From Kondoa subrosea (lineage: Eukaryota): a stretch of 64,000 nt of DNA. The notes below the pieces were generated by a model. That model saw only the letters and a program-made list of their open reading frames with translations. It ran no database searches and was not told where the DNA came from. Shown piece after piece: positions 1 to 64,000 of this stretch. A program made the position numbers and the translations under genes. The DNA is taken from positions 755,528 to 819,527 of the forward strand of contig BCIN01000008.1 in the NCBI GenBank assembly GCA_039545335.1. Reading direction: 5' to 3'. Each line of letters opens with the position of its first letter. The first letter of the stretch is position 1.

Positions 1-2279
1 ATATTTGATCGAGTCAATGAGCACGCCCATGGCTCAGTATCGGGTTCGTCTCTGCAACAGAAATTAGGAACGGAAGAAAAAAGCTGATAGTAGAATAGAC
101 TCGCAAGAAAGCAGCTATTCGCTTGACCGAGACCCAAGATTGCGCAAGACCCTGAAACATGATGAGCGTATACTTTTAAAAGTACCAGCTGACTTGCAGC
201 GAATAAACGAGGAAGCCACCCTCTACAAGCGCTAGATGTAAAAATCGTCCGCGAGAAAAGGAATCAGCTCACATTGGAGATTGAAGTTTAGCAAATAGGA
301 CGATAGCAGTAAATGCAGTCGGAATATCCAAAGTACGACCAGCGAAGTGGGTGTAAACGAAAAAGGACGAGATGACCACAGCAGGTCCAGTCAGGACTAT
401 TCGATCTTTCAAGCAAAGCGTGGTACAATATGAATTCACTTACTCCATACAAGTGCCATGAACCAAGAGACAAGGCGATAGCGAACGATCTCTTTGAGTT
501 CTTTCTCTCGAACAGAGATGATATTTGACTGATAATACTCTTCCCAAGCAAAAGACTTGATGAAGCGGATCGATTGAAGAAAGCTGCAATATAATCAGTC
601 TTTGCCGCAATCATATGGTAGAGCTTATTTGTTTGTCAGATCATTTCTTGAATCTTCATGTTCACGCCAACGCTCAGTGATAGCGATTTGCCTTTTGCTG
701 ATGAAGCTGTTTACGGGGATCAGGATAATCATGACCGCCAGCTATCAATAGCCGCTTTAGTAAACCTATAGGTCCATGTGTCAGTGTTAACTCACTCCCA
801 CTAAAGCAGACAATCCGAGTAGTTTGTACAGTAGAAACAGAGATAAGAACAATTCCAGAGGCGCTCGCAGCAAGATATAGACGCCTGAGAATTCTTCTGA
901 TATACGATGCGCGTCGGAAGACATGAGATTCTGTATCTTGCCAACAGACGAAAAGTCCTTCTCTTTGCTCTCTTGTCCATCTTCTTTCTCATCGCCTTCT
1001 TGTTTCTCTTTCTTTTTCTTGCTCACACCTAATGCTCCAGCCATATCTTTCCGGCGCAAGGCTTTATCGTAAATAGTAGCAATTAGTTCAGCATTAGTTC
1101 TGAAGCCAGCACGTCTCGCATGATACAGATCTACCTTTTACTATCAGCTACAATCAAATTTGGAATCGAGAGAGCAAACGCATGAGATTGACTTCTGCTG
1201 TGCATAGCTGGATAGCGAAGAGGACGCAAGCAAGTCCCACTGCAGAACTTCTCGATTCGGTCGTAGGCGTACCCAGACGGTCCAGAATGAGTTTCATAAA
1301 CACTGGTCCGGCATAATCCTATTTCACCTTTCAGATTGTGCAGATTTATGAAGACTGGTAATGGCCTACCCCTAACACGGCCACTCCGCACAAAGACAAA
1401 TCCAAAAAAGTGTCCAAGGAATTGACAGCAATAATATGAACGACCAGGCTTCTTGCCTTCTTTGTTGCTCTGAACTTTCGGAACAGGATTTCAGAACTCA
1501 TAAAAGGGGACATTTGCCAAATGTCTTTTGTGTCCAAATCTTGCTTGCTTCCTTTATTGATCACAGGCTGAAACCATGAGAAAGTCATCCAGGACCACAG
1601 AGTTGCTGAATCTTCTGCTGAAGTATATAAATCGGAACTTGGGTCAGAAGAGGAAGCGACATTTGTGTTGGGAATATGGGTTGCAATGGGCATAGAGAGA
1701 CCGATAGATAGTATAATGAGGTAGCTGAAAGCATGGTATATTAGCCAAAGTATATTTGGCATGTAGTAGTGTCGAGCGATGAGTAGAGATTGCCATGCGC
1801 TGTACAGTATCGAAAAAGTCGAGAAGAAGGTCAGGGCGAGGATACGATAGGGAGGAGTAATCGAAGGCCTTCCCATTAAGCGAGTTGCGGCATAGATCTT
1901 AAAAAAATTCAGACTTCCCGAAGCTTCAGATTGTGAAATGACTTGCCCAAGAGAATCCCACACAAGCTGGCCACGCCGCAGCTGCAGTATCTTTGCCGAA
2001 AGAGTAAGAGGCATAGCATAGCCAAGTGACAGCCAAGAGGGCGATATCGAACACCATAAGTTGATGCTTCCAAAGCACCGCTTGACGAGTTATGAAATGC
2101 TCATAGCCTTCTAGCTCGGAAGCTACTAAGAAGGTTTGGAAAGGCATCGCAAGCTTGCGCTCAATACTTCGCCAGAAACGAGGCTTCCAGACGATGCCAT
2201 ATAGGTCTAATGCGAAAGACAAACCGGCCCAGACTACAGGAACTGCGGTCAAGGCCTCAGAGCATGTGTAAGAGATCAT
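1..2279 (-). CDS. ABCC/MRP-type ABC transporter, N-terminal part (TMD0/linker/TMD1); multi-exon, runs off the left edge
   Basis: ORFs 1926-2279, 1346-2014, 787-1059 give 'SATLWSWMTFSWFQPVINKGSKQDLDTKDIWQM' (ABCC linker) and 'SVGKIQNLMSSDAHRISE..LRAPLEL..LYKLLGLSALVG' (ABCC TMD1). Confidence 0.85.
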
Positions 2280-2537
2280 CCTGCTGATGACAGCACGAGA
2301 AGAAGAAGTAACCGAGAAGAGGAGGAGAAGACAGATGACGAACTCAAAGGGATATAATTCGGAACACTGCTTCGGGTGTATCTTCGATTACACAGCACGT
2401 ATAGCTCGAGCGGTGTACGGAGGACTTGTATAGCAAGAACATACGCTCGTAGTCTTCAACGACGACAACATGGATGCTTTCAGAAAAGCTGGGATTATTG
2501 GCTTGGAAAGCAACAAGCAAGGAGTGATACCCAAATC

Positions 2538-4454
2538 ATGCACAGACGGTCGCCTAGTCCTCCGAGGCGAGGTAGAGACCGTAGTAATATGCCTTCATAC
2601 CCCAGCAGCTCCAGATACCGCTCTCGTTCGCCTGTTCGAAGATCTCTGCCGTCGAATTCTCGAGGCTACCGAGGGCCTGAGCCTGACAGGCTACCTTTCC
2701 GTGAAGCTGTCCCTCAGTATCCTTACAAGCGAGTCATTATTGGTCAATCTCCGCCTCCTGTAGACCGTCCTGTGCCCAGCTACATTTCTGCCAGCGCACC
2801 TTCTTACGCTCGTTCGCCTCCTCCTCCTTCTTCTTCCTCTAGAAGACGATCTAGATCACCACCACCGCGAAGAAGATCCCCAAGTCCTGTTAATAGAGCT
2901 CGTTCGCCAAGTGTAGCTTCTTCAACTCGCAGAACAGTTGCTGTAGCCAAATCACCTGCTTCGAGGTCAGAAGGGGAAGCTACCGAACCACCAACACCTA
3001 AAGAACGCTCTCCTAAAGAGCGAATATCGGTCATGGACGTGGATGAGAAACGAAGAAGGGTTTCCAGATCACCAATTTCGGATCGTTCTGCTGCTTACCC
3101 TGTAGCCGAATCAAGCAGTGCGGCAAGAGCTAGGGAAGATAGGAGAAATGAGCGAGATCTACCTCCAAGAGATGCAAGACCTTACGAGCGAGATATCCGG
3201 AGGGATGATAGGGAATTACGACGAGATGATCGCGATGCAAGACCTTCTGAGCGAGATTCCAGGCCGTACGAACGCGATACAAGACCGTACGATAGAGATC
3301 CGAGACCATACGAGCGAGAAGCGGAGAAGAAACCGCTAGAGCGAGATAGCAGGGACAGAGACAGGGATGATAGGTCGGAAAGGTCAACAGATAGAGATCG
3401 AGGCGAAAGGACGTATGTTACTCCCGCTCCTCGTCCAATGGCAAGTCAGTATGATCGACCTTGCAAGGTAAGTTTTCAAACTTCTCATCTCTATGCTCAT
3501 CTCATGACAACAACGACATAGTTTGGCACTGCATGTTTTTCAACCTTATGCCGCTTCATACACCCTCCTGGTCGAGATTTGGAACGAAACCGCAGCAGAA
3601 ACGCAAACGCACCCGTAAGAAACTCTCGCGACTCGAGGGACAATTACGATTCGAGAGAATTTCGACCAAGAATTATTGGTGGACCACCTATAGAACGCTC
3701 TTCAGATAGAGATCGTCTGCCTGAACGTGATCGAGTCACTGGTCCACCGGAAAGGGAACGAATCATCGGTCTACCTGAACGAAACTCTGATCGGAAAAGA
3801 AGCAGGAGCAGGAGCAGAAGCAGAGACAGAGAACGCTATGCAGAACCTTATCCACCTACTTCAGATCGCTCTTATCCTGAATCTACATCACGCCCTTATC
3901 CTTCTGACAGATCTGCCGCACCTCCAAGCGGACCGCGCTCGTTAAGACCAGCTGACGATCGTTCATCTGCTTTTCAACCGCCTTCTGCACCTCGTTCAGC
4001 TGCAAGACCGGATGATAGAGATAGAGATAGAGGACCACCACCTTCAGGTCCAAGAGGTTTCCGACCAATCGCACCTAAATCTTCTCCTTCGAATCAGCCT
4101 TCTTCATCTTATCAATATCAGCAGTCCAGCTCTTCTTCTCACCCTCTTGCTTCTTCCTCTTCTACTCTACCTCCACCTGCACCTAAACCGAAACCTCGAC
4201 CGAAAAGGAAACCGCTCACAGCGGGTCGACCTTCAAATTTACCTTCTTCTTTACAAAGGGAACTCAAACTACTCAAAGATCGAAGAAAAGCAGTCAATCT
4301 CAAAAGTATGGAAGCTTCTACTAATGCTTTCAGGGCTTTAAGGGATTTGGAAAGAACTGAAGCGGATTTGAAAGTGGCCAGAGAGAACAGAGGTTGGAAT
4401 GAAGAGATTTTGGAGGCTAAAGCTTCTTGGGGTATGATGCAGGCTGTACAGTGA
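2538..4454 (+). CDS. RS/RD-rich low-complexity protein with C-terminal coiled coil (possible RNA-processing factor); at least one intron from 3468
   Basis: ORFs 2376-3521 and 3579-4454 rich in RSRSP and RD/RE repeats; GTAAGT donor at 3468; likely ATG 2538. Confidence 0.65.
3140..3410 (+). repeat. Degenerate coding heptad repeat (RPYERD-type) within the RS/RD protein
   Basis: Translation RDARPYERDIRRDDRELRRDDRDARPSERDSRPYERDTRPYDRDPRPYERE. Confidence 0.6.
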
Positions 4455-4726
4455 GATGGAAATGTAGTCAAAATTCTCTTGGTCGCCATCAAGAGAACGG
4501 AAATCAGATTGTTAATGATATTGCCTTTATTGGCTCTAATGTTTATTTGAATTCGTTTCCACTCCGACCATCTCTAGTACTTTCTTTGCATGAACGGGCA
4601 AATTTGTTACCCACGCATCAGCTCTACATTGGGAAACATCAGCTTGAGTGCTTGCTGTATTTGTATTGTGGACGTACGGTGCTTCACCATTTAGTCAAGC
4701 TGTAACGACCATCATGAATGAATGCT

Positions 4727-5868
4727 TTAGACGAGTGGAGTAGAAGGCTCACGAGTCAGAATGGTCTTCTCGACTGTCTTGCCTTGGTCTGTTCATTGGC
4801 GAAGTAACCGCATCAGCTAAAGCAGGTGCGCTACCACTCCAGAACGAACCATTGAGCTTGAAGACGACTGGCACACCAGTAGCCAATTCAAGTTTGAGGA
4901 CTTCTTCCCTGCTAAGGGAATCCAAATCCATAATGATGGATCTGTACATACCGACATTGACAAATACCTCCGGGGAGGATATGTAATGAGCACGTACCGA
5001 AGCGAGTTACCGTGAGCGGCAACGAGAACGTTCTTTCCGGCCAAAACGTCAGGCAAGATCTTTTCCTTGAAGTAAGGTAGAGTTCGTGCAGCGGTCATCT
5101 GTGAACACGGATGACATTTAAGCACAGAAGTGAGCTAGAGTCATGCAGCGCGCACCTCGAGAGATTCTCCGCCTGGAGGAGGAATATCGTAACTTCGACC
5201 TAAATATCGAAAGTCATCAGTATTTGGTGAAAATGAAAGTCGGGTAACTTACGCCAGATGTGCACTTGCTCTTCTCCGAATTTGGCTCTAGCATCATCCT
5301 TGTTGAGACCAGTCAAATCGCCTGAACTGGATCATTCAGCTTGAGGTGAGATTGACTGCCTAGAAGTTTACCGTAATCACGCTCGCTGTGAATGTTACTT
5401 CAACACAAACAGTCTACACTGATCGGCTGAGAAGCACTCACTTGAGCGCTTGAGATTTATGAGTGGTCAAATCCGCCTGATTGATTTCCTTGAGGATGAT
5501 TTTAAGAGTTTGCTGAGCTCTGGACAGATCAGAAGTGTAAGCGACATCGTAGTGATCGTAGCCATTCTTCTTCAAGGCTTGAGCACCAGTCAGAGCTTCC
5601 TCTTGACCCTTTTCAGTTAAAGCGGGATCCTTCCAACCAGTGAACAGGTTCTTGAGGTTCCATTCGGATTGACCCTGTATACCGACACTTAGCCACAGCA
5701 CGATCTAGAGCTCAAGGAAGAACTTACGTGTCTGACGAGAGAAAGCTGTGCAATCTCATTTCAACAAATGAGCAAAGAGGAGAATCAGAGGCCCACAGTA
5801 CCAATAGCCTGTCAAGACATTCATGTTAGAGCTATTCCGCTGGAATACGGAAGCATAAGACGCACCAT
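4727..5868 (-). CDS. GPM1: 2,3-BPG-dependent phosphoglycerate mutase, many small exons
   Basis: '[25 protein letters not shown]', '[25 protein letters not shown]', '[13 protein letters not shown]', '[11 protein letters not shown]'; first coding exon appears to be ATG alone. Confidence 0.93.
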
Positions 5869-6120
5869 TTTGTCGAGATAAAGGCTGCTTTGGGTCAAGC
5901 CAAGGTTGGACTCACTCAACGAGTCGGAATACAGTAGCGCCTCATTCTGGTATATCTGCACTGCTCTGAGTGGACTCGCCGGCTTGTGTACGCCTTCCGC
6001 TGCGCTGAATTTCTCGAAAATAAGTTGATGCCCTCACTTACTTGCCTTGCCTCGTGAAGCGATACTATCGACCCAATATACTCTACACAAAGTAAAGCTG
6101 AAGCTCTGCTGCTGTCCCGT

Positions 6121-6715
6121 ATGAAAGGACCCAAGAGGTTGCAACGAGCTTTCGCGTGGAACAGATCTAGAAGGACAGGATGGCTATACTTTCGTCAAAG
6201 CCAGATTGATCAGATTCAAGAATGGCTGCAGCATGTAAGGCTCCTTTCTTCTCATACCTCAAGCTGCGAGATATCATTCTGTCGATCATTTATTGCTCTT
6301 TCTGCTCGGTGCGACGTCCTCACAAACGATTTCCAATCACTAGTTTTCCTGTTCGTCGTCCGTTCGGGCAGCCGCTGGGTAAATGGCTTGCGAAACCTAG
6401 CTAGAACGTTGTTCAACGGGATGTCTTCGGTTCGTGCGACTTCCCAGCGCATATGCCGGTCAAAAGTGCTTCCATAGCGAGAACGAGTTCTTATCTCGGC
6501 TTCGCTTGGGTCTCGCATTTCTTTGTCTTCCTTAATTTCCCACTCGTCACCAAACATGATGCTTATTTTGCTCTACGCTTATCTTTTTTAGCTCCAGCTC
6601 AAACACTCTATTGGAAGAATTGGCTGTAAATTCAGCTACCTCGTTCACAGCTTTAGGCATCTAGACCGACCATCAGATGTCTCATGTCGTGCTCAAGAGC
6701 GTGATATTCGCTAGC
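6121..6715 (+). pseudogene. Truncated/degenerate paralogue of the 7173-9119 gene (N-terminal part only), retaining a long intron 6235-6591
   Basis: 'YFRQSQIDQIQEWLQH|GTAAGG' matches 'YFPAHQIQQIQEWLRN|GTTAGT' of the 7173 gene at the same intron position; the next exon only weakly matches after a frameshift (LYWKNW vs IFWTDL) and stops. Confidence 0.6.
6340..6470 (+). ncRNA. Conserved structured intronic element, copy A
   Basis: CTTCGGT 6425-6431 and GCCGGTC 6455-6461; CGACTTCCCAGCG..TATGCCGGT shared with copy B; inside 357-nt intron 6235-6591. Confidence 0.6.
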
Positions 6716-7172
6716 GTTTAAATTCGCAGAAACCGATCCCCTTGACCAATTACGGCCGTTCAGCTCATCTAATAGGCCCAGACCCAACACACCGCATAGT
6801 CTACTAGTGTGTCTTGCTATGCAATGATGTTGCTTACCCTTGCCTGCTGGCTCTTCTAGCCCCAATTTTCTCGCATTTGTCAAATCCCTTGTTTGTCCTG
6901 CTCCTTCCTTCTGCACTGTGTACGAGTAGTTCAGGGGTATTTAGCTATTGTTAGAGCGTGCCTTTTTGGTCTGGAGCGGTTTCAAATTTCGATTCCCACT
7001 CTGTTTCGTATCTGACGCGCCTGAGGTGACGTGATATCTTTAGCTCGCATTCCTCATTCCTGTCAATGAACCTCCTATCGAGTTCGTAGAGGCGCTGTGC
7101 TACTCTTTTCCTTTCTTTTATACCTTCCCTTCACTTTCCTTTCTCGTTTCGCGCTCTTTCTCTTATTCAGGC

Positions 7173-9119
7173 ATGGCTTTCACTGCCGCTACCACGAGCA
7201 CAGCATCAAGTACCTCTCCCAACTCAGCTGATCTGAATTCCGAAGTCTTCACCAATTGCATCTCTACCCTTGAATTCAATAAAGCTTGTCTCACTCATTT
7301 CGCGGCGACCGTAATCATCAAGCACCAGCCCAGAACAGAAGTTCATCTGCACGCTCTAGTCAACAACATTTTGCAAGATGTCATCGGTGAACTTGAAGGA
7401 CAGATGAGCAAAGGCAGAGATCCATATTTTCCGGCGCATCAAATACAACAAATCCAGGAATGGTTGCGCAATGTTAGTATCCTTCCGTCTGTCACTCCAG
7501 TCTGCGAGACCCAAACCCATACACTCCACCAATTGCTCTATACCATGCCTTTAAAGACAGCTTCAGATCCCTAATTCTCTCGTCCGCCGTTCTGTGGGAA
7601 CGGAGGCTGTGTTGTTATGGGTCGAAGCTGAGCTTTGTGCATGGTCGAATGGACTGCCTTCGGTCGCACGACTTCCCAGCGTGTATGCCGGTTCCAAGTG
7701 TAACCAATCGTGAAATGAGCTCGCCTTCCTGATCTTCTTGGGTCTCGCAGTCTTGGCTTGATTGCTTTCCTTGTTGATTACGAGTAGAAGCTGATTTTGC
7801 GTTTGTGTTTTACTAGATCAGAGCGCAGAACATCTTTTGGACGGATTTGCGAGAAGAATGCCAGAGAAATCCAACACATGCTCTTTCAGACTTCTTCAAG
7901 TATAGAACTCCAAGACAGGTTCGTGTTCTCTTCTAAAGTAATGATCGCTACTGAGATTGCCTCCCACAGCCAAAATCCACTTCGGCTATTGGACGACCTG
8001 ATCGCAATGGTAGATCACAAGCGAAGCGTGCAGGTCTACCAATGGTAGTCATTCCTCTGATCCTGCCGCAGTTATCGGAAGCAGGTGAGTCTCTTTGCTC
8101 CTTCTTCTGATGTCTTTATCTGACCACACTCGAGTAGATTTAGGCACCTTTACTCCTCGGCAATTTGCTCATGTCACGTTAGACTTCCTGATGATTGGCA
8201 CCGATTCGATGAGGCGATCCCTTAATCTTGCGCCTGAACCTTCTTATGGCTTGATCATCCCTGGTGTCGAGCGACTCGAATCACTCTTCAAGCGAGATGC
8301 AAATAATGTGAGAGATTCAGACTGGATAGAGCAGACGGATGCTGCAAAGCTTTTCCGAAGGCTTGAGAGAAGAAGGTCAGTCTTCATTTCTGCTTGTCGG
8401 CAGGCCAGAACTGAATTGCTTTGTGCAGAATGGTGACACAAGATACCAGCTCGGAGGGAAACTTCATCAGAAACATCTTCAGCCACGGAATGTACACCCA
8501 GGGAGAAGAGACGCGCGGCCTGTTGAGGCTGATTGCTTCATTCATTGTGCTTTGCGGGGAATTGAGTGAGTCTTGCCCCTTTGACGGCTTCTCTGACATA
8601 TTCTTACTATTGGGCGCAGATGACGACATCGGCTTGCAAGAGGTCTTCAAGCTTGAACGCGAAATCATTCAAGAGCGTACAAAACCTGCAGCAGCTATCT
8701 CACCTTGTACTCCTACGTCTCTCCGCTCTGCCACTCCATGCGAATCAGACTTCGATCAAGCTTCTTTGGCTTCTTCTGATGTCTCCTCCTCTGAAATCGA
8801 AAGCATCTCATCGGAATCAAGCATCTCTTCTGCAGCTACTTCAGCCATTCCAAGTTGTTGCTCTGCAAGCTTGTCAAACACGAGTCTTCCGATCGTATCG
8901 TCTCCGATATCAGCTTTTGATGAGGAAGAATTCTTGGAAGAAGTAGCTGATCGCGAAGAGATCGCACTGTGGCTGTCACCCAAGTATGCTTCCCGCAAGC
9001 GCAAGCTCGATGAGTACGAGGAAGAAGATGAAGTCGCTGTAAGATCGCCGAAGAGATCTGGAAACAGGGCTGTCCGGTGGCTAAAGGGAGTGTGGAATGC
9101 ACTCATCGACTTCTCGTAG
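7173..9119 (+). CDS. Uncharacterised protein with HEPN-like RNxxxHG motif, Ser-rich tail and RKRK NLS-like motif; about 6 exons, long first intron 7473-7816
   Basis: Exons join in frame (7173-7472, from 7817 IRAQNIFWTDLREECQRNPTHALSDFFKY, DLGTFTPRQFAHVTLD.., SEGNFIRNIFSHGMYTQG at ~8451-8503); clear paralogue at 17.3-19.6 kb. Confidence 0.75.
7558..7700 (+). ncRNA. Conserved structured intronic element, copy B
   Basis: CAGCTTC(7558)/GAAGCTG(7624) stem, CCGTTC-TGTGG-GAACGG hairpin 7587-7603, TGC-CTTCGGTC-GCA ~7655-7668, GCCGGTT 7687-7693; intron also closed by a perfect 13-bp inverted repeat 7502-7514/7738-7750. Confidence 0.7.
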
Positions 9120-9349
9120 CTGAATTGTATGTATCATCTGGGTCTTGTCGATTAGCTGTACAGTGTAACATTGCTTAGTAATCATATTCAAACTACATGT
9201 TCTTCTTACTTTGCTCTTCGGTCGCCCTCTTTGTCATGTGATGAGAATCTTAATCTGGAGAGCATCGCTGTTCTCCAAGAAGGCACAGATCTCGTAATGC
9301 AGTCGTTGCTTGTTTTCAACAATTTGCAGGGCTCTTGGCTTGTGCGACG

Positions 9350-10255
9350 ATGCACCAAAGAAAACGGTCGCTTACCTTGAGCTCTTCCGACTCCGATGAT
9401 GGATCATCTGTAGCTGTCAAGTCCAGCAAGTCTGATACACCTCTAGCGTGAGCTGCAACATGGCCACACAAAAGTAAACAATCTCATTCGTCTGCATTAC
9501 TCGCAGCCCTATCTCTTATGCTTGCACACTTCCTCCTACCTGCTCTGCATCGAAACCTACAGTCTTTGACTCGTACCCTGCTTTGGAAGCACATCATGCA
9601 TCGCATCACGCTTTCCTTTGCACGCTAGCGGACTGCAGCAAGATCTTTCCAGACGAGCGATACCTGAACTTGCATTTCAGCGAATGTCATAATCCTCTGA
9701 TAGCTGTCAAAGCTGAGAGGGGCGAGAAGACTGTTTGTTAGCCATGGCTCTGGCAAAAGTGTAGAGCTAATTCTTCAAGCACAGTTTGCGTGCTTCGAAA
9801 CGACATGTACTAGGAAGTTCGCAACCCCGAAAACTCGTCGACTCCATCTTATTGATGCACATCAGTATCCCAAGCAAGTATGTTTCCCTTATCTTTGCAT
9901 ACATACATGAACCTCGCTCATTGCGTGCCAGTTCTACTTCTCTTTGCCTGCTAAAGGTTTGAACGATCTCTACAAGAAGTACGGATCGGCTGTCAGTCTA
10001 GTTCGACCAGATTGGAAAGCTCGACCCGATAAAATGGACGATTCTCGATCTACTTCATCTGCTTCAAGAAGTCCAGAACCACTTCAATCGCTCAGTGAAG
10101 TACCTAAACAGATAGAAGAGAATACTGTCGAATATGTAAAGGTGCAAGAGCAGAGAGAGGATCATGAAATGGACAGATTGGTAGACAAGTTCAGCGCAAG
10201 CAGGATGTTTGTTCCCAATCAGATTCGATTTGGCAAGAAAGGAGCAAAGAAGTAG
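9350..10255 (+). CDS. C2H2 zinc-finger protein, ZNF511-like
   Basis: Exons read 'CTLADCSKIFPDERYLNLHFSECHNPL..ERGEKT|FACFETTCTRKFATPKTRRLHLIDAHQYPK'; start codon approximate. Confidence 0.8.
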
Positions 10256-10761
10256 CTGGCTTGTTCGAGCGTCGACGCAGCTTTAAAGCTGTTCGATGTA
10301 GTAGTAAAGTAAGCGGTGCGTCTAGTCTCTCAGCCTGTTGTTGTTCAGTTACAACTCTGAAGCGTTAGGCGACTGTACGAATATGGTCACCTGATGGATC
10401 AACGTTCACCATCCTCTTGCCTGCGAGGCCACGTTCACACGAAGACTGCTAGCTTTCAAGCTCCCTCCTTCCGAACGTGCAGATATTCAGAGATAGCGGA
10501 AGCGCCAAAATAAGGATCATTTAGCGGCCGGTCAATTGATCGAGTTGAACAAGAGAACCACTGTTTCGCAGGACAAACCACTACTGATGGCTTATGGAAT
10601 GGCTGAGACCGACTGAGAGTGCTCGAGATTTCTAGCTCGTCTGTGACGGGTTTGGACAATTATAAGCTATTGTACAACTTCAATGCATGTCTAGTCTACC
10701 TATACCTCTTTCTTCATCAGGCATGCTGGCTTGTCAACTGCCCAAGCAGACCACAACGAAT

Positions 10762-12148
10762 CTATATCACAACAGCTGAATCTTTTCTTGCTATCCTTTC
10801 TTTTCTATACAGCAAGAATTGTGCAAGCACACAGAAATCGAGCGCGATCGTTCCTCTAAATCATTTATATTAGCTCTTGCCTCTTTGTTGCATTGTTGAG
10901 CCTTACATTGATCCTACTAGCCATGAAAGGTTTATCGAAACATGTTCCATAGTTCGAGAAGGGATCAATATCGACTGTGAGTGACCATCGCTTTCAGGTT
11001 CCGCAAAGACCCAAAAGAGATAAAGGGAGCTCACAGCAGCGAAAGTCACATTTCCCATCAATGCAAAGAAAAAGAACATCAAGCTCAAGCCTTCACATTT
11101 CGTTGATCGGTTCTTGATTAGTTGAGGAAACCTTGAACTGACTGTCCATGCATAGAACCTTAACAAATATTCACAAAAATCGAACAAAGAACAGACGATA
11201 GAGTATAGCAGAGCACCACCCCACAATCTGTCAATACGTCCACAGACTTAGCATCTCGAAGGTGCTAAATCTGCTAACCAACTGACCTGAGCTTTATCGT
11301 CCCATATTTCTTTCCCTCTAGGTCTAGGATGTATATCGCTAGGTTTATCCAAACTCCAACCCAATACACCAAGCAAGACGACAAAGCTCAAACAAGCTAC
11401 ATAAACTGCTATTCTTTTCCAATTCGAACTTGTAGATCTTGCTGTGGTAGAAGAAGAAGAAGGGATGAGAGGAGTAGTTTCAGATGTCGATAAAGGAGTT
11501 CGACGGTAATAATAGATCTGGAAGAGAAGGACGAAATCGCAGAAGATGTAATAGATCGCTAGATCTGCAAGAGTGCTCCTTGCTCAGCGATGACATCGCT
11601 TAAGCAGAGAAGATCACTTGCATGTCTAAAAACACTGTCAGCTTTGATAGACCATTGCGAGAAGAGAGAATTCACTATTGTAGGCAGTAAACCTTGCCAG
11701 AAAGCTCCTAAGAAATTGGCCAGATCCGCCAACAACCACTGTACACCTCTCGAGATGAGAAACCGATCTTTAGATTCTGATTAAGATACTCACTATCGCG
11801 ACGAAAAAGACTGATAGACCTTCTCCACTCTTGTTGGTATAGTTTTCGTGTATCTAGAATAGACGGACATAAGGAAATCTTGACGCAAACATTTTCAGGG
11901 AAAAACTCACTTGAGGCTAGAAGAAAAAGGAAACGATATAAACAGGAGAAGAATGCAAAGACAGAGAAACAGACTTGATAGACTAAGATCCAGAAGGCCT
12001 AAAGAGAGATCTAAGTATCAGGAAGTGCTCCGACTAATTTGCCAATCACTGAAATACGGACAATTGAGAGCCAACCAAAAGTAGAGGCTATTCTGTGCAG
12101 ATCTACATTGCCGCCAATCGCCTGCAACAAGTCAACAGTACTCGACAT
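10762..12148 (-). CDS. PQ-loop vacuolar amino-acid transporter (Ypq/PQLC2 family)
   Basis: 'PQIHENYTNKSGEGLS', 'WLLADLANFLGAFWQGLLPT', 'RFPQLIKNRSTKCEGLSLMFFFFALMGN'. Confidence 0.88.
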
Positions 12149-12212
12149 CGCTGTCAAGCTCGTAACTTATAAGTTTGTTTGATTTTGGTCCTGTGCAGCG
12201 AAGCAAGCAATC

Positions 12213-15200
12213 ATGCTTTCCCGATCAGCAGCTGCTAGAGCTGTTCAACCAAGTAGATTCACAAGATGTCACGCAAGACTAGCTTTGGTTTCAGCGACTC
12301 GCGTTCTACCGAGTCTGAGACGAGGACTAGCCACTCCCGCTAATGGTGTGTCCCTCTGTCACTGTACCAGGGAATACGTTGACTGATACGTTGTGGTTAT
12401 ACCAGAACCAGCTAAAGCTCCTTCGCCGAGTGATTCATTCGTGAGTTTCAACATAATGCACAACTTAAGAGGCAGTGCTTATATTCCCCATATTTTCTAC
12501 TCACAAGGCTACATCAAACAATGCCTACTGTATGTCATCATCTGCTTCATGAGCGTTTCGAGCTCTAAGTTATCTTGTTTGCAACATACAGACGCCGAAG
12601 AAATGTACCGACTTTGGCGAGGTGACAGACAATCCGTTCATCCTTCTTGGGATGTGTATTTCTCTGGCATGGATCAAGGTTTGAAGAGTGAAGACGCTTA
12701 CAGACCACCACCTTCTTTAGTCAGTATGCCTACTCCTGCTGATGGTGCACCTACAATGTCTATTCCATCTGGAGGTGGAGAATTGGAAGATCACATGAAG
12801 GTCAGTAACTCAAATTTGCTTCTCTAGAGAACAAGCTAACCGAACATCATTAGGTCCAATTATTAGTGCGAGCATATCAAGTCAGAGGTCATCATAAAGC
12901 GAAATTGGATCCTCTAGGCGTAACGGCAGCAGATCTGAATGACGAAATACCTAAAGAATTGGAACTAGCGCACTATGGATGGACTGAGAAAGATTTAGAT
13001 AAAGAGATCGCTCTCGGTCCTGGTATCTTACCTCGATTTAAGAACAATGGCCGAACAAAGATGAAGATTAGGGAGATCATTGATGATCTTGAACGCATCT
13101 ACTGCAAGTCGATTGGTGTTCAATACGTACATATTCCTTCAAGAGAACAATGTGACTGGATCAGAGAACGACTGGAAGTACCTAAACCTTGGGCCTACTC
13201 TGTTGAAGAGAAGCGATTAGTTCTTGATCGATTAATCTGGTCAGACTCCTTTGAAAGATTCGTTGCTTCAAAATATCCCAACGAAAAGCGATTCGGTTTA
13301 GAAGGTTGCGAAACTTTGATTTTGGGAATGAAAGCTTTGATTGATCGATCGGTCGATACTGGTGGTGTGAAGAGCGTTGTTATTGGTATGCCTCATCGTG
13401 GACGACTCAATGTTCTAGCCAATGTTATTCGAAAACCGAACGAAGCCATCTTTTCTGAATTCAAAGGCTCAAATGCAATGGGTGATCTTGCCGAAGGTGG
13501 TGGTGATGTCAAATATCATTTGGGTGCAAATTACGTTAGACCTACTCCTTCAGGCAAACAAGTCGCTCTTTCCTTGGTCGCCAACCCTTCGCATCTAGAA
13601 GCTGAAGATCCAGTCGTTCTTGGTAAAACTAAAGCCATTCAACACTTCGATGGCAATGACGATATCGCTTCTGCTATGGGTGTTTTGCTACATGGTGATG
13701 CCGCTTTCGCTGGTCAAGGTGTTGTTTACGAAACAATGGGTTTCGCCGATTTGCCAAACTATACTACTGGTGGAACCATTCACCTGATTGTCAATAACCA
13801 GAGTGAGTCTTGTTCTTTCACATTGCATATACCAACGTTGACTCCAAACGACAGTCGGCTTCACTACTGATCCTAACCAAGGCCGATCTACCCCTTACCC
13901 ATCTGATATCGCCAAGTCTATCGATGCTCCTATCATTCACGTCAATGGTGATGATGCTGAAGCTGTCTCTTTCGTCTGTCAACTTGCTGCTGATTGGAGA
14001 TCCACTTTCCACAAAGACATCGTTGTCGATATTGTTTGCTACCGTCGGCATGGACACAACGAAACTGATCAACCTTCCTTCACGCAACCTTTGATGTAGT
14101 AAGTAACGCCTCACTTGCTTGTCCTTGTTCTGGGGGCTGATGTTATAATTCCTTTTTAGTGCTGCTATTGAGAAACATCCGCCTACACTTGAAATTTACG
14201 CGAAAGCTTTGGAAGAAGAAGGAAGTTTCACTCAAGATGAAATCAAGAAGCACAAGGATTGGGTATGGAGCACTTTAGACAAAGCTGTCAGTCATATTTC
14301 CGCTTTGCAAAGGCTTTGCTTAGCTGAATGATGTCTCGACAGTGGGAAGCATCTAAAGACTACCAAACATCTTCTCGAGAATGGCTTTCTTCAGCATGGG
14401 AAGGGTTCCCTTCGCCAAAAGAACTGAAAGACAATGTCTTGACTGCTTACACTACGGGAGTCAAGCCTGAGACGTTGCAAAGCATTGGAAAAGTCATCTC
14501 AAGCTGGCCAGAAGGTTTCGAGCCACACAAAAACTTGCAACGAATTCTCAAAAACCGAGGCAAGACTATTGAAGAAGGCAAAAACATTGATTATTCTACT
14601 GCTGAAGCTTTAGCTTTCGGTACTCTTGCACTAGAAGGCAATCATGTTCGTCTTTCTGGTCAAGATGTGGAAAGAGGTACTTTCAGTCAAAGGCACGCTG
14701 TTCTGCACGATCAGAAAACCGACGACAAATATACCGCTTTGAACAACTTGTCTCCCGATCAAGCGAAACTTATGATTTGCAACTCTCACTTGTCCGAATT
14801 CGGCACGCTTGGTTTCGAGTTGGGTTATTCACTAGTGGATCCCTCTTTGCTGGTCATTTGGGAAGCTCAATTCGGCGATTTGTCAGTTATTTTGTCTGCT
14901 CTTGTTGAGTATCAACTGATCAGATTCGAATATTGACAGCGCAAATAATGCTCAATGTATCATTGATCAATTCATCTGCTCTGGCGAGAGGAAATGGTAT
15001 CAAAGAACAGGTCTTGTTCTAAGTTTACCTCATGGGTGCGTATCGCATTCCGATTTGCCCGCACTGGGCTAAGGAATTACGCTTACTGCACAGCTACGAC
15101 GGTCAAGGTCCTGAACACTCTTCAGCTCGTATTGAGCGCTTCCTTCAACTCTGCGACGATCACCCATATCAATACCCTTCGGAACTTGCTTTGAGCCGCA

Positions 15201-16099
15201 CAACGCAAGATTGCAATATGCAACTGGTCTACCCAACCACTCCAGTCAGTTCTGTCCGTTTTTTTCATTGAAAATAAAAGTGATTTCTTTGATGGCAGGC
15301 AAATGTCTTCCATGCTCTGCGTCGTCAAATACATCGTGATGTGAGTCCGAGCAGAGAGATAAAGTCAGTGTGTATTGATTATCTCTTTGTTTGGCTTTAC
15401 AGTTCCGGAAACCGTGCGTTGAGCCAAGTTTTGAACCGATATGCTTACTGACATGTACTTGGCAGTCTCATTCTCTTCTTCTCCAAGAGTCTTCTGCGTC
15501 ATCCTCTAGCTCGTTCTACCATAGAGGACATGTCCGAAGGCACTCATTTCGTTCCATACATTCCAGATCCACATCCAGAAACGCTCGCACCAAAAGAAGA
15601 GATTCGAAGACACATTCTTTGCTCAGGACAAGTCTACTATGCTCTCTTGCAAGAAAGAGACCGAAGAGGAGATGAGTTGAAGGACATTGCTATTTCTAGA
15701 GTGGAACAGCTTTCACCTATTCCTTATGCTCTTCTTACACCTCATTTGGATCAATACCCAAATGCTCAACTGATGTGGGCTCAGGTGTGTAAAGCTTCTC
15801 GCGATGCAAAGAGAAAAGAAGCTCAAATGTTGTTTGGGTTAACAGGAAGAACCAATCAACAACGGAGCATGGAGTTATATGCAACCTAGATTAGAAACAG
15901 CAATGGATCAGACAGAGAACCATAAAGGCAAGAGAGTGGTGTATGCTGGTCGTGGACCAACTTCATCAGTTGCTACTGGTTCGTTGTCAATTGAAGTTCT
16001 GCTCGATGAGTGCTCATTCTCTTTTGATTTCCAACAGGTAACAAAGCTGCACACAAGGCCGAAACGGAGAAGATACTTGAGGATGCTTTCGCCGCGTGA
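12213..16099 (+). CDS. KGD1: 2-oxoglutarate dehydrogenase E1, mitochondrial
   Basis: 'KRFGLEGCE', '[11 protein letters not shown]', 'ANPSHLEA', '[10 protein letters not shown]', '[16 protein letters not shown]', '[14 protein letters not shown]'; Arg-rich N-terminal presequence. Confidence 0.97.
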
Positions 16100-16340
16100 G
16101 ACGAGACGAGACTTGAGTTCTGGATTGGATTGGATTGAGTGTCGTGATTTAGCAGAGCTAAATGTCATGAATTCTGTGGGAAATGGGCTTGATGGAATTA
16201 CACGGGCTCTTACTCAATGCATTTGCAAATTGCACTGTTGCACTGTAACACAATGTGCTAGGATGGGATGGACTGGCTATAATTTCATCATTTGTTGACC
16301 TACTCTTCCTTCCGACCGCGACTTTCTCACGCTTTGATCG

Positions 16341-17226
16341 ATGTCTACCAGTTCGCCTGAAGCTGAGAGGACTGAGCCATCAGCTAAAGCTCTAGGCAAA
16401 AGGAAAGCTCAAACCCAATCACCCGCGCCTGGATCAGAAACCGAATCAGAGCAAGATGTCCCTTTGGCCTCTTATTCATCAGCGAAGAAGAAGCTCAAGC
16501 CTACTACAACTGCTACTGTACCTCACCTGCAGCTGGATACACCTTCTAGCTCTTCCACTTACGACGCTTCTGAACTCATTCAAGAACCAGGAGATGAGGT
16601 CGTCGAGCCTTTATCAGCTGTACCTGCTCGATTAGCTCAAGACGATACACCTGTAGCAACAGCAACCGAAACTTCTGGTTCTTCAGATGATGAGATTCAG
16701 ATCATTCATTCTTCACCTCGTCGCAAACTGAAATCTCAAGCTCAAGTAATCTTGGACTTGACTGACGAAGACGATGAGGAAGGTGAAGAAGATAGTAACA
16801 AGAGTAAAGTCAAAGAGAATTTGGAAGGTGAAATGACTTTGGCTCCTTTTTATGCTACTACTTGTCCGATTTGTTTGGGTCAACCTTCACCTTTGGTAGT
16901 TACTCGTTGTGGTCATACTTTGTGCGTTTCTCTTCTGAAATGAGTAATTTACATTAGCTGAGGAAGATTGCAGCTGCGGATCATGTCTCTTTGCAGCACT
17001 TTCAACAGTCAATCAAGGTTATGAATACGAATACCGTTTCAACCCAGCTTTGATGGCTAAGAAAGAAGCAGCTGCTATTGGTACTTTATTGGATGGTCCT
17101 TGTCCGGTATGCAGAACTCAATTGACTGGTGGATGGGGTAAAGCGGCTAGAGGTTTAATGTGGAAAGTTAAGAGAAGAAGGAAAGGGAGAAAGGATGGAA
17201 AGAAATTGGATCAGGAGATTTTGTGA
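16341..17226 (+). CDS. RING-finger protein with SUMO-interacting-like motifs (Slx8/RNF4-like)
   Basis: 'CPICLGQPSPLVVTRCGHTL|CGSCL...CPVCR'; upstream hydrophobic-acidic motifs 'DDEIQII' and 'VILDLTDEDDEE'. Confidence 0.75.
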
Positions 17227-17460
17227 TTGGTTACTGGCAAGAGGATGATGTATGTATGCTTCTGCGGCTGCTTGTTTATGCTCGCTCATTATATATATAT
17301 TCAGTCTGTGTTGCGAATTTGGTTTCTTTTTCAGAATGCATTGTCAATCGAAACAGAAGTCAATGCTGGGCTCTTATCCTGCCTCGAAGTTCAGCAACAT
17401 CATCGATAGTGTGAGTCAACCACTTCTTCCTGTAGCGGCTCGGAAAGTCTCTCTTCCTTT

Positions 17461-17632
17461 AGCTGTGATCGATCAAAGTCAACCTGTCGTTCGTCTGTGG
17501 GACGTTGGATATGTGACTGGACTCGGCAGCTATCTTGTGGCCCTGCTGGAGCTTCTCTGCAATTGCCTTCGGTTGTACTCTACACAATGAACGTGTTGGC
17601 CGGTCATAAAGTGCTTCGGGAGAGCTACAGCT
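17461..17632 (+). ncRNA. Conserved structured intronic element, copy C
   Basis: In 326-nt intron 17411-17736; AGCTGT/GCAGCT and AGTCA/TGACT stems, CGTC-TGTGG-GACG, CTTCGGT 17567-17573, GCCGGTC 17599-17605. Confidence 0.7.
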
Positions 17633-17860
17633 GTTTTCGTATATTTCTCCTTTTTTTGGGTTTTACTTTTGCTGCCGCTGCTTCTTATATCCTTTCTTGC
17701 GTTTCCGTGTCTGACTATGTTTCTGGTTGTCTTTAGGGTCGTCCAAGCTAAGTCAATAATACAGTCGCTGAAGGCAATGCTCGATATTTTCCGCGACAGG
17801 ATTTGACTTCTGGACGTTTTCCTTGAGAGGGTTAGTGCTTTCTTTTTGCTGCCTATCTTC

Positions 17861-18031
17861 AGCTATGTCCGATCAAAGTCATCCGCGCATTTGTCTATGG
17901 GACGAATGGGAGTGTGACTCGACTCTACTTAGCTACTCTTTTGGCTCGTTGGAGATTTCTTGAGATTGCCTTCGGTCGCACTCTTACCAATTAATGTGCT
18001 GGCCGGTCAGAAAGAGCTTTCACGAAAGCTC
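17861..18031 (+). ncRNA. Conserved structured intronic element, copy D
   Basis: In 293-nt intron 17831-18123; AGCTATGT/ACTTAGCT, AGTCAT/GTGACT, CATTTGTC-TATGG-GACGAATG, CTTCGGT 17970-17976, GCCGGTC 18002-18008, GAGCTTT-CACG-AAAGCTC 18014-18031. Confidence 0.72.
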
Positions 18032-20594
18032 CAGCCCTTTTTCCTTTTCTTTTTACTGCTGCCGCTGCATTTTTGCTTTCGTGTCATTCATCTCAGCTGA
18101 GTGATTTTTCTTCGGGTCTGTAGCCTCAGGATCGTCAAGCTATCTTCCGCAAGATTCGACGACAAGTACAAACGGATGAGACTCACCCTCTGCATGCATT
18201 CTTTCAGTACTCTCGACATGTTCGTCTTTTGTCCTGCATAATCTCTACTTGGCTGACCTTTCTTGAACTAGCCCCGCACTACTGGAGCAAAGCCGAAACC
18301 AGGGCGAGAGAACAGGATATCACCTAGCAAAGATGCTAAAGGCAAGAAGCAACAAGCTATATCTGGTATGCTTCATGCTTCTTCACACTTCAAGTGTCTT
18401 ATTGTGAAACCTTTATAGCGACTAGAAGTCGTCAACCTGAAGAAGCTGAAGATATTGTTGCACCAGCTCCTTCTGTTCCTATTGCTTCTTCTTCCGCAGT
18501 TCCCGCAATGTCTTCTAGTGAGGCTTCTCCACTTACTATCTGAGCAGCTGCTAACATTCTCTTCCAGATCTCAATGAAATCACAGCTGAAGAATTTGCTC
18601 ATCTGATTTTGGATATCATCATGGTCATCACTAAAGCTCTGCGGAAAAAGCTCAATCTACCTGTCGCAAATTCCTATCGTCCAGTCATACCGGACCAAGA
18701 GCCACTTCGCTTCCTCTTCACTCGCAAACCGGACGGCACTCGAGCTTTCGATTATATAGATCAGGAAGATCTGATTGCTCTGCTGCGACTAGCTAGAGAT
18801 AAAAGGTCAGCTCTTTCTGATACTCAGATCAACATGGACTCACATTGCCTAAATAGACACATCGACGAGGACATGTTCAGCGAACAGAATTTCCTTCGCA
18901 ATCTCTTTTGTCATGGTACTTTTACTCAAGGCGTAGAGGCTGGCGCGGTCCTCCGAGTGATCACTGCTGCAATCATTTTATGCAATCAGCTTGGTCAGTC
19001 CTTTCCTTGCCGGTCATTTTAAGCAATTCCTCATTTGCTCTTGTTTTTAGGTGATGTAGAAGCTCGCAAGAAGATCTTTGAGCTGGAAAAGAACGTCGTG
19101 CAAAGACATTGGGAAAATCTACCTTCGACCCAATCTTCTGGATCTTCTTATGCTTCTTCTGCATCTTCCTCAACACCTTTAGAAGTACTCACAATAAGCA
19201 CAGAGTCTTCTTCTCCCTCCGACGCAGACAGCGATAGCTCTTGTATCGATTCGGCTCCGAAAGCGATACCTCTTCGCGGTCTAGCACCTCTTCTACCACA
19301 TCACTCAACACAACAATTAGCTCTGCAGCATGCTCTTGTTCTCATATCGATTATACAGTCGTCGATGAATCAGAAGAATGCGATCAAGTCGCTCAAATCT
19401 TGCTCTCTGCCTCTTCCTCTCGCAAACGCAAGTATTCAGAAGTGGTAGAAGAAGAGGAGCAAGAGGAAGAAGGAGAAGCAGGAGTTGTCCGTTCCAAAGC
19501 AGTTCAGACACCTTTTAGCCCAATCCGATACATCAAGCGATTGAAGAGAAGCATTGGTGCTGGAGTACAGGAGATCGGAGGAGCGCTGAAGAAGATGGGT
19601 GAAGCAGCAACGGATTTCTCGTAAATTTGCATTCTTTGTAAAGTATGGTTGTTAAGTTTTCTTGTATTTACACTGAAGAGAATCATATTTATATCGTTAA
19701 TGTAATATCATGCACTTACATTTGTTTGCTTACCTGTTGATATTGTTCCCTCTGAACCAGACATGCATATGGGTGTCTTGCTCAAAACCCAGAAACAGTG
19801 ACTTACCGAGAGCATGGCAACATATGTATAATGGCATAGGCTCATGGTAAGAAAATGAGCACGATTCCTCAGAAGTCATGGGCTACTGCCTAGAGCTGCA
19901 GCTACACAAGAAGCACTCAAACACATAAGAAACACTCGAAGAAAGAATACGCCTCGTGAGAACATGAAGGTATAGAAAGAGAGTTCTGGAGATTGATTGC
20001 GAAAATACAACCAGTAGAGAGAGGCAAGAAACGCAACGAATGGACGATAGAGACATGCATCGAAGATTGTATGGAAAGGTGAAGAAAACACTTGCATCGG
20101 GAAGCTCTATGAAGCTAAGCAAACTCACACAATGCAAGAGAGACAGAGAGTCGTCGCTGAGAAGAAGAGCCTCTTCCCTGCCAGCAGTTCTTCCGGTCCG
20201 GCATCCGACCTTCTGTGCTTCGGAGCTGCGACTCGTCGAGAGATGTCAGCGATGCTGTGACTGGTGAATATCCTACGACACCTATATCCACTCATCAGTA
20301 CCAGATCCGTCGCCTGCAAGGTCAAACTTCGATTGACAAAACGCTTTGTTGTCGTCCCTTCGTCGCGCGCTCAGGAATCGCTTGAACGCTGCTCAGCTCC
20401 CCCGGCATAGCTGGTAGCTCTCCTGTACAGCAACTACGAGACTCTTACTTCGCTATCCTCGCGGCTTCCAGTGAGCGACCTGTCGACAATGCACAGTGCT
20501 CTGCAAGTTCGATTCAAGTTTCTGCCCTCTTAAGAACCTCTCTCTTGCCTCTGCCATCAACAATCATATACATACAAGTCCGTAGACATAGCGC

Positions 20595-23500
20595 ATGACA
20601 GCAGAAAGCAACAACACAATCAACAATCCATCACCCGGAAGAAGTGCTGGTGCTCCTTCCTCGTCTATAGCCCATTCTCGACCTGCTTCTATAGTTGGAG
20701 CGCAGTATCGCAGTGTGCACGAGCATCGACCAAGAACTCCATCAAGCTCGAGTCAATTGGAAGGCAATATGGCTTCAAATTCGAATCAAGGCAAATCGCC
20801 AATCAATAGTCAAAGCAATAGCAGCTCTCGTTCTTCGCAGATCTACTCACCAGAATCATCTAACCTCTCATCCTCACCGCGACGGAACTACTTCACTCCA
20901 CCAACGAATTTCGAGGACGATTCCGCTTTGTCGCCTCGTTCAGTTCAGCAACCTCACTTTCCACCAGGCCGCTCTGAGTCACCACGAAGTATGTCGCATC
21001 ATGTTTCTCCTCAATATTCGCCCTCCTATGTTCCGACAGCTTCTACATCTAAACCTCCTTCACCTACTTCTAATCTTCAGCCTCATAATCACGATCATAC
21101 TCAACATGATCCAGAAACAAGTTCATCCAAGCTCAAAGCAAGTACAGGCGATTCTCGATCGGCTCCTCGAAGAAGACAATCTTCTGGTGGATCATCAGAA
21201 GGAAAATCTTCCTTGTCCAAGAGGGATGCTGCAGGAGAAAAGGAGAAACAAATATGCAACAAATGTCAATTACCTATACCTGGTCAATTTGTTCGAGCTT
21301 TGGGAACAGTTTTTCATCTCGATTGCTTCAAATGTCAAGACTGTGGGAAAGTGGTTGCCGCAAAATTCTTTCCTGTTGATGGACCACAAGGAACTCAGTA
21401 CCCTCTCTGCGAAACGGATTACTTTAGAAGACTGAATTTATTATGCGCGAAATGCGGTGGTGCTTTGCGAGGGTCCTATATCACAGCTCTAGGTTCGTTG
21501 TCGAGTTGATGTTTGCTCCCATGAGCTAATCTTGACCATGCAACGAACAGATATGAAATTCCATGTCGAGCACTTTACATGTTCGGTCTGTCCTACGGTC
21601 TTTGGTCCGCAAGATTCTTACTATGAACACTCTGGAGGCGTCTATTGTCATTATCACTACTCAACTCGTTTCGCTGTAAAGTGTACAGGCTGTCAAACAG
21701 CTATCCTCAAACAATTTGTTGAAATCAATCGATACGATAAAGATGAACATTGGCATCCTGAATGTTACATGATCCACAAATTCTGGAACACCAAACTTGC
21801 TCCTTCTGTTGCTGCTCCAATACGCAAAGGTTCAACAGATCTAGAAAAGGATCATAACGCTATAGAAAATGGAATAGCGATACCTGAATTAGCTCAAGGT
21901 TCTCAACCTTCAGATCCGAATGCTATTATGGATTACCGAATTCAAGAAGAAAGAGAAACATCTACTAGTCTAAAAGAAGCTCAACGGATGATGGAAGAGA
22001 AAGTTTATCGGATCTGGACTGTCTTGAGCACCTTTGAAGAATCCAGCGCAGCTTGTATATCGGAAATGCTTCGATATGTCAGCAATGGGCAATTCATGGA
22101 AGGCGTCAAGATGGCGGAGAAGTTTGTTTTGCATGTGGAAACGCTTTTCGCTGGCATTGATGATTTGATGGCTCGCTTTCGGTCCGCAAATGCTAAAGGT
22201 GCGTGGTATCTGGTTCTCGGCTGAAGGTCTGCTAATGGAAGAGAGCACATACAGAACCCTCCCATGTTCGCGAAGCTAGAATGCTTTGCAAGAAAATCGT
22301 CAACTTCTTCTCCCTTCTTTCCCATACTCAAGAAAATGGTACACGCAAGATTGGTCTACCTCAAGAACTCTTATCCCTGGTGACGGGTCTAGCTCATTAC
22401 CTCAAAATCCTAATTCGAATAGCACTAACTTCCGCCTTAAGATTAGAACGCGAATATGCCAAACCTACAGCAATAACACATTTCCTTAATCGTTTGGATC
22501 GTCTTGCTGGTGATCCAGACGCGTCTAAACCTACCCCAGTCTCCGTTCCCGCTTTACCTGGTGCTGAGGCGCCTTCACCGACTGATTCTGTCGCTTCCGG
22601 CCCTACGAAAGTCCGAACTTTCGGCTATAAGAGTTTAGCAAGAGGAGTAGGCACTCTTGTTGGTCAAGGAGAAGCTACTTCAGACCTTTGCGAAGTGTGC
22701 AAAGGAACGATAGAAGAAGATTGTGCTCGCTTAGGTACTTCTCTCCGATGGCACCTTGCTTGTCTTCGCTGTACATCTTGCGGAAGATGCGGTGGTCGGA
22801 CGAGAGAACAGCAAGATATGCCTCAAGAAACTCTTCCTCCTATTATTACTTTGCGAGAGTTCAGGATGGAACCTCCAAGGCAGGACCCTAACGCTCTACA
22901 TCTTCGACAGAGATCTGGAAGAACCTTCTGCGCTTCTTGTTGTAGTAGAACTGGCGTTCAATTGCGAGAAGGCTTTGAACCAGTCACAAGGCTCGAACAA
23001 TATGCTTTTCTTCTTTGCGTTGCGCTGAATAAATTGTACGCCCTGCTCAAGCAAAGAGGTGTTGTGCCTCCTTCGCCTAGTGAGTTCTGTCTCTCTCATC
23101 AGCACGAATTTATAACCAACATGGTATTGCAGCTGAATTTACAATGGAAAGCGAAGATGGGCGATCAGTCTATGAAGCATATCGAGATTCGGCAGATATC
23201 AAGCGCATGAAGTCAGTCAATCTCGATCGTAAGCTGTCGACTACAGCCAGAATACCGAAACGGTCGACCGTTGTTCAAAGCCCTACCGGTCGATCAGTCG
23301 AGTCAGAACAGCAACAGCAGCCTGCGCCTATACCAGACACCTCATTATCTCAACCAAAAAGTCTTCAACAGCAAGGCTCGGTTCCTTCCTCGCCGCCTCG
23401 ATCCAGCAGTAATCCTCGAGATAGGCATCCTGGCGAAAAACCGCCTCGACCGCCGCCTCTACCTCCAGATCGCTTCGTTGATCAGTCTCGGCCACACTTT

Positions 23501-25043
23501 GGCAGAAGTCTGACCGCAGTGCGAGTTGTGGACGATGGAGCACCATCACCTCAACTGGATCCTTCTTCTGCCTTTGCTTCTCCGCCAAACTCTGTAAATG
23601 AAGCTGGCATTACGTTGGCAGATCTACCTCAGGTCATGGAGGTAGAGAAAGCAAGAACAGAACATCGACCACCCCCTCGACCACCTCAAAGCATCTTGTT
23701 ATCTGAATTGTCGGCACTCGAGCTAATAGTAGTCAAGCATGCAGCAGCCCTGATGCTTGTCAGCGATACTTCTCCACTCAAGGACTTTATACAAATGGAA
23801 GAATTGATGGAGCTGGTCGAGTTCCGGAAGAACACATTTTGGGGAAAGATCTTCAAAGGCGGTCAAGATAAGAAAGTAGTCAAGAAGAAGGGCGTCTTCG
23901 GTGTTCCTCTTGAACTGCTCGTCGACAGAGGAGGCGTCGATTCGATGCTAGGCGCTGGCGCTGCTCCCGTTCGGGTGCCTACCTTCATTGATGAGGTGAT
24001 ATCAGCAATGAGGCAGATGGGTATGCAAATCTAATTGTTGCGATTCGGCTGCCTCTAAGACTTGTTCTAGATATGTCTGTCGAAGGCGTCTTCCGCAAGA
24101 ATGGCAATATTCGTAGACTGCGCGATCTGACGGAAGCATTGGACAAAGATCCAACTGCCGTCAATCTAGTGGATGACAATCCAGTCCAACTCGCAGCACT
24201 GCTCAAGAAGTTCCTCCGAGAGCTGCCGGAGCCGCTGCTGACATTCAAGATGCATCATCTGTTTATAGCTAGTCAGAGTGAGCAATCTCTCTACGTTGCA
24301 TGCCTTTAAATCTGATAAAGATGAACAGATATACAATCCACGGAACAGCGACTCCGAGTCTTACATCTCTTATGTTGTCTTTTACCCAAACCTCATCGCG
24401 ACACGATGGAAGTGGTCTTCATCTTCCTGAAATGGGTCGCCTCTTTCGCGCATGTGGACGAAGAGACTGGCAGCAAGATGGATCTGCCCAATCTCTCGAT
24501 CGTGATGGGTCCCAATATCCTCTACGCTAAAGGCAAGGATCCGTCGAAAGACGACAGTTTTGCTGGAATCCGAGCAATACAAGACCTGCTTGAAAACCAA
24601 GATCGCTTCTGGCAGGTGAGTCGGAATACGTCTAGATCAAGTCGCATTGCTGACTCTTGACGCCTTCTATTCACAGGTTCCAGCTGACATCCGAGGCGTC
24701 TTGGTGAATCAAGAGCTGCTCAATAATCCAGAAGTCCTTACCTCCAAAGATATCTTGAAACATTGTGGGTCTGGTCAATTGCAATGTTGAGTTCCCATGC
24801 TGACATTACTGTGCAGGTCGAGATTACATGGGCAAAATGAGTCAGCAACAGCAGCAGCATTCGCCTTCGCATCGAGGAGAAGTACAGCATCAGCATCCTC
24901 ATTACAACGCAGCACCTCCTTCCTCTAACGCCAATGGTCGACCTTTATCTTACCAAACTCAACCTCAGCATCCTCGTTCAGCCCAGCAACCTCTTTATCG
25001 ACCTAATACAGCTGATCAACTGAACCATCGACCAGCGTATTAA
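20595..25043 (+). CDS. LIM-domain Rho GTPase-activating protein (Lrg1/Rga1-like)
   Basis: Multiple LIM domains (CNKC..FHLDCFKC, CAKC..FHVEHFTC) and RhoGAP 'VEGVFRKNGNIRRL..AALLKKFLRELPEPLLT..SKMDLPNLSIVMGPNIL'. Confidence 0.93.
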
Positions 25044-25201
25044 GGCTTCTCTCCTTTCCCGTATTAGTGTTATCAGCATTTCAGGTAGTCATTGTTTGGT
25101 TTTGGGCGTGTTTAGCATTTATTTCTCTTCTTTCGTTCTATGTATGTGTAAAGGAGAGGAAAACTTGAAATGGCATCTTTAGCATTCAAACAGGTATCTT
25201 T

Positions 25202-26124
25202 CTATGACTGGGCTATCCGCTTCTGGTATGCTTGCCATCCCGCTGTTTGGTATCTCTTTGCTTCTTTGATCATTTGATCCGTATCATCTCCTTTTCCATA
25301 TATCCCTCTCCCAACAATGATCACATCACAACCGCTTTCTCTGATGACTTGATCTGGTGTCCTGTACACTTGACCAATCCCATCTCCCGTACTGTCTAAC
25401 CCAACTCCAGGTGTCAAGATCAAGAAATCTTCTTCCCCTGCTCTCTCTTCATGTACTTTCTTCATGGCAATGAAACCAATCACAAAGTCTTTATGTCTCT
25501 TTGCCATTTCAACTGTTGCTTTTGTGTAATCACCCGAAGCCAAATTTCCACTACTACTCATTTCCGCCAAGAGCAAACAACCTCTATTGAGTGGTAGACC
25601 GATTGAAGATAAACCAGAAACGATTCCATCACCTGGAATAGCGTGTGCGTTTGTAATATGAGCCCAGGAAGCGATTTTATAAATTCCTGATCCATATTGT
25701 AATTTCACTGTATTGCCTATTTATATATGCAGTCAAAGCAATTAGGACAGAGGAAGAGAGATGAGAAAGAAAGCGTACCTATATCTGCAAATTTCCGATC
25801 TTCGAAAATTAAGAAATTGTGCTGTGCTGCTAAAGATGTTAATTGAGTTATAAGATCTTGATCGAAATCTTCAATAATATCAATATGAGTCTGCGCATGA
25901 GTCGTAAGTGAAATCTTGCAAGGAACGAAAACAGCGATGCTTACTTTGATCAAACAGACATAAGGTCCAACAGCGTCGACCACTTTCAGGAAAGCTTCTT
26001 TAGTTGAGATATCCACTGAAACGCAAAGATTGGATTTCTTGGATGCGATGATGGAGCATAGCTGGCGAGCTATAGCGCTGGAAAGGCTCGAAGAACGAGA
26101 TTCGTATGTTTGAGTCGACTTCAT
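25202..26124 (-). CDS. URA3: Orotidine-5'-phosphate decarboxylase
   Basis: 'SNLCVSVD', 'KTHID', '[11 protein letters not shown]', 'LLLAEMSS', 'ILTPGVGL', 'DVIIVGRGI'. Confidence 0.97.
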
Positions 26125-26471
26125 GCTCAGGAAAGAGGGAAAGAATGGATAAGGGCAGGCCAGGGAAGAGCACAGTCAAGGAATGAGGCCGACAGGCAGT
26201 GATTTGGTACAACGTAGGCGATGGAGCAAGTCAAAGAAAAGAAAGACAAATCAATGTCAAGAAGGAGCAATCCGAAGCGGCTGTGACTATGTAACACTAC
26301 GGAACCTACGCCTGCTGAAGACAAGTCCAAGACAAGTCCACTCAGACTTAGCAAGCGTCTAGAAGTCCCAAGCTGGCGTACAGACATCTGCCGCCTTCGG
26401 CCGGAACTGCATGACAACGCGTTCGCTGTTTGTCGCTTCTTGCTCTTGCAACAGAGCAGTACTACTACACA

Positions 26472-27509
26472 ATGTCTTTCAATCGCTCTTCCATCAACTT
26501 GCGTGAATCTTCAATCCTTCCAGTCTTGGAGACCAATGAGCGTGTCACCGGTTATGCTGGTCTAGAGATGTTACTCTCTTCTACTCTCCCTTCTTCTACT
26601 GCAAAGGACTTGAGAATTTTGGATAATGCGTCTGGAGCTGGAATTCTCCCTTCTCTCATTCTACAATTGCAAAAAGCTCAGGCTATCAAAGGAGAAGTCA
26701 ACATGGTAGCTGCCGATAAAGACCCGATGTACATCTCACAATTGGAAGCGAGGAAGAAGGCGAACGCTGAGGAATGGAAGAAAGTCGAAATCAAGCAATT
26801 TGACATGCAAGTAAGCAGTCTTCCATCTCTTCTTGTGAAAGTGACACTGATGTTTGTATAGACACCACCTTTCGAAGATAATGTATTCGACTATGTCTTT
26901 GCTAATATGGGTATCTTCTTCTGTCCTGATGATATTGGAGCTATGAAAGGTTTGCTCTCTTTTCCTTGATGATATTGCATATGTCTCACTGTTGTCTTTT
27001 CCATACAGAAACGCTTCGAATCCTCAAGTCAGGGGGACAAGCTGGTTTCACTTCGTGGGCTCAGATCTCGTGGTGTAAGTCTCCCTTTTTGCTTTCTGCC
27101 TTATACTATCTGACTAAGGATTTGGATGAAAGATTCTATGGCTGTCGCTGCTCTATCAGAAGCTCATCCAACTGCACCACAACTTCCAGAAGTCGCTAAA
27201 CTATTTCCGGGCGGATACAACGACCCATCTCTAATTCAAACCAAATTAGAGAAAGCAGGTTTCAAAGAAATCGATATTCATCAATATGAATTCGCTCCTC
27301 TTATTGAAGCTGAACCATTCGCTGAAGCTACAGCTGGTTTAGTCAATATTGCAATGAAACGATTCTGGAAATCAGAGGAGATTGAAGAGTTTGGTGGACC
27401 AAAAGTGAAAAATGTTCTTTTGGATTATTTGAACAAGACTTATGAGAATGGAGTTTGGGATGGGAAGATGAAGTGTATTGTCAGTTTGGGCAAGAAGGGA
27501 AAGGATTAG
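26472..27509 (+). CDS. Class I SAM-dependent methyltransferase
   Basis: 'LRILDNASGAG' motif I, 'VAAD', 'FDYVFAN', 'LRILKSGG'. Confidence 0.85.
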
Positions 27510-27769
27510 CAGTAGCGCACTAGTCAGGACAATATAGCTCTGAAGTCGTTCAATTCACTTCCATTACAAGTTTGCATTCAAATCTATCTTCACTATTCCC
27601 ATACATACTACATACGTTCAATCTCTTGCGCATATCAAAGCCATCACCCTTCAAACCCATCATACGCATGATTCGCATCAAAATAAGGTAAAGCACTCTT
27701 AGAGGACCATCCGCTGACGAGACAGTCATAGATCCAACTAGCCAGAAACAAGCAAAAACAGAGGGGAAG

Positions 27770-27947
27770 AAGCCTTTCCTGAGACGCTCTTTTTGACCGG
27801 CCAGCACATTGATTGTGTAGAATGCGACCGAAGGCATTCTCGAAGGAAAGCTTCAAACAAGGCCAATGAAGTAGCTAAGTAGGAGCTCGAGGCACAAACC
27901 CATTCGGCCCATAGACAAATGTGCGGGCGACTACGATCGTACTTAGC
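27770..27947 (-). ncRNA. Conserved structured element, copy E, in a putative 266-nt intron (27714-27979) of a short or non-coding transcript
   Basis: Minus strand: perfect GCTAAGTA/TACTTAGC stem, CATTTG..TATGG..CGAATG hairpin, AGAATGC-CTTCGGTC-GCATTCT, ATTGGCC/GGCCGGT; closely similar to copy D. Confidence 0.7.
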
Positions 27948-28439
27948 AGAATGTAGGCGAAGAAGAGCGAGAGTCGTACACTGCATGTAGCAGCCACGAC
28001 AAGCGCGAAGCAAGAGCTCGAGTGACGAGTCTTGGAGGAAAGAAGAGAAGGCGCAAAGGGGTCCGATTTCAGGAACGAGGATTGTGAGCTTGTAAGCTAG
28101 CAGCTGATTCTCGAATGCGGAAGACAATAAGCAAAGGGTTGGGCTATAAACGAAGCGAAGCCTTGACAGACCCATTCCAGAAGAAGACATGTATGAGAGA
28201 TGGAATGCATGTGTGTGTAGACAGAAAACGAGATGAGACTTGAGGAGTGAGTGCTTATTGATCTGTAAACACCGTCAGTACCTTCTAATACCAGACGTAC
28301 TGCAAACCTTTTTTGAGGTCCGCCGAACCCTATGATAGTCAGGCAAAATGTCAACAATGATAGTGCTCATGGTCACTTTGCGAGCTCACCTGACGTTGAA
28401 CGCCCCAGCCATGCGCGTACTGCGAATGAAAGCCTTAGT

Positions 28440-29371
28440 CTACGAGTATGACCAAGCAAAATATAACTGACGACAAGATGACCTATATAGAAAGGTGAGC
28501 TTCTCATGCGCGAAAGTGAAATCAAGACTGACCACCTAAGTAAGCTCCGTACATTGATGCACCTAATGCAGCTACACTGATCCATAGATTTCTTGTAGGC
28601 AGTGTAAGCGAAGTGACAGCCTGATGTCTGGTGTACCAATTGTAGGCCGCGCCAATAACTGGTAAGATTCAGCTAAGCAGCAAATAGACAGGTAACTCTA
28701 GGACTCACTAGCGATATCATTGAGCGTTGCATGATGTAAGGTAGTCTGCAGCATCTCTTCTTCGCCTTTGATGTAATCTTGAGCTACGCCTTTGTTGCCT
28801 TTGCGAACAGCTGATCGACGATACATTTCATCTGGGGGCGTCTGTCAGCATAGGAAGTAGAGTAAGAGAGCATAATATCTGACTCACAGAGCTCAGCTAC
28901 GCCAGTGATAACGGCTGGAATGGCAAAAAGAACACCGCCTGCGGTCGAGTAGTGAGCGAGACTTTGGCGCCAGAATCAGGCTAAACTCTGGCGATAGGAT
29001 AACGACATACATGTTAGTCGCAGAAGTTGAAATGATAGCAGTCAAAGCTTTTGCGGAAACCTTTCGCCTGAATAACTCGAGACCATCCAGAGCGAATCCA
29101 GTGGTGAGTAAAGCGACAGGCCAACTAAATGCTTGGATGAGTACGTATAATGTTCTGGATTGAGAGGCACCTACTGTACCATTGATGGATGCAACGGGTG
29201 AGAATCTGGCATAAACACGCATCAGCTAAGCATTTGATGTTGATTGCGTAAGCGTTTTGTTGGGAACTGACTGCTTCCAACTTTGCCTTGACCAAGCATT
29301 GCTGCTTGATGCACGTACTCTTCTAGTCCTTTGGCTTTGTTCATCGCTTGGTCTTTCGTTTGAGGATCCAT
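28440..29371 (-). CDS. Hypothetical small multi-exon protein with hydrophobic segment
   Basis: ATG 29371 (MDPQTKDQAMNKAKGLEEYVHQAAMLGQGK), ORF 28893-29222 and splice signals; no family recognised, 3' end uncertain. Confidence 0.4.
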
Positions 29372-29762
29372 CTGAATTGACCTGAATCAGCCTCTGTTCT
29401 GTCTGTCTGCCACTTAGCTGCTATTCACAGTGACTCACTGTTGATTGAAGAATGTTTTGAGAGAGATCGTAGTGTCTTATCAAAGCATTATCGATTTCAC
29501 GGCATCATCGAATTTTGCGAAATCGCACTCTACCGCGTCTGACCCGTGTCGCGTGGTCTTCATACTTATGTCAGCGCATTCAAGCTGAAGTTAACGAGAG
29601 TTATAAAGCGTTAGTGAAAGTTATGACAAGAGTCGGAGAAAGTACGCACGAAGACCAGAGAAGAAGGACAGAAGCGCGAGAAGTATAAGCCAATACGAAG
29701 AGTTCAGGGGTGAACGTTACTAATTTACAACCTAATGCTTAATTTCCATTCACCTCATCATA

Positions 29763-31463
29763 TCACCCGCTATCCTTCTTTATATCCTCCATGACCGAAC
29801 TCGGTCCTGTACTGAATACACTTGCACTAGAAACAGAGGGTCTTCTCGTACTTGCCGTCGTACTTGGAGTAGGACTAGAAGAATTCGTTTGACTTCTTCC
29901 ACTACTACCGAAATAAGATCCAGGACCACCAGAAGAAGAAGGAGGGGAGAAGAGAGGTGGAGTTGCACCAGAAGTAGAGGGTGTAGGTGCGGGAGAACCA
30001 GCTGCTGATTCTCTTAAAAGATATTCGACGAATAGGTTAGAAAAAGATTCGTTTTCCCCTAAAAGATCTTCTTCTTTCGTTAAAGTTTTAGCTGTTCGAT
30101 TTCGAACATGTCCCTTTCTGTTACCGGGTGAATCAGGTTTGGGAGATTTTGAAGAAGAAGCTGTAGAGGAAGAAGAAGATCGTTGGAGACCAGCTTTTTC
30201 CCGATCGTCATCTGACCAGGATAAGACTGAAGCGAGAAGTTGAAGCATTTGAAACCGTTTGGCATCGGCTCGAGGTGTTGTGAGAAAAGAGAGAAGAACA
30301 TTAGTGACTAGTCGTCGGTCGACATTATTATCTGAGGAGTCTTTGCGTAGCCGCCGTAGAGCTTCTGTAAGGTGTTCGTTGAGTATCACAGCTGTCGAGT
30401 TCAAGCGAAAATGCAATCAGTCCAAGACTGAAGGGATATTCAGCAGAACTGACCTTCATGCCGCAGCTTCCCTATAAGCAGATTCTTTTCTTTTACATCT
30501 TGCCGTAACGCTGAAGTTTGAGCTGTTTCATCATTCACCTGCGTTAATTTGCCCTTCACGTTCATTGAGCGATGTTCGAGGCATAAGAATGACAGGCTTA
30601 CTTCTGCTGATATCGCTCTCTGCTTATAGTCTGACATCATTCTAGTAGCACTTTGTAATTCCAGCCTGAGATCGCTAGTCAAGCTTTCGATTTCCTCTTC
30701 TTTTGATGTCTGGAAGTCATGCAACACAGTTGACAGATTCTGCGCGCTCTCCTTCTCTCTATCTCTTTCTTGAAGTAATCGATCTCGTTCTTGCTGTATT
30801 TGATTCGCTTCTCGTGTTAAGACATCCAAAGTAGCTTCCAATTCTTCTCTATTCAAACGTTCTCTTCCAGCTTCATTCTCCCATTGTTCGACTTGCATTC
30901 TTAGCTCCTCAACTTCTTGCTGTACTTCCCTGAGCGCGTCTTCTGATTCGTTTGAAGACTCGGAAACACGAGATTTGAATTCGCTAAGTTCTTCAGATAG
31001 CGAGCTTGATTCTTCGTTTGCTGCTACTAGTTCTGATCGGAGTGTTTCTGAGGTGTATGTAAGATCGGCATTCGTTTGACGAAGTTCAGCTATTTCAGAA
31101 GCTCTTCTATCCAATTCATCCTGCGCCAATCACACACATTTCAACATATTGTCTCAAGGAAATAGCCGAGAGAGAGAGAGAAGAATGGAAGAGACGTACA
31201 GCATCTTGCCTTAATTTATCACCTAATGTATTCCGCATAGTTGTCAATTTCCCTAATAGTGCTCTATACTGGGATTCGAGATGTTCCTTCTCTCCCTTGA
31301 TTTGTTCCAGTTCATCCTGAAGCTGTCGTTTGCTTTCATCCTCATCACCATTCTGTCCGTCCAGAACCAAGGAGGCCGTTGCTTCAACTAATGGAGAGTC
31401 TGTGTTGCTTTTGGGCGAATCAGCTGTCCCGGAAGAAGCGGGTGTCTCGTCCATTGAGGACAT
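29763..31463 (-). CDS. Golgin with coiled coil and GRAB domain (Rud3/GMAP-210-like)
   Basis: Long heptad coiled coil followed by 'NVDRRLVTNVLLSFLTTPRADAKRFQMLQLLASVLSWSDDDREKAGL' and 'ESFSNLFVEYLLRE'. Confidence 0.88.
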
Positions 31464-32764
31464 GAGGAATAATCCAGAGGTCTGAAGATAGGTATAAAGA
31501 GACTCAGGTATGCACTCGACGTGGCTGCAGTGGAACAACAAGTTTGGCGTTGGAGACTTAGAGTTCATCTCGAACGAGCACTGTCCATGTGATTTGCTTC
31601 GTAATCTCTCGCGTCTGCCAGTCTTGACGCGCACGTAGCCCGAAAGAACAAGAGCCTGCTTGCCTCGTAATGGATCCACACTGCAAATCGCAGAACCCTT
31701 TGTGCTACTTCTTGTCTAGCTACTGCTAGTGCCAGCCTTGGCCCTTGAATCTTTTCTATGTGATCATCTCTATATATGGCTCGAGTATTGAAGAAGTCAT
31801 TTGATAGCTCAACGACCAGGACAAATATGCGTGCAGTGGAAAAGAAGCTAGAAGGAGGAGAGGTAGTTCACACTCCTGAGAAGATTCCTCAACCAGTCAT
31901 TAAGCAACTTCCTTTGCACGTCTACGCTGCCCATTTCAAAGCTTCATTGATGATTCTGACTGTTTTCGACTTTCTTCCCTGCGTTGTGACTTGTCCAGAT
32001 TGGCCTGGAACGGAGTTCTACTAAGAGCGTCAAGAATACAATGAAGCCATAAAGATTCATACTCCTCAAGTTTTTCCCCGATTGAATCATTCTTTTGTGA
32101 TTATCAATCCATACAACCTACATCTGTAATCTTAGCGGGGGAAATGATCATGAAACAGGTTTAATTGGGTCAATGGGGCTTCGTCAAAGTGAATGAGCAA
32201 GCCGAACCAGAAGACCTCGAATGATAGTTCCCGAACAAGACATGCGAGAAGAGCCAAATTAGGCGTCAAGAGGCGATTAGGTGAAGAGATTGGATAGTGA
32301 TTTGCATGCATTTCTCCAGCGCGGGGATTCAGTTAAGCTTCTTCACAGGGCCTAGAATCGTAATGAGATAGAGTTGCATAATATCATGAAATCGCAATTT
32401 TCTTATTCTACAACTGCCGCCAATCGAGGCAAACACGTCACATCTACATAGCATACGCCAACGCACGACTGCACGCAGCAACAACAGCCAACTTTCGCTC
32501 ATTCTCGCTGAACACCCCTTTGTTTTGATTACGATCATTTTCTTCTCCTAGCTCAGGCTTCCAGAGCATACCCTGCCGAATCTACAGCACCTTCACAAAT
32601 CAGCCGCTAGACCGAGCGACACGCGCAAGACTTCCATTCAACGTGCTCTTGGACGCCAAAATTCGCTTGCTCTGTTCTTTTGTCCCTTTCGACCGCCTTC
32701 TTTTGAACTCAGGGAGTATGCAAAGCACTTCAAGTAAAAGAGGCTACATTATACATTCGACCTC

Positions 32765-35700
32765 ATGACGGAATTTTTGCCAGCTCCTATTGAAAACCCC
32801 TTGTCTGCTGCTAGCTTCGCTTCAACGCCGAGATCCAGACCAGTTTCGCTGCTGCAAGAGGAAGCAAATGTACCTCGAAGCTTTCCTCTGAACGTACAGA
32901 CTGTCTATGAAGCGGACCAAAGACCTTTGACGGAAGCGATAAGCTGTCAACCAGAAGAAAGGGCTGAAATACAGTCCTCTTTGGCTCATTACTCTCTCGC
33001 AACTCCGAACGAATCAACAGGATGGACTCTAGCGAGCGCTACAGCAGCCGGAAGGGCATCAAAGAGGAATTCTATACTCATCAGCGAACAAATACCAACT
33101 TCGCCTAAATCTCAACCTGTTACGCCTGTACTTCCGCTATCGGAGGACGATCCTTTCGATCTCACAGCTAGTCAAATATTGGCATCGGAAGCAACGGCTC
33201 ACTCGAGATCTTGGTCGGATCCAACGATGCTCGTTACAACAATTGAAGATAAAAAGATGGCGGATCAAGAGGTGCAAAGGGATATGAAATGGGAAGAAGA
33301 ATCTGAAATTGAGATGGAGTATGATTTTGAGAAGGAATTCAAAGCTCTTGGTCTGGGTCAGTGGATGCGCTGAAATCCCCATTTGAATTTCCAAGCTGAT
33401 GTAGTGTGATTAGAATTGCATCCTGCAGAACGAACCTCATCTCCTCGACCAATAGCTAATCAAATATCTTCTTCATCGCTGAATGAAGCCCACAATATAA
33501 ATCAGCTCAAGGCATCTCTGCAACAACTATCGATGTCAACCCTGACTACGCCTCCTAGACCACCTTCTCGCACGTCAAGCATTGCTAGCAATGTCAGCAG
33601 AAGATCTTCTCATACTTCGACAACCACTTACGAGAAGAAACGACGTCCATCAACATCTAGTCACGGACGAAGAGGTTCAATAGTATCAATAGCCGGATTC
33701 TCAGATCTTGGCTCGCAAGCTCTTTCTGTCTTGACGCCTGCGATCTCAAATACATCGGTGTCGGTCAAGATAGAATCCAAACCTGAAGAAGACCTTCTAG
33801 CGGACGAATATGATCTACCGCCAACCCTGGTCGCACCACTTCAACCTACACCCTCACCTGAACGCAAGCATCCGCGGGGTCGATCAATGACCTTGCAATT
33901 ACCTCAGCAGCATCGACCTGTACCTTTCCAATTTCCTTCTCATCCTGGAACTCCGACAGATCCAGATGTCTTTCTATCTTCTTCCACTATGTCTCGCACA
34001 GGCACAAACAACAGTTCATACCTAGAAGCAGAAGAAGCAGACCAGAACCCGCTCTATGTCGTTCTCTCTACTTCGAAAAGAACTAAAGAAGCTTGGCATC
34101 GAGCTGGATTGGTTCTTGTACCTAATCGAGATACTCTACCAAGTGAAGAAGTCTTGCGAGAGGAGAGCGATTTTGTTTCTTCTCATGCTTTTGAAGCTGT
34201 TGGACCTGAATGGGTTTCTTTAGGCGAAGATGGGTTGCATTTGAGAATAAGTGATGGGATCGCTACTTTGTTGGAGAAAGGCAGAAGAGCGGTCTCTGCT
34301 CCTACACCTCGAATCAATAGACCACCTATTGGAAGAGGTGGAAGTGATATACCTTTTCCTAGTACGGCCGAAGAGGAGGATGAAGATCAAGTTTTGCTTC
34401 CCTATGCTGGAAATAGAGAATTGAAGATTGTTAGCGAAACAATGGTCTATCGTCGATCTAACAAACCTCAACCACCTACTCTATCCGCTGCTTCATCTCA
34501 TAATGAATTAGCTCAAGAGTACAAAACCGTCAAGTCGAAATCTAGTTTCAGCAAACTAAGACCAAGCAAATGGTTCCGCACTCCTTCCTTTTCGCTGAGT
34601 CGGACCAGTTCTTCCAATTTGGCTGCTGAACTCAAGAACCAGCCTGCTCCGGTTGCTAAAGAACCAGCTTTGGAGCGATTACGAGTACTCAGTGTCGATG
34701 CACCTGTTCGACCTTGGAAGCAAGCTATACCTGCTGGTCGCTTACAATTGGATATGAAAGTGGAAATACCTCAACGCAGAGATATTATTGAGTAGGCTTT
34801 GCCTCTTTCACTCTAGCGGGTTGAGCTAATATTCTCGAAATCAGGGATCTTCGTTTTTTTCTGGATCCACCTGTTGCTCCTTCGGATCGACATGCTTTTT
34901 CGACTGCGTTGCGAGAGATTGCTATACTCACGCATCGGTTTGCGAGTAGTTTTGTTTATGTCAAGGGATATGAGCTTTATACCGCTCAAGTAGGTCTTCC
35001 ATGCCACTTGAAGAAGGGTTTGACTGATGAAGATTTCTAGCGAATACGCCGGGGGATCTTGGACAAGATATATACCGACCTTGAACCTTACTTAGAATCG
35101 GATCCTAAGCTGTTTCAATTGATTGAAAAGTAGGTCTGCTTCTCATTTTTTGGTCAGTCAGCTGATGAGTAGCCGCGCAGTGTCGTCATGGGATTCTTAC
35201 ATGCGAAAATTTACGCCGTTTCTCTCCTACCGCTGTTCGTCACGGAAAACCAGCGCTTGAACATTATAATTGCTACATACAATGAACGGGGATTGGACTT
35301 ACATTCTTTTGGCGTCCGCTTGCTTGGTCACATCGATTTTCCCACAGCTGTCGCATTGATCAGACAACTTTCCGGTTCAAACGAAGACGAAATATCAGCA
35401 TCACTCGATCATGCTTCCCTGCAGCAGCTGCATCAACTCACTCACACATTACCAGTCGCGGGCGAGGGAACCGTCTCTGCACTTCTTGATGCCCGCACTC
35501 CTTTCGATTGTATTACTTTAATTCGCTTGGCTATCGATTGTCTGGTCAATCAAATTCCCGAAGAAGGACAAGAACATCGAATGGAGAATATCAGTACAGA
35601 CGATTTGATACCGCTGCTTGCTTATACAATAGTGGCAGCAGGCGCCCTCGACCTTGAGTCAATGCTTTTTTATATCCATAACTTCACACAAAATGCCCTA

Positions 35701-37404
35701 GGTCCAGAATATCAGTATGTTATATGCTTCATCTTACGTATAGTATTGGTAAAAGTGAAATCCTTAGATGGTCTCTGGCAACATTTCAAGCAGCAATTTC
35801 GTATCTACGCAGCGACCCTTTCTCAGCTCTTTCGGTAGCACAGGAGCAAGCCTTCAGTCCGACGCCTCCGTTGACAGCAACAACTGGACCCAGGCGCCCA
35901 AGTCCCGTTGTACGGAGACACACAGAAGATGGCAGTAGATCTCCTGAACAACGCTTGTCTGTTCGATGGGCTGCAAGCACCTCTCCGACGCTGACCAGGA
36001 ATAACTCTTTCGCTTCCTCTACCGAAGATGACCCAGCTTTGGCTACTGCTCGCCCATTCTCCCTCTCTACTACAGCATTAGATAGTCTGGGCCGAGAGCG
36101 TAAGGCCAGTCTACACGCCCGACGGTTACTCAATCAGCAGCATGTGCCTCGCTCATTGGACGATCCACAACACTCCCTGCACATCAGATCTCGTCATCGC
36201 TCAGATACCAGTCAACGCTCTGCCAACAGTGCCAAATCGGAAAGCGAAGAAATGCCACCGCCAAACTTACCAATCCGTCGATCGAATGAAGACCCTGATT
36301 ATCGCAAGATTCGTAACCGGATGAGTCTTGACAGTTCTTCTTATTCGCGGTTGAATACTGGCCGCAAGAGTTTTGAGTCCGAAACGTCGGCTTCTCATGA
36401 GAGCGACATGTCGCAACCCTCAAGATCACCAGAGATCTCTATTCGGCCCCAAATCTACCTTCGAGCGAGTCATCATGGCCGAAATCCTCATCGCTCTTTC
36501 CATACATCGGAAGACTTCAGTCAACAACGAAGATCCAGCATGGATGAGTTGGGTGCAATAGTCATGCATCGAACGTCTTCAAGCATATCATCTCGACAAC
36601 TTGGATCATCAGTCAATTCTTCGTCTGATATGAGACGTTCTGAAAGCGAAAGCAACAGCGGCAAGCGCCTATCCATGGACTCGTGGACATCTCTTTTCGC
36701 TAGAACACCTTCTTCTGACGATTCTTTCACTCGTTCAAGTTCGCCTTCGAGCAATAATCATGCTTTGACTCTTGAACGCACAACTTCTGTCTCTAGTGCT
36801 CACCAAGGTGAGAGTTGGTGGGACAGATCGAGACGAAGACTTTCAAGCGTGACTGTCAGTAGAAAAGGACCTTTCCCTTTAGATATTTGACCTGACCTGT
36901 CTTAATTAGTCTCAAGAATCGATGTTTGGATCGCAAGAATCGTCGTGTCCTCCTGAAGCGGCTAACGGAAGAACTCGCAAGAATTCAGATGCTGCTCAAG
37001 TCATATTGACCCAAGCTCGACAGCCAAGCATCTCAGCAGATATTAGTCCAGTCATCAGTACAGCTGGCTCGAGTCGTCTATCTCAGCCCAGAGCAAGACC
37101 GCTGTCCCTCATGTCTATATCCAGTATCTCTTCTCAAGGCTCGGACGAAGGTAGCTCCGGATCTAATGCTACTTCAACATCTCCAACAATACACCGAGCG
37201 AGGCGACGGCATCGTAGCAATCGTCTCAGAAGAGATCTACTTCTCAACGCCGGAGCAGCAGCCATACCTACTACCAGCGTATCCTACTCTTCCTCCACTT
37301 TCTTTCCCTCTTCTTCTTTTTTGCCCTCGCACCAACCTATATCCCCCATAAGAGAAGGCTTTCCATCTTCGCCTAGTCTCAACATAGAAGCACCTTCAAC
37401 CTAA
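32765..37404 (+). CDS. Large Ser-rich protein with VPS9 (Rab5 GEF) domain
   Basis: 'ISTDDLIPLLAYTIV..LESMLFYIHNF..LGPEYQ|WSLATFQAAISYL' VPS9 signature; long in-phase ORFs separated by short introns. Confidence 0.8.
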
Positions 37405-37591
37405 TCTATCACGCTTCACATGCTGTACCATCATTGTCGTTTGTACATTGGGATTCGTAGCATCAGCACAGGTTATTTATCGTCGTTTCCGTACGGACAT
37501 TGTATGAGTTTGGGGTTTAGTAGATATATCCTTTGCATAGTACAACAAGCCTGGATCATATTGAATGAGATTGCATGTAAACCGTCCTTGA

Positions 37592-39409
37592 CTACTCAGC
37601 ACCCTCTTGCGGCTCTTCTTGCTCGTCGATGATCTGCATGTTCTCGATATCTTCAAGCAATTCGTTGACATGAATCTGAAGTGAGATAGTCAGCGGAGAA
37701 CGACATGGATGAGAGTTGCAATCACCTTGGGGAAGTCATCGCCATCTGCCTCTGATGCTGTAGTTTCACCCATTTCACTCTCAGTATCCATCTCGTCTGG
37801 GTCTCGTCTTTTCTTTTGCGCTTTGTAAAGGTTCACAGCCGCTCTGAGTTCATCATCTTCCTCCAAATCGCGCAAGAAAGTTTCGTAATCCGCTTCTGCT
37901 CTCTGCTGATCCACACCACCTTGACCTCTTGCGCCTTTTCCTTTGGCTTCAACTTTATCTCTGCCCAAACCAACCGTATCATCCGCTGCAATGGTCGACA
38001 AAGACTTCAACTTCCATTTCCTAGCTTTCTGCTTCTTCCTTCTTTCAGGGTAAGTCTTTTTAACTAGAATCACTTCAGGTATTCTATCTTCGTTTGCGTT
38101 TCTAGCAACCAAATCGTCCCAAGCTTCGTTGTTGAAATTGGCGTTTGTGAGGAAATAGCCTAAGACAGTATCACCTGGTTTTAACACTGATCCTAAATGC
38201 GTTCGAGTGTGGAAAATGGCATCGGAATCCATAGCAGAAGATACTGGTGCGACTTGTGCATCAGCTAATAAGAATCGACCTTTATTTGCTGTTTTAGGTG
38301 GATGTGAAGAAGGTTCAATATCAAGAACGACAAATTCCGTTGCTCCGCTTGGACAGGAAACTAGAGGTGCGAAAGGTGCTCGCCAGTAAGCTGTTGAAGT
38401 GATTTCGGCGTGTTGAAGAGTAAGAGGATCGTAGAGATGAATAGAGTTGCCAACTCTGGTACAAATTGCCAGATTGCCCATTTGACCTAAAGAGTTTGCT
38501 GCTTTTCGACTTAGACAAACCAAATCATCTTTACATATCGGAGCAATTTCTACTGAATAAGAAGATTTGTAATTGGTCGTTGCGTTTTGAGTATCGAGGG
38601 AAATGAGTTGTTCAGAAGTCTTGAGACGAACAGGTACGACAGCTGATAAGAACTCGACCATTTTGGCTGCATGCTGTTTACCAGCATAGAAGAAATCTAG
38701 ACCATCCCGAGCTTCTTTGATTGAGACTGTATCTTTATCGGCACCGTGCTTGAGGATAAGTTGTTCAAGATAAAGGAAAGTTCGCTTGTGGTCAACCTTC
38801 TGCCGCACTTGGACTAACGCTCTCCATGTGTTCTTTGCTGCCAACTTTGTGCAATCTGGGCATTGACCGTAGACGACAACGAATTCAATTTCGAAGACTT
38901 GCTGAAGGATAGTAGCTGATAGGACCTGTCAGGTACAAACGATGAGCTCGGCATATCATCACGTCGAGTGCACATTGTCACTGACCTCTTTCTGCACAGT
39001 CAGCTTGACTCGCAATCGCTTGCTGTGAGGTTCAGTCCAGATGAAACCAGCGTCGACCAGTCTGACTTCTTTCAATCCTTTCAATTTCCTCAAACAGATA
39101 GCCAACAATTCCCTGCTCTCTAATTCGGCCAGTAACCAGGAATTCGGAGGCGACAAGTAGCGATCACAGTTTCTGCAAAAATTGATTGTCGCTTGCTTTG
39201 GAATGGATTCTGTAATGTCGACTGTGTTTCGCAAGCAAGGAACACAGAGACCAGCATTGTCTGCTCAGGATATCAGTAAAGCTCAACTGTTGCGATATGC
39301 AGAGCTTACTTGGCTCAATTGCACTTCCGCATTGTGCGCAAAGAACGTAGGCTTTCTCAACCACTTGAGCGCTTAGAGGCACTGCATAGGAATGTGTATC
39401 AACTTCCAT
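37592..39409 (-). CDS. NMD3: 60S ribosomal export adaptor NMD3
   Basis: 'CRNCDRYLSPP..AELESRELLAICLRKLKGL..RLVDAGFIWTEPHSKR', 'WRALVQVRQKVDHKRTFLYLEQLILKH'. Confidence 0.96.
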
Positions 39410-40026
39410 TGTTCCGCAGGGGTACCTTGACGGAGCAGAAACAAGCTTGTAAAAAACGATGCGTTGAAAATCGCCACGAGTGCTGACTAATCACTCAGAA
39501 CCAAAGTGAGAAAGAGAATTGCTATATCAATCCATCTACTGTGATACCAAAGAGCAGCGCAGAATGTAATAAAATGATTTGGCATAAGTGTTTGGTATAT
39601 ACGGGCACGAAAACTAAAAATTATATCCCTGCGCGTAAGCTTCTCTGATGAAGCCAACCCAATCAAATGTGAGATCACTAGACAGTATTCGTCAGTCAAG
39701 ACACATTCGCTTCCTGCCGATAGACTCACCCATTCGTATCTCTGTCCAAACCAGGCAAATTTACTTGCTGGTCCTGCCACGTTGGCTGCATCAGGAAGAT
39801 TGGTACACGGCCGGATCGCACTTCCTATGTTATATGAGCTTGTGGGTTAGATTAGACCTCGAAGCAAGCCTCAAACACTTACGCCGTCAGCATCTAGCAG
39901 ATGGCGGAGTAAAACAACAGCTGTTCTGCTAGATCCAGGCCTGTTGTAGTCTAGTTTGGCTGTTTCTTCGCTGTATCCAAGAATCCGTTCAGTCAGGACT
40001 CATGGAGAGCAATACGGCTTGTGGGC

Positions 40027-41044
40027 TTACCGAAGAAAGCCAGGCGGATGCTGAGGATAAATTATAACAGACGCTACCTCCCAAGGTGGCATTGCTATAG
40101 ATTTCACGCGATAGTATAAAGCGGGATTCTTGATATCTTTGGTGCGCTGAAGATCTATAAGAAGTACTCGCTGAGTTTGCAAAGGCGGGTCGGCAGGTCG
40201 AAAAACGTCAAAGGCAAACGCAGCTGCCATGTTCAGCACGCCTGGCAAACGACTCAACGATTTTGAACTGGCGGCCAGAAATTTCTGACTAACCATGCAT
40301 CGTCTTGCTTGACTTATACATTGAGCTGTGTAGTTGATCTGCTTTCCGTTGAGCTCTATCTATCTTGATTGCGTTGCGTAAGCCTTCTGCGATAATTTTG
40401 CAATCGACTAAAGGACATGAGAGGCAAGTATCTGTGGAAAGATTCAAACATACTTTTGTGCTGCTTCCCTGAGAAGCCAGCGATGAGTCGGGTATTAAGT
40501 GAGAGCATCGACGTACAATCGATTGTCTGACATTGTCTAGAGCAGTATCTAGACACACATGCTTCTTCATCGACGTATTGTTAGCTCAAATCAAGACTTA
40601 CGGTGATTTACACGTGGAACAGACTTGAAATTTGCCCCCCTCGCCACATGATCTCCCACAACAGCGGCATCTGTGCGTACGGTTTCAGCTCACATCTCGC
40701 GGCTTTCACAAATACGATAATTACGTGGTCACAGCCACAGGGCCCTGTCTGCTCATCCTGGTACCCCCTAGCCAGATCAAAGGTTCGCATTTACCCTGGC
40801 CGTTGCTGTAGATTGGAAAGAAGAGTTTCCCAGGTGTGGGTGTGAAGACCGGGAACACACTTCGACCAATGATACCATGCTCATATAGGAGCTGACTTAC
40901 TAGCTCTAGGCCACTGAGAGACACTCTGTTGGCCCTTGTAAGCTCATCATGCATCTGCTGAGCCTGTAGCGGATCGCCAGATCGGGCTATATCAAACAAC
41001 TTGTTGCGTTGGGCGGCAGCTCGTCTAGCTCTGAGAGCCTCCAT
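40027..41044 (-). CDS. Hypothetical protein or degenerate gene (fragmented ORFs)
   Basis: ORFs 40721-41044, 40289-40570 and 40027-40296 on one strand; no family recognised. Confidence 0.3.
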
Positions 41045-41278
41045 TGCTTCGTTCGGTGAGGAGCTGCGCAGGTATAGAGTTATGTAGGCTTATTCGTTGT
41101 CGAGAAAAAAGAGGTCCGGGATTTCATTTTACGTCAAGACTTATGCTACGTTTTCTGAACAAGCTTTGAGCTGCGTACAGAGAAGAATCTTTGGCTAGTC
41201 TTACCTTTGACTGATCCGAGTTGGCCTGACCACCTTTTGCTCCCGATATAGCCAGCGCAACTCCAATCCAATTTAGGA

Positions 41279-42388
41279 TTAATTCTTCGAAATACCCGAG
41301 CAGTTCTCTTTATGCCCAGCTTTCCAATCTAGCGTCGCATGATCATTCGAGCAATACATTGCACAAGAGCAACTGTCAACAGAAGATGAGCAACTACGAT
41401 GAGTCCAACAAATGACAGATAAGACAGAACGTACCCAGTGCAATGCTTGAACCGCTTGAATATCCTCTCTTCCTCTGGCGATGGATTTGGCGGACGAAGG
41501 AAAGTGCAACCGCAATAAATACAGTCCCGTAGAGATGTAACAGTGCATGCTTTGATAGGAGGATATTAGCGGAGAGCCGTGATACGTTCTTTGGTGGTGT
41601 CGAGAGTGACCGCATTGCGCACAATTGCAGCCAGAGGGGTACTCATTCGAGCTATCCTCTGAGGTAAGCTAGCTTTGAGTAGGACGACCAGTTACTGCCG
41701 GTATGAGTGTCCATTCGTAAATATAGTGCAGACGTTTTGGCCACTTGGACACGACATTTTGATCGTTACTGAGGCGATCGAAGATTGCAGGTTGCTTAAC
41801 AGCTGTTTTGAAAAGGTCGAGTAAGGAGATCTTGATGGTCTGCATTACCCCATCTGACGGATGTGCAGTGAGAATTATGCTCAATTGAGTCATGCCGTCC
41901 AGAGCTAATCGAAAAATTCCCTCTGCATCGACCACTTTGAAGGCTCGCAAGCGATTGGAGACCATGAGTACATCAGAAAACATTTGACACACGGTGAGGA
42001 GGTCTTGCTGATCGGCAATAAGAACCTCTTGCATGGCATCTTGGCAAACGCTGGTAATGAGAAGAGGTCGCTCGCTACAGATCCGCTTCAATATGATGAG
42101 CAGGTAGTGGTGAACCATGCCATTGCGAGGCTCTTGTCTTATGCGTTGATCCAATTTGGGTTCTAGCATTCTGGTAGCTCGCCAATCGCCAGCTTCCCAT
42201 AACTTGATGTGTCGCTCTGTTTCCGCTGGTATACAAGCCATAATGTGTTGAGGGTAACGTTGCATCTTGAACAGATTAAGAAGCTCTCCGGAGCTGACCC
42301 CCAATATATGATCTTGGGACCGAAGAAATTTGCAAACACAGAGAATTCGAAGGCAAGCCGTCAGCAAGGCTCTTCTGTTATTGATCAA
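41279..42388 (-). CDS. Protein with C-terminal MYND-type zinc finger; 5' end uncertain
   Basis: '..CSCAMYCSNDHATLDWKAGHKENC' preceded by a helical ORF 41669-42388. Confidence 0.65.
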
Positions 42389-42682
42389 CTAGGTCTAGGG
42401 TATGCCAAAGAGGTATCGAAGCACAGGTATACACTGCAGATTCAGTCGCGGACTCGCGGTTGCTCGAGCTCTACAACGGCTGTCAATTGCTGCACATCTC
42501 CGCTCGGCGCTGCACCATCAGTGTTGCTGCTTCTCTCCGGTCATCGGTCGTCTAGTCTCGAAAGTGCATGTGATTGACAATTTCTCTGTCAGCAATATAC
42601 GTTTTGTTATTATCGGCCGCTTGCTCGCTGGTCTCTTCCTTTTCCTGCTGCATATCTTGGCTCGAGAAGAGCATAAAACGGA

Positions 42683-44158
42683 ATGCCTCAATCAACCGCT
42701 GTGTCCGCTCAGCAACTCAACAGAGCATCACGAGTGTCAAAAGCAACAGTGCTGGTAGTTCTCGGAGCTGCTTTAGCGAAATATAGAGGCGTCCATGTTC
42801 CTGGAGGATTCCGCTATGTGTGGATGGTCTTGCTATTGTTGCATTGGAAGAATTTACCTACTGCTTGGCACTGGATAACCTTTACTCGTAAGTGCAGGCT
42901 CTTTGCTACAGCTGTACGTTTATATCGTGATTCCAGCACTCTTCACCGTTCTCTTCCGTCGGTATCAATCCTATTGGGGTCTTTACAAACCAGCAAAAGG
43001 TCAACGAGCGAAAGAATTGGGCTTTCCTCAAGCGGATTGGTACATTCATTCAGTTGGCATCAGCCCTTTCTCTCCTGAAGCTACAATCGTGACAAATTAT
43101 TATGTCGGCATCGCTGACTCGGTAAGCCAATCAAATGTCCTACAGTTCTTAAGCTGACCATCTGTCTGCAGGATTTCAACCTACATCTGTCAAATTCAGT
43201 TTACGCGAAAGCTTTAGAGTCAGCTGTCATGAGCGCAGGATCAATAGCAAATATTGATGCCTTCTGTCATCAGTCACGCACGAATGAAAATTTCCATGTA
43301 CCAGTTTGGCCAACTGTTCCGAGTAGCTAAATTCAGCGCTCTGCTCGGAGGGACATCATATTTGTTCTTGAAGGAGTGAGTTGGTCTCAACCCATTTTTT
43401 TCGTTCATGTCTGACCCATTTCTAATAGAATCCCTATGCTTACCCGATATACCGTCGAAACGATGTTGGTCGCATGGTCAGTTCTTCTCTACTTTCTGAT
43501 CATATAAAGCTGACGTTCTTCGTTAAAAAGGTCAGATCGCTGGTATTTTGAGCGTCAGTCTTTTGATCACAAGTGATGCTTAAGCTGATGTCTTCTTGTC
43601 ACTAGTACACCGCTTTTCACTGCCCATATCACACAAGAAAGGCCGAGATACGATCATCAAAACACCTCAAGGCGATCGAGTGCTTTGCACGCTAGCGCTT
43701 TCCAAAATCACTTGCAAAGTTGGTAGAGATATTGTAATACCATCTAGAGGTGTTGCATATTGTGGATATGGTCAGTAAGTGTTGTCTCTGCACTTCATAT
43801 TCAGAGTAACAAGGCTGATGCAAATGACAACACAGGGATGGCGCGAATTGGAGTAGGACGAAATCGTTACAGAAACAAGGTTTCAAGGCCCAAAAAGCTT
43901 TCTTGACTGGTGAATCGGAAGCTGACTGCAGTGAGTTGCATACTGCTCAGCAAGGAAAACGAAATGCTTATGTATTTTCATTGTTAGATATTGATTGGGT
44001 CGAAGAAAAGAACAAGAAGGCTCTCGCCATCATNGACCAATTAGGTATGTCTGTATGNTCCTNAACNNTGGNANTCNGCTGANTTTGNNTGGTAAGGCGG
44101 TCATGAGCGCAAATCGGTTTGGCTAGAACTGGCAACATTGCATGAAAGTCAATCCTAG
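42683..44158 (+). CDS. Hot-dog-fold thioesterase-like protein (4HBT/THEM6-like), paralogue 1
   Basis: 'GIADS|DFNLHLSNSVYAKAL' motif, N-terminal TM 'LLLLHWKNLP.AWH'. Confidence 0.7.
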
Positions 44159-44399
44159 AACAGAAGATAGAAATAGATAGTGTCGTTCACACGCAGACAT
44201 CGTAGAGATTCGAGATGTGAGATTTTAGATGAGATGCATGAGCTTGACTGAACTTTCTCGGCACCGAAGTCTGATCCCGCTCTTTGATTTCGAAATATAC
44301 GCATCTTCTTTTGGTAGCAATAATTGGGGGAATCAATATGTTCAGGTTCTAATATTACACATGCTCCACAAAAACCCCCGAATCACAACTCCCTGACAC

Positions 44400-47300
44400 T
44401 CAAAACACATTCGTACCAAAAATTGCCCCTCGCTTGAATTTGCGTCGACGTTCATTCATCGATATGTTAGCTCTTGTGGCTTGCCTCGCACGATAGGAGC
44501 CGCTGACATCGACAAAGCGCTTGTTATGGCCTGCAGTTTGACTAACAGCAGGAAGGGCAGCTTCACATGTTCTGTTAGAGATCATGTGAGCTGAGGAAAC
44601 GCATTAACAGCGAATAGAGAGTCTACCCGATGAATGCCCCACTCGCCAACGTGCATGTTAATTGTGAAGCGCAGTCACTGGTCCTCGCACAAGCCGCATT
44701 TAGCTGGCTCGTAGCGCAGCTACCAAACGTAGTCCTCAGCCCAATTCGTCGCAGAACAAGCATTAGGAAACACACCTTCCGCTATTGCATGATTGAGAAA
44801 GACATTGTGAGTTAAGTTGACATGCTTGATTTGCATTGAGTTGACCGGGAACACAAACTCTACTCCGAGATCAGACATCTGTCCTCAACAAAGGTAGTAC
44901 GATACGGGAACATACCCTATAGACGCGAAACCTAAATTACAGACTTGAGGCGTGGCGCAATCGCTTGACTGGGAGCAAGCTCCGTTTGCTGAGCTTGCTT
45001 GACATCTGCGGCCATGGCATGTTATATACATGGGCGACTTGACGATAACAAGCACTTACGAGCCATCGAGACATTCAGCAGATAAGCATTGGGCTGATAT
45101 TTTGCAGGAACTGCCAGCCGTGAGTTGTGCATTGATACAGGCACTGTGCAATGACTTTGAGATGGTCACACACTGCAGTTGTGTTTCACATACCCTAATG
45201 ATCCGCTGCCGTTCGCATCGCAGACCAGGTCTGAGTAAGGCACACAGTCGCTTGTTGATTCGCAAGCNCCGTTCGGTCCACTTCCTTGACATCTGTCCAG
45301 CACAGATTGGCGATGCATANGATAGTGAGGCATTGCGATACTTACTTGCCAAATGTACACTGATTGGAAAGACATCTAATACGCCTACATAAGCATGGTC
45401 TGATAGAAATTAGACAGAGCAGCGTACTGCGCATAACCGGAACAAGCACTGCCGGCGTTGAGATTTCCTGCCAAACAGATGCCACCTCCTCGCATGATAA
45501 CACAGACATTCGGCGCATCACAGCCATCGTCAGATACGCAAGCAGTGTTGGCACCGCTCCCCAAACACCTTGTGACACCGATCTGCGAGTGCTCTAGTGC
45601 GAATACAAAACGTTCAACTTACTGGCCATTACTACCACATTGAACAGAGACGCATTGAGCATTCAAGCTGCAGGAAGCGCCTTTATCGAGTTGTGCTGGA
45701 AGACACGTGCTACACATAGCCTATCAGGTGAAAGCAAACATTGGCATCGATAGAGATGGACTGACCCCAATGACCCGCTACCGTTCACACTGCAGATCTG
45801 AGATGAGGGACAGTCGCTGGTCGACTTGCAGGAAGCACCGTCGACAGAGCTCGCTTGGCATCTATTAAAACAATCACAACGTGCAAAGATGGAGAAACAG
45901 CGAGGCTTACATCCCATTACTACACAGACCCGACAGGCATTGTTGATAAGCTGTGCAAGCTTGTCCAGCACCAAGTTGTCCGGGAAGGCAGGAGCTATGC
46001 GCGAACATCAGAAAATGTCACAACGAAAAATCCATGTGTGCTTTTACCCNAGTGAGCCTCCGCCAGCTAACTGGCAGATTTCGGAGGAAGAGCAGTCATT
46101 TGCGGATTGACATGGTCCGTTGGTTGCGCTAGCCAGACATCTACAAGGAAAAGAAAATACCTTAAATCGTACGGATTAAGNGANTGGATGTGGATTCTTA
46201 CCTGGCGTTGCGGCTGCATTGTCCAGACAAGCACTGCGCNTTCAAACGGCAGTAAGAGCCAGCCGTGAGCTGTCCTTGAAGGCAAAGACTAGATGGGGCT
46301 CAGTCTCATTGCGTCATCTTTGAAAAGTAGCCTCACCCCGGTATATCACTAGGCTTGTAGCAAAATTGCGGCGAGGCACAATCATTGGCGGATTGGCATG
46401 AGCCGTACAGCGAACTAATTTGACAGCTGCCGGTGGGAAACAGATTTAGAGCAATAATGGGTCCGACAACACAACACCCACGTCCTAGAGCATTGGCCAG
46501 AAAGACATTGCTGACTCAATGTACAGGTTGAGCCGGCAGTCAACTGAGCAGGAAGACAGCTATGCCGGGAATTGCAGACCATCAAACGATATGAACTCAA
46601 GTGTGAAGAACAGAACTTACCCCGATCCGCCACCAGTAGGATTGCAGACCTCCATTGCGGAGCAATCACTTGCCGATTGGCAGGTCGAACAAGTACCACT
46701 GGTGCATATCCCGGTGACCTTGATCAAAGGGTGAGCTTCTCGAAGCCAAAGGAGCATAGTATCCGGTCAAACCTACGCATTGATTCGCAGAAGTGCATGA
46801 ATTGCCTTTGGGAGCTTGGCAAACGCCTCCAGTACATGCATTCGGACTTTGACAATCATTCGGGTAGGCAGTAGAGGAACAAGCGCCACCAAGTGCTAAT
46901 TGTTTTTTAAGCCACTGTGTTGTGTTTAATCAAGGGCAGGACATACGCTGATAACCGCATTTCAACTGGGAGTTGCAAAAACCCGATGCGCAGCTTCCAT
47001 CGACACCTCGGTACGAGCAAGCTGCTCCATCTGCCTTTGGAGCAGCACCACAAATGTTGTTTGCACAAGTCAAACCTGATTGACAGTCTGCTGCGACGCT
47101 GCATAGAGTTCCTTTCGCTCCAGAAACACATTTGTTGGTGAGAGTATTGCATATTCCCGATGAGCATTGTATAGCACTTGAACACGGTTGGAGATTGCCT
47201 GGTCGCTTGTATTAGCACCATGCAGGATGTTGAGGGTTTCTAAGAACCTACTAGACTGAGGCTGGCAATAGCTGCTTGCCGCGGGATTAGGGCAGTAATA

Positions 47301-48825
47301 GCCACTCCCGCATGGTGTTGAAGAGCTGCAAGAAGACGCGCAGGTTCCAGACACGCAACCACCCGAAGCACAGTCTGTTGCTGCCGAGCATGATTGTCCG
47401 GTACCTGCAGAGATGAACTCATCAGCGCTAACAGATTGAAAGAAAGAAGTGCAGCATACTTGTGAGACAGGTTCCCTTTTGCCCTGAGCTGGATCCAACG
47501 CATGAAAGACCAGCAAGACAGCCTTCGTTTGAAGAACCTGTTGTTGGCAGCGTCAGATGAAAAGGGTGAGTATAAGGAAGGACAATCTGTACATTGCTGC
47601 TGAAAGCCGCGCTGGGTCAAACATGTTTTTGCTGAGCTACAGTATCCGAACGCGCAGTCGCCGTTCGATGTGCACTGACTGCCCTCCGTGCGCAGGCATG
47701 TCATTGGTGGGGGGTTATTGGAGGGGGGTTGGATGCCGCGACTACAATAAAGCCCTGGTTCACAATCGACGAATGTAATGCAAGTTTCTTGAAATTCTAG
47801 TACATAACAATGAGATGGACAAAGATGCTTTATATCGAGAAAAAGCCTACTGCGGTATCCGCATGTCTTCGCTGTTCTATTGCAGTAACCCGAGCAGCAT
47901 TCCCCGGCAGAAGAGCAAGGCTGTCCATCATCGTTGATGCCTGATACTGCGTTAGTGGTCGAATCACAATCTTCGATACCAAGACATGCTCACCACCGTT
48001 TACACATGATGCAACACATGTTTTGTTGACGCAAACTGAACCACCGCAGCATCCATTATTAATAGGATCGCTGATTAGGCACATGAACAAGTGATATTTG
48101 CGGCGTAAGGTTGAAAGAAAAGCCGTACCATGGATTACCAGCAGTTGGACATTGGAGGCAGAAGTTACCAAAACCTTGACCGCCGATGTAAGCATAAGTG
48201 CAATAGTTGGTGCAGCACTGAGAATTTGTGGAACTATTTTTTCAATTTTTTTTAGTGCTTGTCTGAGTTTGATGCACAACATGTTTACCAGGCTGATTGC
48301 AAAGACAGACCCGCTAATATCAAACGCATTAGCTATGTGTGAAGGGAAATTGTGCGACAGCGCTCACAAGGATTTGCAGCGCAATATTCCGGTACTGACG
48401 GACCAGGATCAGAGGGTGTGGTTTCAGCTAGCTGAGTATAAGCTCAGAGCACAGCATATGTGTAGTATAGACAGACGTTCGTCAGCACAAACGGCTTGTT
48501 TATTGCCATTGCTGAATTGAAGGAGTAACATTAGCCTGAAAGAATTGCTCTTCCCAAGGCTTACTAGGTTTCGCAGTATCCGGAGCAACAGGGAGAGTAT
48601 TCGACCTATGGACTTGGATCAATCCCATAGTTCATCAATATGAAGTCGAAGGAGCTGACACAATTTTGACCATTGGCTGGATCACTCCTTAGCTTTAGTC
48701 TTAACAGGATTAGACGCGAACGTACCAATACACTGGCCCGAACAAGTATTTAACAAAACGCAAGGATTAGGGGCAACAACCAGGCTCAGTGATCCACCGA
48801 AGACAAGCAGCTGACTAAGGCGCAT
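44400..48825 (-). CDS. Large secreted cysteine-rich repeat protein, many small exons (region contains Ns)
   Basis: Signal-peptide-like MRLSQLLVFGGSLSLVVA; repeated modules such as GSTCTLSQQCLSGQC, GASCKSTSDCPSSQICSVNGSGSLG, GQSCSAATDCASGGCVSGTC; last exon 44400-~44575. Confidence 0.7.
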
Positions 48826-49586
48826 GACAAAGAACGCGCAAAAAGAGACGAATCGAAATGATATGCGGAAGGTGCTGATCTGCAGTAGCTTGTGGTAGTA
48901 GTGCTGCAAAAGACAGACGCTAGCGCCTTCGCTCCTTGCCTTCTCCTGCAAGACATTGACCCACGACAGCTTTGCCGAGTCAAAACAATGGGATCTCCCA
49001 AAAGTGTCTCTAGGAAGTACCTGACGATCAAGGGCAAGCCAGTGAAACCAGGTTGAGCCAGTACAAGAGTTGTAAAATGTGCTGCGCTAATTGTCACCCA
49101 AAAACTTCATTGCAAGGATGCCAATAAAAAGTTGCAATACGATGGATGGTGCATTGGATGGACGGATCCCGCTCAAACGCGAAAGAGATGTGCCGTTTGA
49201 AGTACACCTATCGCTCACATCGATGTAGGAATAGAGACTGATCAGCACTCAATGGCGTGGTTGAATGTCCTTCTGATCAGTGCTTTGCCTGTTTGCACGT
49301 TGCCTGTTCCTGTTGCCGATGAGATGTCCGCTACAACACTTCCTGCTCATGAACTAGCCATGCAGAATCCGTGACTGTATCTCTTAAGTATTCTGTTCTT
49401 GATATATTAACTCTTTAAGCTTTGTTTCTGCATTCTCCCGACGTATAACGCGGGCCTACGAGGCCTTAGATAGGACTTGATCCTTGGTGTCCATGCTAAG
49501 TAGATGCTCCATGACCCCGAGGACCGGTCAGGCTCGGTCAGGTCTCAAGGAGATTGTCTTATGTTCTGAGTTCCCTTTCTGTCACA

Positions 49587-51041
49587 ATGCCTCAGTCCAC
49601 TGGTGTCACTCCGCTTGCTAGATCTCGTTTTCTGAAAGGTACATCAGGGACGGTGATACTGTTGTTAGGTTAGTCCGAGCTACTGATCACGAAATATAGC
49701 AGCTTATTGTGATGGTTTCAGGCGCTGTAATAGCTCGCTATCGGGGTCATCGAGCGCCGAAGAACTTACGCTATGCATGGGCTCTCTTGCTGCTTGTACA
49801 TCTCAAGAACCTGTAGGTGCATTACGCATTTGCATCAACTTGCATGTGAATTATGAAGCAGACCCTTGATGTGGCATCTCACCGTCCTAGGTCGTGCGTT
49901 GCTACAGATTTCATGACCAACTGTCTCAGCGCATCTCTCTAGCGGTGTTACGATGGATAGGGAGACGATACCTGAGCAAATTTGGTCTATATAAGCCGAA
50001 ATTCGGATGGAGAGCTAAAGAGCTTGGCTTTCCAGCTGAAGATTTCCATGTCCCTTACACTGGGATATCTCCGTTCTCAGAAGCAGCGGTGCTTTGGACT
50101 AGGTATCGAGTAGGCATACCAGACTCGGTTTGTCTTTCCTTGTCGATGTCAGCAACATTAGGCTGATCAGGGCCATAGGACTTCAATCTACATTTATCAA
50201 ATTCGGTCTACGCGAAGAATCTAGAGTAAATTCTGCGCTATTTTCATTCGAGAGTTCTGGCTGATGTGATTATGTTGCAAGTCATGCGCGGATGAAATTC
50301 ACCTTCGATCGGTTTGGCCAGATTGCTCGTGTTTCAGGCTTTAATGCACTGATCGGTGGTGTATCGTATATGTTTCTCAAGGAGTCAGCCATTTTTCCAC
50401 TACCGGGTTTGCTCATGAACGCAATGTAACAGGATCGAAATGTTTGCTGTCTATGAAGTTGAGACCTCAATAGTAGCCTACACAGACAGGTGGTTTTTCA
50501 TGCGTTAGCTATCTTGACTTCTTCGCTTCCAGTACTGAAACAATCGATAGTTCATCGCTTCTCGATCCCCCTTAATGCAGCTCGAAGTCCGAAAGATATC
50601 ATTATTAAAACCAGTCATGGCGACCGTGTTCTTACCACGCTTGCGCTTACCAAAATCACCTGCAAATCCTGTAGAACAACAATCTCGCCCGATCGCATTC
50701 TGGCATATTGCGGATATGGTATGGATGGGAAGAATTGGGCCCGATCGAAAAAGCTCGAGAAGAAAGGTGTGAAAGCACAAAAGGCTTTCCTTACTGACGA
50801 TTTATCGGACGAAAGTACTAGTGAGCTGATTTGATGTATACTCACTGCCACGGACTGAATTCTGCCTAGATCTGGAATGTTACGAAGAGCAAAACCAAAA
50901 GGCTTTGGCTATTATTGAACGCCTAGGTAAGCTGCGCTGCTCTGGGAATGACTCATTCCGCTGAATGTCCCACTTTAAGGTGGACATGAAAAAGCCGCTA
51001 CATGGATTGAATTGGCTAGAATTCACCAAGAGCAAAAGTGA
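49587..51041 (+). CDS. Hot-dog-fold thioesterase-like protein, paralogue 2
   Basis: MPQSTGV start, 'GLYKPKFGWRAKELGFP', 'GIPDS|DFNLHLSNSVYAKNL', 'GDRVLTTLALTKITCK' collinear with 42683-44158. Confidence 0.7.
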
Positions 51042-51111
51042 CAGTCAATCTTACAACCAAAATGATCAATATCTGCCCTGCAGTCACTTTGCTATTTGAC
51101 CCCTTGTTCCC

Positions 51112-52448
51112 CTAGAATGCGACACCTGTTAACTTCTCACTGATATCCCATAGCTGTTTGGCGTTTTCCTGTCCTCGGGCTCAGTTAGGCGCAACCTTTC
51201 AGAGACTGGAACTTACCGAGCTTGAAGCATATTCCTTGAAACTGTCCTTGCCTTCTGCGGGTGCGAATTGACAATCCACGAGATATGTCCCGTTGCGATC
51301 TGTACAATCAATAATCAGTTTCATACCGGTCAGAAATAGTAGACATGCCTTTGATATCGTTGTCGAAAGCAGCCACAATGTGCGTTGATGCACCTTCTTC
51401 AACAGTCTATGCAGATGCAACCAAATTAGCGCAGCTCGCATAGTCAAAGACATGACTCAACGCACTTTCATCGTAAATCGCTCACTTTCCATGATTGGTT
51501 TCCCATCTTTATCAGCAAATCCCATAGCTGTAGTGATAATTCAGAAGAACTCTTTCAAATGCAGTACACGAACTTACCGATCTTCTCATCATCTGGCATG
51601 TGACGGAAAACACCTATCATAGGAAATGAGCACCAACAGTCTCCTCCCAGGTCATGCATACTCACCACTATGAATCGTTCCAGGATGTAAACTGAAAGCC
51701 AACAATCCCTTTTCCTTTGCAAATTTATCTTTCAAGCCAACAGAAAAGAGAGAGTTTGCGGTTTTAGCTTGACCGTAAGCGACAAACTTGTTGTACTTCT
51801 CGCCTGAACTGAATCCAATGTCATCGAAAAGTACAGGAGAGATGTGATGCGCTCCTGATCCAACATTGACTATTCTTGGAGAAGAGGATTTGAAGATTTG
51901 ATCTTTGAGTAAAGCAGTCAGGTAGAAATGGCCAAGATGATTCTGAGCACCTGGTATCAGATCAATGCTGCAGCGATTGAAATGAAGCTTACCGTTCCCA
52001 ATTGCTGATCTACTTCAGGGAATTCGCTCTTGATGTAAGGAGAAGCCATCACTCCAGCATTATTAATCAATACATCAATAGGCACGCCAAATCCGATGAT
52101 CTTCTCTGCAGCAGCTTTAACAGATTCAGGAATGCCCAAATCAAGTTCAACAGTTTCGATCTTGGCACCATCTGCAGCTGTTTTCTTGACTTCTTCTCTT
52201 GCTGCTTCTAGTTTTGAAGCTCCTCGACCTGCTATAATAGTTGTCGCTGCTCCATATTTGGCTACCACTCGAGCTGTCTCCAATCCTAAACCTCCAGTCG
52301 CTCCAGTAACTGTACTGGATGAGCCAGATACAGGTAGTAGAGGAAGTTTAGGAAACGTACTGACTACATTCTTTCCTTTGATGTTGTCCTTGTAATATGA
52401 AGCAGCTTCATCCGCTGTTGTATGAGCATTGAAGGACGGGTTTGGCAT
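51112..52448 (-). CDS. Short-chain dehydrogenase/reductase (retinol dehydrogenase/WWOX-like)
   Basis: 'TGATGGLG', 'IDVLINNAGVMA', 'NHLGHFYLT', 'YGQAKTAN', 'LHPGTI'. Confidence 0.92.
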
Positions 52449-52807
52449 GATTCAATGAGATTGCGTAATAACGGTAGATGAAATAACAGCAAGAATGGAT
52501 AGCAGACTGAGCAGTTAGACAAAGAAGACAGGATGAGCGGCTGCATTAGATGCGCAAGAATTGATCAGCCTTTTGAGCAAAATGAAAGAATGGCCGAAGG
52601 AATCGGATAGAGAGCGACATAAGAGGGACAACGCGTATAATAGCAGCAGCAAAACAACATAGACAAACATCGAGCAATACAACATGACTGAAGCAGGACA
52701 AGTTGTGACAATGCATTTTCCGATTTTTCGGTTCTTCGCAGTCGAGCGCGCACAACAGAGATTATACCCAGAGCAAGTCGTCATATCCTTAGATCCTATA
52801 TACAACC

Positions 52808-54270
52808 ATGGCTTTCAATCAACCCAAGCCAGTCTTCACAGACTTGGAAGTTGCCAATCCTCCAACCGATTCTATTTCATGCATGTCCTTTGCACCTGTA
52901 GCTGGTCAAGGTGTAGATTACTTGGCTGTTGGATCATGGAGTAATGAAGTAAGGGTGTATGAGATAAATGGTCAAGGACAATCGCAACCGAAAGCATCCT
53001 ATTCTCACGAAGGACCTGTGTTATCGTTAATCTGGTCTCCCGATTCGAGTAAAATCATCTCTGCTGGTGCGGATAACGCTGCAAGAATGTATGATGTTGC
53101 AACGGGCCAAGCGCAGCAAGTAGCTCAGCATGATCAACCGATCAAAAGTTTAAAGTGGGTAAATGTTGGAGGAGCGCCTGAGTGAGTAGTCATAAGCCTT
53201 GCAAGGTGTAATTCAGCTGAAAATCATACAGTTGTCATCTTGTTACGGGTTCGTGGGATCGTACACTCAAGGTAATGCTTCACGACGATCGGATTTGATT
53301 GAATGAAGCTTACTGGATGATAAGTACTGGGATCTACGTTCGCCTACACCGATAGCGACTGTCAATTTACCAGAACGTCTTTACTCAATGGACGTCTCAG
53401 GTCAATACCTAGTAGCCGCTTGCGCCGACAGACATATCGTCGTGTACAACTTATCAGACCCGAGCAAACCTTTCAAAGAACCTAGCAAATCTACTTTGAA
53501 ATGGCAAACGAGGGTAGTAAAATGTTTCCCTCAAGGGACATCTGTTCCAGGTTATGTGATTGGTAGTATTGAAGGAAGAGTGGGAATTTGTTACATCGAA
53601 CCGTTCGTCTTCGTCATTTGCAGCTATTAATCTATACATTGATTTGCATTTTGGGACTTTGAACAGTAATGCAGAAAAAGACAATTATTCTTTCAAATGC
53701 CATAGAGTCGATCAACCTGGTCCAAAGCCTGTTTCGCTCGAAAGACCAAACGCAAGCATATACGCAATCAACGATATCGCTTTCACTCAAATAGGAACAT
53801 TCGCATCTTGTGGTGGTGACGGAGGCTTCTCCTTTTGGGACAAAGACAACAAGCAGAGATTGAAAGGTGCGCTCCTTGCTTTTTCAACCTTAAGTCACCT
53901 TCAGAACTCATGTGATGGAGCCAGAGGTCAACGATAGAGGGGGACCGATTACTTGTGGAAGTTTCTCACCTGCTGGCAACATCTTTGCGTATGGTTTGAG
54001 CTAGTAAGTCGCGGTTGTGAGATCTTGTTCAATAACAGCTGACCCTCGCTTGCGTAGTGACTGGAGTTTGGGTAAGCTATCAACAGAAGGAATCTAAAGA
54101 CGTGTCAATACTCACTTCTCGCCGTAGGACATCAAGGCAACAATGGGCAATCACCAACAAAAGTCATGTTGCATGCATGTAAAGTAAGCCTCAGCTTCCT
54201 GTGCGCTCTTTATAAGTACTGATCCCTCATGTAGGAGGAAGACATAGCTAAGAGACCAAAGAAGAAGTAG
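52808..54270 (+). CDS. RAE1: mRNA export WD40 protein Rae1/Gle2, copy 1
   Basis: 'EVANPPTDSISCMSF', 'VTGSWDRTLKYWDLRS', 'STLKWQTR', 'GSIEGRV', 'YSFKCHR', 'FSFWDKD..RLK'. Confidence 0.9.
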
Positions 54271-54632
54271 AAGAGCTGGACTCGACAGGTCATTCAAGGC
54301 AGCATGGCATCACGATTGTAATATTGCAAACGACTCATGTACAATTCATATAGCTCATCATCAGATTAGTCATTTAGTACTGAGTGATGGAATATTCTAA
54401 TCATGCACTTGTCCGCAAACATCGACTTTCTATTTTGGTCCAAAAGAGCGGCGCGAGCTATAGGCAGGCGGCCCTGATATCCCTGTCTGCCATTGGATAC
54501 CCAGTCGCGGCTGTCGAGAACTCTTCTGACTTTCGATTCCGAATCATTACTAAGTGTATTACTTCGAATTTCAAGCTGTCAACGCTCTCCCCACCATTCC
54601 TCTTCTCATCTCTTTGATCCTCAATCGTAACG

Positions 54633-56218
54633 ATGGTCTTCAATTCTCAGCTGAAACCACAAATCGTTGATGCGGAAGTAGCCAACCCACCTACCGACTC
54701 TATCTCATGTATGGCCTTCGCACCTCAAGCTCCTGGAGCAGGTGTAGACTTCCTAGCTGTTGGATCATGGAGTAATGAAGTCCGGGTGTACGAAATCAAT
54801 GGACAAGGTCAATCACAACCTAAAGCTTCTTATTCTCATGAAGCACCTGTACTGTCTTTGATTTGGTCACCGGATTCAAGCAAGATTATTTCAAGTGGTT
54901 GTGATAATGCGGCTAGAATGTATGATGTTGCTACGGGTCAGGCTCAACAGGTTGCGGCACATGATCAACCTATCAAGAGTGTGCGTTGGGTCAGCGTGGG
55001 AGGTTCTCAAGAGTGAGTGTTGCTGCTTTTGTATCTCATTGTGATGATACAACCGAGCTTCCATCTCATAGTTGTCATATTGTCACTGGATCCTGGGATC
55101 GTACACTCAAGGTCAGCTGTGCTCACTCTGTTCATCTGTAAGATGTAAGAAAGGGCTCACAAAGTATGACAGTACTGGGACCTTCGTTCACCACAACCAA
55201 TCGCGACCGTAGCATTACCAGAACGACTTTACTCGATGGACGTATCAGGTCAATGGCTCGTAGCAGCCTGTGCAGATCGTCATATGATGATTTACAACCT
55301 CAATGGCGACCCCAGTAAACCACACAACACTAGGGAAAAATCTAGATCGACATTGAAATGGCAAACTAGAGTCGTCAGAAGTTTTCCTCAGGGTACTAGT
55401 AATCCCGGTTTCTGTATTGGTGGGATAGAAGGAAGAGTTGGAGTGTATTACATTGATGGGTACGTTTTTCAAAGTCTTACTTACAATGTGCCAATGTTGA
55501 TCAAGAAAACAGGAGCGAAACGGATAATTACAGCTTCAAGTGAGCTACTTCTCACTTCCATAAGCGGGAAACTAAAGCAGCTGTTTGGGTAGATGTCATC
55601 GAGCTGATCAACCAAACAAACCTGCAAGTCTCGATAAACCGAATCAAACAGTTTACGCAGTCAATGATCTATGTTTCACACATTATGGGACAGTGGCTAG
55701 TATGGGAGCGGACGGTAAGATATGCAACAAAAGTAGCATTTATTCGCTGACAGTGTTCCGCAGGTGGTTTCTCGTTCTGGGTTTGTCATTCTTGCCTTTG
55801 TTAACGTATCTCGAGATTTACTTTTCTGCAGGATCTGGCTGCGAAGCAAAGGCTGAAAGGTTGGTTCAAACAGAATGATATCTCAGCTTTATCTGATAGG
55901 TCATTGTGCCGCTGACAGAGGTTACGGATCGAGGAGGACCAATCACATGCGGCACTTTCTCGCCAGCTGGGAACATCTTCGCCTATGGTCTCAGCTACGA
56001 TTGGGGTCAAGGTCATCAAGCGAACAATGGATCCGCTCCGACTAAAGTCATGTTGCATGCTGTTAAGGTTCGTTCCGAGCCGGTTCTGCTTAAGCTTTGA
56101 TAATTCAGGCTCAATTTATCCGCGCATGTAGGAGGAAGATATTCAGGTTAGTTGTATCATCTTTCGTTGTAGAGATTCAGATGCTTATTATTGCTAGCAG
56201 AAGAGGAAGAAGAAGTAG
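54633..56218 (+). CDS. RAE1: mRNA export WD40 protein Rae1/Gle2, copy 2 (tandem paralogue)
   Basis: Collinear with copy 1 (EVANPPTDSISCMAF, STLKWQTR, GGIEGRV, AGNIFAYGLSYDW); intron set differs. Confidence 0.88.
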
Positions 56219-56454
56219 TAGCAGCATCTCTCAACTTCTGAAGGGGCAGTGCGAGAGTTGGTCTGTATTGTATCAGTAGATCATAGATTGCTTCTGAAAC
56301 GGGGCAGCGTTTTTGAGCGGCGACCATTCAGTCTCAGCTATTGATATCTGTGAGATTGTCTCTGTTCGGTTCTCGCTCTCGAACCTTGACAGTGAAGAAA
56401 TCACACATACCTGCTATGGCTGGCATATAACCAAAGAGAGAGAGTCCCTATACC

Positions 56455-59400
56455 ATGCAGCCAATCACGCATTCAGATATGCTGCATGAATGTCTAGCGG
56501 AAGAAGAATCAATGTCGCACCAATCACAAGCCGTGAATCGTCGCATGAAGTCTGCTTTCAGCGTGGACTCCTTAGGAGACATGGGGACAGACGATAACAG
56601 CGGCTGGAACCTTCCTGAAGATCAATATATGCAATCTTGGCCCACGTCGACTGCCACGAATCAGCAATTTCAGAACTTCGCTGGATCACACTATACTGAT
56701 CCCATAGCTATGGATACGAACATGAGCTCGAGCTCCTCTGATGGTCTTGCATTGGAAGATTTGATCGAAACTCAGCATTGCGGGTCAGTCCCTCTTTTGC
56801 TGTGAACGGGATCGTAGAGTACTCATTCTTGTTCTTATAGACCTAGTGTGGAATCCAGCGCTCTGCAATTGGACTTGCAACCAATTGCTTTGCCGGAGCT
56901 CGCGCTTCAAGTGACTCAACAACCGCAATACCAATCCTGCACAACCGAAAGTCTACCTCCGCCCAATATGTCGACTGCAGACTCTCCTTCAACTAGCTAT
57001 CGGTCCTGTCGTTCCTCTTCTTCGCCTCAACTGGAAGCGAGCACAAGTTCTACAATCGCAACACCGGCTCAAGCTGCTTGTGAATTATTGGTTCTTGGTT
57101 TATCAGATGCAGCAACACGTACCAGAGTAGAAACGCAAATCAAACTTTCCCTTGTCCTTATAGAGAAGACGAACCCAAACTCAGGTCGATTGACAAATAC
57201 AGAAGGTGAACTCTTACCTTCTGCTGCTCAACATGCCAGCCGAATCGGAGATTGGTCTCATATCAAATTACCTTCTTTCGCTGCAATCAAGAAGAAGAGC
57301 AAGAAATTGGTGAAAACGGGTATACCAGATGAAGAAACCCTGTTCATGGAAGCTCATGTAGTCAAGAGCTCTGGTGAGAATGAGGAAGTCTTCATTTGCG
57401 AGAATTGTAGATCGAGGGAAACGAAGCGTTCGCAAAGGAAAAGGACTTCCAAGACAAAACCCGAATCGGAACAAGTTGTCGCTCCCACTATTTCCGCAGA
57501 AGCGCAACAGCTTAACAGCGATCCTAGAAGAATACTCTTGTTCAACTGTGGAGAGTATGTCGAGTTTGGGACGGGCGAAGTGTCGCTCCAGACTCGAATC
57601 GCTTGCTATTGTCGGCATCACTCAGAGAAATCAGGTTTCAAGTGAGTTGTCAATGCCCCCAAGATAAGTTTCAGACTAAGCTTGCTGATGAAAGGATTCA
57701 ATTTATCCTTCGTGACCATCTTGGAGCTGAGATAGCACGGGCTCTTTCACCTAAAATTTTCACCACCGATGATCACAAAGCAAAGCCCAGAAGTACCAAC
57801 ACAAGTCGCAACAACAGCAGTGAAAACCTCACGCAAGTCGCAAACGTCGGATCGATCTCTCCTGTTCAACTCAACCTAAAGCGTAGAACTTCTCTTCCTC
57901 GACAAACTAGTCCAGCTCAAGTCAAGCCTGACAGGAGAGGTTCAAGCAAGCCTTACGATGCGTCTACAAGACCTCGAAAGCGCTCCACAAGTATCAGCAG
58001 ATCATCTCAATTCGCAATGACACCTCTTGAGCATCGATCCCCAAATCCTTCCTATGTCGCTCTTCCTGACCTCGTAGCACCTCAAACAAATGGTCACTTC
58101 TCACCTACGCACTATCAGAATGCCTTTTCCGGCTTGTATCCGTCAGGCGATACTTCTACGCCTTCTTCACCTGGTGCAAGTGTCGACTCCTTCTCTTCGC
58201 TTGTTGGCAGTAGCGCGACATCGAATGATGCACACGAGCAGTCTGATCTCTTACCTATTCCCTCGAGCATTTTCTCTTCTCTTGATCCTAATCTTAACCC
58301 TCTGCCGAACCAGCCGAGAATCAGCAAACTCATTCCAGGTTCTGGTCCGACTATGGGCGGCATAGAAATCACTATCCTTGGAGAGAACTTTAACTCAAAT
58401 CTCGTTTGCGTCTTTGGTGATTCACCTGCCATACCAACCCAAATGTGGTCTTCCAATACTTTGGTCTGCATCTTACCTCCAAGTGCTAGTCCAGGCCCAG
58501 TAATTGTCGGTTTCAAGAATCATCCTATCAATTTAGATCTTTGTGGCAGCTTGCAACTGTTTACTTATTTAGACACCACGGATAGAGCTTTGATGGAACT
58601 TGCCTTACAAGTAATCGGACTGAAGATGAGCGGGCGTGTTGAGGGTATGTATTTGATTTGTCTTACATTGAACAGCTATTGATGTATGTGTAGGCGCAAG
58701 AGATATTGCTATGCGTATCATAGGTCAATCTCAAGCCGAATTGACGAACAATAGTCCATCTTCGAATCAAGCATATGAAGGCCCAGCGCGCAACGCTACA
58801 ACACTCAACAGTAATTCATCGTCCTCTTCCTTACCTAGACAAGCGTCATCCGGCGATATCAGGGCTCGGACAAGTGAAGGCGCCTTTGGCAAGCAGTACC
58901 CTAAAACCTTTGAGGGGACAGTCTTGCGTCTACTTAGCCTTTTGGACACAAACGTACAAGATATATCAAGTTCAAATGTCTCAAAACGAGATGCTCTGGG
59001 CATGAAGACGAAAGAAGGTCATACTCTGCTTCATTTGGCTACTGTACTTGGCTTTCACCGCTTAGTCGACTTCTTGATCAAGAATGCAGCACCGCTAGAT
59101 CGGAAAGATCGTAACGGCTTTACAGCTTTGCACTTTGCTGCACTATATGGAAGAGTCGCATGCGCTCGCTTGTTGATCGAAGCGGACGCGGCAACCTTCT
59201 TGAGAACATCCCTTGGTAGAACTGCTCAGGATATAGCTCGACAGCGTGATCAAGTGGATATTTCTGCTCTATTCCCTTCCCGGACTACCTCTGAAGTTAC
59301 ACTCACTCGAAGTCAGTCTCGTCATACTTCAAGAACTTCGTTGCGATCCTTTTTTTCTTCCGAAGCTGATGGCTATACCTCAGTCGAAGATGAATCCGAT

Positions 59401-60376
59401 TCCGATAATGATTCCTATTCTGGCGATGCGGGCTCAAGCGGATCAGATGTAGAGCGCAGGATTTCGCGCAATCCTTCGGCTGTCTCTCTACCAGCTGATT
59501 ATGCGCAAGAACAGGAAGAGGATGAAGCCGAAATTATTAAAGCTCATCCAGCTTCTTCTCCTGTCACAAAGAGAGAAGAGATGTCCACCACACCCCAGCC
59601 AAGCTTATTCGATGTAGCTGCAGCTTATTCAACATGGCTAGCTGAAGCTCTTACCCCTCAAAAGCCAGATTGGTCTGTCAAAGCTTCCGTGGCCAAGATT
59701 CCAACTTCAGTTCCAGGTTGGGAGAAGATTCCAGCTTTCCCTACTATAGCCGTCTTTCCTGCTGTCACACCTAACATTGATCCGAGAACTTGGTTTGCTG
59801 CAAATGAGAAGGGCAAAGGCAAAGAAATTAATACACCTTCATCTGCCAGAGTGCTGGAAGTACCTCAATTTTGGCGACCGTTCGATCAATATTTCAGAGG
59901 ATCCAAAGTCACCACTACTGCAGCTGAAGTCGAACCTGAAAGTATTCCACTTTATCCTCCGGGGCCTCAGGAGCAAGTGCCTAAAGCGCTGAGCTCGGAA
60001 ACGCCGAATCTCGTAGACGATCTGGTTAGTCTGCTGACGCAGGCTCAGAGATATCTGAAGCTGATGCAGTACCATCAGGGCACAAGTCTTTTGGAAGTGG
60101 TAGAACAGCAGAAGGAGAAATACAAGACCTTTAAACGAGATCACAGATTATTTCTTATTTGGTTGCCTGGTAAGTTTGTTGCTACATACAGTCGCAACAG
60201 AGCTAATTTCTTCGTTGCTTGTAGCAATACTTCGTAAGTCCTTGCATTGCATTATCGTTTCGCTGTGCTAATTTCAAGCAGTCGCTATCGCATACTTCCT
60301 CTACGTTGTCGACTTCAAGCACGCCTGGCCTTTATTGACTGGCTACAAGCGGTTGCTAGCGACAGCAGCGCATTGA
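56455..60376 (+). CDS. Membrane-tethered transcription factor Spt23/Mga2 (DNA-binding domain, IPT/TIG, ankyrin repeats, C-terminal TM)
   Basis: 'TRVETQIK', 'RIACYCRHHSEKSGF', 'ITTDDHK-like FTTDDHK', 'ISKLIPGSGPTMGGIEITILGENF', 'GHTLLHLA..GFTALHFAA', 'DHRLFLIWLP' before a hydrophobic tail. Confidence 0.92.
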
Positions 60377-61824
60377 ACATTATGAACCTGTATTTTATCG
60401 TCTATCCCATACGACATGTGCATGTCCACATAGGAAATGTTATAAAGTAATCTCTCTTGTCACTTGGAAGCATTGAGCGTGCCACTCTCGCTTGCGGACT
60501 CGAATTCACCTTCCGCAAGTTTCCATCCACCAACAGCGATTGACCTGGTATATATCCTTCCTTGATACCTATCAGGCATATCCATAGACTTCGCGAAATA
60601 GCAGTAGAAGACCCTCACTGCTTCACCGACTGCTCATCATTGCGTTTCTCTGGTTTCTCAATTAACAATTTCTCTGCTTTTGACGATCAGCTTCAGGGCT
60701 CTAGCGACCTGCCCAAGCTGGAAGGACATCCTCATGATATCAGCGCACACAGTGCAACTGAAACAGAACGACACGACAAGCTATTGGGAGCTGAAAATTG
60801 CCGAGCAGCTACAACTCTAGTAGTTGGAAGTACGCTTCAAACGGAAGCTATAGGGAGGAATGATGCACCAGTATTCGCTCATCATGTGAAAGCGAACCTG
60901 CGGCAAGTAGCCTCGTCTGATTGTCGATGTTTGCAATATATGCCATGATCCAACAAATATGGCCAGAGCGTCTATCCGATGCGCAACTTGAAGATCTCGT
61001 TGCCAGATTCCGAATTCATTCCGACCTGTCAGGCCTCTATGCTGCTTTGATATTCAGAACCTGACGGAATTTTGCAATTGATCAATCGACGGTAATACGC
61101 TGCTGGACAGTGTCACCACCAAGTTCTCATCAGAGGCAATGACGCCGACCCTCAAAACTGGCTAGTAGACGCTTACAGGCCAGCCGTCAAGGTATATATA
61201 GTATTCGATCGTTTCGGCCAATGGACACCTACATCAATTTACGAGTGGACACGATGGGACACCGGCCTCAGTGTCAAATAGATAGATTTCTCAGCTCAAG
61301 TCGGAAACTGCTCTCTCTACCATCTCTTCCTGCTCAGAGCTACCCTGCCTTAGGAATTACCTCGATTCAAGAGCCTCAACTCAAAACCCCTTCAGCTGCA
61401 ATTGTTCGAGATGCCGTCACTTTGCGCATCACTAAAGAATGCGATACCGCTCTTTACGTGTATCCTCAAGCTAAAGCGTGTACATACTCGGCTGTACTCA
61501 TTGTGTTTACTGCGGTTGTCATTCTCTCCATCCTCCGAACAAACATGCTCAGTGTACTTCAGTCGTGATCGCTCGGTCAGAGATTGTCAGCTGGCCATCG
61601 AGGGACATGCTCGGCTACTCTGAAAAGTAAGACGAATGTCAATTCACGCCGTTCGATTGATTTCCAAAGCACAAGGACGACGATATGATCGAGTGAGAAG
61701 AGTGTTGGCGCCTTTCTTCATTTCCAGTCCCCAGACCCTTCTTCACTGACGTCAGTTATGATGACCTGCTAGTCTTTACATAAAATGAAATCCCGGACCT
61801 CTTTTGCTCTCAACTACGACAGAT

Positions 61825-62975
61825 ATGCAAAGACAAGGCCAGCTCACTCGAGCTCACATGGATTTAGCACGGACTTTAGCAGCTCAGCATGTTCGAGAAA
61901 TGGAGCAAGGGCAAATCATCAAAGTCATTTCTCGCTCCAATACTTCAGTCGATAGCTCTATATCCAACAATGACAAAATGTGCTTGCTCAGAATCGCGGG
62001 CCGAATCGCTTACTGCAACAGACCAGATTTGATGGTTACTATTCTGGCTCAAGATATTCCAGCCCTGTTGTCGGCCAATATGCACAATCAAATGACACTG
62101 GAGAACGTGTACAGGATGGCCTGCACCACTGCAAGCGACTTTGGCAAATCCAGCAATAATCTGAGGGGTTTAAAGGATAGCGACAGGAAGACTGGCTTGT
62201 TGGCGTCGTTTCGCCTTTTCTGCGACACCGCTCAATACTTCCTGAATTCTGGCGATCACTCTAAAGCAGGTTGGGTGCAAAACATGCTCATGGCGACTTC
62301 GTCTACTCTTCTGTTACTAGTCTTCAAGAACCCTACTGTATGCGACGAGATAGCTGCAAATCTATCATTAGATGATTTGACACTACTGCGGACCGTTTCT
62401 GAACTTTACCGCAACCTACCTGTCCATCCAATTTCACCAGGTCTTCTCACACTCTCCAACGCTATGGTTCATATGGCATTCGGTCTCAATCCACCTGTTA
62501 CCAAGAAAGGCGATACCGGTATCTTCTCTGCTTTCCCATTGCCAACCAATCTCTACAAATTACCTAACGCTATAGCAAGATTCGACAAAGTCTTCCAATC
62601 TCGGCTCGGCAAGATCCTCACGATGACTGTGATGTTTGATTGCATTTGGTGTGGCTCTTCCTATGCTTCAGCTTCTATGGGTTATGTCGTTTCAGATGGA
62701 GACAAGATTGCAGCAAGGTACAAGTTTTGCGCTGGGTGAGTATTTGAGTTGATATTCTGTTTCGATCTAGCTCATTGCCTTTGTTATAGCTGTCATTCAG
62801 CTCAGTACTGCTCAAAGGAGTGGTGAGTTACTCTTGTCACGTAAGAGAAGGACTACGCTTGACGAGAGAAGTGAACAGTCAAGCTGCCGATTGGAAAGCT
62901 GGTCATAAAATTCAATGTTATGGCAAACGTAGAGATAGAGAAGAGAAAGCTGCAAAGGTAGAAGCGGAGCTGTAA
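61825..62975 (+). CDS. Protein with C-terminal MYND zinc finger
   Basis: 'CIWCG..YKFCAG|CHSAQYCSKE|CQAADWKAGHKIQC'. Confidence 0.75.
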
Positions 62976-64000
62976 AGGACGACACAAGAATCAGGGTGCT
63001 GTCACGTCATGAAGAAGCGGTTTCATCAAGTTTGTTTCGCAGTGAATGATGGATTGAGGTCAAGCAATGGGAAACTGCTACTACTCTTTTTGGCGCTCCT
63101 AGATTCAGTTGAGGCCGATGATGATAGGATGATGAATGATCTCAAATCGCAGAAGGCATCAACCTGTTTCAGTCAAGTACCTCAGCTGTTAATGAAGATC
63201 CACTGACAGAATTGGACTCTTAAGCTTTTCATTCCTTGTTCTCCATCATCATGAACATTTCAGTTATGCCTAGATCTAAGACTTGCGGGCGCTGAACCGA
63301 CCTAGTATGCTTACTCTCTACAAGCAAATCTGAGCATGTTATTTGGTCGTCTACCCACGAGGCCGCGTGATTGGATTGGTATTGCGCGTCTTTTTTAGTC
63401 TCTATCCTGGCAATCTGCGTCTCTTCTGCTGCTCGCAGTCCCCTTCACTTTGAGGGCAAGAATGATCGGCTCGATCTGCCTCCGTCCTATCAGTCATGAG
63501 ACTCAAACCTAATAAGCCAGCTCGTGAACCTCGTCAAGTACTTCAGACATCAAAAGATGGAATGAATTTTTATATTTGGTCTCTTCAATCCGAGCATCGC
63601 TATGCTTCATATGGCTTCTGGTGTCAATTCCACCTGTGAATAAGACAGCTGACATTGGCCTTCTCTGCTTTTCCCGTGCTAGGGAATCTTTGTATATCAT
63701 CCAACAAATAATCAAACAACCTCTTTAAGTTGTAGCCTCTTGATTGGGATCACTTCGTCTCAGGTCAATAATCCAAGGTACTACACTACACCTCCTGCAT
63801 CATGCTAAGACAGACCTGCGCGTCTGTTGTTGTCGACCCTGCTACGCTAGATACAACGCAGAAACATCAAGCTATCAGATTATGATACCTGGCCTTGATG
63901 TGCCTGCTGTGGTATCGTCAAGGGAAGTTGAGAGAGCACTTGGCGAGTGCGAGAAATTCAGTCCATCATCATGGGAACAAGAGAATCTGCCTAGGTTGTT

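Follow-up and report, generated by a model that had tools for sequence, protein, structure and literature searches.

Five stretches of DNA from the basidiomycete yeast-like fungus Kondoa subrosea represent a single RNA module, about 170-190 nt long and previously undescribed, that is encoded on the sense strand. All five fall within 22 kb of the window, and four of the five lie in loci of a lineage-specific gene family with two intact members. The reading that we favor, with a probability of about 0.4, is that the module would be a cis-acting intron element controlling the splicing of the first intron. Few conserved structured intron RNAs are known from fungi, almost all of them from ascomycete model yeasts. 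The present module belongs to a basidiomycete lineage that has been little sampled. Large and under clear constraint, it is associated with an orphan family in which the catalytic signature of HEPN RNases is conserved. The window is the whole stretch of 64,000 nt that was analyzed (assembly GCA_039545335.1, contig BCIN01000008.1, positions 755,528-819,527, forward strand). Coordinates are counted from its position 1 and are summarized in Table 1.

Table 1. Features of the module-bearing loci in the 64-kb window
Feature	Position	Strand	Remarks and basis
Gene 1 short ATG exon, 38 codons	6122..6234	+	Upstream of intron A; 18-aa tblastn match, 61%; unit alignment
Intron A, 357 nt, GT-AG (modelled)	6235..6591	+	Contains element A and 3' zipper arm 6506-6517
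Element A, most diverged copy	6330..6500	+	nhmmer and CM
Gene 2, intact 463-aa ORF, 6 exons	7173..9119	+	Spliced model open in frame
Intron B, 344 nt, first intron of gene 2	7473..7816	+	16-nt zipper encloses element B
Element B	7550..7728	+	C/D/E CM, full length; MFE
Gene 3, gene 2 paralogue, intact 420-aa ORF if stop-bearing pseudo-exon is skipped	17336..19627	+	tblastn; gene models
Element C, distal tandem unit 17345-17750	17452..17637	+	CM; unit alignment
Pseudo-exon between C and D, 94 nt	17737..17830	+	Product of tandem duplication
Element D, proximal tandem unit 17762-18142, same phase-0 position as A/B	17852..18041	+	CM; MFE
Element E, stand-alone core copy, unrelated flanks	27766..27957	-	CM; identity to D
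Candidate intron for element E (predicted only)	about 27699-27977	-	

The five elements are mutually alignable with a mean column identity of 64% (n=5 stretches). They form two subfamilies, C/D/E (74-79% identical over about 185 nt) and A/B (81% over 47 nt). A profile trained on the same five sequences matched the window at 6336-6476, 7562-7700, 17462-17627, 17862-18029 and, on the minus strand, 27773-27947. Element A had E=1.1e-25 with this self-trained profile (nhmmer), and the search of the 64 kb turned up no further copy, the next-best match having E=0.82. A covariance model (CM) was trained on C, D and E alone and run on both strands of the window. Element B was recovered at full length (19.3 bits, E about 1e-3, precisely 9.5e-4), and of element A the 3' hairpin only (6419-6472, 7.6 bits, E=1.6). 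The training members scored 175.9 bits (C), 212.8 bits (D) and 170.7 bits (E), and beyond A-E there was no match at E≤10 on either strand. A search of the whole window against Rfam 15 gave no family at the gathering score. At E≤5-10 the element regions gave three chance-level matches only, located elsewhere or with E>1, and repeat searches gave none. Among source-run contigs aligned at 80% likeness, the elements were hit from outside only by E, which fell on D, and by a single 7391-nt contig, which fell on A/B; such contigs show presence, not absence. A preliminary description of this DNA had proposed five homologous elements with a conserved RNA structure, and alignment, profile and CM (for A, in the 3' hairpin) agree with it within the window, as do the structural data that follow.

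The module folds on the sense strand into two domains with closing stems. The 5' domain is a long irregular hairpin of about 75 nt, in which the closing and apical stems covary and the apical loop is conserved as UGUGG or UAUGG. The 3' domain is also a hairpin, with an inner helix and an asymmetric internal loop that hardly vary among the copies. Element B has the complete two-domain fold; in element A the 3' hairpin is well preserved and the 5' hairpin merely foldable. Several invariant G-U pairs fix the strand of the RNA as that of the host gene. In the model-fitted alignment 91.0% of 233 cells are paired, as compared with 82.8±1.5% in shuffles, none of 500 shuffles reaching this value. Pairs changed on both sides number 18 of 58, above the 6.8±2.2 of the shuffles (0 of 500 with as many), in a sample of five sequences that includes A in part, is aligned by fitting to the structure and owes most of its compensatory changes to B alone. 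Slid-alignment controls gave 35-44% paired cells and 1-7 pairs with two-sided changes. The folding energy of the two elements D (-57.1 kcal/mol, z=-1.93) and B (-59.9 kcal/mol, z=-1.90) is modestly better than that of shuffled sequences, of which 7/200 and 9/200 fold equally well.

The modelled exons of gene 2 are 7173-7472, 7817-7918, 7970-8084, 8138-8375, 8429-8565 and 8620-9119, separated by introns of 344, 51, 53, 53 and 54 nt. Upstream of it, 6202-6624 aligns with 7440-7850 as a tandem unit of exon end, intron and next exon start, the gene 1 exon and exon 1 of gene 2 having homologous ends. Gene 1 was rejected as a family member. It arose by partial tandem duplication and comprises the exon of 38 codons, the intron and the start of the next exon with its frame broken. 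Because both junctions are in phase 0, gene 2 may use the gene 1 exon as an alternative first exon. Gene 3 is modelled with exons 17336-17410, 18124-18219, 18272-18365, 18419-18517, 18568-18805, 18857-18993, 19051-19278 and 19329-19627, and its protein is 32% identical to that of gene 2 over 146 query residues in the best region (tblastn, E=2.6e-24). Its 420-aa ORF requires a first intron of 713 nt (17411-18123) in the model. The pseudo-exon within this intron has stops in all three frames, with a TGA in frame in the homologous frame, and is a candidate poison exon. The case shows how an RNA module can come to be surrounded by alternative first exons and a pseudo-exon with stops once exon-intron units are duplicated in tandem.

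Element E lies between convergent genes, a plus-strand gene with its stop at 27509 and a minus-strand reading frame ending at 28097, and no recognizable flanking exons were found around it. It is 79% identical to D across the core. This retention of the core outside the family would be unexpected of a host-specific cis role, unless the host of E were co-regulated.

The preliminary description had placed each element in a long GT-AG intron among neighbors of about 50-60 nt. This holds for A-D, with modelled host introns of 357, 344, 326 and 293 nt (C and D with the pseudo-exon counted as an exon) against 50-57 nt for the ten other modelled introns of genes 2 and 3; for E, in its setting between convergent genes, the GT-AG intron is a candidate only. 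Likewise, the assignment of A-D to members of one family stands for B (gene 2) and for C and D (gene 3), the latter two arising by tandem duplication inside one gene, and fails for A, whose host is the partial duplicate. The same intron position had been given for A, B and D, each of which indeed follows a homologous phase-0 exon end.

Judged from the alignments, the copies spread by gene and segmental duplication and not by transposition. The exon-intron unit is repeated in tandem in A/B and again in C/D, and B and D occupy the same phase-0 intron of two paralogous genes. The linkage of RNA and gene is explained by inheritance through these duplications and not by independent co-occurrence, and one copy, E, stands outside the family. 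Between the B and D loci alignability is restricted to the core, with an identity of 0.63 (z=3.3) there and of 0.13 and 0.50, the shuffle level, in the flanks, and the proteins are only 32% identical; these figures together show the core to be under constraint. For D and E the identity is 0.79 within the core and falls to 0.26 and 0.55 in the flanking parts. Within the tandem pairs core and flanks are about equally similar (A/B 0.62/0.66/0.68, C/D 0.60/0.75/0.72), so these pairs are uninformative on selection. The core was preserved even as the intron around it and most of the protein changed beyond recognition.

In the favored reading the module would act in cis on the pre-mRNA and govern the removal of the first intron, and it may also control which of the duplicated first exons, or the stop-bearing pseudo-exon, is used. 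Control would probably be mediated by a bound protein, possibly the product of the family itself, as in autoregulation. In intron B, 16-nt arms (7499-7514 with 7738-7753, 94% complementary) form a zipper enclosing element B; an exact 12-mer is shared by 6506-6517 and 7738-7749, and 7503-7514 is its reverse complement. In B, a second copy of the closing stem's 3' strand (7615-7631) lies at 7778-7794, and 7553-7564 is predicted to pair with 7787-7798 in the branch-point region. This pairing is clear in B only, is a weak 6 bp in D by eye and is absent in A and C. The zipper stems around the module and the alternative closing-stem and branch-point pairing in B would fit a switch. Should the family protein bind or cleave the RNA of its own intron, the locus would represent a new autoregulatory circuit; failing that, the module would be one more intronic regulatory RNA or non-coding RNA without a known role.

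The preliminary description had noted a motif common to the two long proteins, and both full-length members do carry R-N-x3-H-G, as RNIFSHG in gene 2 (8469-8489) and RNLFCHG in gene 3 (18897-18917). Anantharaman et al. 2013 (PMC3710099) give the HEPN motif as Rx4-6H, with N, D or H usually following the R, and place it at a helix end before a loop and the last helix. Both proteins agree with this pattern in sequence, and AlphaFold models of unusably low confidence (mean pLDDT 38.5 and 44.4; folded input a 155-aa read-through piece including 17 intron-derived residues) are all-helical and predict the motif to terminate a helix that is followed by a loop and the last helix. The best Foldseek hit against the PDB, E=0.83, is meaningless at such model confidence. 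The best named language-model neighbors in the ESM Atlas are the HEPN families RnlA/LsoA, Csm6 and Cas02710, and 9/10 of the best named neighbors share the family or clan of the top one; the scores of 0.84-0.87, with about 100-120 of 256 features shared, are below 0.9 and serve as a lead only. Profile searches for HEPN similarity gave none: no HEPN match was obtained in Pfam at E≤1 or E≤10 or in PADLOC, NCBIfam or PDB profiles at E≤10, and hhalign against E. coli RnlA gave a probability of 0.15%.

These data bear on a reading in which the family would be a lineage-specific eukaryotic group of HEPN-type RNases, enzymes of metal-independent activity that depends on the R and the H, with a cognate RNA in its own first intron. 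Each transcript would yield enzyme and RNA, the RNA restraining the enzyme (antitoxin), guiding or scaffolding it, or being cleaved by it, as a nuclear analogue, carried in an intron, of the bacterial HEPN toxins that are paired with RNA, and stand-alone copies such as E would mark further targets. If true, eukaryotes might have here their first RNA-paired HEPN system. The motif, the Atlas neighbors and the constant linkage of RNA and gene in the family loci speak for it, but with the negative profile and hhalign results, the low Atlas scores, a linkage accounted for by co-duplication and the distance of E from any family gene, it is improbable. Furthermore, the element RNA has no antisense complementarity to the family mRNAs (8-11 nt, the same as shuffles), and a toxin-antitoxin or guide role is without support, as is the antiviral or selfish behavior considered in the preliminary description. 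Structured RNAs accompany bacterial toxins in type III toxin-antitoxin systems and as the abiF RNA motif beside AbiF/Abi2 HEPN genes. Those systems resemble the present one in a structured RNA in cis with a gene that possibly encodes a HEPN-type RNase, and differ in that the locus here is eukaryotic, the RNA lies in an intron where theirs forms a repeat array upstream, a HEPN fold is putative and no Rfam match exists.

Alternatively, the RNA might be spliced out, trimmed to about 190 nt and work elsewhere in trans, with the host genes as dispensable carriers in the manner of snoRNA hosts. Mere carriers would explain the persistence of degenerate hosts and the tandem exon-intron units. In favor of this reading, the core is better preserved than the coding sequence, copies persist in the fragmentary host of A, beside the stop-bearing pseudo-exon (C/D) and outside the family (E), tandem duplication has raised the copy number, and the domain-closing stems are present. 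Intronic snoRNAs share these traits, namely an RNA better conserved than the host exons, hosts that can degenerate and tandem units. However, the stable intron-derived RNAs of fungi are, to our knowledge, essentially all snoRNAs, and by eye the element alignments have neither terminal C (RUGAUGA) and D (CUGA) boxes nor a hairpin-ANANNA-hairpin-ACA arrangement; no Rfam family, snoRNAs included, matches even at E≤5-10. A trans-acting RNA is rather unlikely. A decaying mobile or inserted element with no present function (introner-like, a retroposed small RNA or a duplicated intron of low copy number), propagated passively by subsequent duplications, is unlikely to a slightly greater degree. E and D share the core only, and a 14-nt direct repeat (17839-17852 and 18046-18059, 13/14 identical) flanks the D core like a target-site duplication, but it is T-rich and may be due to chance. 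The introner-like elements and duplicated fungal introns of Collemare et al. (PMC3609843; ILE, SGD and LCI classes) are also several times the regular intron length, with stable predicted structures and compensatory changes; C/D fits the class of same-gene duplications with duplicated exon flanks, and E is reminiscent of the low-copy introns at unrelated sites. ILEs are near-identical, occur in hundreds of copies in unrelated genes and extend over the entire intron with its donor, branch point and acceptor, whereas the elements here are few in the window (five in 64 kb, all within the same 22 kb) and 63-79% alike, and the B-D and D-E similarity is confined to an internal core that stops short of the splice sites. 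Moreover, B and D have the same intron, phase and orientation in paralogues with randomized intron flanks, which requires selection or an unlikely double hit.

A cis-acting splicing module has parallels in known intron structures. TPP riboswitches in fungal introns switch splicing by alternative pairing with splice signals, for which the B pairing is a candidate here; they differ in that the module has no Rfam TPP match and no ligand candidate, and its hosts have no known metabolic role. Autoregulatory structures occur in the introns of the yeast ribosomal-protein genes RPL30 and RPS14B. According to PMC13232506 and PMC7732827, RPL18B and RPS22B likewise have conserved predicted structures in spliceosomal introns of the regulated gene that act in cis on splicing, and the former describes them as needed for splicing autoregulation. 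The modelled host introns of K. subrosea also hold a conserved structure. Their hosts belong to a private, fast-evolving family and not to the ribosomal proteins, and the module, of about 190 nt and two domains, is present twice per locus by tandem duplication, with one copy outside the family.

The five elements make up a real, undescribed family of intronic RNAs, which belongs to an orphan gene family and whose function is putative. Elements A, B, C and D (plus strand) and E (minus strand) are copies of one folded RNA module, and their homology, as proposed in the preliminary description, is agreed on by alignment, blastn, nhmmer and a covariance model. Mean column identity is 64% across the alignment of all five. 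By blastn, C, D and E are mutually 74-79% identical across some 185 nt; the match between A and B spans 47 nt at 81% identity. An nhmmer profile trained on these same five elements returned each of them from the 64-kb window and no sixth (next match E=0.82). The covariance model, trained on C, D and E alone, recovered B independently of its training at full length (19.3 bits, E ~1e-3) and A only by its 3' hairpin (7.6 bits, E=1.6), with nothing further at E<=10 on both strands of the 64 kb. The comparison with known families suggested earlier gave no Rfam 15 match at gathering score across the window, and looser thresholds, applied to the element regions, brought up only chance-level matches. 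An exact-pattern scan of metagenome contigs for relatives produced one match, in a high-GC bacterial contig, which was judged to be chance, and the same pattern had 0 matches in viral contigs. A tRNA-like origin was ruled out, the window being without a tRNA gene. A snoRNA identity was rejected on alignments inspected by eye, in which no box was conserved at the required places. The positions of all features are summarized in the table.

Positions of the elements, host genes and associated features in the window
Feature	Position	Strand	Remark
Phosphoglycerate-mutase-like gene	4700-5900	minus	
Gene 1 exon	6122-6234		short ATG exon before intron A
Duplicated unit, first copy	6202-6624		contains element A
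Element A	6336-6476	plus	nhmmer match
12-mer, intron A	6506-6517		3' arm
Gene 2	7173-9119		
Duplicated unit, second copy	7440-7850		contains element B
Intron B	7473-7816		first intron of gene 2
12-mer reverse complement	7503-7514		5' part of intron B
Closing stem, 5' strand	7553-7564		intron B
Element B	7562-7700	plus	nhmmer match
Closing stem, 3' strand	7615-7631		intron B
12-mer, intron B	7738-7749		3' arm
Repeat of closing stem 3' strand	7778-7794		intron B
Branch-point region	7787-7798		intron B
2-oxoglutarate dehydrogenase E1 gene	12400-15900	plus	
Gene 3	17336-19627		paralogue of gene 2
Gene 3 exon 1	17336-17410		phase 0
Tandem duplication in gene 3	17345-17750, 17762-18142		
C zipper, 5' arm	17432-17439		
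Element C	17462-17627	plus	nhmmer match
C zipper, 3' arm	17674-17681 or 18061-18068		
14-nt direct repeat	17839-17852, 18046-18059		bounds core of D
Element D	17862-18029	plus	nhmmer match
50-nt intron of gene 3	19279-19328		
Stop of gene next to E	27509	plus	
Element E	27773-27947	minus	nhmmer match
End of reading frame on the other side of E	28097	minus	

The module is a constrained, sense-strand, two-domain RNA, and folding gave the two domains in all five elements. The 5' domain forms one long, irregular hairpin, and its apical loop (UGUGG or UAUGG) is conserved. Covariation is seen in the closing stem of this hairpin (B, CAGCUUC/GAAGCUG; C, AGCUG/CAGCU; D, AGCUA/UAGCU; E, GCUAAGUA/UACUUAGC) and in its apical stem (B, CCGCCGUUC/GAACGGAGG; D, CAUUUGUC/GACGAAUG). 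In the 3' domain the inner helix (GCCUU-CGGUCGCAC ... GUGCUGGCCG ... AAAG-GC) hardly varies; the domain also has an asymmetric internal loop, which is conserved, and an outer stem, which is variable. In an alignment of five sequences that was fitted to the structure, with A aligned in part and compensation coming mostly from B, 91.0% of 233 cells were paired (82.8±1.5 in shuffles) and 18 of 58 pairs had changed on both sides (6.8±2.2 in shuffles); none of 500 shuffles reached either value. Slid controls were 35-44% paired, with 1-7 pairs changed on both sides. Folding energy was modestly better than that of shuffles (z=-1.93 for D, -1.90 for B). Because of its invariant G-U pairs, the structure is assigned to the sense strand. 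The longest antisense complementarity between elements and family mRNAs was 8-11 nt, the same as in shuffles.

Within the gene family the module keeps to one place, the long first intron. Gene 2 was modeled with six exons, an intact 463-aa ORF and introns of 344, 51, 53, 53 and 54 nt. Gene 3 is 32% identical to it over 146 query residues (tblastn, E=2.6e-24) and has intron positions in common with it. The 5' part of gene 3 seemed broken because of a tandem duplication, seen by pairwise alignment, of an exon end, an intron and the start of the next exon; a frameshift explanation was dropped in favor of this duplication together with an in-frame TGA that interrupts the middle exon in its homologous frame. 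This middle exon, 94 nt at 17737-17830 between introns C and D, contains stops in every frame. Joining exon 1 to position 18124 and removing a 50-nt intron yields an intact 420-aa ORF whose last three residues are identical to those of gene 2, and in this model C and D share a single first intron of 713 nt, separated by a stop-bearing pseudo-exon. The 50-nt intron, which interrupts the counterpart of the last exon of gene 2 and is required for the conserved C-terminal tail, is either an intron gain or loss between the paralogues or a model error.

Elements A to D had all been placed in members of one gene family. This stands for B (gene 2) and for C and D (gene 3), but the host of A, gene 1, matches gene 2 only by an 18-residue exon end (tblastn). 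The unit around A aligns over its whole length to the corresponding unit of gene 2, the exon start downstream being out of frame, and gene 1 is a partial tandem duplicate that does not count as a separate family member. Its 38-codon exon, which ends in phase 0, could be an alternative first exon of gene 2. Searches of the 64-kb window by tblastn with both spliced proteins recovered gene 2, gene 3 and the 18-aa fragment, and no other family member.

The module has spread by duplication. Identities in the upstream flank, core and downstream flank are 0.62, 0.66 and 0.68 for A-B and 0.60, 0.75 and 0.72 for C-D; both pairs are segmental duplicates and, being alike throughout the unit, are therefore uninformative on selection. 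B and D occupy the same intron in two genes whose proteins are 32% identical, and here the core is alike (0.63, z=3.3) and the flanks are at shuffle level (0.13 upstream, 0.50 downstream). The likeness of E to D is confined to the core (0.79; flanks 0.26 and 0.55), and the flanks of E showed no relation to the gene family by blastn or tblastx. In the simplest history, the first intron of an ancestral gene would already have carried the module, gene and segmental duplications would have multiplied it, and selection would have maintained the core. Element E is flanked on one side by the stop of a plus-strand gene and on the other by the end of a reading frame on the minus strand, part of an unrelated multi-exon gene, and the location of E in an intron is putative; a 19-nt 'intron' considered for the gene upstream of E is too short to be accepted. 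E may have originated by duplication with decay of the flanks or by insertion of the core only. A 14-nt direct repeat (13/14 identical) exactly bounds the core of D and resembles a target-site duplication, which hints at insertion, although it is T-rich, confined to D and possibly due to chance.

Introner-like elements, as defined in the available excerpt of PMC3609843, occur as hundreds of near-identical copies spanning the whole intron, and the module does not fit this definition. Among the classes named in that excerpt, C/D fits 'same-gene duplication' and E resembles 'low-copy intron'. For copies elsewhere in the genome, contigs of two DNA runs, possibly of the source sample, were mapped on 6100-19700 at 80% likeness, which placed 21 pieces from 6171 records (run X1) and 30 pieces from 9166 records (run X2). 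The mapped contigs gave no sign of a dispersed repeat on A-D, at best a weak absence. Another contig, of 7391 nt and from elsewhere in the assembly, has two short matches to the A/B hairpin (6435-6473, 7651-7702). It also matches the beginning of intron A and carries a diverged copy of the gene 2 3' end (8928-9318), with 56 differences in 391 nt. At least one additional family locus carrying the element therefore exists; the contig points to a third such locus, apparently with two elements as well. Extra diverged contig pieces map to 8928-10300 (3' end of gene 2 and downstream), and this stretch is therefore repeated elsewhere in the genome.

The module would act in cis on splicing of the first intron. 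A splicing switch fits because of the placement of the module, the long-range pairings (zippers) around it, a branch-point alternative in intron B, the duplicated first exons and the pseudo-exon. The 3' arms of introns A and B have an exact 12-mer in common, whose reverse complement is found in the 5' arm of intron B. That 5' arm can therefore pair with either 3' arm, and such long-range pairings would compete with each other across the duplicated first exons. The zipper of intron B is a 16-nt arm pair, 94% complementary, and that of C can join GUAGCGGC, located by eye, to GCCGCUGC at either of two sites. The closing stem in intron B has a possible alternative: its 5' strand can pair with the branch-point region, where its 3' strand is repeated at 82%. 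The two pairings may exclude each other, and the alternative one would mask the branch point. The proposed switch is likened to the intron structures in autoregulation of yeast ribosomal proteins, as described in the available excerpts of PMC13232506 and PMC7732827. Its main rival is a stable intron RNA acting in trans, which accounts better than the cis model for E and for the degenerate hosts but is without any known RNA class. The nuclease and RNA system proposed in the preliminary description is also possible and, if true, would be of the greatest interest; its present basis is a motif of seven residues together with co-inheritance.

That motif, R-N-x3-H-G, is kept in both full-length proteins and matches the typical form of the HEPN RNase motif given in the available excerpt of PMC3710099, where the motif closes helix 3 and reads Rx4-6H, the R being followed by N, D or H. 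Profile methods lend the proposed HEPN-like nuclease no support: Pfam, PADLOC, NCBIfam, a PDB profile and hhalign against RnlA gave no HEPN match. The HEPN tests were made with a contiguous read-through piece that includes 17 intron-derived residues. For this conserved 155-aa piece, a word-index search among longer proteins gave 0 matches, phmmer against 1.84 billion representatives gave one, to a repeat protein and judged spurious, and tblastn against plasmids gave only three, all with E>=0.2. Two low-confidence AlphaFold models place the motif where a helix ends, ahead of a loop and the last helix, and Foldseek with the second model listed the HEPN structures Csm6, HI0074 and MtlR among weak rows (best E 0.83); with mean pLDDT of 38.5 and 44.4, the second model being unreliable, neither models nor fold search are usable as evidence. 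In the ESM Atlas the piece is nearest to the RnlA/LsoA, Csm6 and Cas02710 clusters at 0.84-0.87, below the level at which the tool offers more than a lead, and 9 of the 10 best named neighbors belong to the family or clan of the best. A true HEPN fold of the family protein is put at somewhat short of even odds.

The neighbors are ordinary housekeeping genes. The phosphoglycerate-mutase-like gene, recognised by eye, is divergent from the exon of gene 1. Among named relatives, 2-oxoglutarate dehydrogenase E1 (Pfam E1_dh, Transket_pyr) is most like those of Mixia (77%), Atractiella (76%) and Rhodotorula (75%), with no relative above 80% in the protein collection. These values therefore mark the organism as a basidiomycete, probably a Pucciniomycotina-like yeast that lacks close relatives in that collection. 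Seventeen scattered single Ns occur at 44034-46240, eleven of them within 56 bases (44034-44089), and resemble ambiguity calls, as if the sequence there were variable or poorly resolved.

What the first reader, a model, noticed from the sequence alone, without database searches (positions are those of the whole stretch)
17461..18031. Covarying multi-hairpin architecture of the intronic RNA
Seen: arm 1 basal stem changes sequence but keeps pairing (B CAGCTTC/GAAGCTG; C AGCTGT/GCAGCT; D AGCTATGT/ACTTAGCT; E GCTAAGTA/TACTTAGC). Its apical stem also covaries around a conserved URUGG loop (B CCGTTC/GAACGG; C CGTC/GACG; D CATTTGTC/GACGAATG). Arm 2 has TGC-cUUCGg-UC-GCA at the apex in B, D and E and closes with TGGCY/GGCCG in C-E. 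CTTCGGT and GCCGGT are invariant in all five copies, 22-25 nt apart. No reading frame is preserved across copies. I do not recognise C/D boxes, consistent H/ACA boxes, TPP, hammerhead or HDV cores. Inference: selection acts on RNA structure, and this may be an undescribed ncRNA class.
Basis: partly seen in the sequence, partly recalled or inferred. Interest (0 to 1): 0.8.

Follow-up and report, generated by a model that had tools for sequence, protein, structure and literature searches.

The report
Conserved structured element in fungal introns
A folded RNA element of about 180 bases is repeated in the unusually long first introns of a small fungus-specific gene family, where it probably controls how those introns are spliced rather than being a free-standing new RNA class.

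Summary
Five copies share CTTCGGT and GCCGGT 22-25 nt apart (5 matches, 0.01 expected): A 6.4 kb, B 7.6 kb, C 17.5 kb, D 17.9 kb (+) and E 27.8 kb (-). No Rfam family matches, and there are no snoRNA or hammerhead boxes.

B-E fold into two long hairpin arms. A keeps only the arm-2 apex. Stems are kept through wobble and double changes, and changes concentrate in unpaired positions.

New here: A-D lie in GT-AG introns of 304-357 nt, against about 52 nt for neighbouring introns. The hosts are two paralogous orphan genes. In A, B and C a long-range "zipper" helix encloses the element (B: 13 bp, 1 of 300 shuffles).

Best reading (0.45): a cis-acting intron module, in which a zipper compacts the intron and a conserved apex acts as a recognition site that tunes splicing. 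Rivals: a trans-acting intron-derived RNA, a small-RNA precursor, a duplication relic, a mobile element.

There are no RNA data and no relatives outside this genome, so "new ncRNA class" is not shown. Interest is moderate.

The parts
6235..6591 (+). Intron A (GTAAGG...TTTTTTAG, 357 nt). It lies in a truncated duplicate of the exon 1/intron 1 junction, upstream of gene B.
   Evidence: Sequence. The upstream exon reads ...YFRQSQIDQIQEWLQH against B's ...YFPAHQIQQIQEWLRN.
6265..6271 (+). Zipper 5' strand of intron A (TGCGAGA). It pairs with 6511-6517 (TCTCGCA).
   Evidence: Alignment of A and B. Duplex search: dG -25.6 kcal/mol, reached by 7 of 300 shuffles.
6511..6517 (+). Zipper 3' strand of intron A, inside the 13-nt block CTTGGGTCTCGCA that is identical in A and B.
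6417..6472 (+). Copy A, arm-2 apex. P4 is UCGGU/GCCGG, the inner stem is GUGCG/CGCAU, and the loop is ACUUCCCAG.
   Evidence: (model R1, E = 0.0034)
7473..7816 (+). Intron 1 of gene B (GTTAGT...TTTTACTAG, 344 nt).
7502..7514 (+). Zipper 5' strand of intron B (CTGCGAGACCCAA). It forms 13 perfect pairs with 7738-7750.
   Evidence: Present in the minimum-energy fold of the whole intron. Duplex dG -36.5 kcal/mol, reached by 1 of 300 shuffles.
7738..7750 (+). Zipper 3' strand of intron B (TTGGGTCTCGCAG).
7558..7630 (+). Copy B, arm 1 (long hairpin; apical stem CCGUUC/GAACGG).
   Evidence: -32.2 kcal/mol, z = -3.88, reached by 0 of 200 shuffles
7629..7723 (+). Copy B, arm 2 (closing stem GAGCUU/GAGCUC; apex 7649-7704).
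   Evidence: z = -1.99; R1, E = 0.19
17411..17736 (+). Intron-like unit C (GTGAGT...TCTTTAG, 326 nt).
   Evidence: sequence; splice consensus only
17432..17439 (+). Zipper 5' strand of unit C (GTAGCGGC). It pairs with 17674-17681 (GCCGCTGC).
   Evidence: dG -32.0 kcal/mol, reached by 3 of 300 shuffles
17674..17681 (+). Zipper 3' strand of unit C, inside the block TGCTGCCGCTGC. Unit D carries the same block at 18056-18067.
17460..17532 (+). Copy C, arm 1.
   Evidence: z = -2.37
17536..17629 (+). Copy C, arm 2 (apex 17558-17617).
   Evidence: The closing stem forms, but the minimum-energy apex differs from the model (z = -0.53).
17737..17830 (+). 94-nt exon-like segment between C and D. It is homologous to the exon piece before C, and it carries stop codons in the frame set by the ATG at 17336 and in the frame that would join exon 3.
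   Evidence: The reading as a cassette or poison exon, or as part of one 719-nt intron, is inference.
17831..18129 (+). Intron-like unit D (GTTAGT...CCTCAG, 299 nt). Exon 3 (DRQAIFRK...) starts at 18130.
   Evidence: Exon 3 is homologous to exon 2 of gene B (read from the sequences).
17861..17934 (+). Copy D, arm 1.
   Evidence: z = -2.33
17948..18035 (+). Copy D, arm 2 (apex 17961-18020).
   Evidence: z = -3.12
27743..27958 (-). Copy E, a solo copy 77% identical to D over 216 nt. Arm 1 is 27874-27947, arm 2 is 27769-27854, and the apex is 27783-27842.
   Evidence: (arm 2 z = -3.56). No host-gene homology. No significant zipper.
7173..9119 (+). Host gene B, an orphan with the motif NFIRNIFSHG.
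17336..19624 (+). Host gene CD, a paralog of B (38-46% amino-acid identity in the conserved exons) with the motif NFLRNLFCHG.

Best explanation
The element is a cis-acting structural module of the long 5'-proximal introns of a lineage-specific gene family in a fungus, probably a basidiomycete.

A long-range zipper helix pairs a site 20-30 nt after the 5' splice site with a site about 33-48 nt before the putative branch point. This loops out about 235-250 nt and brings a 326-357 nt intron down to the effective size of this genome's usual ~52-nt introns (shown by sequence and folding; the effect on splicing is inferred).

The looped-out part is two long hairpin arms. The apex of arm 2 runs: stem GCCU/AG-GY, a 4-6 nt bulge UCA(N)AA, stem UCGGU(C)/(G)GCCGG, a covarying inner stem, and a conserved loop. 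It is the most constrained piece. I infer that it is a recognition site for a protein, possibly the host gene's own product, that sets how efficiently the intron is removed. That would be an autoregulatory or family-wide splicing control.

The tandem arrangement seen at both host loci in this window (A+B and C+D), with a stop-bearing 94-nt segment between C and D, would fit regulated inclusion or retention. That last step is speculation.
For: - Five copies against 0.01 expected by chance.
- A-D sit between GT and AG with fungal splice consensus, in paralogous genes and at the homologous exon junction.
- Three other introns that I read by eye in these genes are about 52 nt (sequences).
- Zipper helices: B has 13 perfect pairs, present in the whole-intron minimum-energy fold, dG -36.5, reached by 1 of 300 shuffles. 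A: -25.6, 7 of 300. C: -32.0, 3 of 300.
[quoted passage not shown] Here the totals are about 72, 78 and 54 nt, using branch points that I assigned by motif.
- Conservation peaks on the element and on the zipper strand, not on the rest of the intron. C against D: 70-77% in the element and 30-40% in most flanking windows, with a second, smaller rise to 60-63% over the shared downstream block at about 17653-17697. A against B: 70-77% at the apex and 63-70% at the zipper 3' strand.
- Apex pairing is kept: 14 of 14 pairs in each of C, D and E. D and E differ at 1 of 28 paired against 9 of 32 unpaired positions, p = 0.014. A against B shows two double changes in the inner stem (GUGCG/CGCAU against GCACG/CGUGU).
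- Arm 2 folds better on the sense strand than on the antisense strand. Sense z = -1.99, -0.53, -3.12, -3.56; antisense z = -1.15, -0.20, -0.38, -2.56.
- A known precedent for this mechanism is the yeast RPL7B intron, with a zipper stem plus a conserved protein-binding structure (PMC12311795, abstract read).
Against: - No RNA data. No RNA run is listed for this organism, so neither splicing nor the introns themselves are shown.
- D has no zipper of its own (147 of 300 shuffles reach its score). One intron spanning C and D is not significant either (80 of 300).
- E has no zipper (31 of 300), no recognisable host gene and no proven intron, yet it keeps the whole apex and a stable arm 2. That fits a function independent of the host intron better.
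- Mere compaction does not explain why loop sequences are conserved. ACUUCCCAG is identical in A and B while the adjacent stem changed.
- Copy A's arms are no more stable than shuffles (z = -0.05 and +0.41).
- There are only five sequences from one genome. Gene conversion among copies could mimic conservation.
- C-D and C-E paired/unpaired contrasts are not significant (p = 0.067 and 0.23).
- Arm 1 shows broken pairs as well as kept ones: 9 broken cells among 25 pairs x 3 copies.
- Binding by the host protein is pure inference.
Confidence: 0.45

Rival explanations
1. The element is a stable non-coding RNA released from the spliced intron (as intronic snoRNAs are) that acts in trans. The introns are only its vehicle.
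For: - E is a solo copy whose homology with D (216 nt, 77%) covers little more than the element itself. It still keeps 14 of 14 apex pairs and a stable arm 2 (z = -3.56).
- Loop sequences are conserved.
- The truncated A locus keeps the apex.
- No known family matches, so it would be new.
Against: - No snoRNA-type boxes or protective terminal motifs: C box in 0 of 5 copies, and D has no ACA and no ANANNA at all.
- Arm 1 and the closing stem are lost in A.
- The element is known only inside one gene family of one genome.
- A metagenome pattern scan gave 48 loci; none shows the conserved inner-stem sequence in the spacer and 2 of 48 have the upstream TRTGGG motif, so all look like chance.
- There is no high-copy or dispersed distribution.
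- Whether it is expressed as a discrete RNA is untested.
Confidence: 0.2
2. The similarity is a relic of recent tandem and dispersed duplication of exon+intron units, perhaps refreshed by gene conversion, and the element has no function of its own.
For: - Each copy comes with a homologous exon piece and 5' splice site, which shows duplication of whole units.
- A is partly degenerate. E carries mismatches in arm 1.
- Arm 1 has as many broken as compensated cells.
- Only five sequences, so there is no formal covariation test.
Against: - The element is far better conserved than the intron sequence around it. It is also better conserved than the exon pieces: C against D is 30-37% in the upstream exon piece and 70-77% in the element.
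- Substitutions avoid paired positions (D-E p = 0.014).
- All 42 apex pair cells in C, D and E are standard pairs.
- A and B have two double changes that keep the inner stem while the loop between them stays identical.
- Another contig of the same genome matches only short pieces of the A-B introns at 80% or more (6236-6289, 6435-6473, 7651-7702); two of the three are the arm-2 apex.
Confidence: 0.15
3. The arms are precursors of small RNAs (fungal microRNA-like RNAs or hairpin siRNAs) made from the intron, possibly targeting the gene family itself.
For: - Two imperfect hairpins of 75-95 nt.
- Both strands of the arm-2 apex are the most conserved part.
- The exon-like segment 17763-17783 is complementary to the 5' strand of D's apex (dG -23.7, reached by 1 of 300 shuffles). 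The best sites for B and C fall at the homologous exon position.
Against: - The apex duplex is only 14 pairs, interrupted by a 4-6 nt bulge. That is short for Dicer products.
- The exon complementarity is not significant for A, B, C or E (94, 45, 281 and 201 of 300 shuffles reach it).
- There are no small-RNA data.
- I do not know whether this fungus has RNAi.
Confidence: 0.1
4. The element is a small mobile element (introner-like element, MITE or SINE) that inserted into introns. The 'zipper' strands would be its terminal inverted repeats.
For: - B has a 13-bp perfect inverted repeat 249 nt end to end.
- E is a dispersed solo copy.
- T-runs follow C, D and E.
Against: - The inverted repeats differ between groups (CTGCGAGA... 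in A and B, GTAGCGGC in C, none in D or E). Terminal repeats of one family should be the best conserved part.
- A-D sit at the homologous position of paralogous units, so they were inherited by duplication rather than inserted.
- Laying the genome's own contigs at 80% likeness showed no extra copies of C or D apart from E, and one further locus for A/B.
- No tRNA-like part.
Confidence: 0.06

Closest known systems
Zipper-stem introns of budding yeast (RPS17B, RPL7A, RPL28 and others; PMC12350175, passages read)
   Same: A long-range helix lies between a site shortly after the 5' splice site and a site before the branch point. Its length and linker distances fall inside the published limits in A, B and C. 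It occurs in introns much longer than the genome's norm. Elaborate stems are looped out between the zipper strands.
   Different: A different fungal lineage and non-ribosomal orphan host genes. In yeast the zipper regions are poorly conserved in sequence (20-30% per that paper). Here the 3' strand is a 13-nt block identical in A and B, and the looped-out insert is itself conserved across paralogs.
RPL7B intron autoregulation (PMC12311795, abstract read). RPL18B and RPS22B appeared only in the search listing.
   Same: A first intron with a zipper stem plus a separate conserved structure. In RPL7B that structure binds the gene's own protein and represses splicing. This is the mechanism I propose.
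   Different: In RPL7B the conserved structure is mutually exclusive with the zipper. Here the conserved arms are nested inside the zipper, and exclusivity was not shown. The binding protein is unknown. There are tandem copies at each of the two host loci and a solo copy.
Intronic snoRNAs (box C/D and H/ACA)
   Same: A conserved structured RNA of 100-200 nt housed in an intron and better conserved than the rest of the intron.
   Different: The defining boxes are absent and there is no Rfam match.
Introner-like elements of fungi (recalled from memory, not read here)
   Same: Unusually long introns with predicted stable structure, present in several copies.
   Different: Introner-like elements, as I recall them, are near-identical copies in unrelated genes. 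Here the copies are diverged (59-77%), few, and confined to paralogous units plus one solo copy.

Membership tests
Any Rfam 15 family (snoRNAs, ribozymes, riboswitches including TPP, snRNAs) | A covariance-model score at or above the family's gathering threshold | tested here: not met
   0 matches in the whole window. At E up to 10 over all five copies there were only scattered hits of 12.6-18.5 bits, each on a single copy or beside one, far below the gathering scores.
Box C/D snoRNA | C box RUGAUGA near the 5' end and D box CUGA near the 3' end, joined by a terminal stem | tested here: not met
   C box in 0 of 5 copies. CUGA only in B.
Box H/ACA snoRNA | Hairpin, H box ANANNA, hairpin, then ACA 3 nt from the 3' end | tested here: not met
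   D has no ACA and no ANANNA anywhere. The other copies have none at a shared position.
Hammerhead ribozyme | Conserved core CUGANGA | tested here: not met
   0 of 5 copies. No Rfam ribozyme match.
Zipper-stem intron (definition of PMC12350175) | [quoted passage not shown] | tested here: met
   Met for three of the four intron units. B: 13 bp, 29+43 nt. A: 7 bp, 30+48 nt. C: 8 bp, 21+33 nt. Duplex energies were reached by 1, 7 and 3 of 300 shuffles. Branch points were assigned by motif only. Not met for D (147 of 300) or E (31 of 300).
Zipper-stem intron | The stem forms in vivo and promotes splicing | not testable with these tools
   No RNA run is available for this organism. This needs DMS probing and reporter mutants.
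Autoregulatory intron structure (RPL7B type) | The conserved intron structure is bound by the host gene's protein and represses splicing | not testable with these tools
   The host protein is an orphan with no usable model.
Introner-like element / MITE | Many similar copies in unrelated sites, with shared termini or terminal inverted repeats | tested here: not met
   Laying the source genome's contigs at 80% likeness showed only E as an extra copy of C/D and one further A/B-like locus. The inverted repeats differ between copies.
microRNA-like precursor | Discrete 20-24 nt products from a hairpin arm | not testable with these tools
   No RNA runs.
HEPN ribonuclease (host protein, not the RNA) | An Rx4-6H motif at the start of the last helix of a four-helix bundle | tested here: inconclusive
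   An RNxxxH motif is present in both paralogs and nowhere else in the six-frame translation. The Atlas gives feature-level leads to HEPN clusters at 0.85-0.87, which is below the reliable range. No Pfam, PADLOC or PDB sequence match. The AlphaFold model is all-helical but has pLDDT 42. The description of the HEPN motif is recalled from memory.

The most novel reading that the evidence does not exclude
The host genes encode a fungal HEPN-like ribonuclease family (RNxxxH motif), and the conserved two-arm RNA in their own introns is that enzyme's cognate RNA. It would be either a self-recognition substrate through which the nuclease cleaves or blocks its own pre-mRNA, or a released RNA cofactor. 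The solo copy E would then be a free-standing gene for the RNA. This would be a eukaryotic protein-RNA pair with no described relative.
Probability: 0.1. Interest if true: 0.7.

Novelty: new variant of a known kind. Interest (0 to 1): 0.4.

Why it matters
Structured introns that control their own splicing are well documented almost only in budding-yeast ribosomal protein genes. Here zipper stems enclose a sequence-conserved two-arm insert in a different fungal lineage, repeated across a paralogous orphan gene family. That would extend the principle and give a compact system for testing how intron structure sets splicing: natural variants A-E already supply disrupted and compensated stems. If the element instead proves to be a released RNA, or the partner of a HEPN-like host protein, it would be a new RNA family. 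As it stands it is a well-defined candidate confined to one genome, without expression data.

Tried and rejected
- Whole-genome search: no genome is held for this window.
- Sequencing runs: only two DNA rows from one sample, the possible source, were listed. No RNA holder was listed, so expression could not be examined.
- Read laying was used instead to look for further genomic copies. 17 of the 20 laid pieces were not displayed, so the copy count is a lower bound.
- Metagenome pattern scan (TGCCTTCGGT N15-35 GCCGGT N3-4 AAGWG): 48 loci. None shows the conserved inner-stem sequence in the spacer and 2 of 48 have the upstream TRTGGG motif, so all were judged chance, by eye. The pattern excludes A-like variants.
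- Host protein relatives: none among longer proteins. One spurious repeat protein among 1.84 billion representatives. No orthologous introns could therefore be fetched.
- AlphaFold on the host core: pLDDT 42, so no fold search was attempted.
- The covariance model R1 of the apex, built from C, D and E, found A (E = 0.0034) and B (E = 0.19) and no sixth copy. The next hit had E = 0.44. Its alignment did not place A's inner stem, so pair counts for A and B were read from their folds.
- A kissing interaction between the arm-1 apical UGGG and the arm-2 loop CCCA is possible in A and B but absent in C-E. Rejected by eye.
- K-turn, T-loop and Pol III A/B boxes were considered from memory and not found by eye.
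- Antisense ORFs across A and B: rejected, because a 1-nt indel shifts the frame between A and B.
- The exon-like segment 17737-17830 as a hairpin: z = -0.77, not notable.
- Extra matches of GCCGGTCA (10527, 19009) and TGTCTTCGGT (48796) are unrelated sequence.
- No tRNA-like gene. The bacterial promoter/terminator scan around E found nothing and does not apply to a fungus.
Full report
**What is there**

The pattern CTTCGGT N15-35 GCCGGT occurs five times in the 64-kb window, against 0.01 expected from shuffles. The sites are 6425 (A), 7658 (B), 17567 (C) and 17970 (D) on the + strand, and 27796-27833 on the - strand (E).

A covariance model of the 60-nt core, built from C, D and E, was run over the whole window with filters off. 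It recovered A (E = 0.0034) and B (E = 0.19) and nothing else convincing; the next hit had E = 0.44.

Rfam gives no match at gathering thresholds. At E up to 10 over all five copies it gives only isolated sub-threshold hits. Box C/D, H/ACA and hammerhead core motifs are absent, and ARAGORN finds no tRNA-like gene. Every copy has stops in at least two of its three sense frames. The terminal loop differs by 5 nt between the A/B and C/D/E groups, and a 1-nt indel separates A from B, so no sense or antisense frame is shared.

**Setting**

The window is fungal. It holds LIM, GRAB-golgin, E1 dehydrogenase and RING genes. An OMP-decarboxylase ORF has its nearest Atlas cluster mostly in Basidiomycota. 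No whole genome is held, and the source run holds about 19 Mb of contigs.

Two paralogous genes carry the element: B (about 7173-9119) and CD (17336-19624). They share 38-46% amino-acid identity in their conserved exons. They have no Pfam family. They have no relatives among 1.84 billion representative proteins apart from one spurious repeat protein, and none among longer proteins.

- B lies in intron 1 of gene B (7473-7816, GTTAGT...TACTAG).
- A lies in a homologous intron (6235-6591) of a truncated duplicate of the exon 1/intron 1 junction, 1.2 kb upstream. Compare ...YFRQSQIDQIQEWLQH|GTAAGG with ...YFPAHQIQQIQEWLRN|GTTAGT.
- C (17411-17736) and D (17831-18129) are two tandem exon-piece+intron units ahead of exon 3 of gene CD. 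That exon (DRQAIFRK...) is homologous to exon 2 of B.
- The 94-nt piece between C and D (17737-17830) carries stop codons in the relevant frames. Either C and D belong to one 719-nt intron, or the piece is a stop-bearing cassette exon. This is inference.
- Three other introns that I could read by eye in these genes are about 52 nt, so the host introns are roughly six times the local norm.
- E is a solo copy. It is 77% identical to D over 216 nt with no similarity beyond, and no host-family coding sequence is nearby.

Laying the source genome's own contigs at 80% likeness showed no further copies of C or D apart from E. It also showed one other contig with short pieces like A's and B's arm-2 apex and like the start of intron A, followed by a duplicate of 8928-10300. 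So at least one more locus exists, and the family is low-copy. 17 of the 20 laid pieces were not displayed, so this is a lower bound.

**Structure**

B, C, D and E fold into two long irregular hairpins. Arm 1 is about 75 nt, with a basal stem, a middle stem and an apical stem capped by U(G/A)UGG. Against 200 dinucleotide shuffles it gives z = -3.88 (B), -2.37 (C), -2.33 (D), -1.17 (E) and -0.05 (A). Arm 2 is about 90 nt and gives -1.99, -0.53, -3.12, -3.56 and +0.41 in the same order. Three exon pieces beside the elements gave z = +0.12, +1.44 and +0.49.

D's basal stem has one U-U mismatch, and E has two U-C mismatches higher up. In the C/D/E alignment, arm 1 shows 9 broken cells among 25 pairs x 3 copies, next to a few wobble changes and one double change. 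Arm 1 is therefore a kept hairpin rather than a strongly covarying one.

From the base upward:
- a variable closing stem, for example D UGGAGaUUUC/GAAAgCUCCA and E GAAGCUUUCCU/AGGAAAgGCUUC;
- a 4-bp stem GCCU/AG(n)GY;
- a 4-6 nt bulge UCA(N)AA on the 3' side;
- a stem UCGGU(C)/(G)GCCGG, which uses both invariant words;
- an inner stem of 4-5 bp;
- a loop of 9 nt (ACUUCCCAG, identical in A and B) or 14 nt (UCUnnnCAAUnAAU in C-E).

It has no counterpart in A and B.

The inner stem reads GUGCG/CGCAU (A), GCACG/CGUGU (B), GUAC/GUGU (C), GCAC/GUGC (D) and GCAU/GUGC (E). A differs from B by two double changes (U-A for C-G, and G-C for A-U). Six further single changes across the apex all give G-U or U-G pairs. 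C, D and E each keep 14 of 14 standard pairs.

Differences fall on unpaired positions. D-E: 1 of 28 paired against 9 of 32 unpaired (Fisher p = 0.014). C-D: 3/28 against 10/32 (p = 0.067). C-E: 4/28 against 9/32 (p = 0.23).

The many G-U pairs make arm 2 fold worse on the antisense strand, where z = -1.15, -0.20, -0.38 and -2.56 for B, C, D and E. This points to an RNA read in the sense of the host genes. Arm 1 does not discriminate between strands. With five sequences from one genome none of this amounts to a formal covariation test.

**Conservation profile**

Between C and D, identity is 70-77% across the element and 30-40% in most of the flanking intron and the exon piece. There is a second, smaller rise to 60-63% over the shared downstream block at about 17653-17697. 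Between A and B it peaks at the arm-2 apex (70-77%), at a downstream 13-nt block (63-70%) and at the exon/5' splice site junction (70%).

**The zipper**

The downstream block in A and B, CTTGGGTCTCGCA, is the 3' strand of a long-range helix. Its 5' strand lies 29-30 nt after the 5' splice site.
- In B it is 13 perfect pairs (7502-7514 with 7738-7750). It appears in the minimum-energy fold of the whole intron and scores -36.5 kcal/mol, reached by 1 of 300 shuffles.
- A keeps 7-8 pairs (-25.6; 7 of 300).
- C has a different helix in the same place: GTAGCGGC at 17432-17439 with GCCGCTGC at 17674-17681 (-32.0; 3 of 300).
- D (147 of 300), C+D taken as one intron (80 of 300) and E (31 of 300) have none.

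With branch points assigned by motif (CTGAT at 7794, GCTTAT at 6565, CTGAC at 17714), the linkers total about 72, 78 and 54 nt. [quoted passage not shown] That paper also notes that such architectures let internal stems project away from the spliceosome, where partners could bind.

The inverted repeats differ between copy groups, and the copies sit at homologous positions of duplicated units. This argues against terminal repeats of a mobile element.

**Interpretation**

The best-supported reading (about 0.45) is a cis-acting intron module. The zipper compacts an abnormally long intron. This is shown at the level of sequence and folding; the effect on splicing is inferred. The looped-out arms, above all the arm-2 apex with its conserved bulge and loop, serve as a recognition site that modulates splicing. 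This is inferred from the pattern of constraint.

The nearest documented mechanism is the RPL7B intron, where a zipper stem enhances splicing and a separate conserved structure binds Rpl7 to repress it (PMC12311795, abstract read). Here the conserved structure is nested in the zipper rather than shown to compete with it, and the binding factor is unknown.

The main weakness is E and, to a lesser degree, D. E keeps the apex and a very stable arm 2 without a detectable zipper, intron or host. A small-RNA precursor gets 0.1, a functionless duplication relic 0.15, and a mobile element 0.06.

**Limits**

- No RNA run is listed for this organism, so splicing and RNA accumulation are untested.
- No relatives were found. 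The metagenome pattern scan gave 48 loci; none shows the conserved inner-stem sequence in the spacer and 2 of 48 have the upstream TRTGGG motif, so I judged all of them chance, by eye. Eukaryotic genomes cannot be searched with these tools.
- Gene models rest on consensus signals and paralog homology.
- Gene conversion among copies cannot be excluded.

**Verdict**

The feature is real and non-random. The multi-hairpin description is largely right for B-E, with a corrected arm 2. "Selection on RNA structure" is moderately supported. "New ncRNA class" is not established. It is best filed as a new, lineage-specific variant of the structured, zipper-stem intron, with an unexplained conserved apex.

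Noticed in passing
window 8466-8489 and 18894-18917 (+): Both host paralogs carry NF(I/L)RN(I/L)F(S/C)HG, an RNxxxH motif. It is found nowhere else in the six-frame translation. The Atlas's nearest clusters by features include HEPN/RnlA/Csm6-HEPN families at 0.85-0.87, which is below the reliable range. There is no HMM or PDB sequence support, and the AlphaFold model is helical but has pLDDT 42. A possible HEPN-like RNase; unproven.
   Followed up: partly
window 17763-17783 (+) against 17961-17978 (+): The exon-like segment before D is complementary to the 5' strand of D's conserved apex (dG -23.7 kcal/mol, reached by 1 of 300 shuffles). For B and C the best upstream site falls at the homologous exon position but is not significant (45 and 281 of 300). 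For A and E the best site is elsewhere and is not significant either (94 and 201 of 300). It may be a competing exon-intron helix, or chance.
   Followed up: partly
window 17597-17606 and 18000-18009 (+): UGGCCGGUCA is a quasi-palindrome once G-U pairs are allowed. In the fold of the whole C-D region the two copies pair with each other. A and B lack this property.
   Followed up: no
window 8928-10300 (+): A second contig of the same genome carries a diverged duplicate of this stretch (the end of gene B and a zinc-finger-like ORF region). In that contig it is preceded by short pieces resembling A's and B's arm-2 apex (6435-6473, 7651-7702) and the start of intron A (6236-6289). This looks like a segmental duplication holding another family member.
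   Followed up: partly
window 17634-17667, 18033-18055 (+); 27745-27765 (-): Runs of 4-7 T follow copies C, D and E within about 15 nt of the end of arm 2. A and B have none. These could be pyrimidine tracts or Pol III-type terminators.
   Followed up: no
window 8376-8428, 18519-18569, 19003-19055 (+): Ordinary introns of the host genes are about 52 nt, with GTNAGT-type 5' sites and CTAAC-like branch points (read by eye). The element-bearing introns are about six times longer.
   Followed up: partly
window 17255-17273, 17668-17686, 18052-18070 (+): A GC-rich word (CTGCGGCTGC or TGCTGCCGCTGC) recurs upstream of gene CD and after both C and D. Only the copy after C has a clear pairing partner.
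   Followed up: partly
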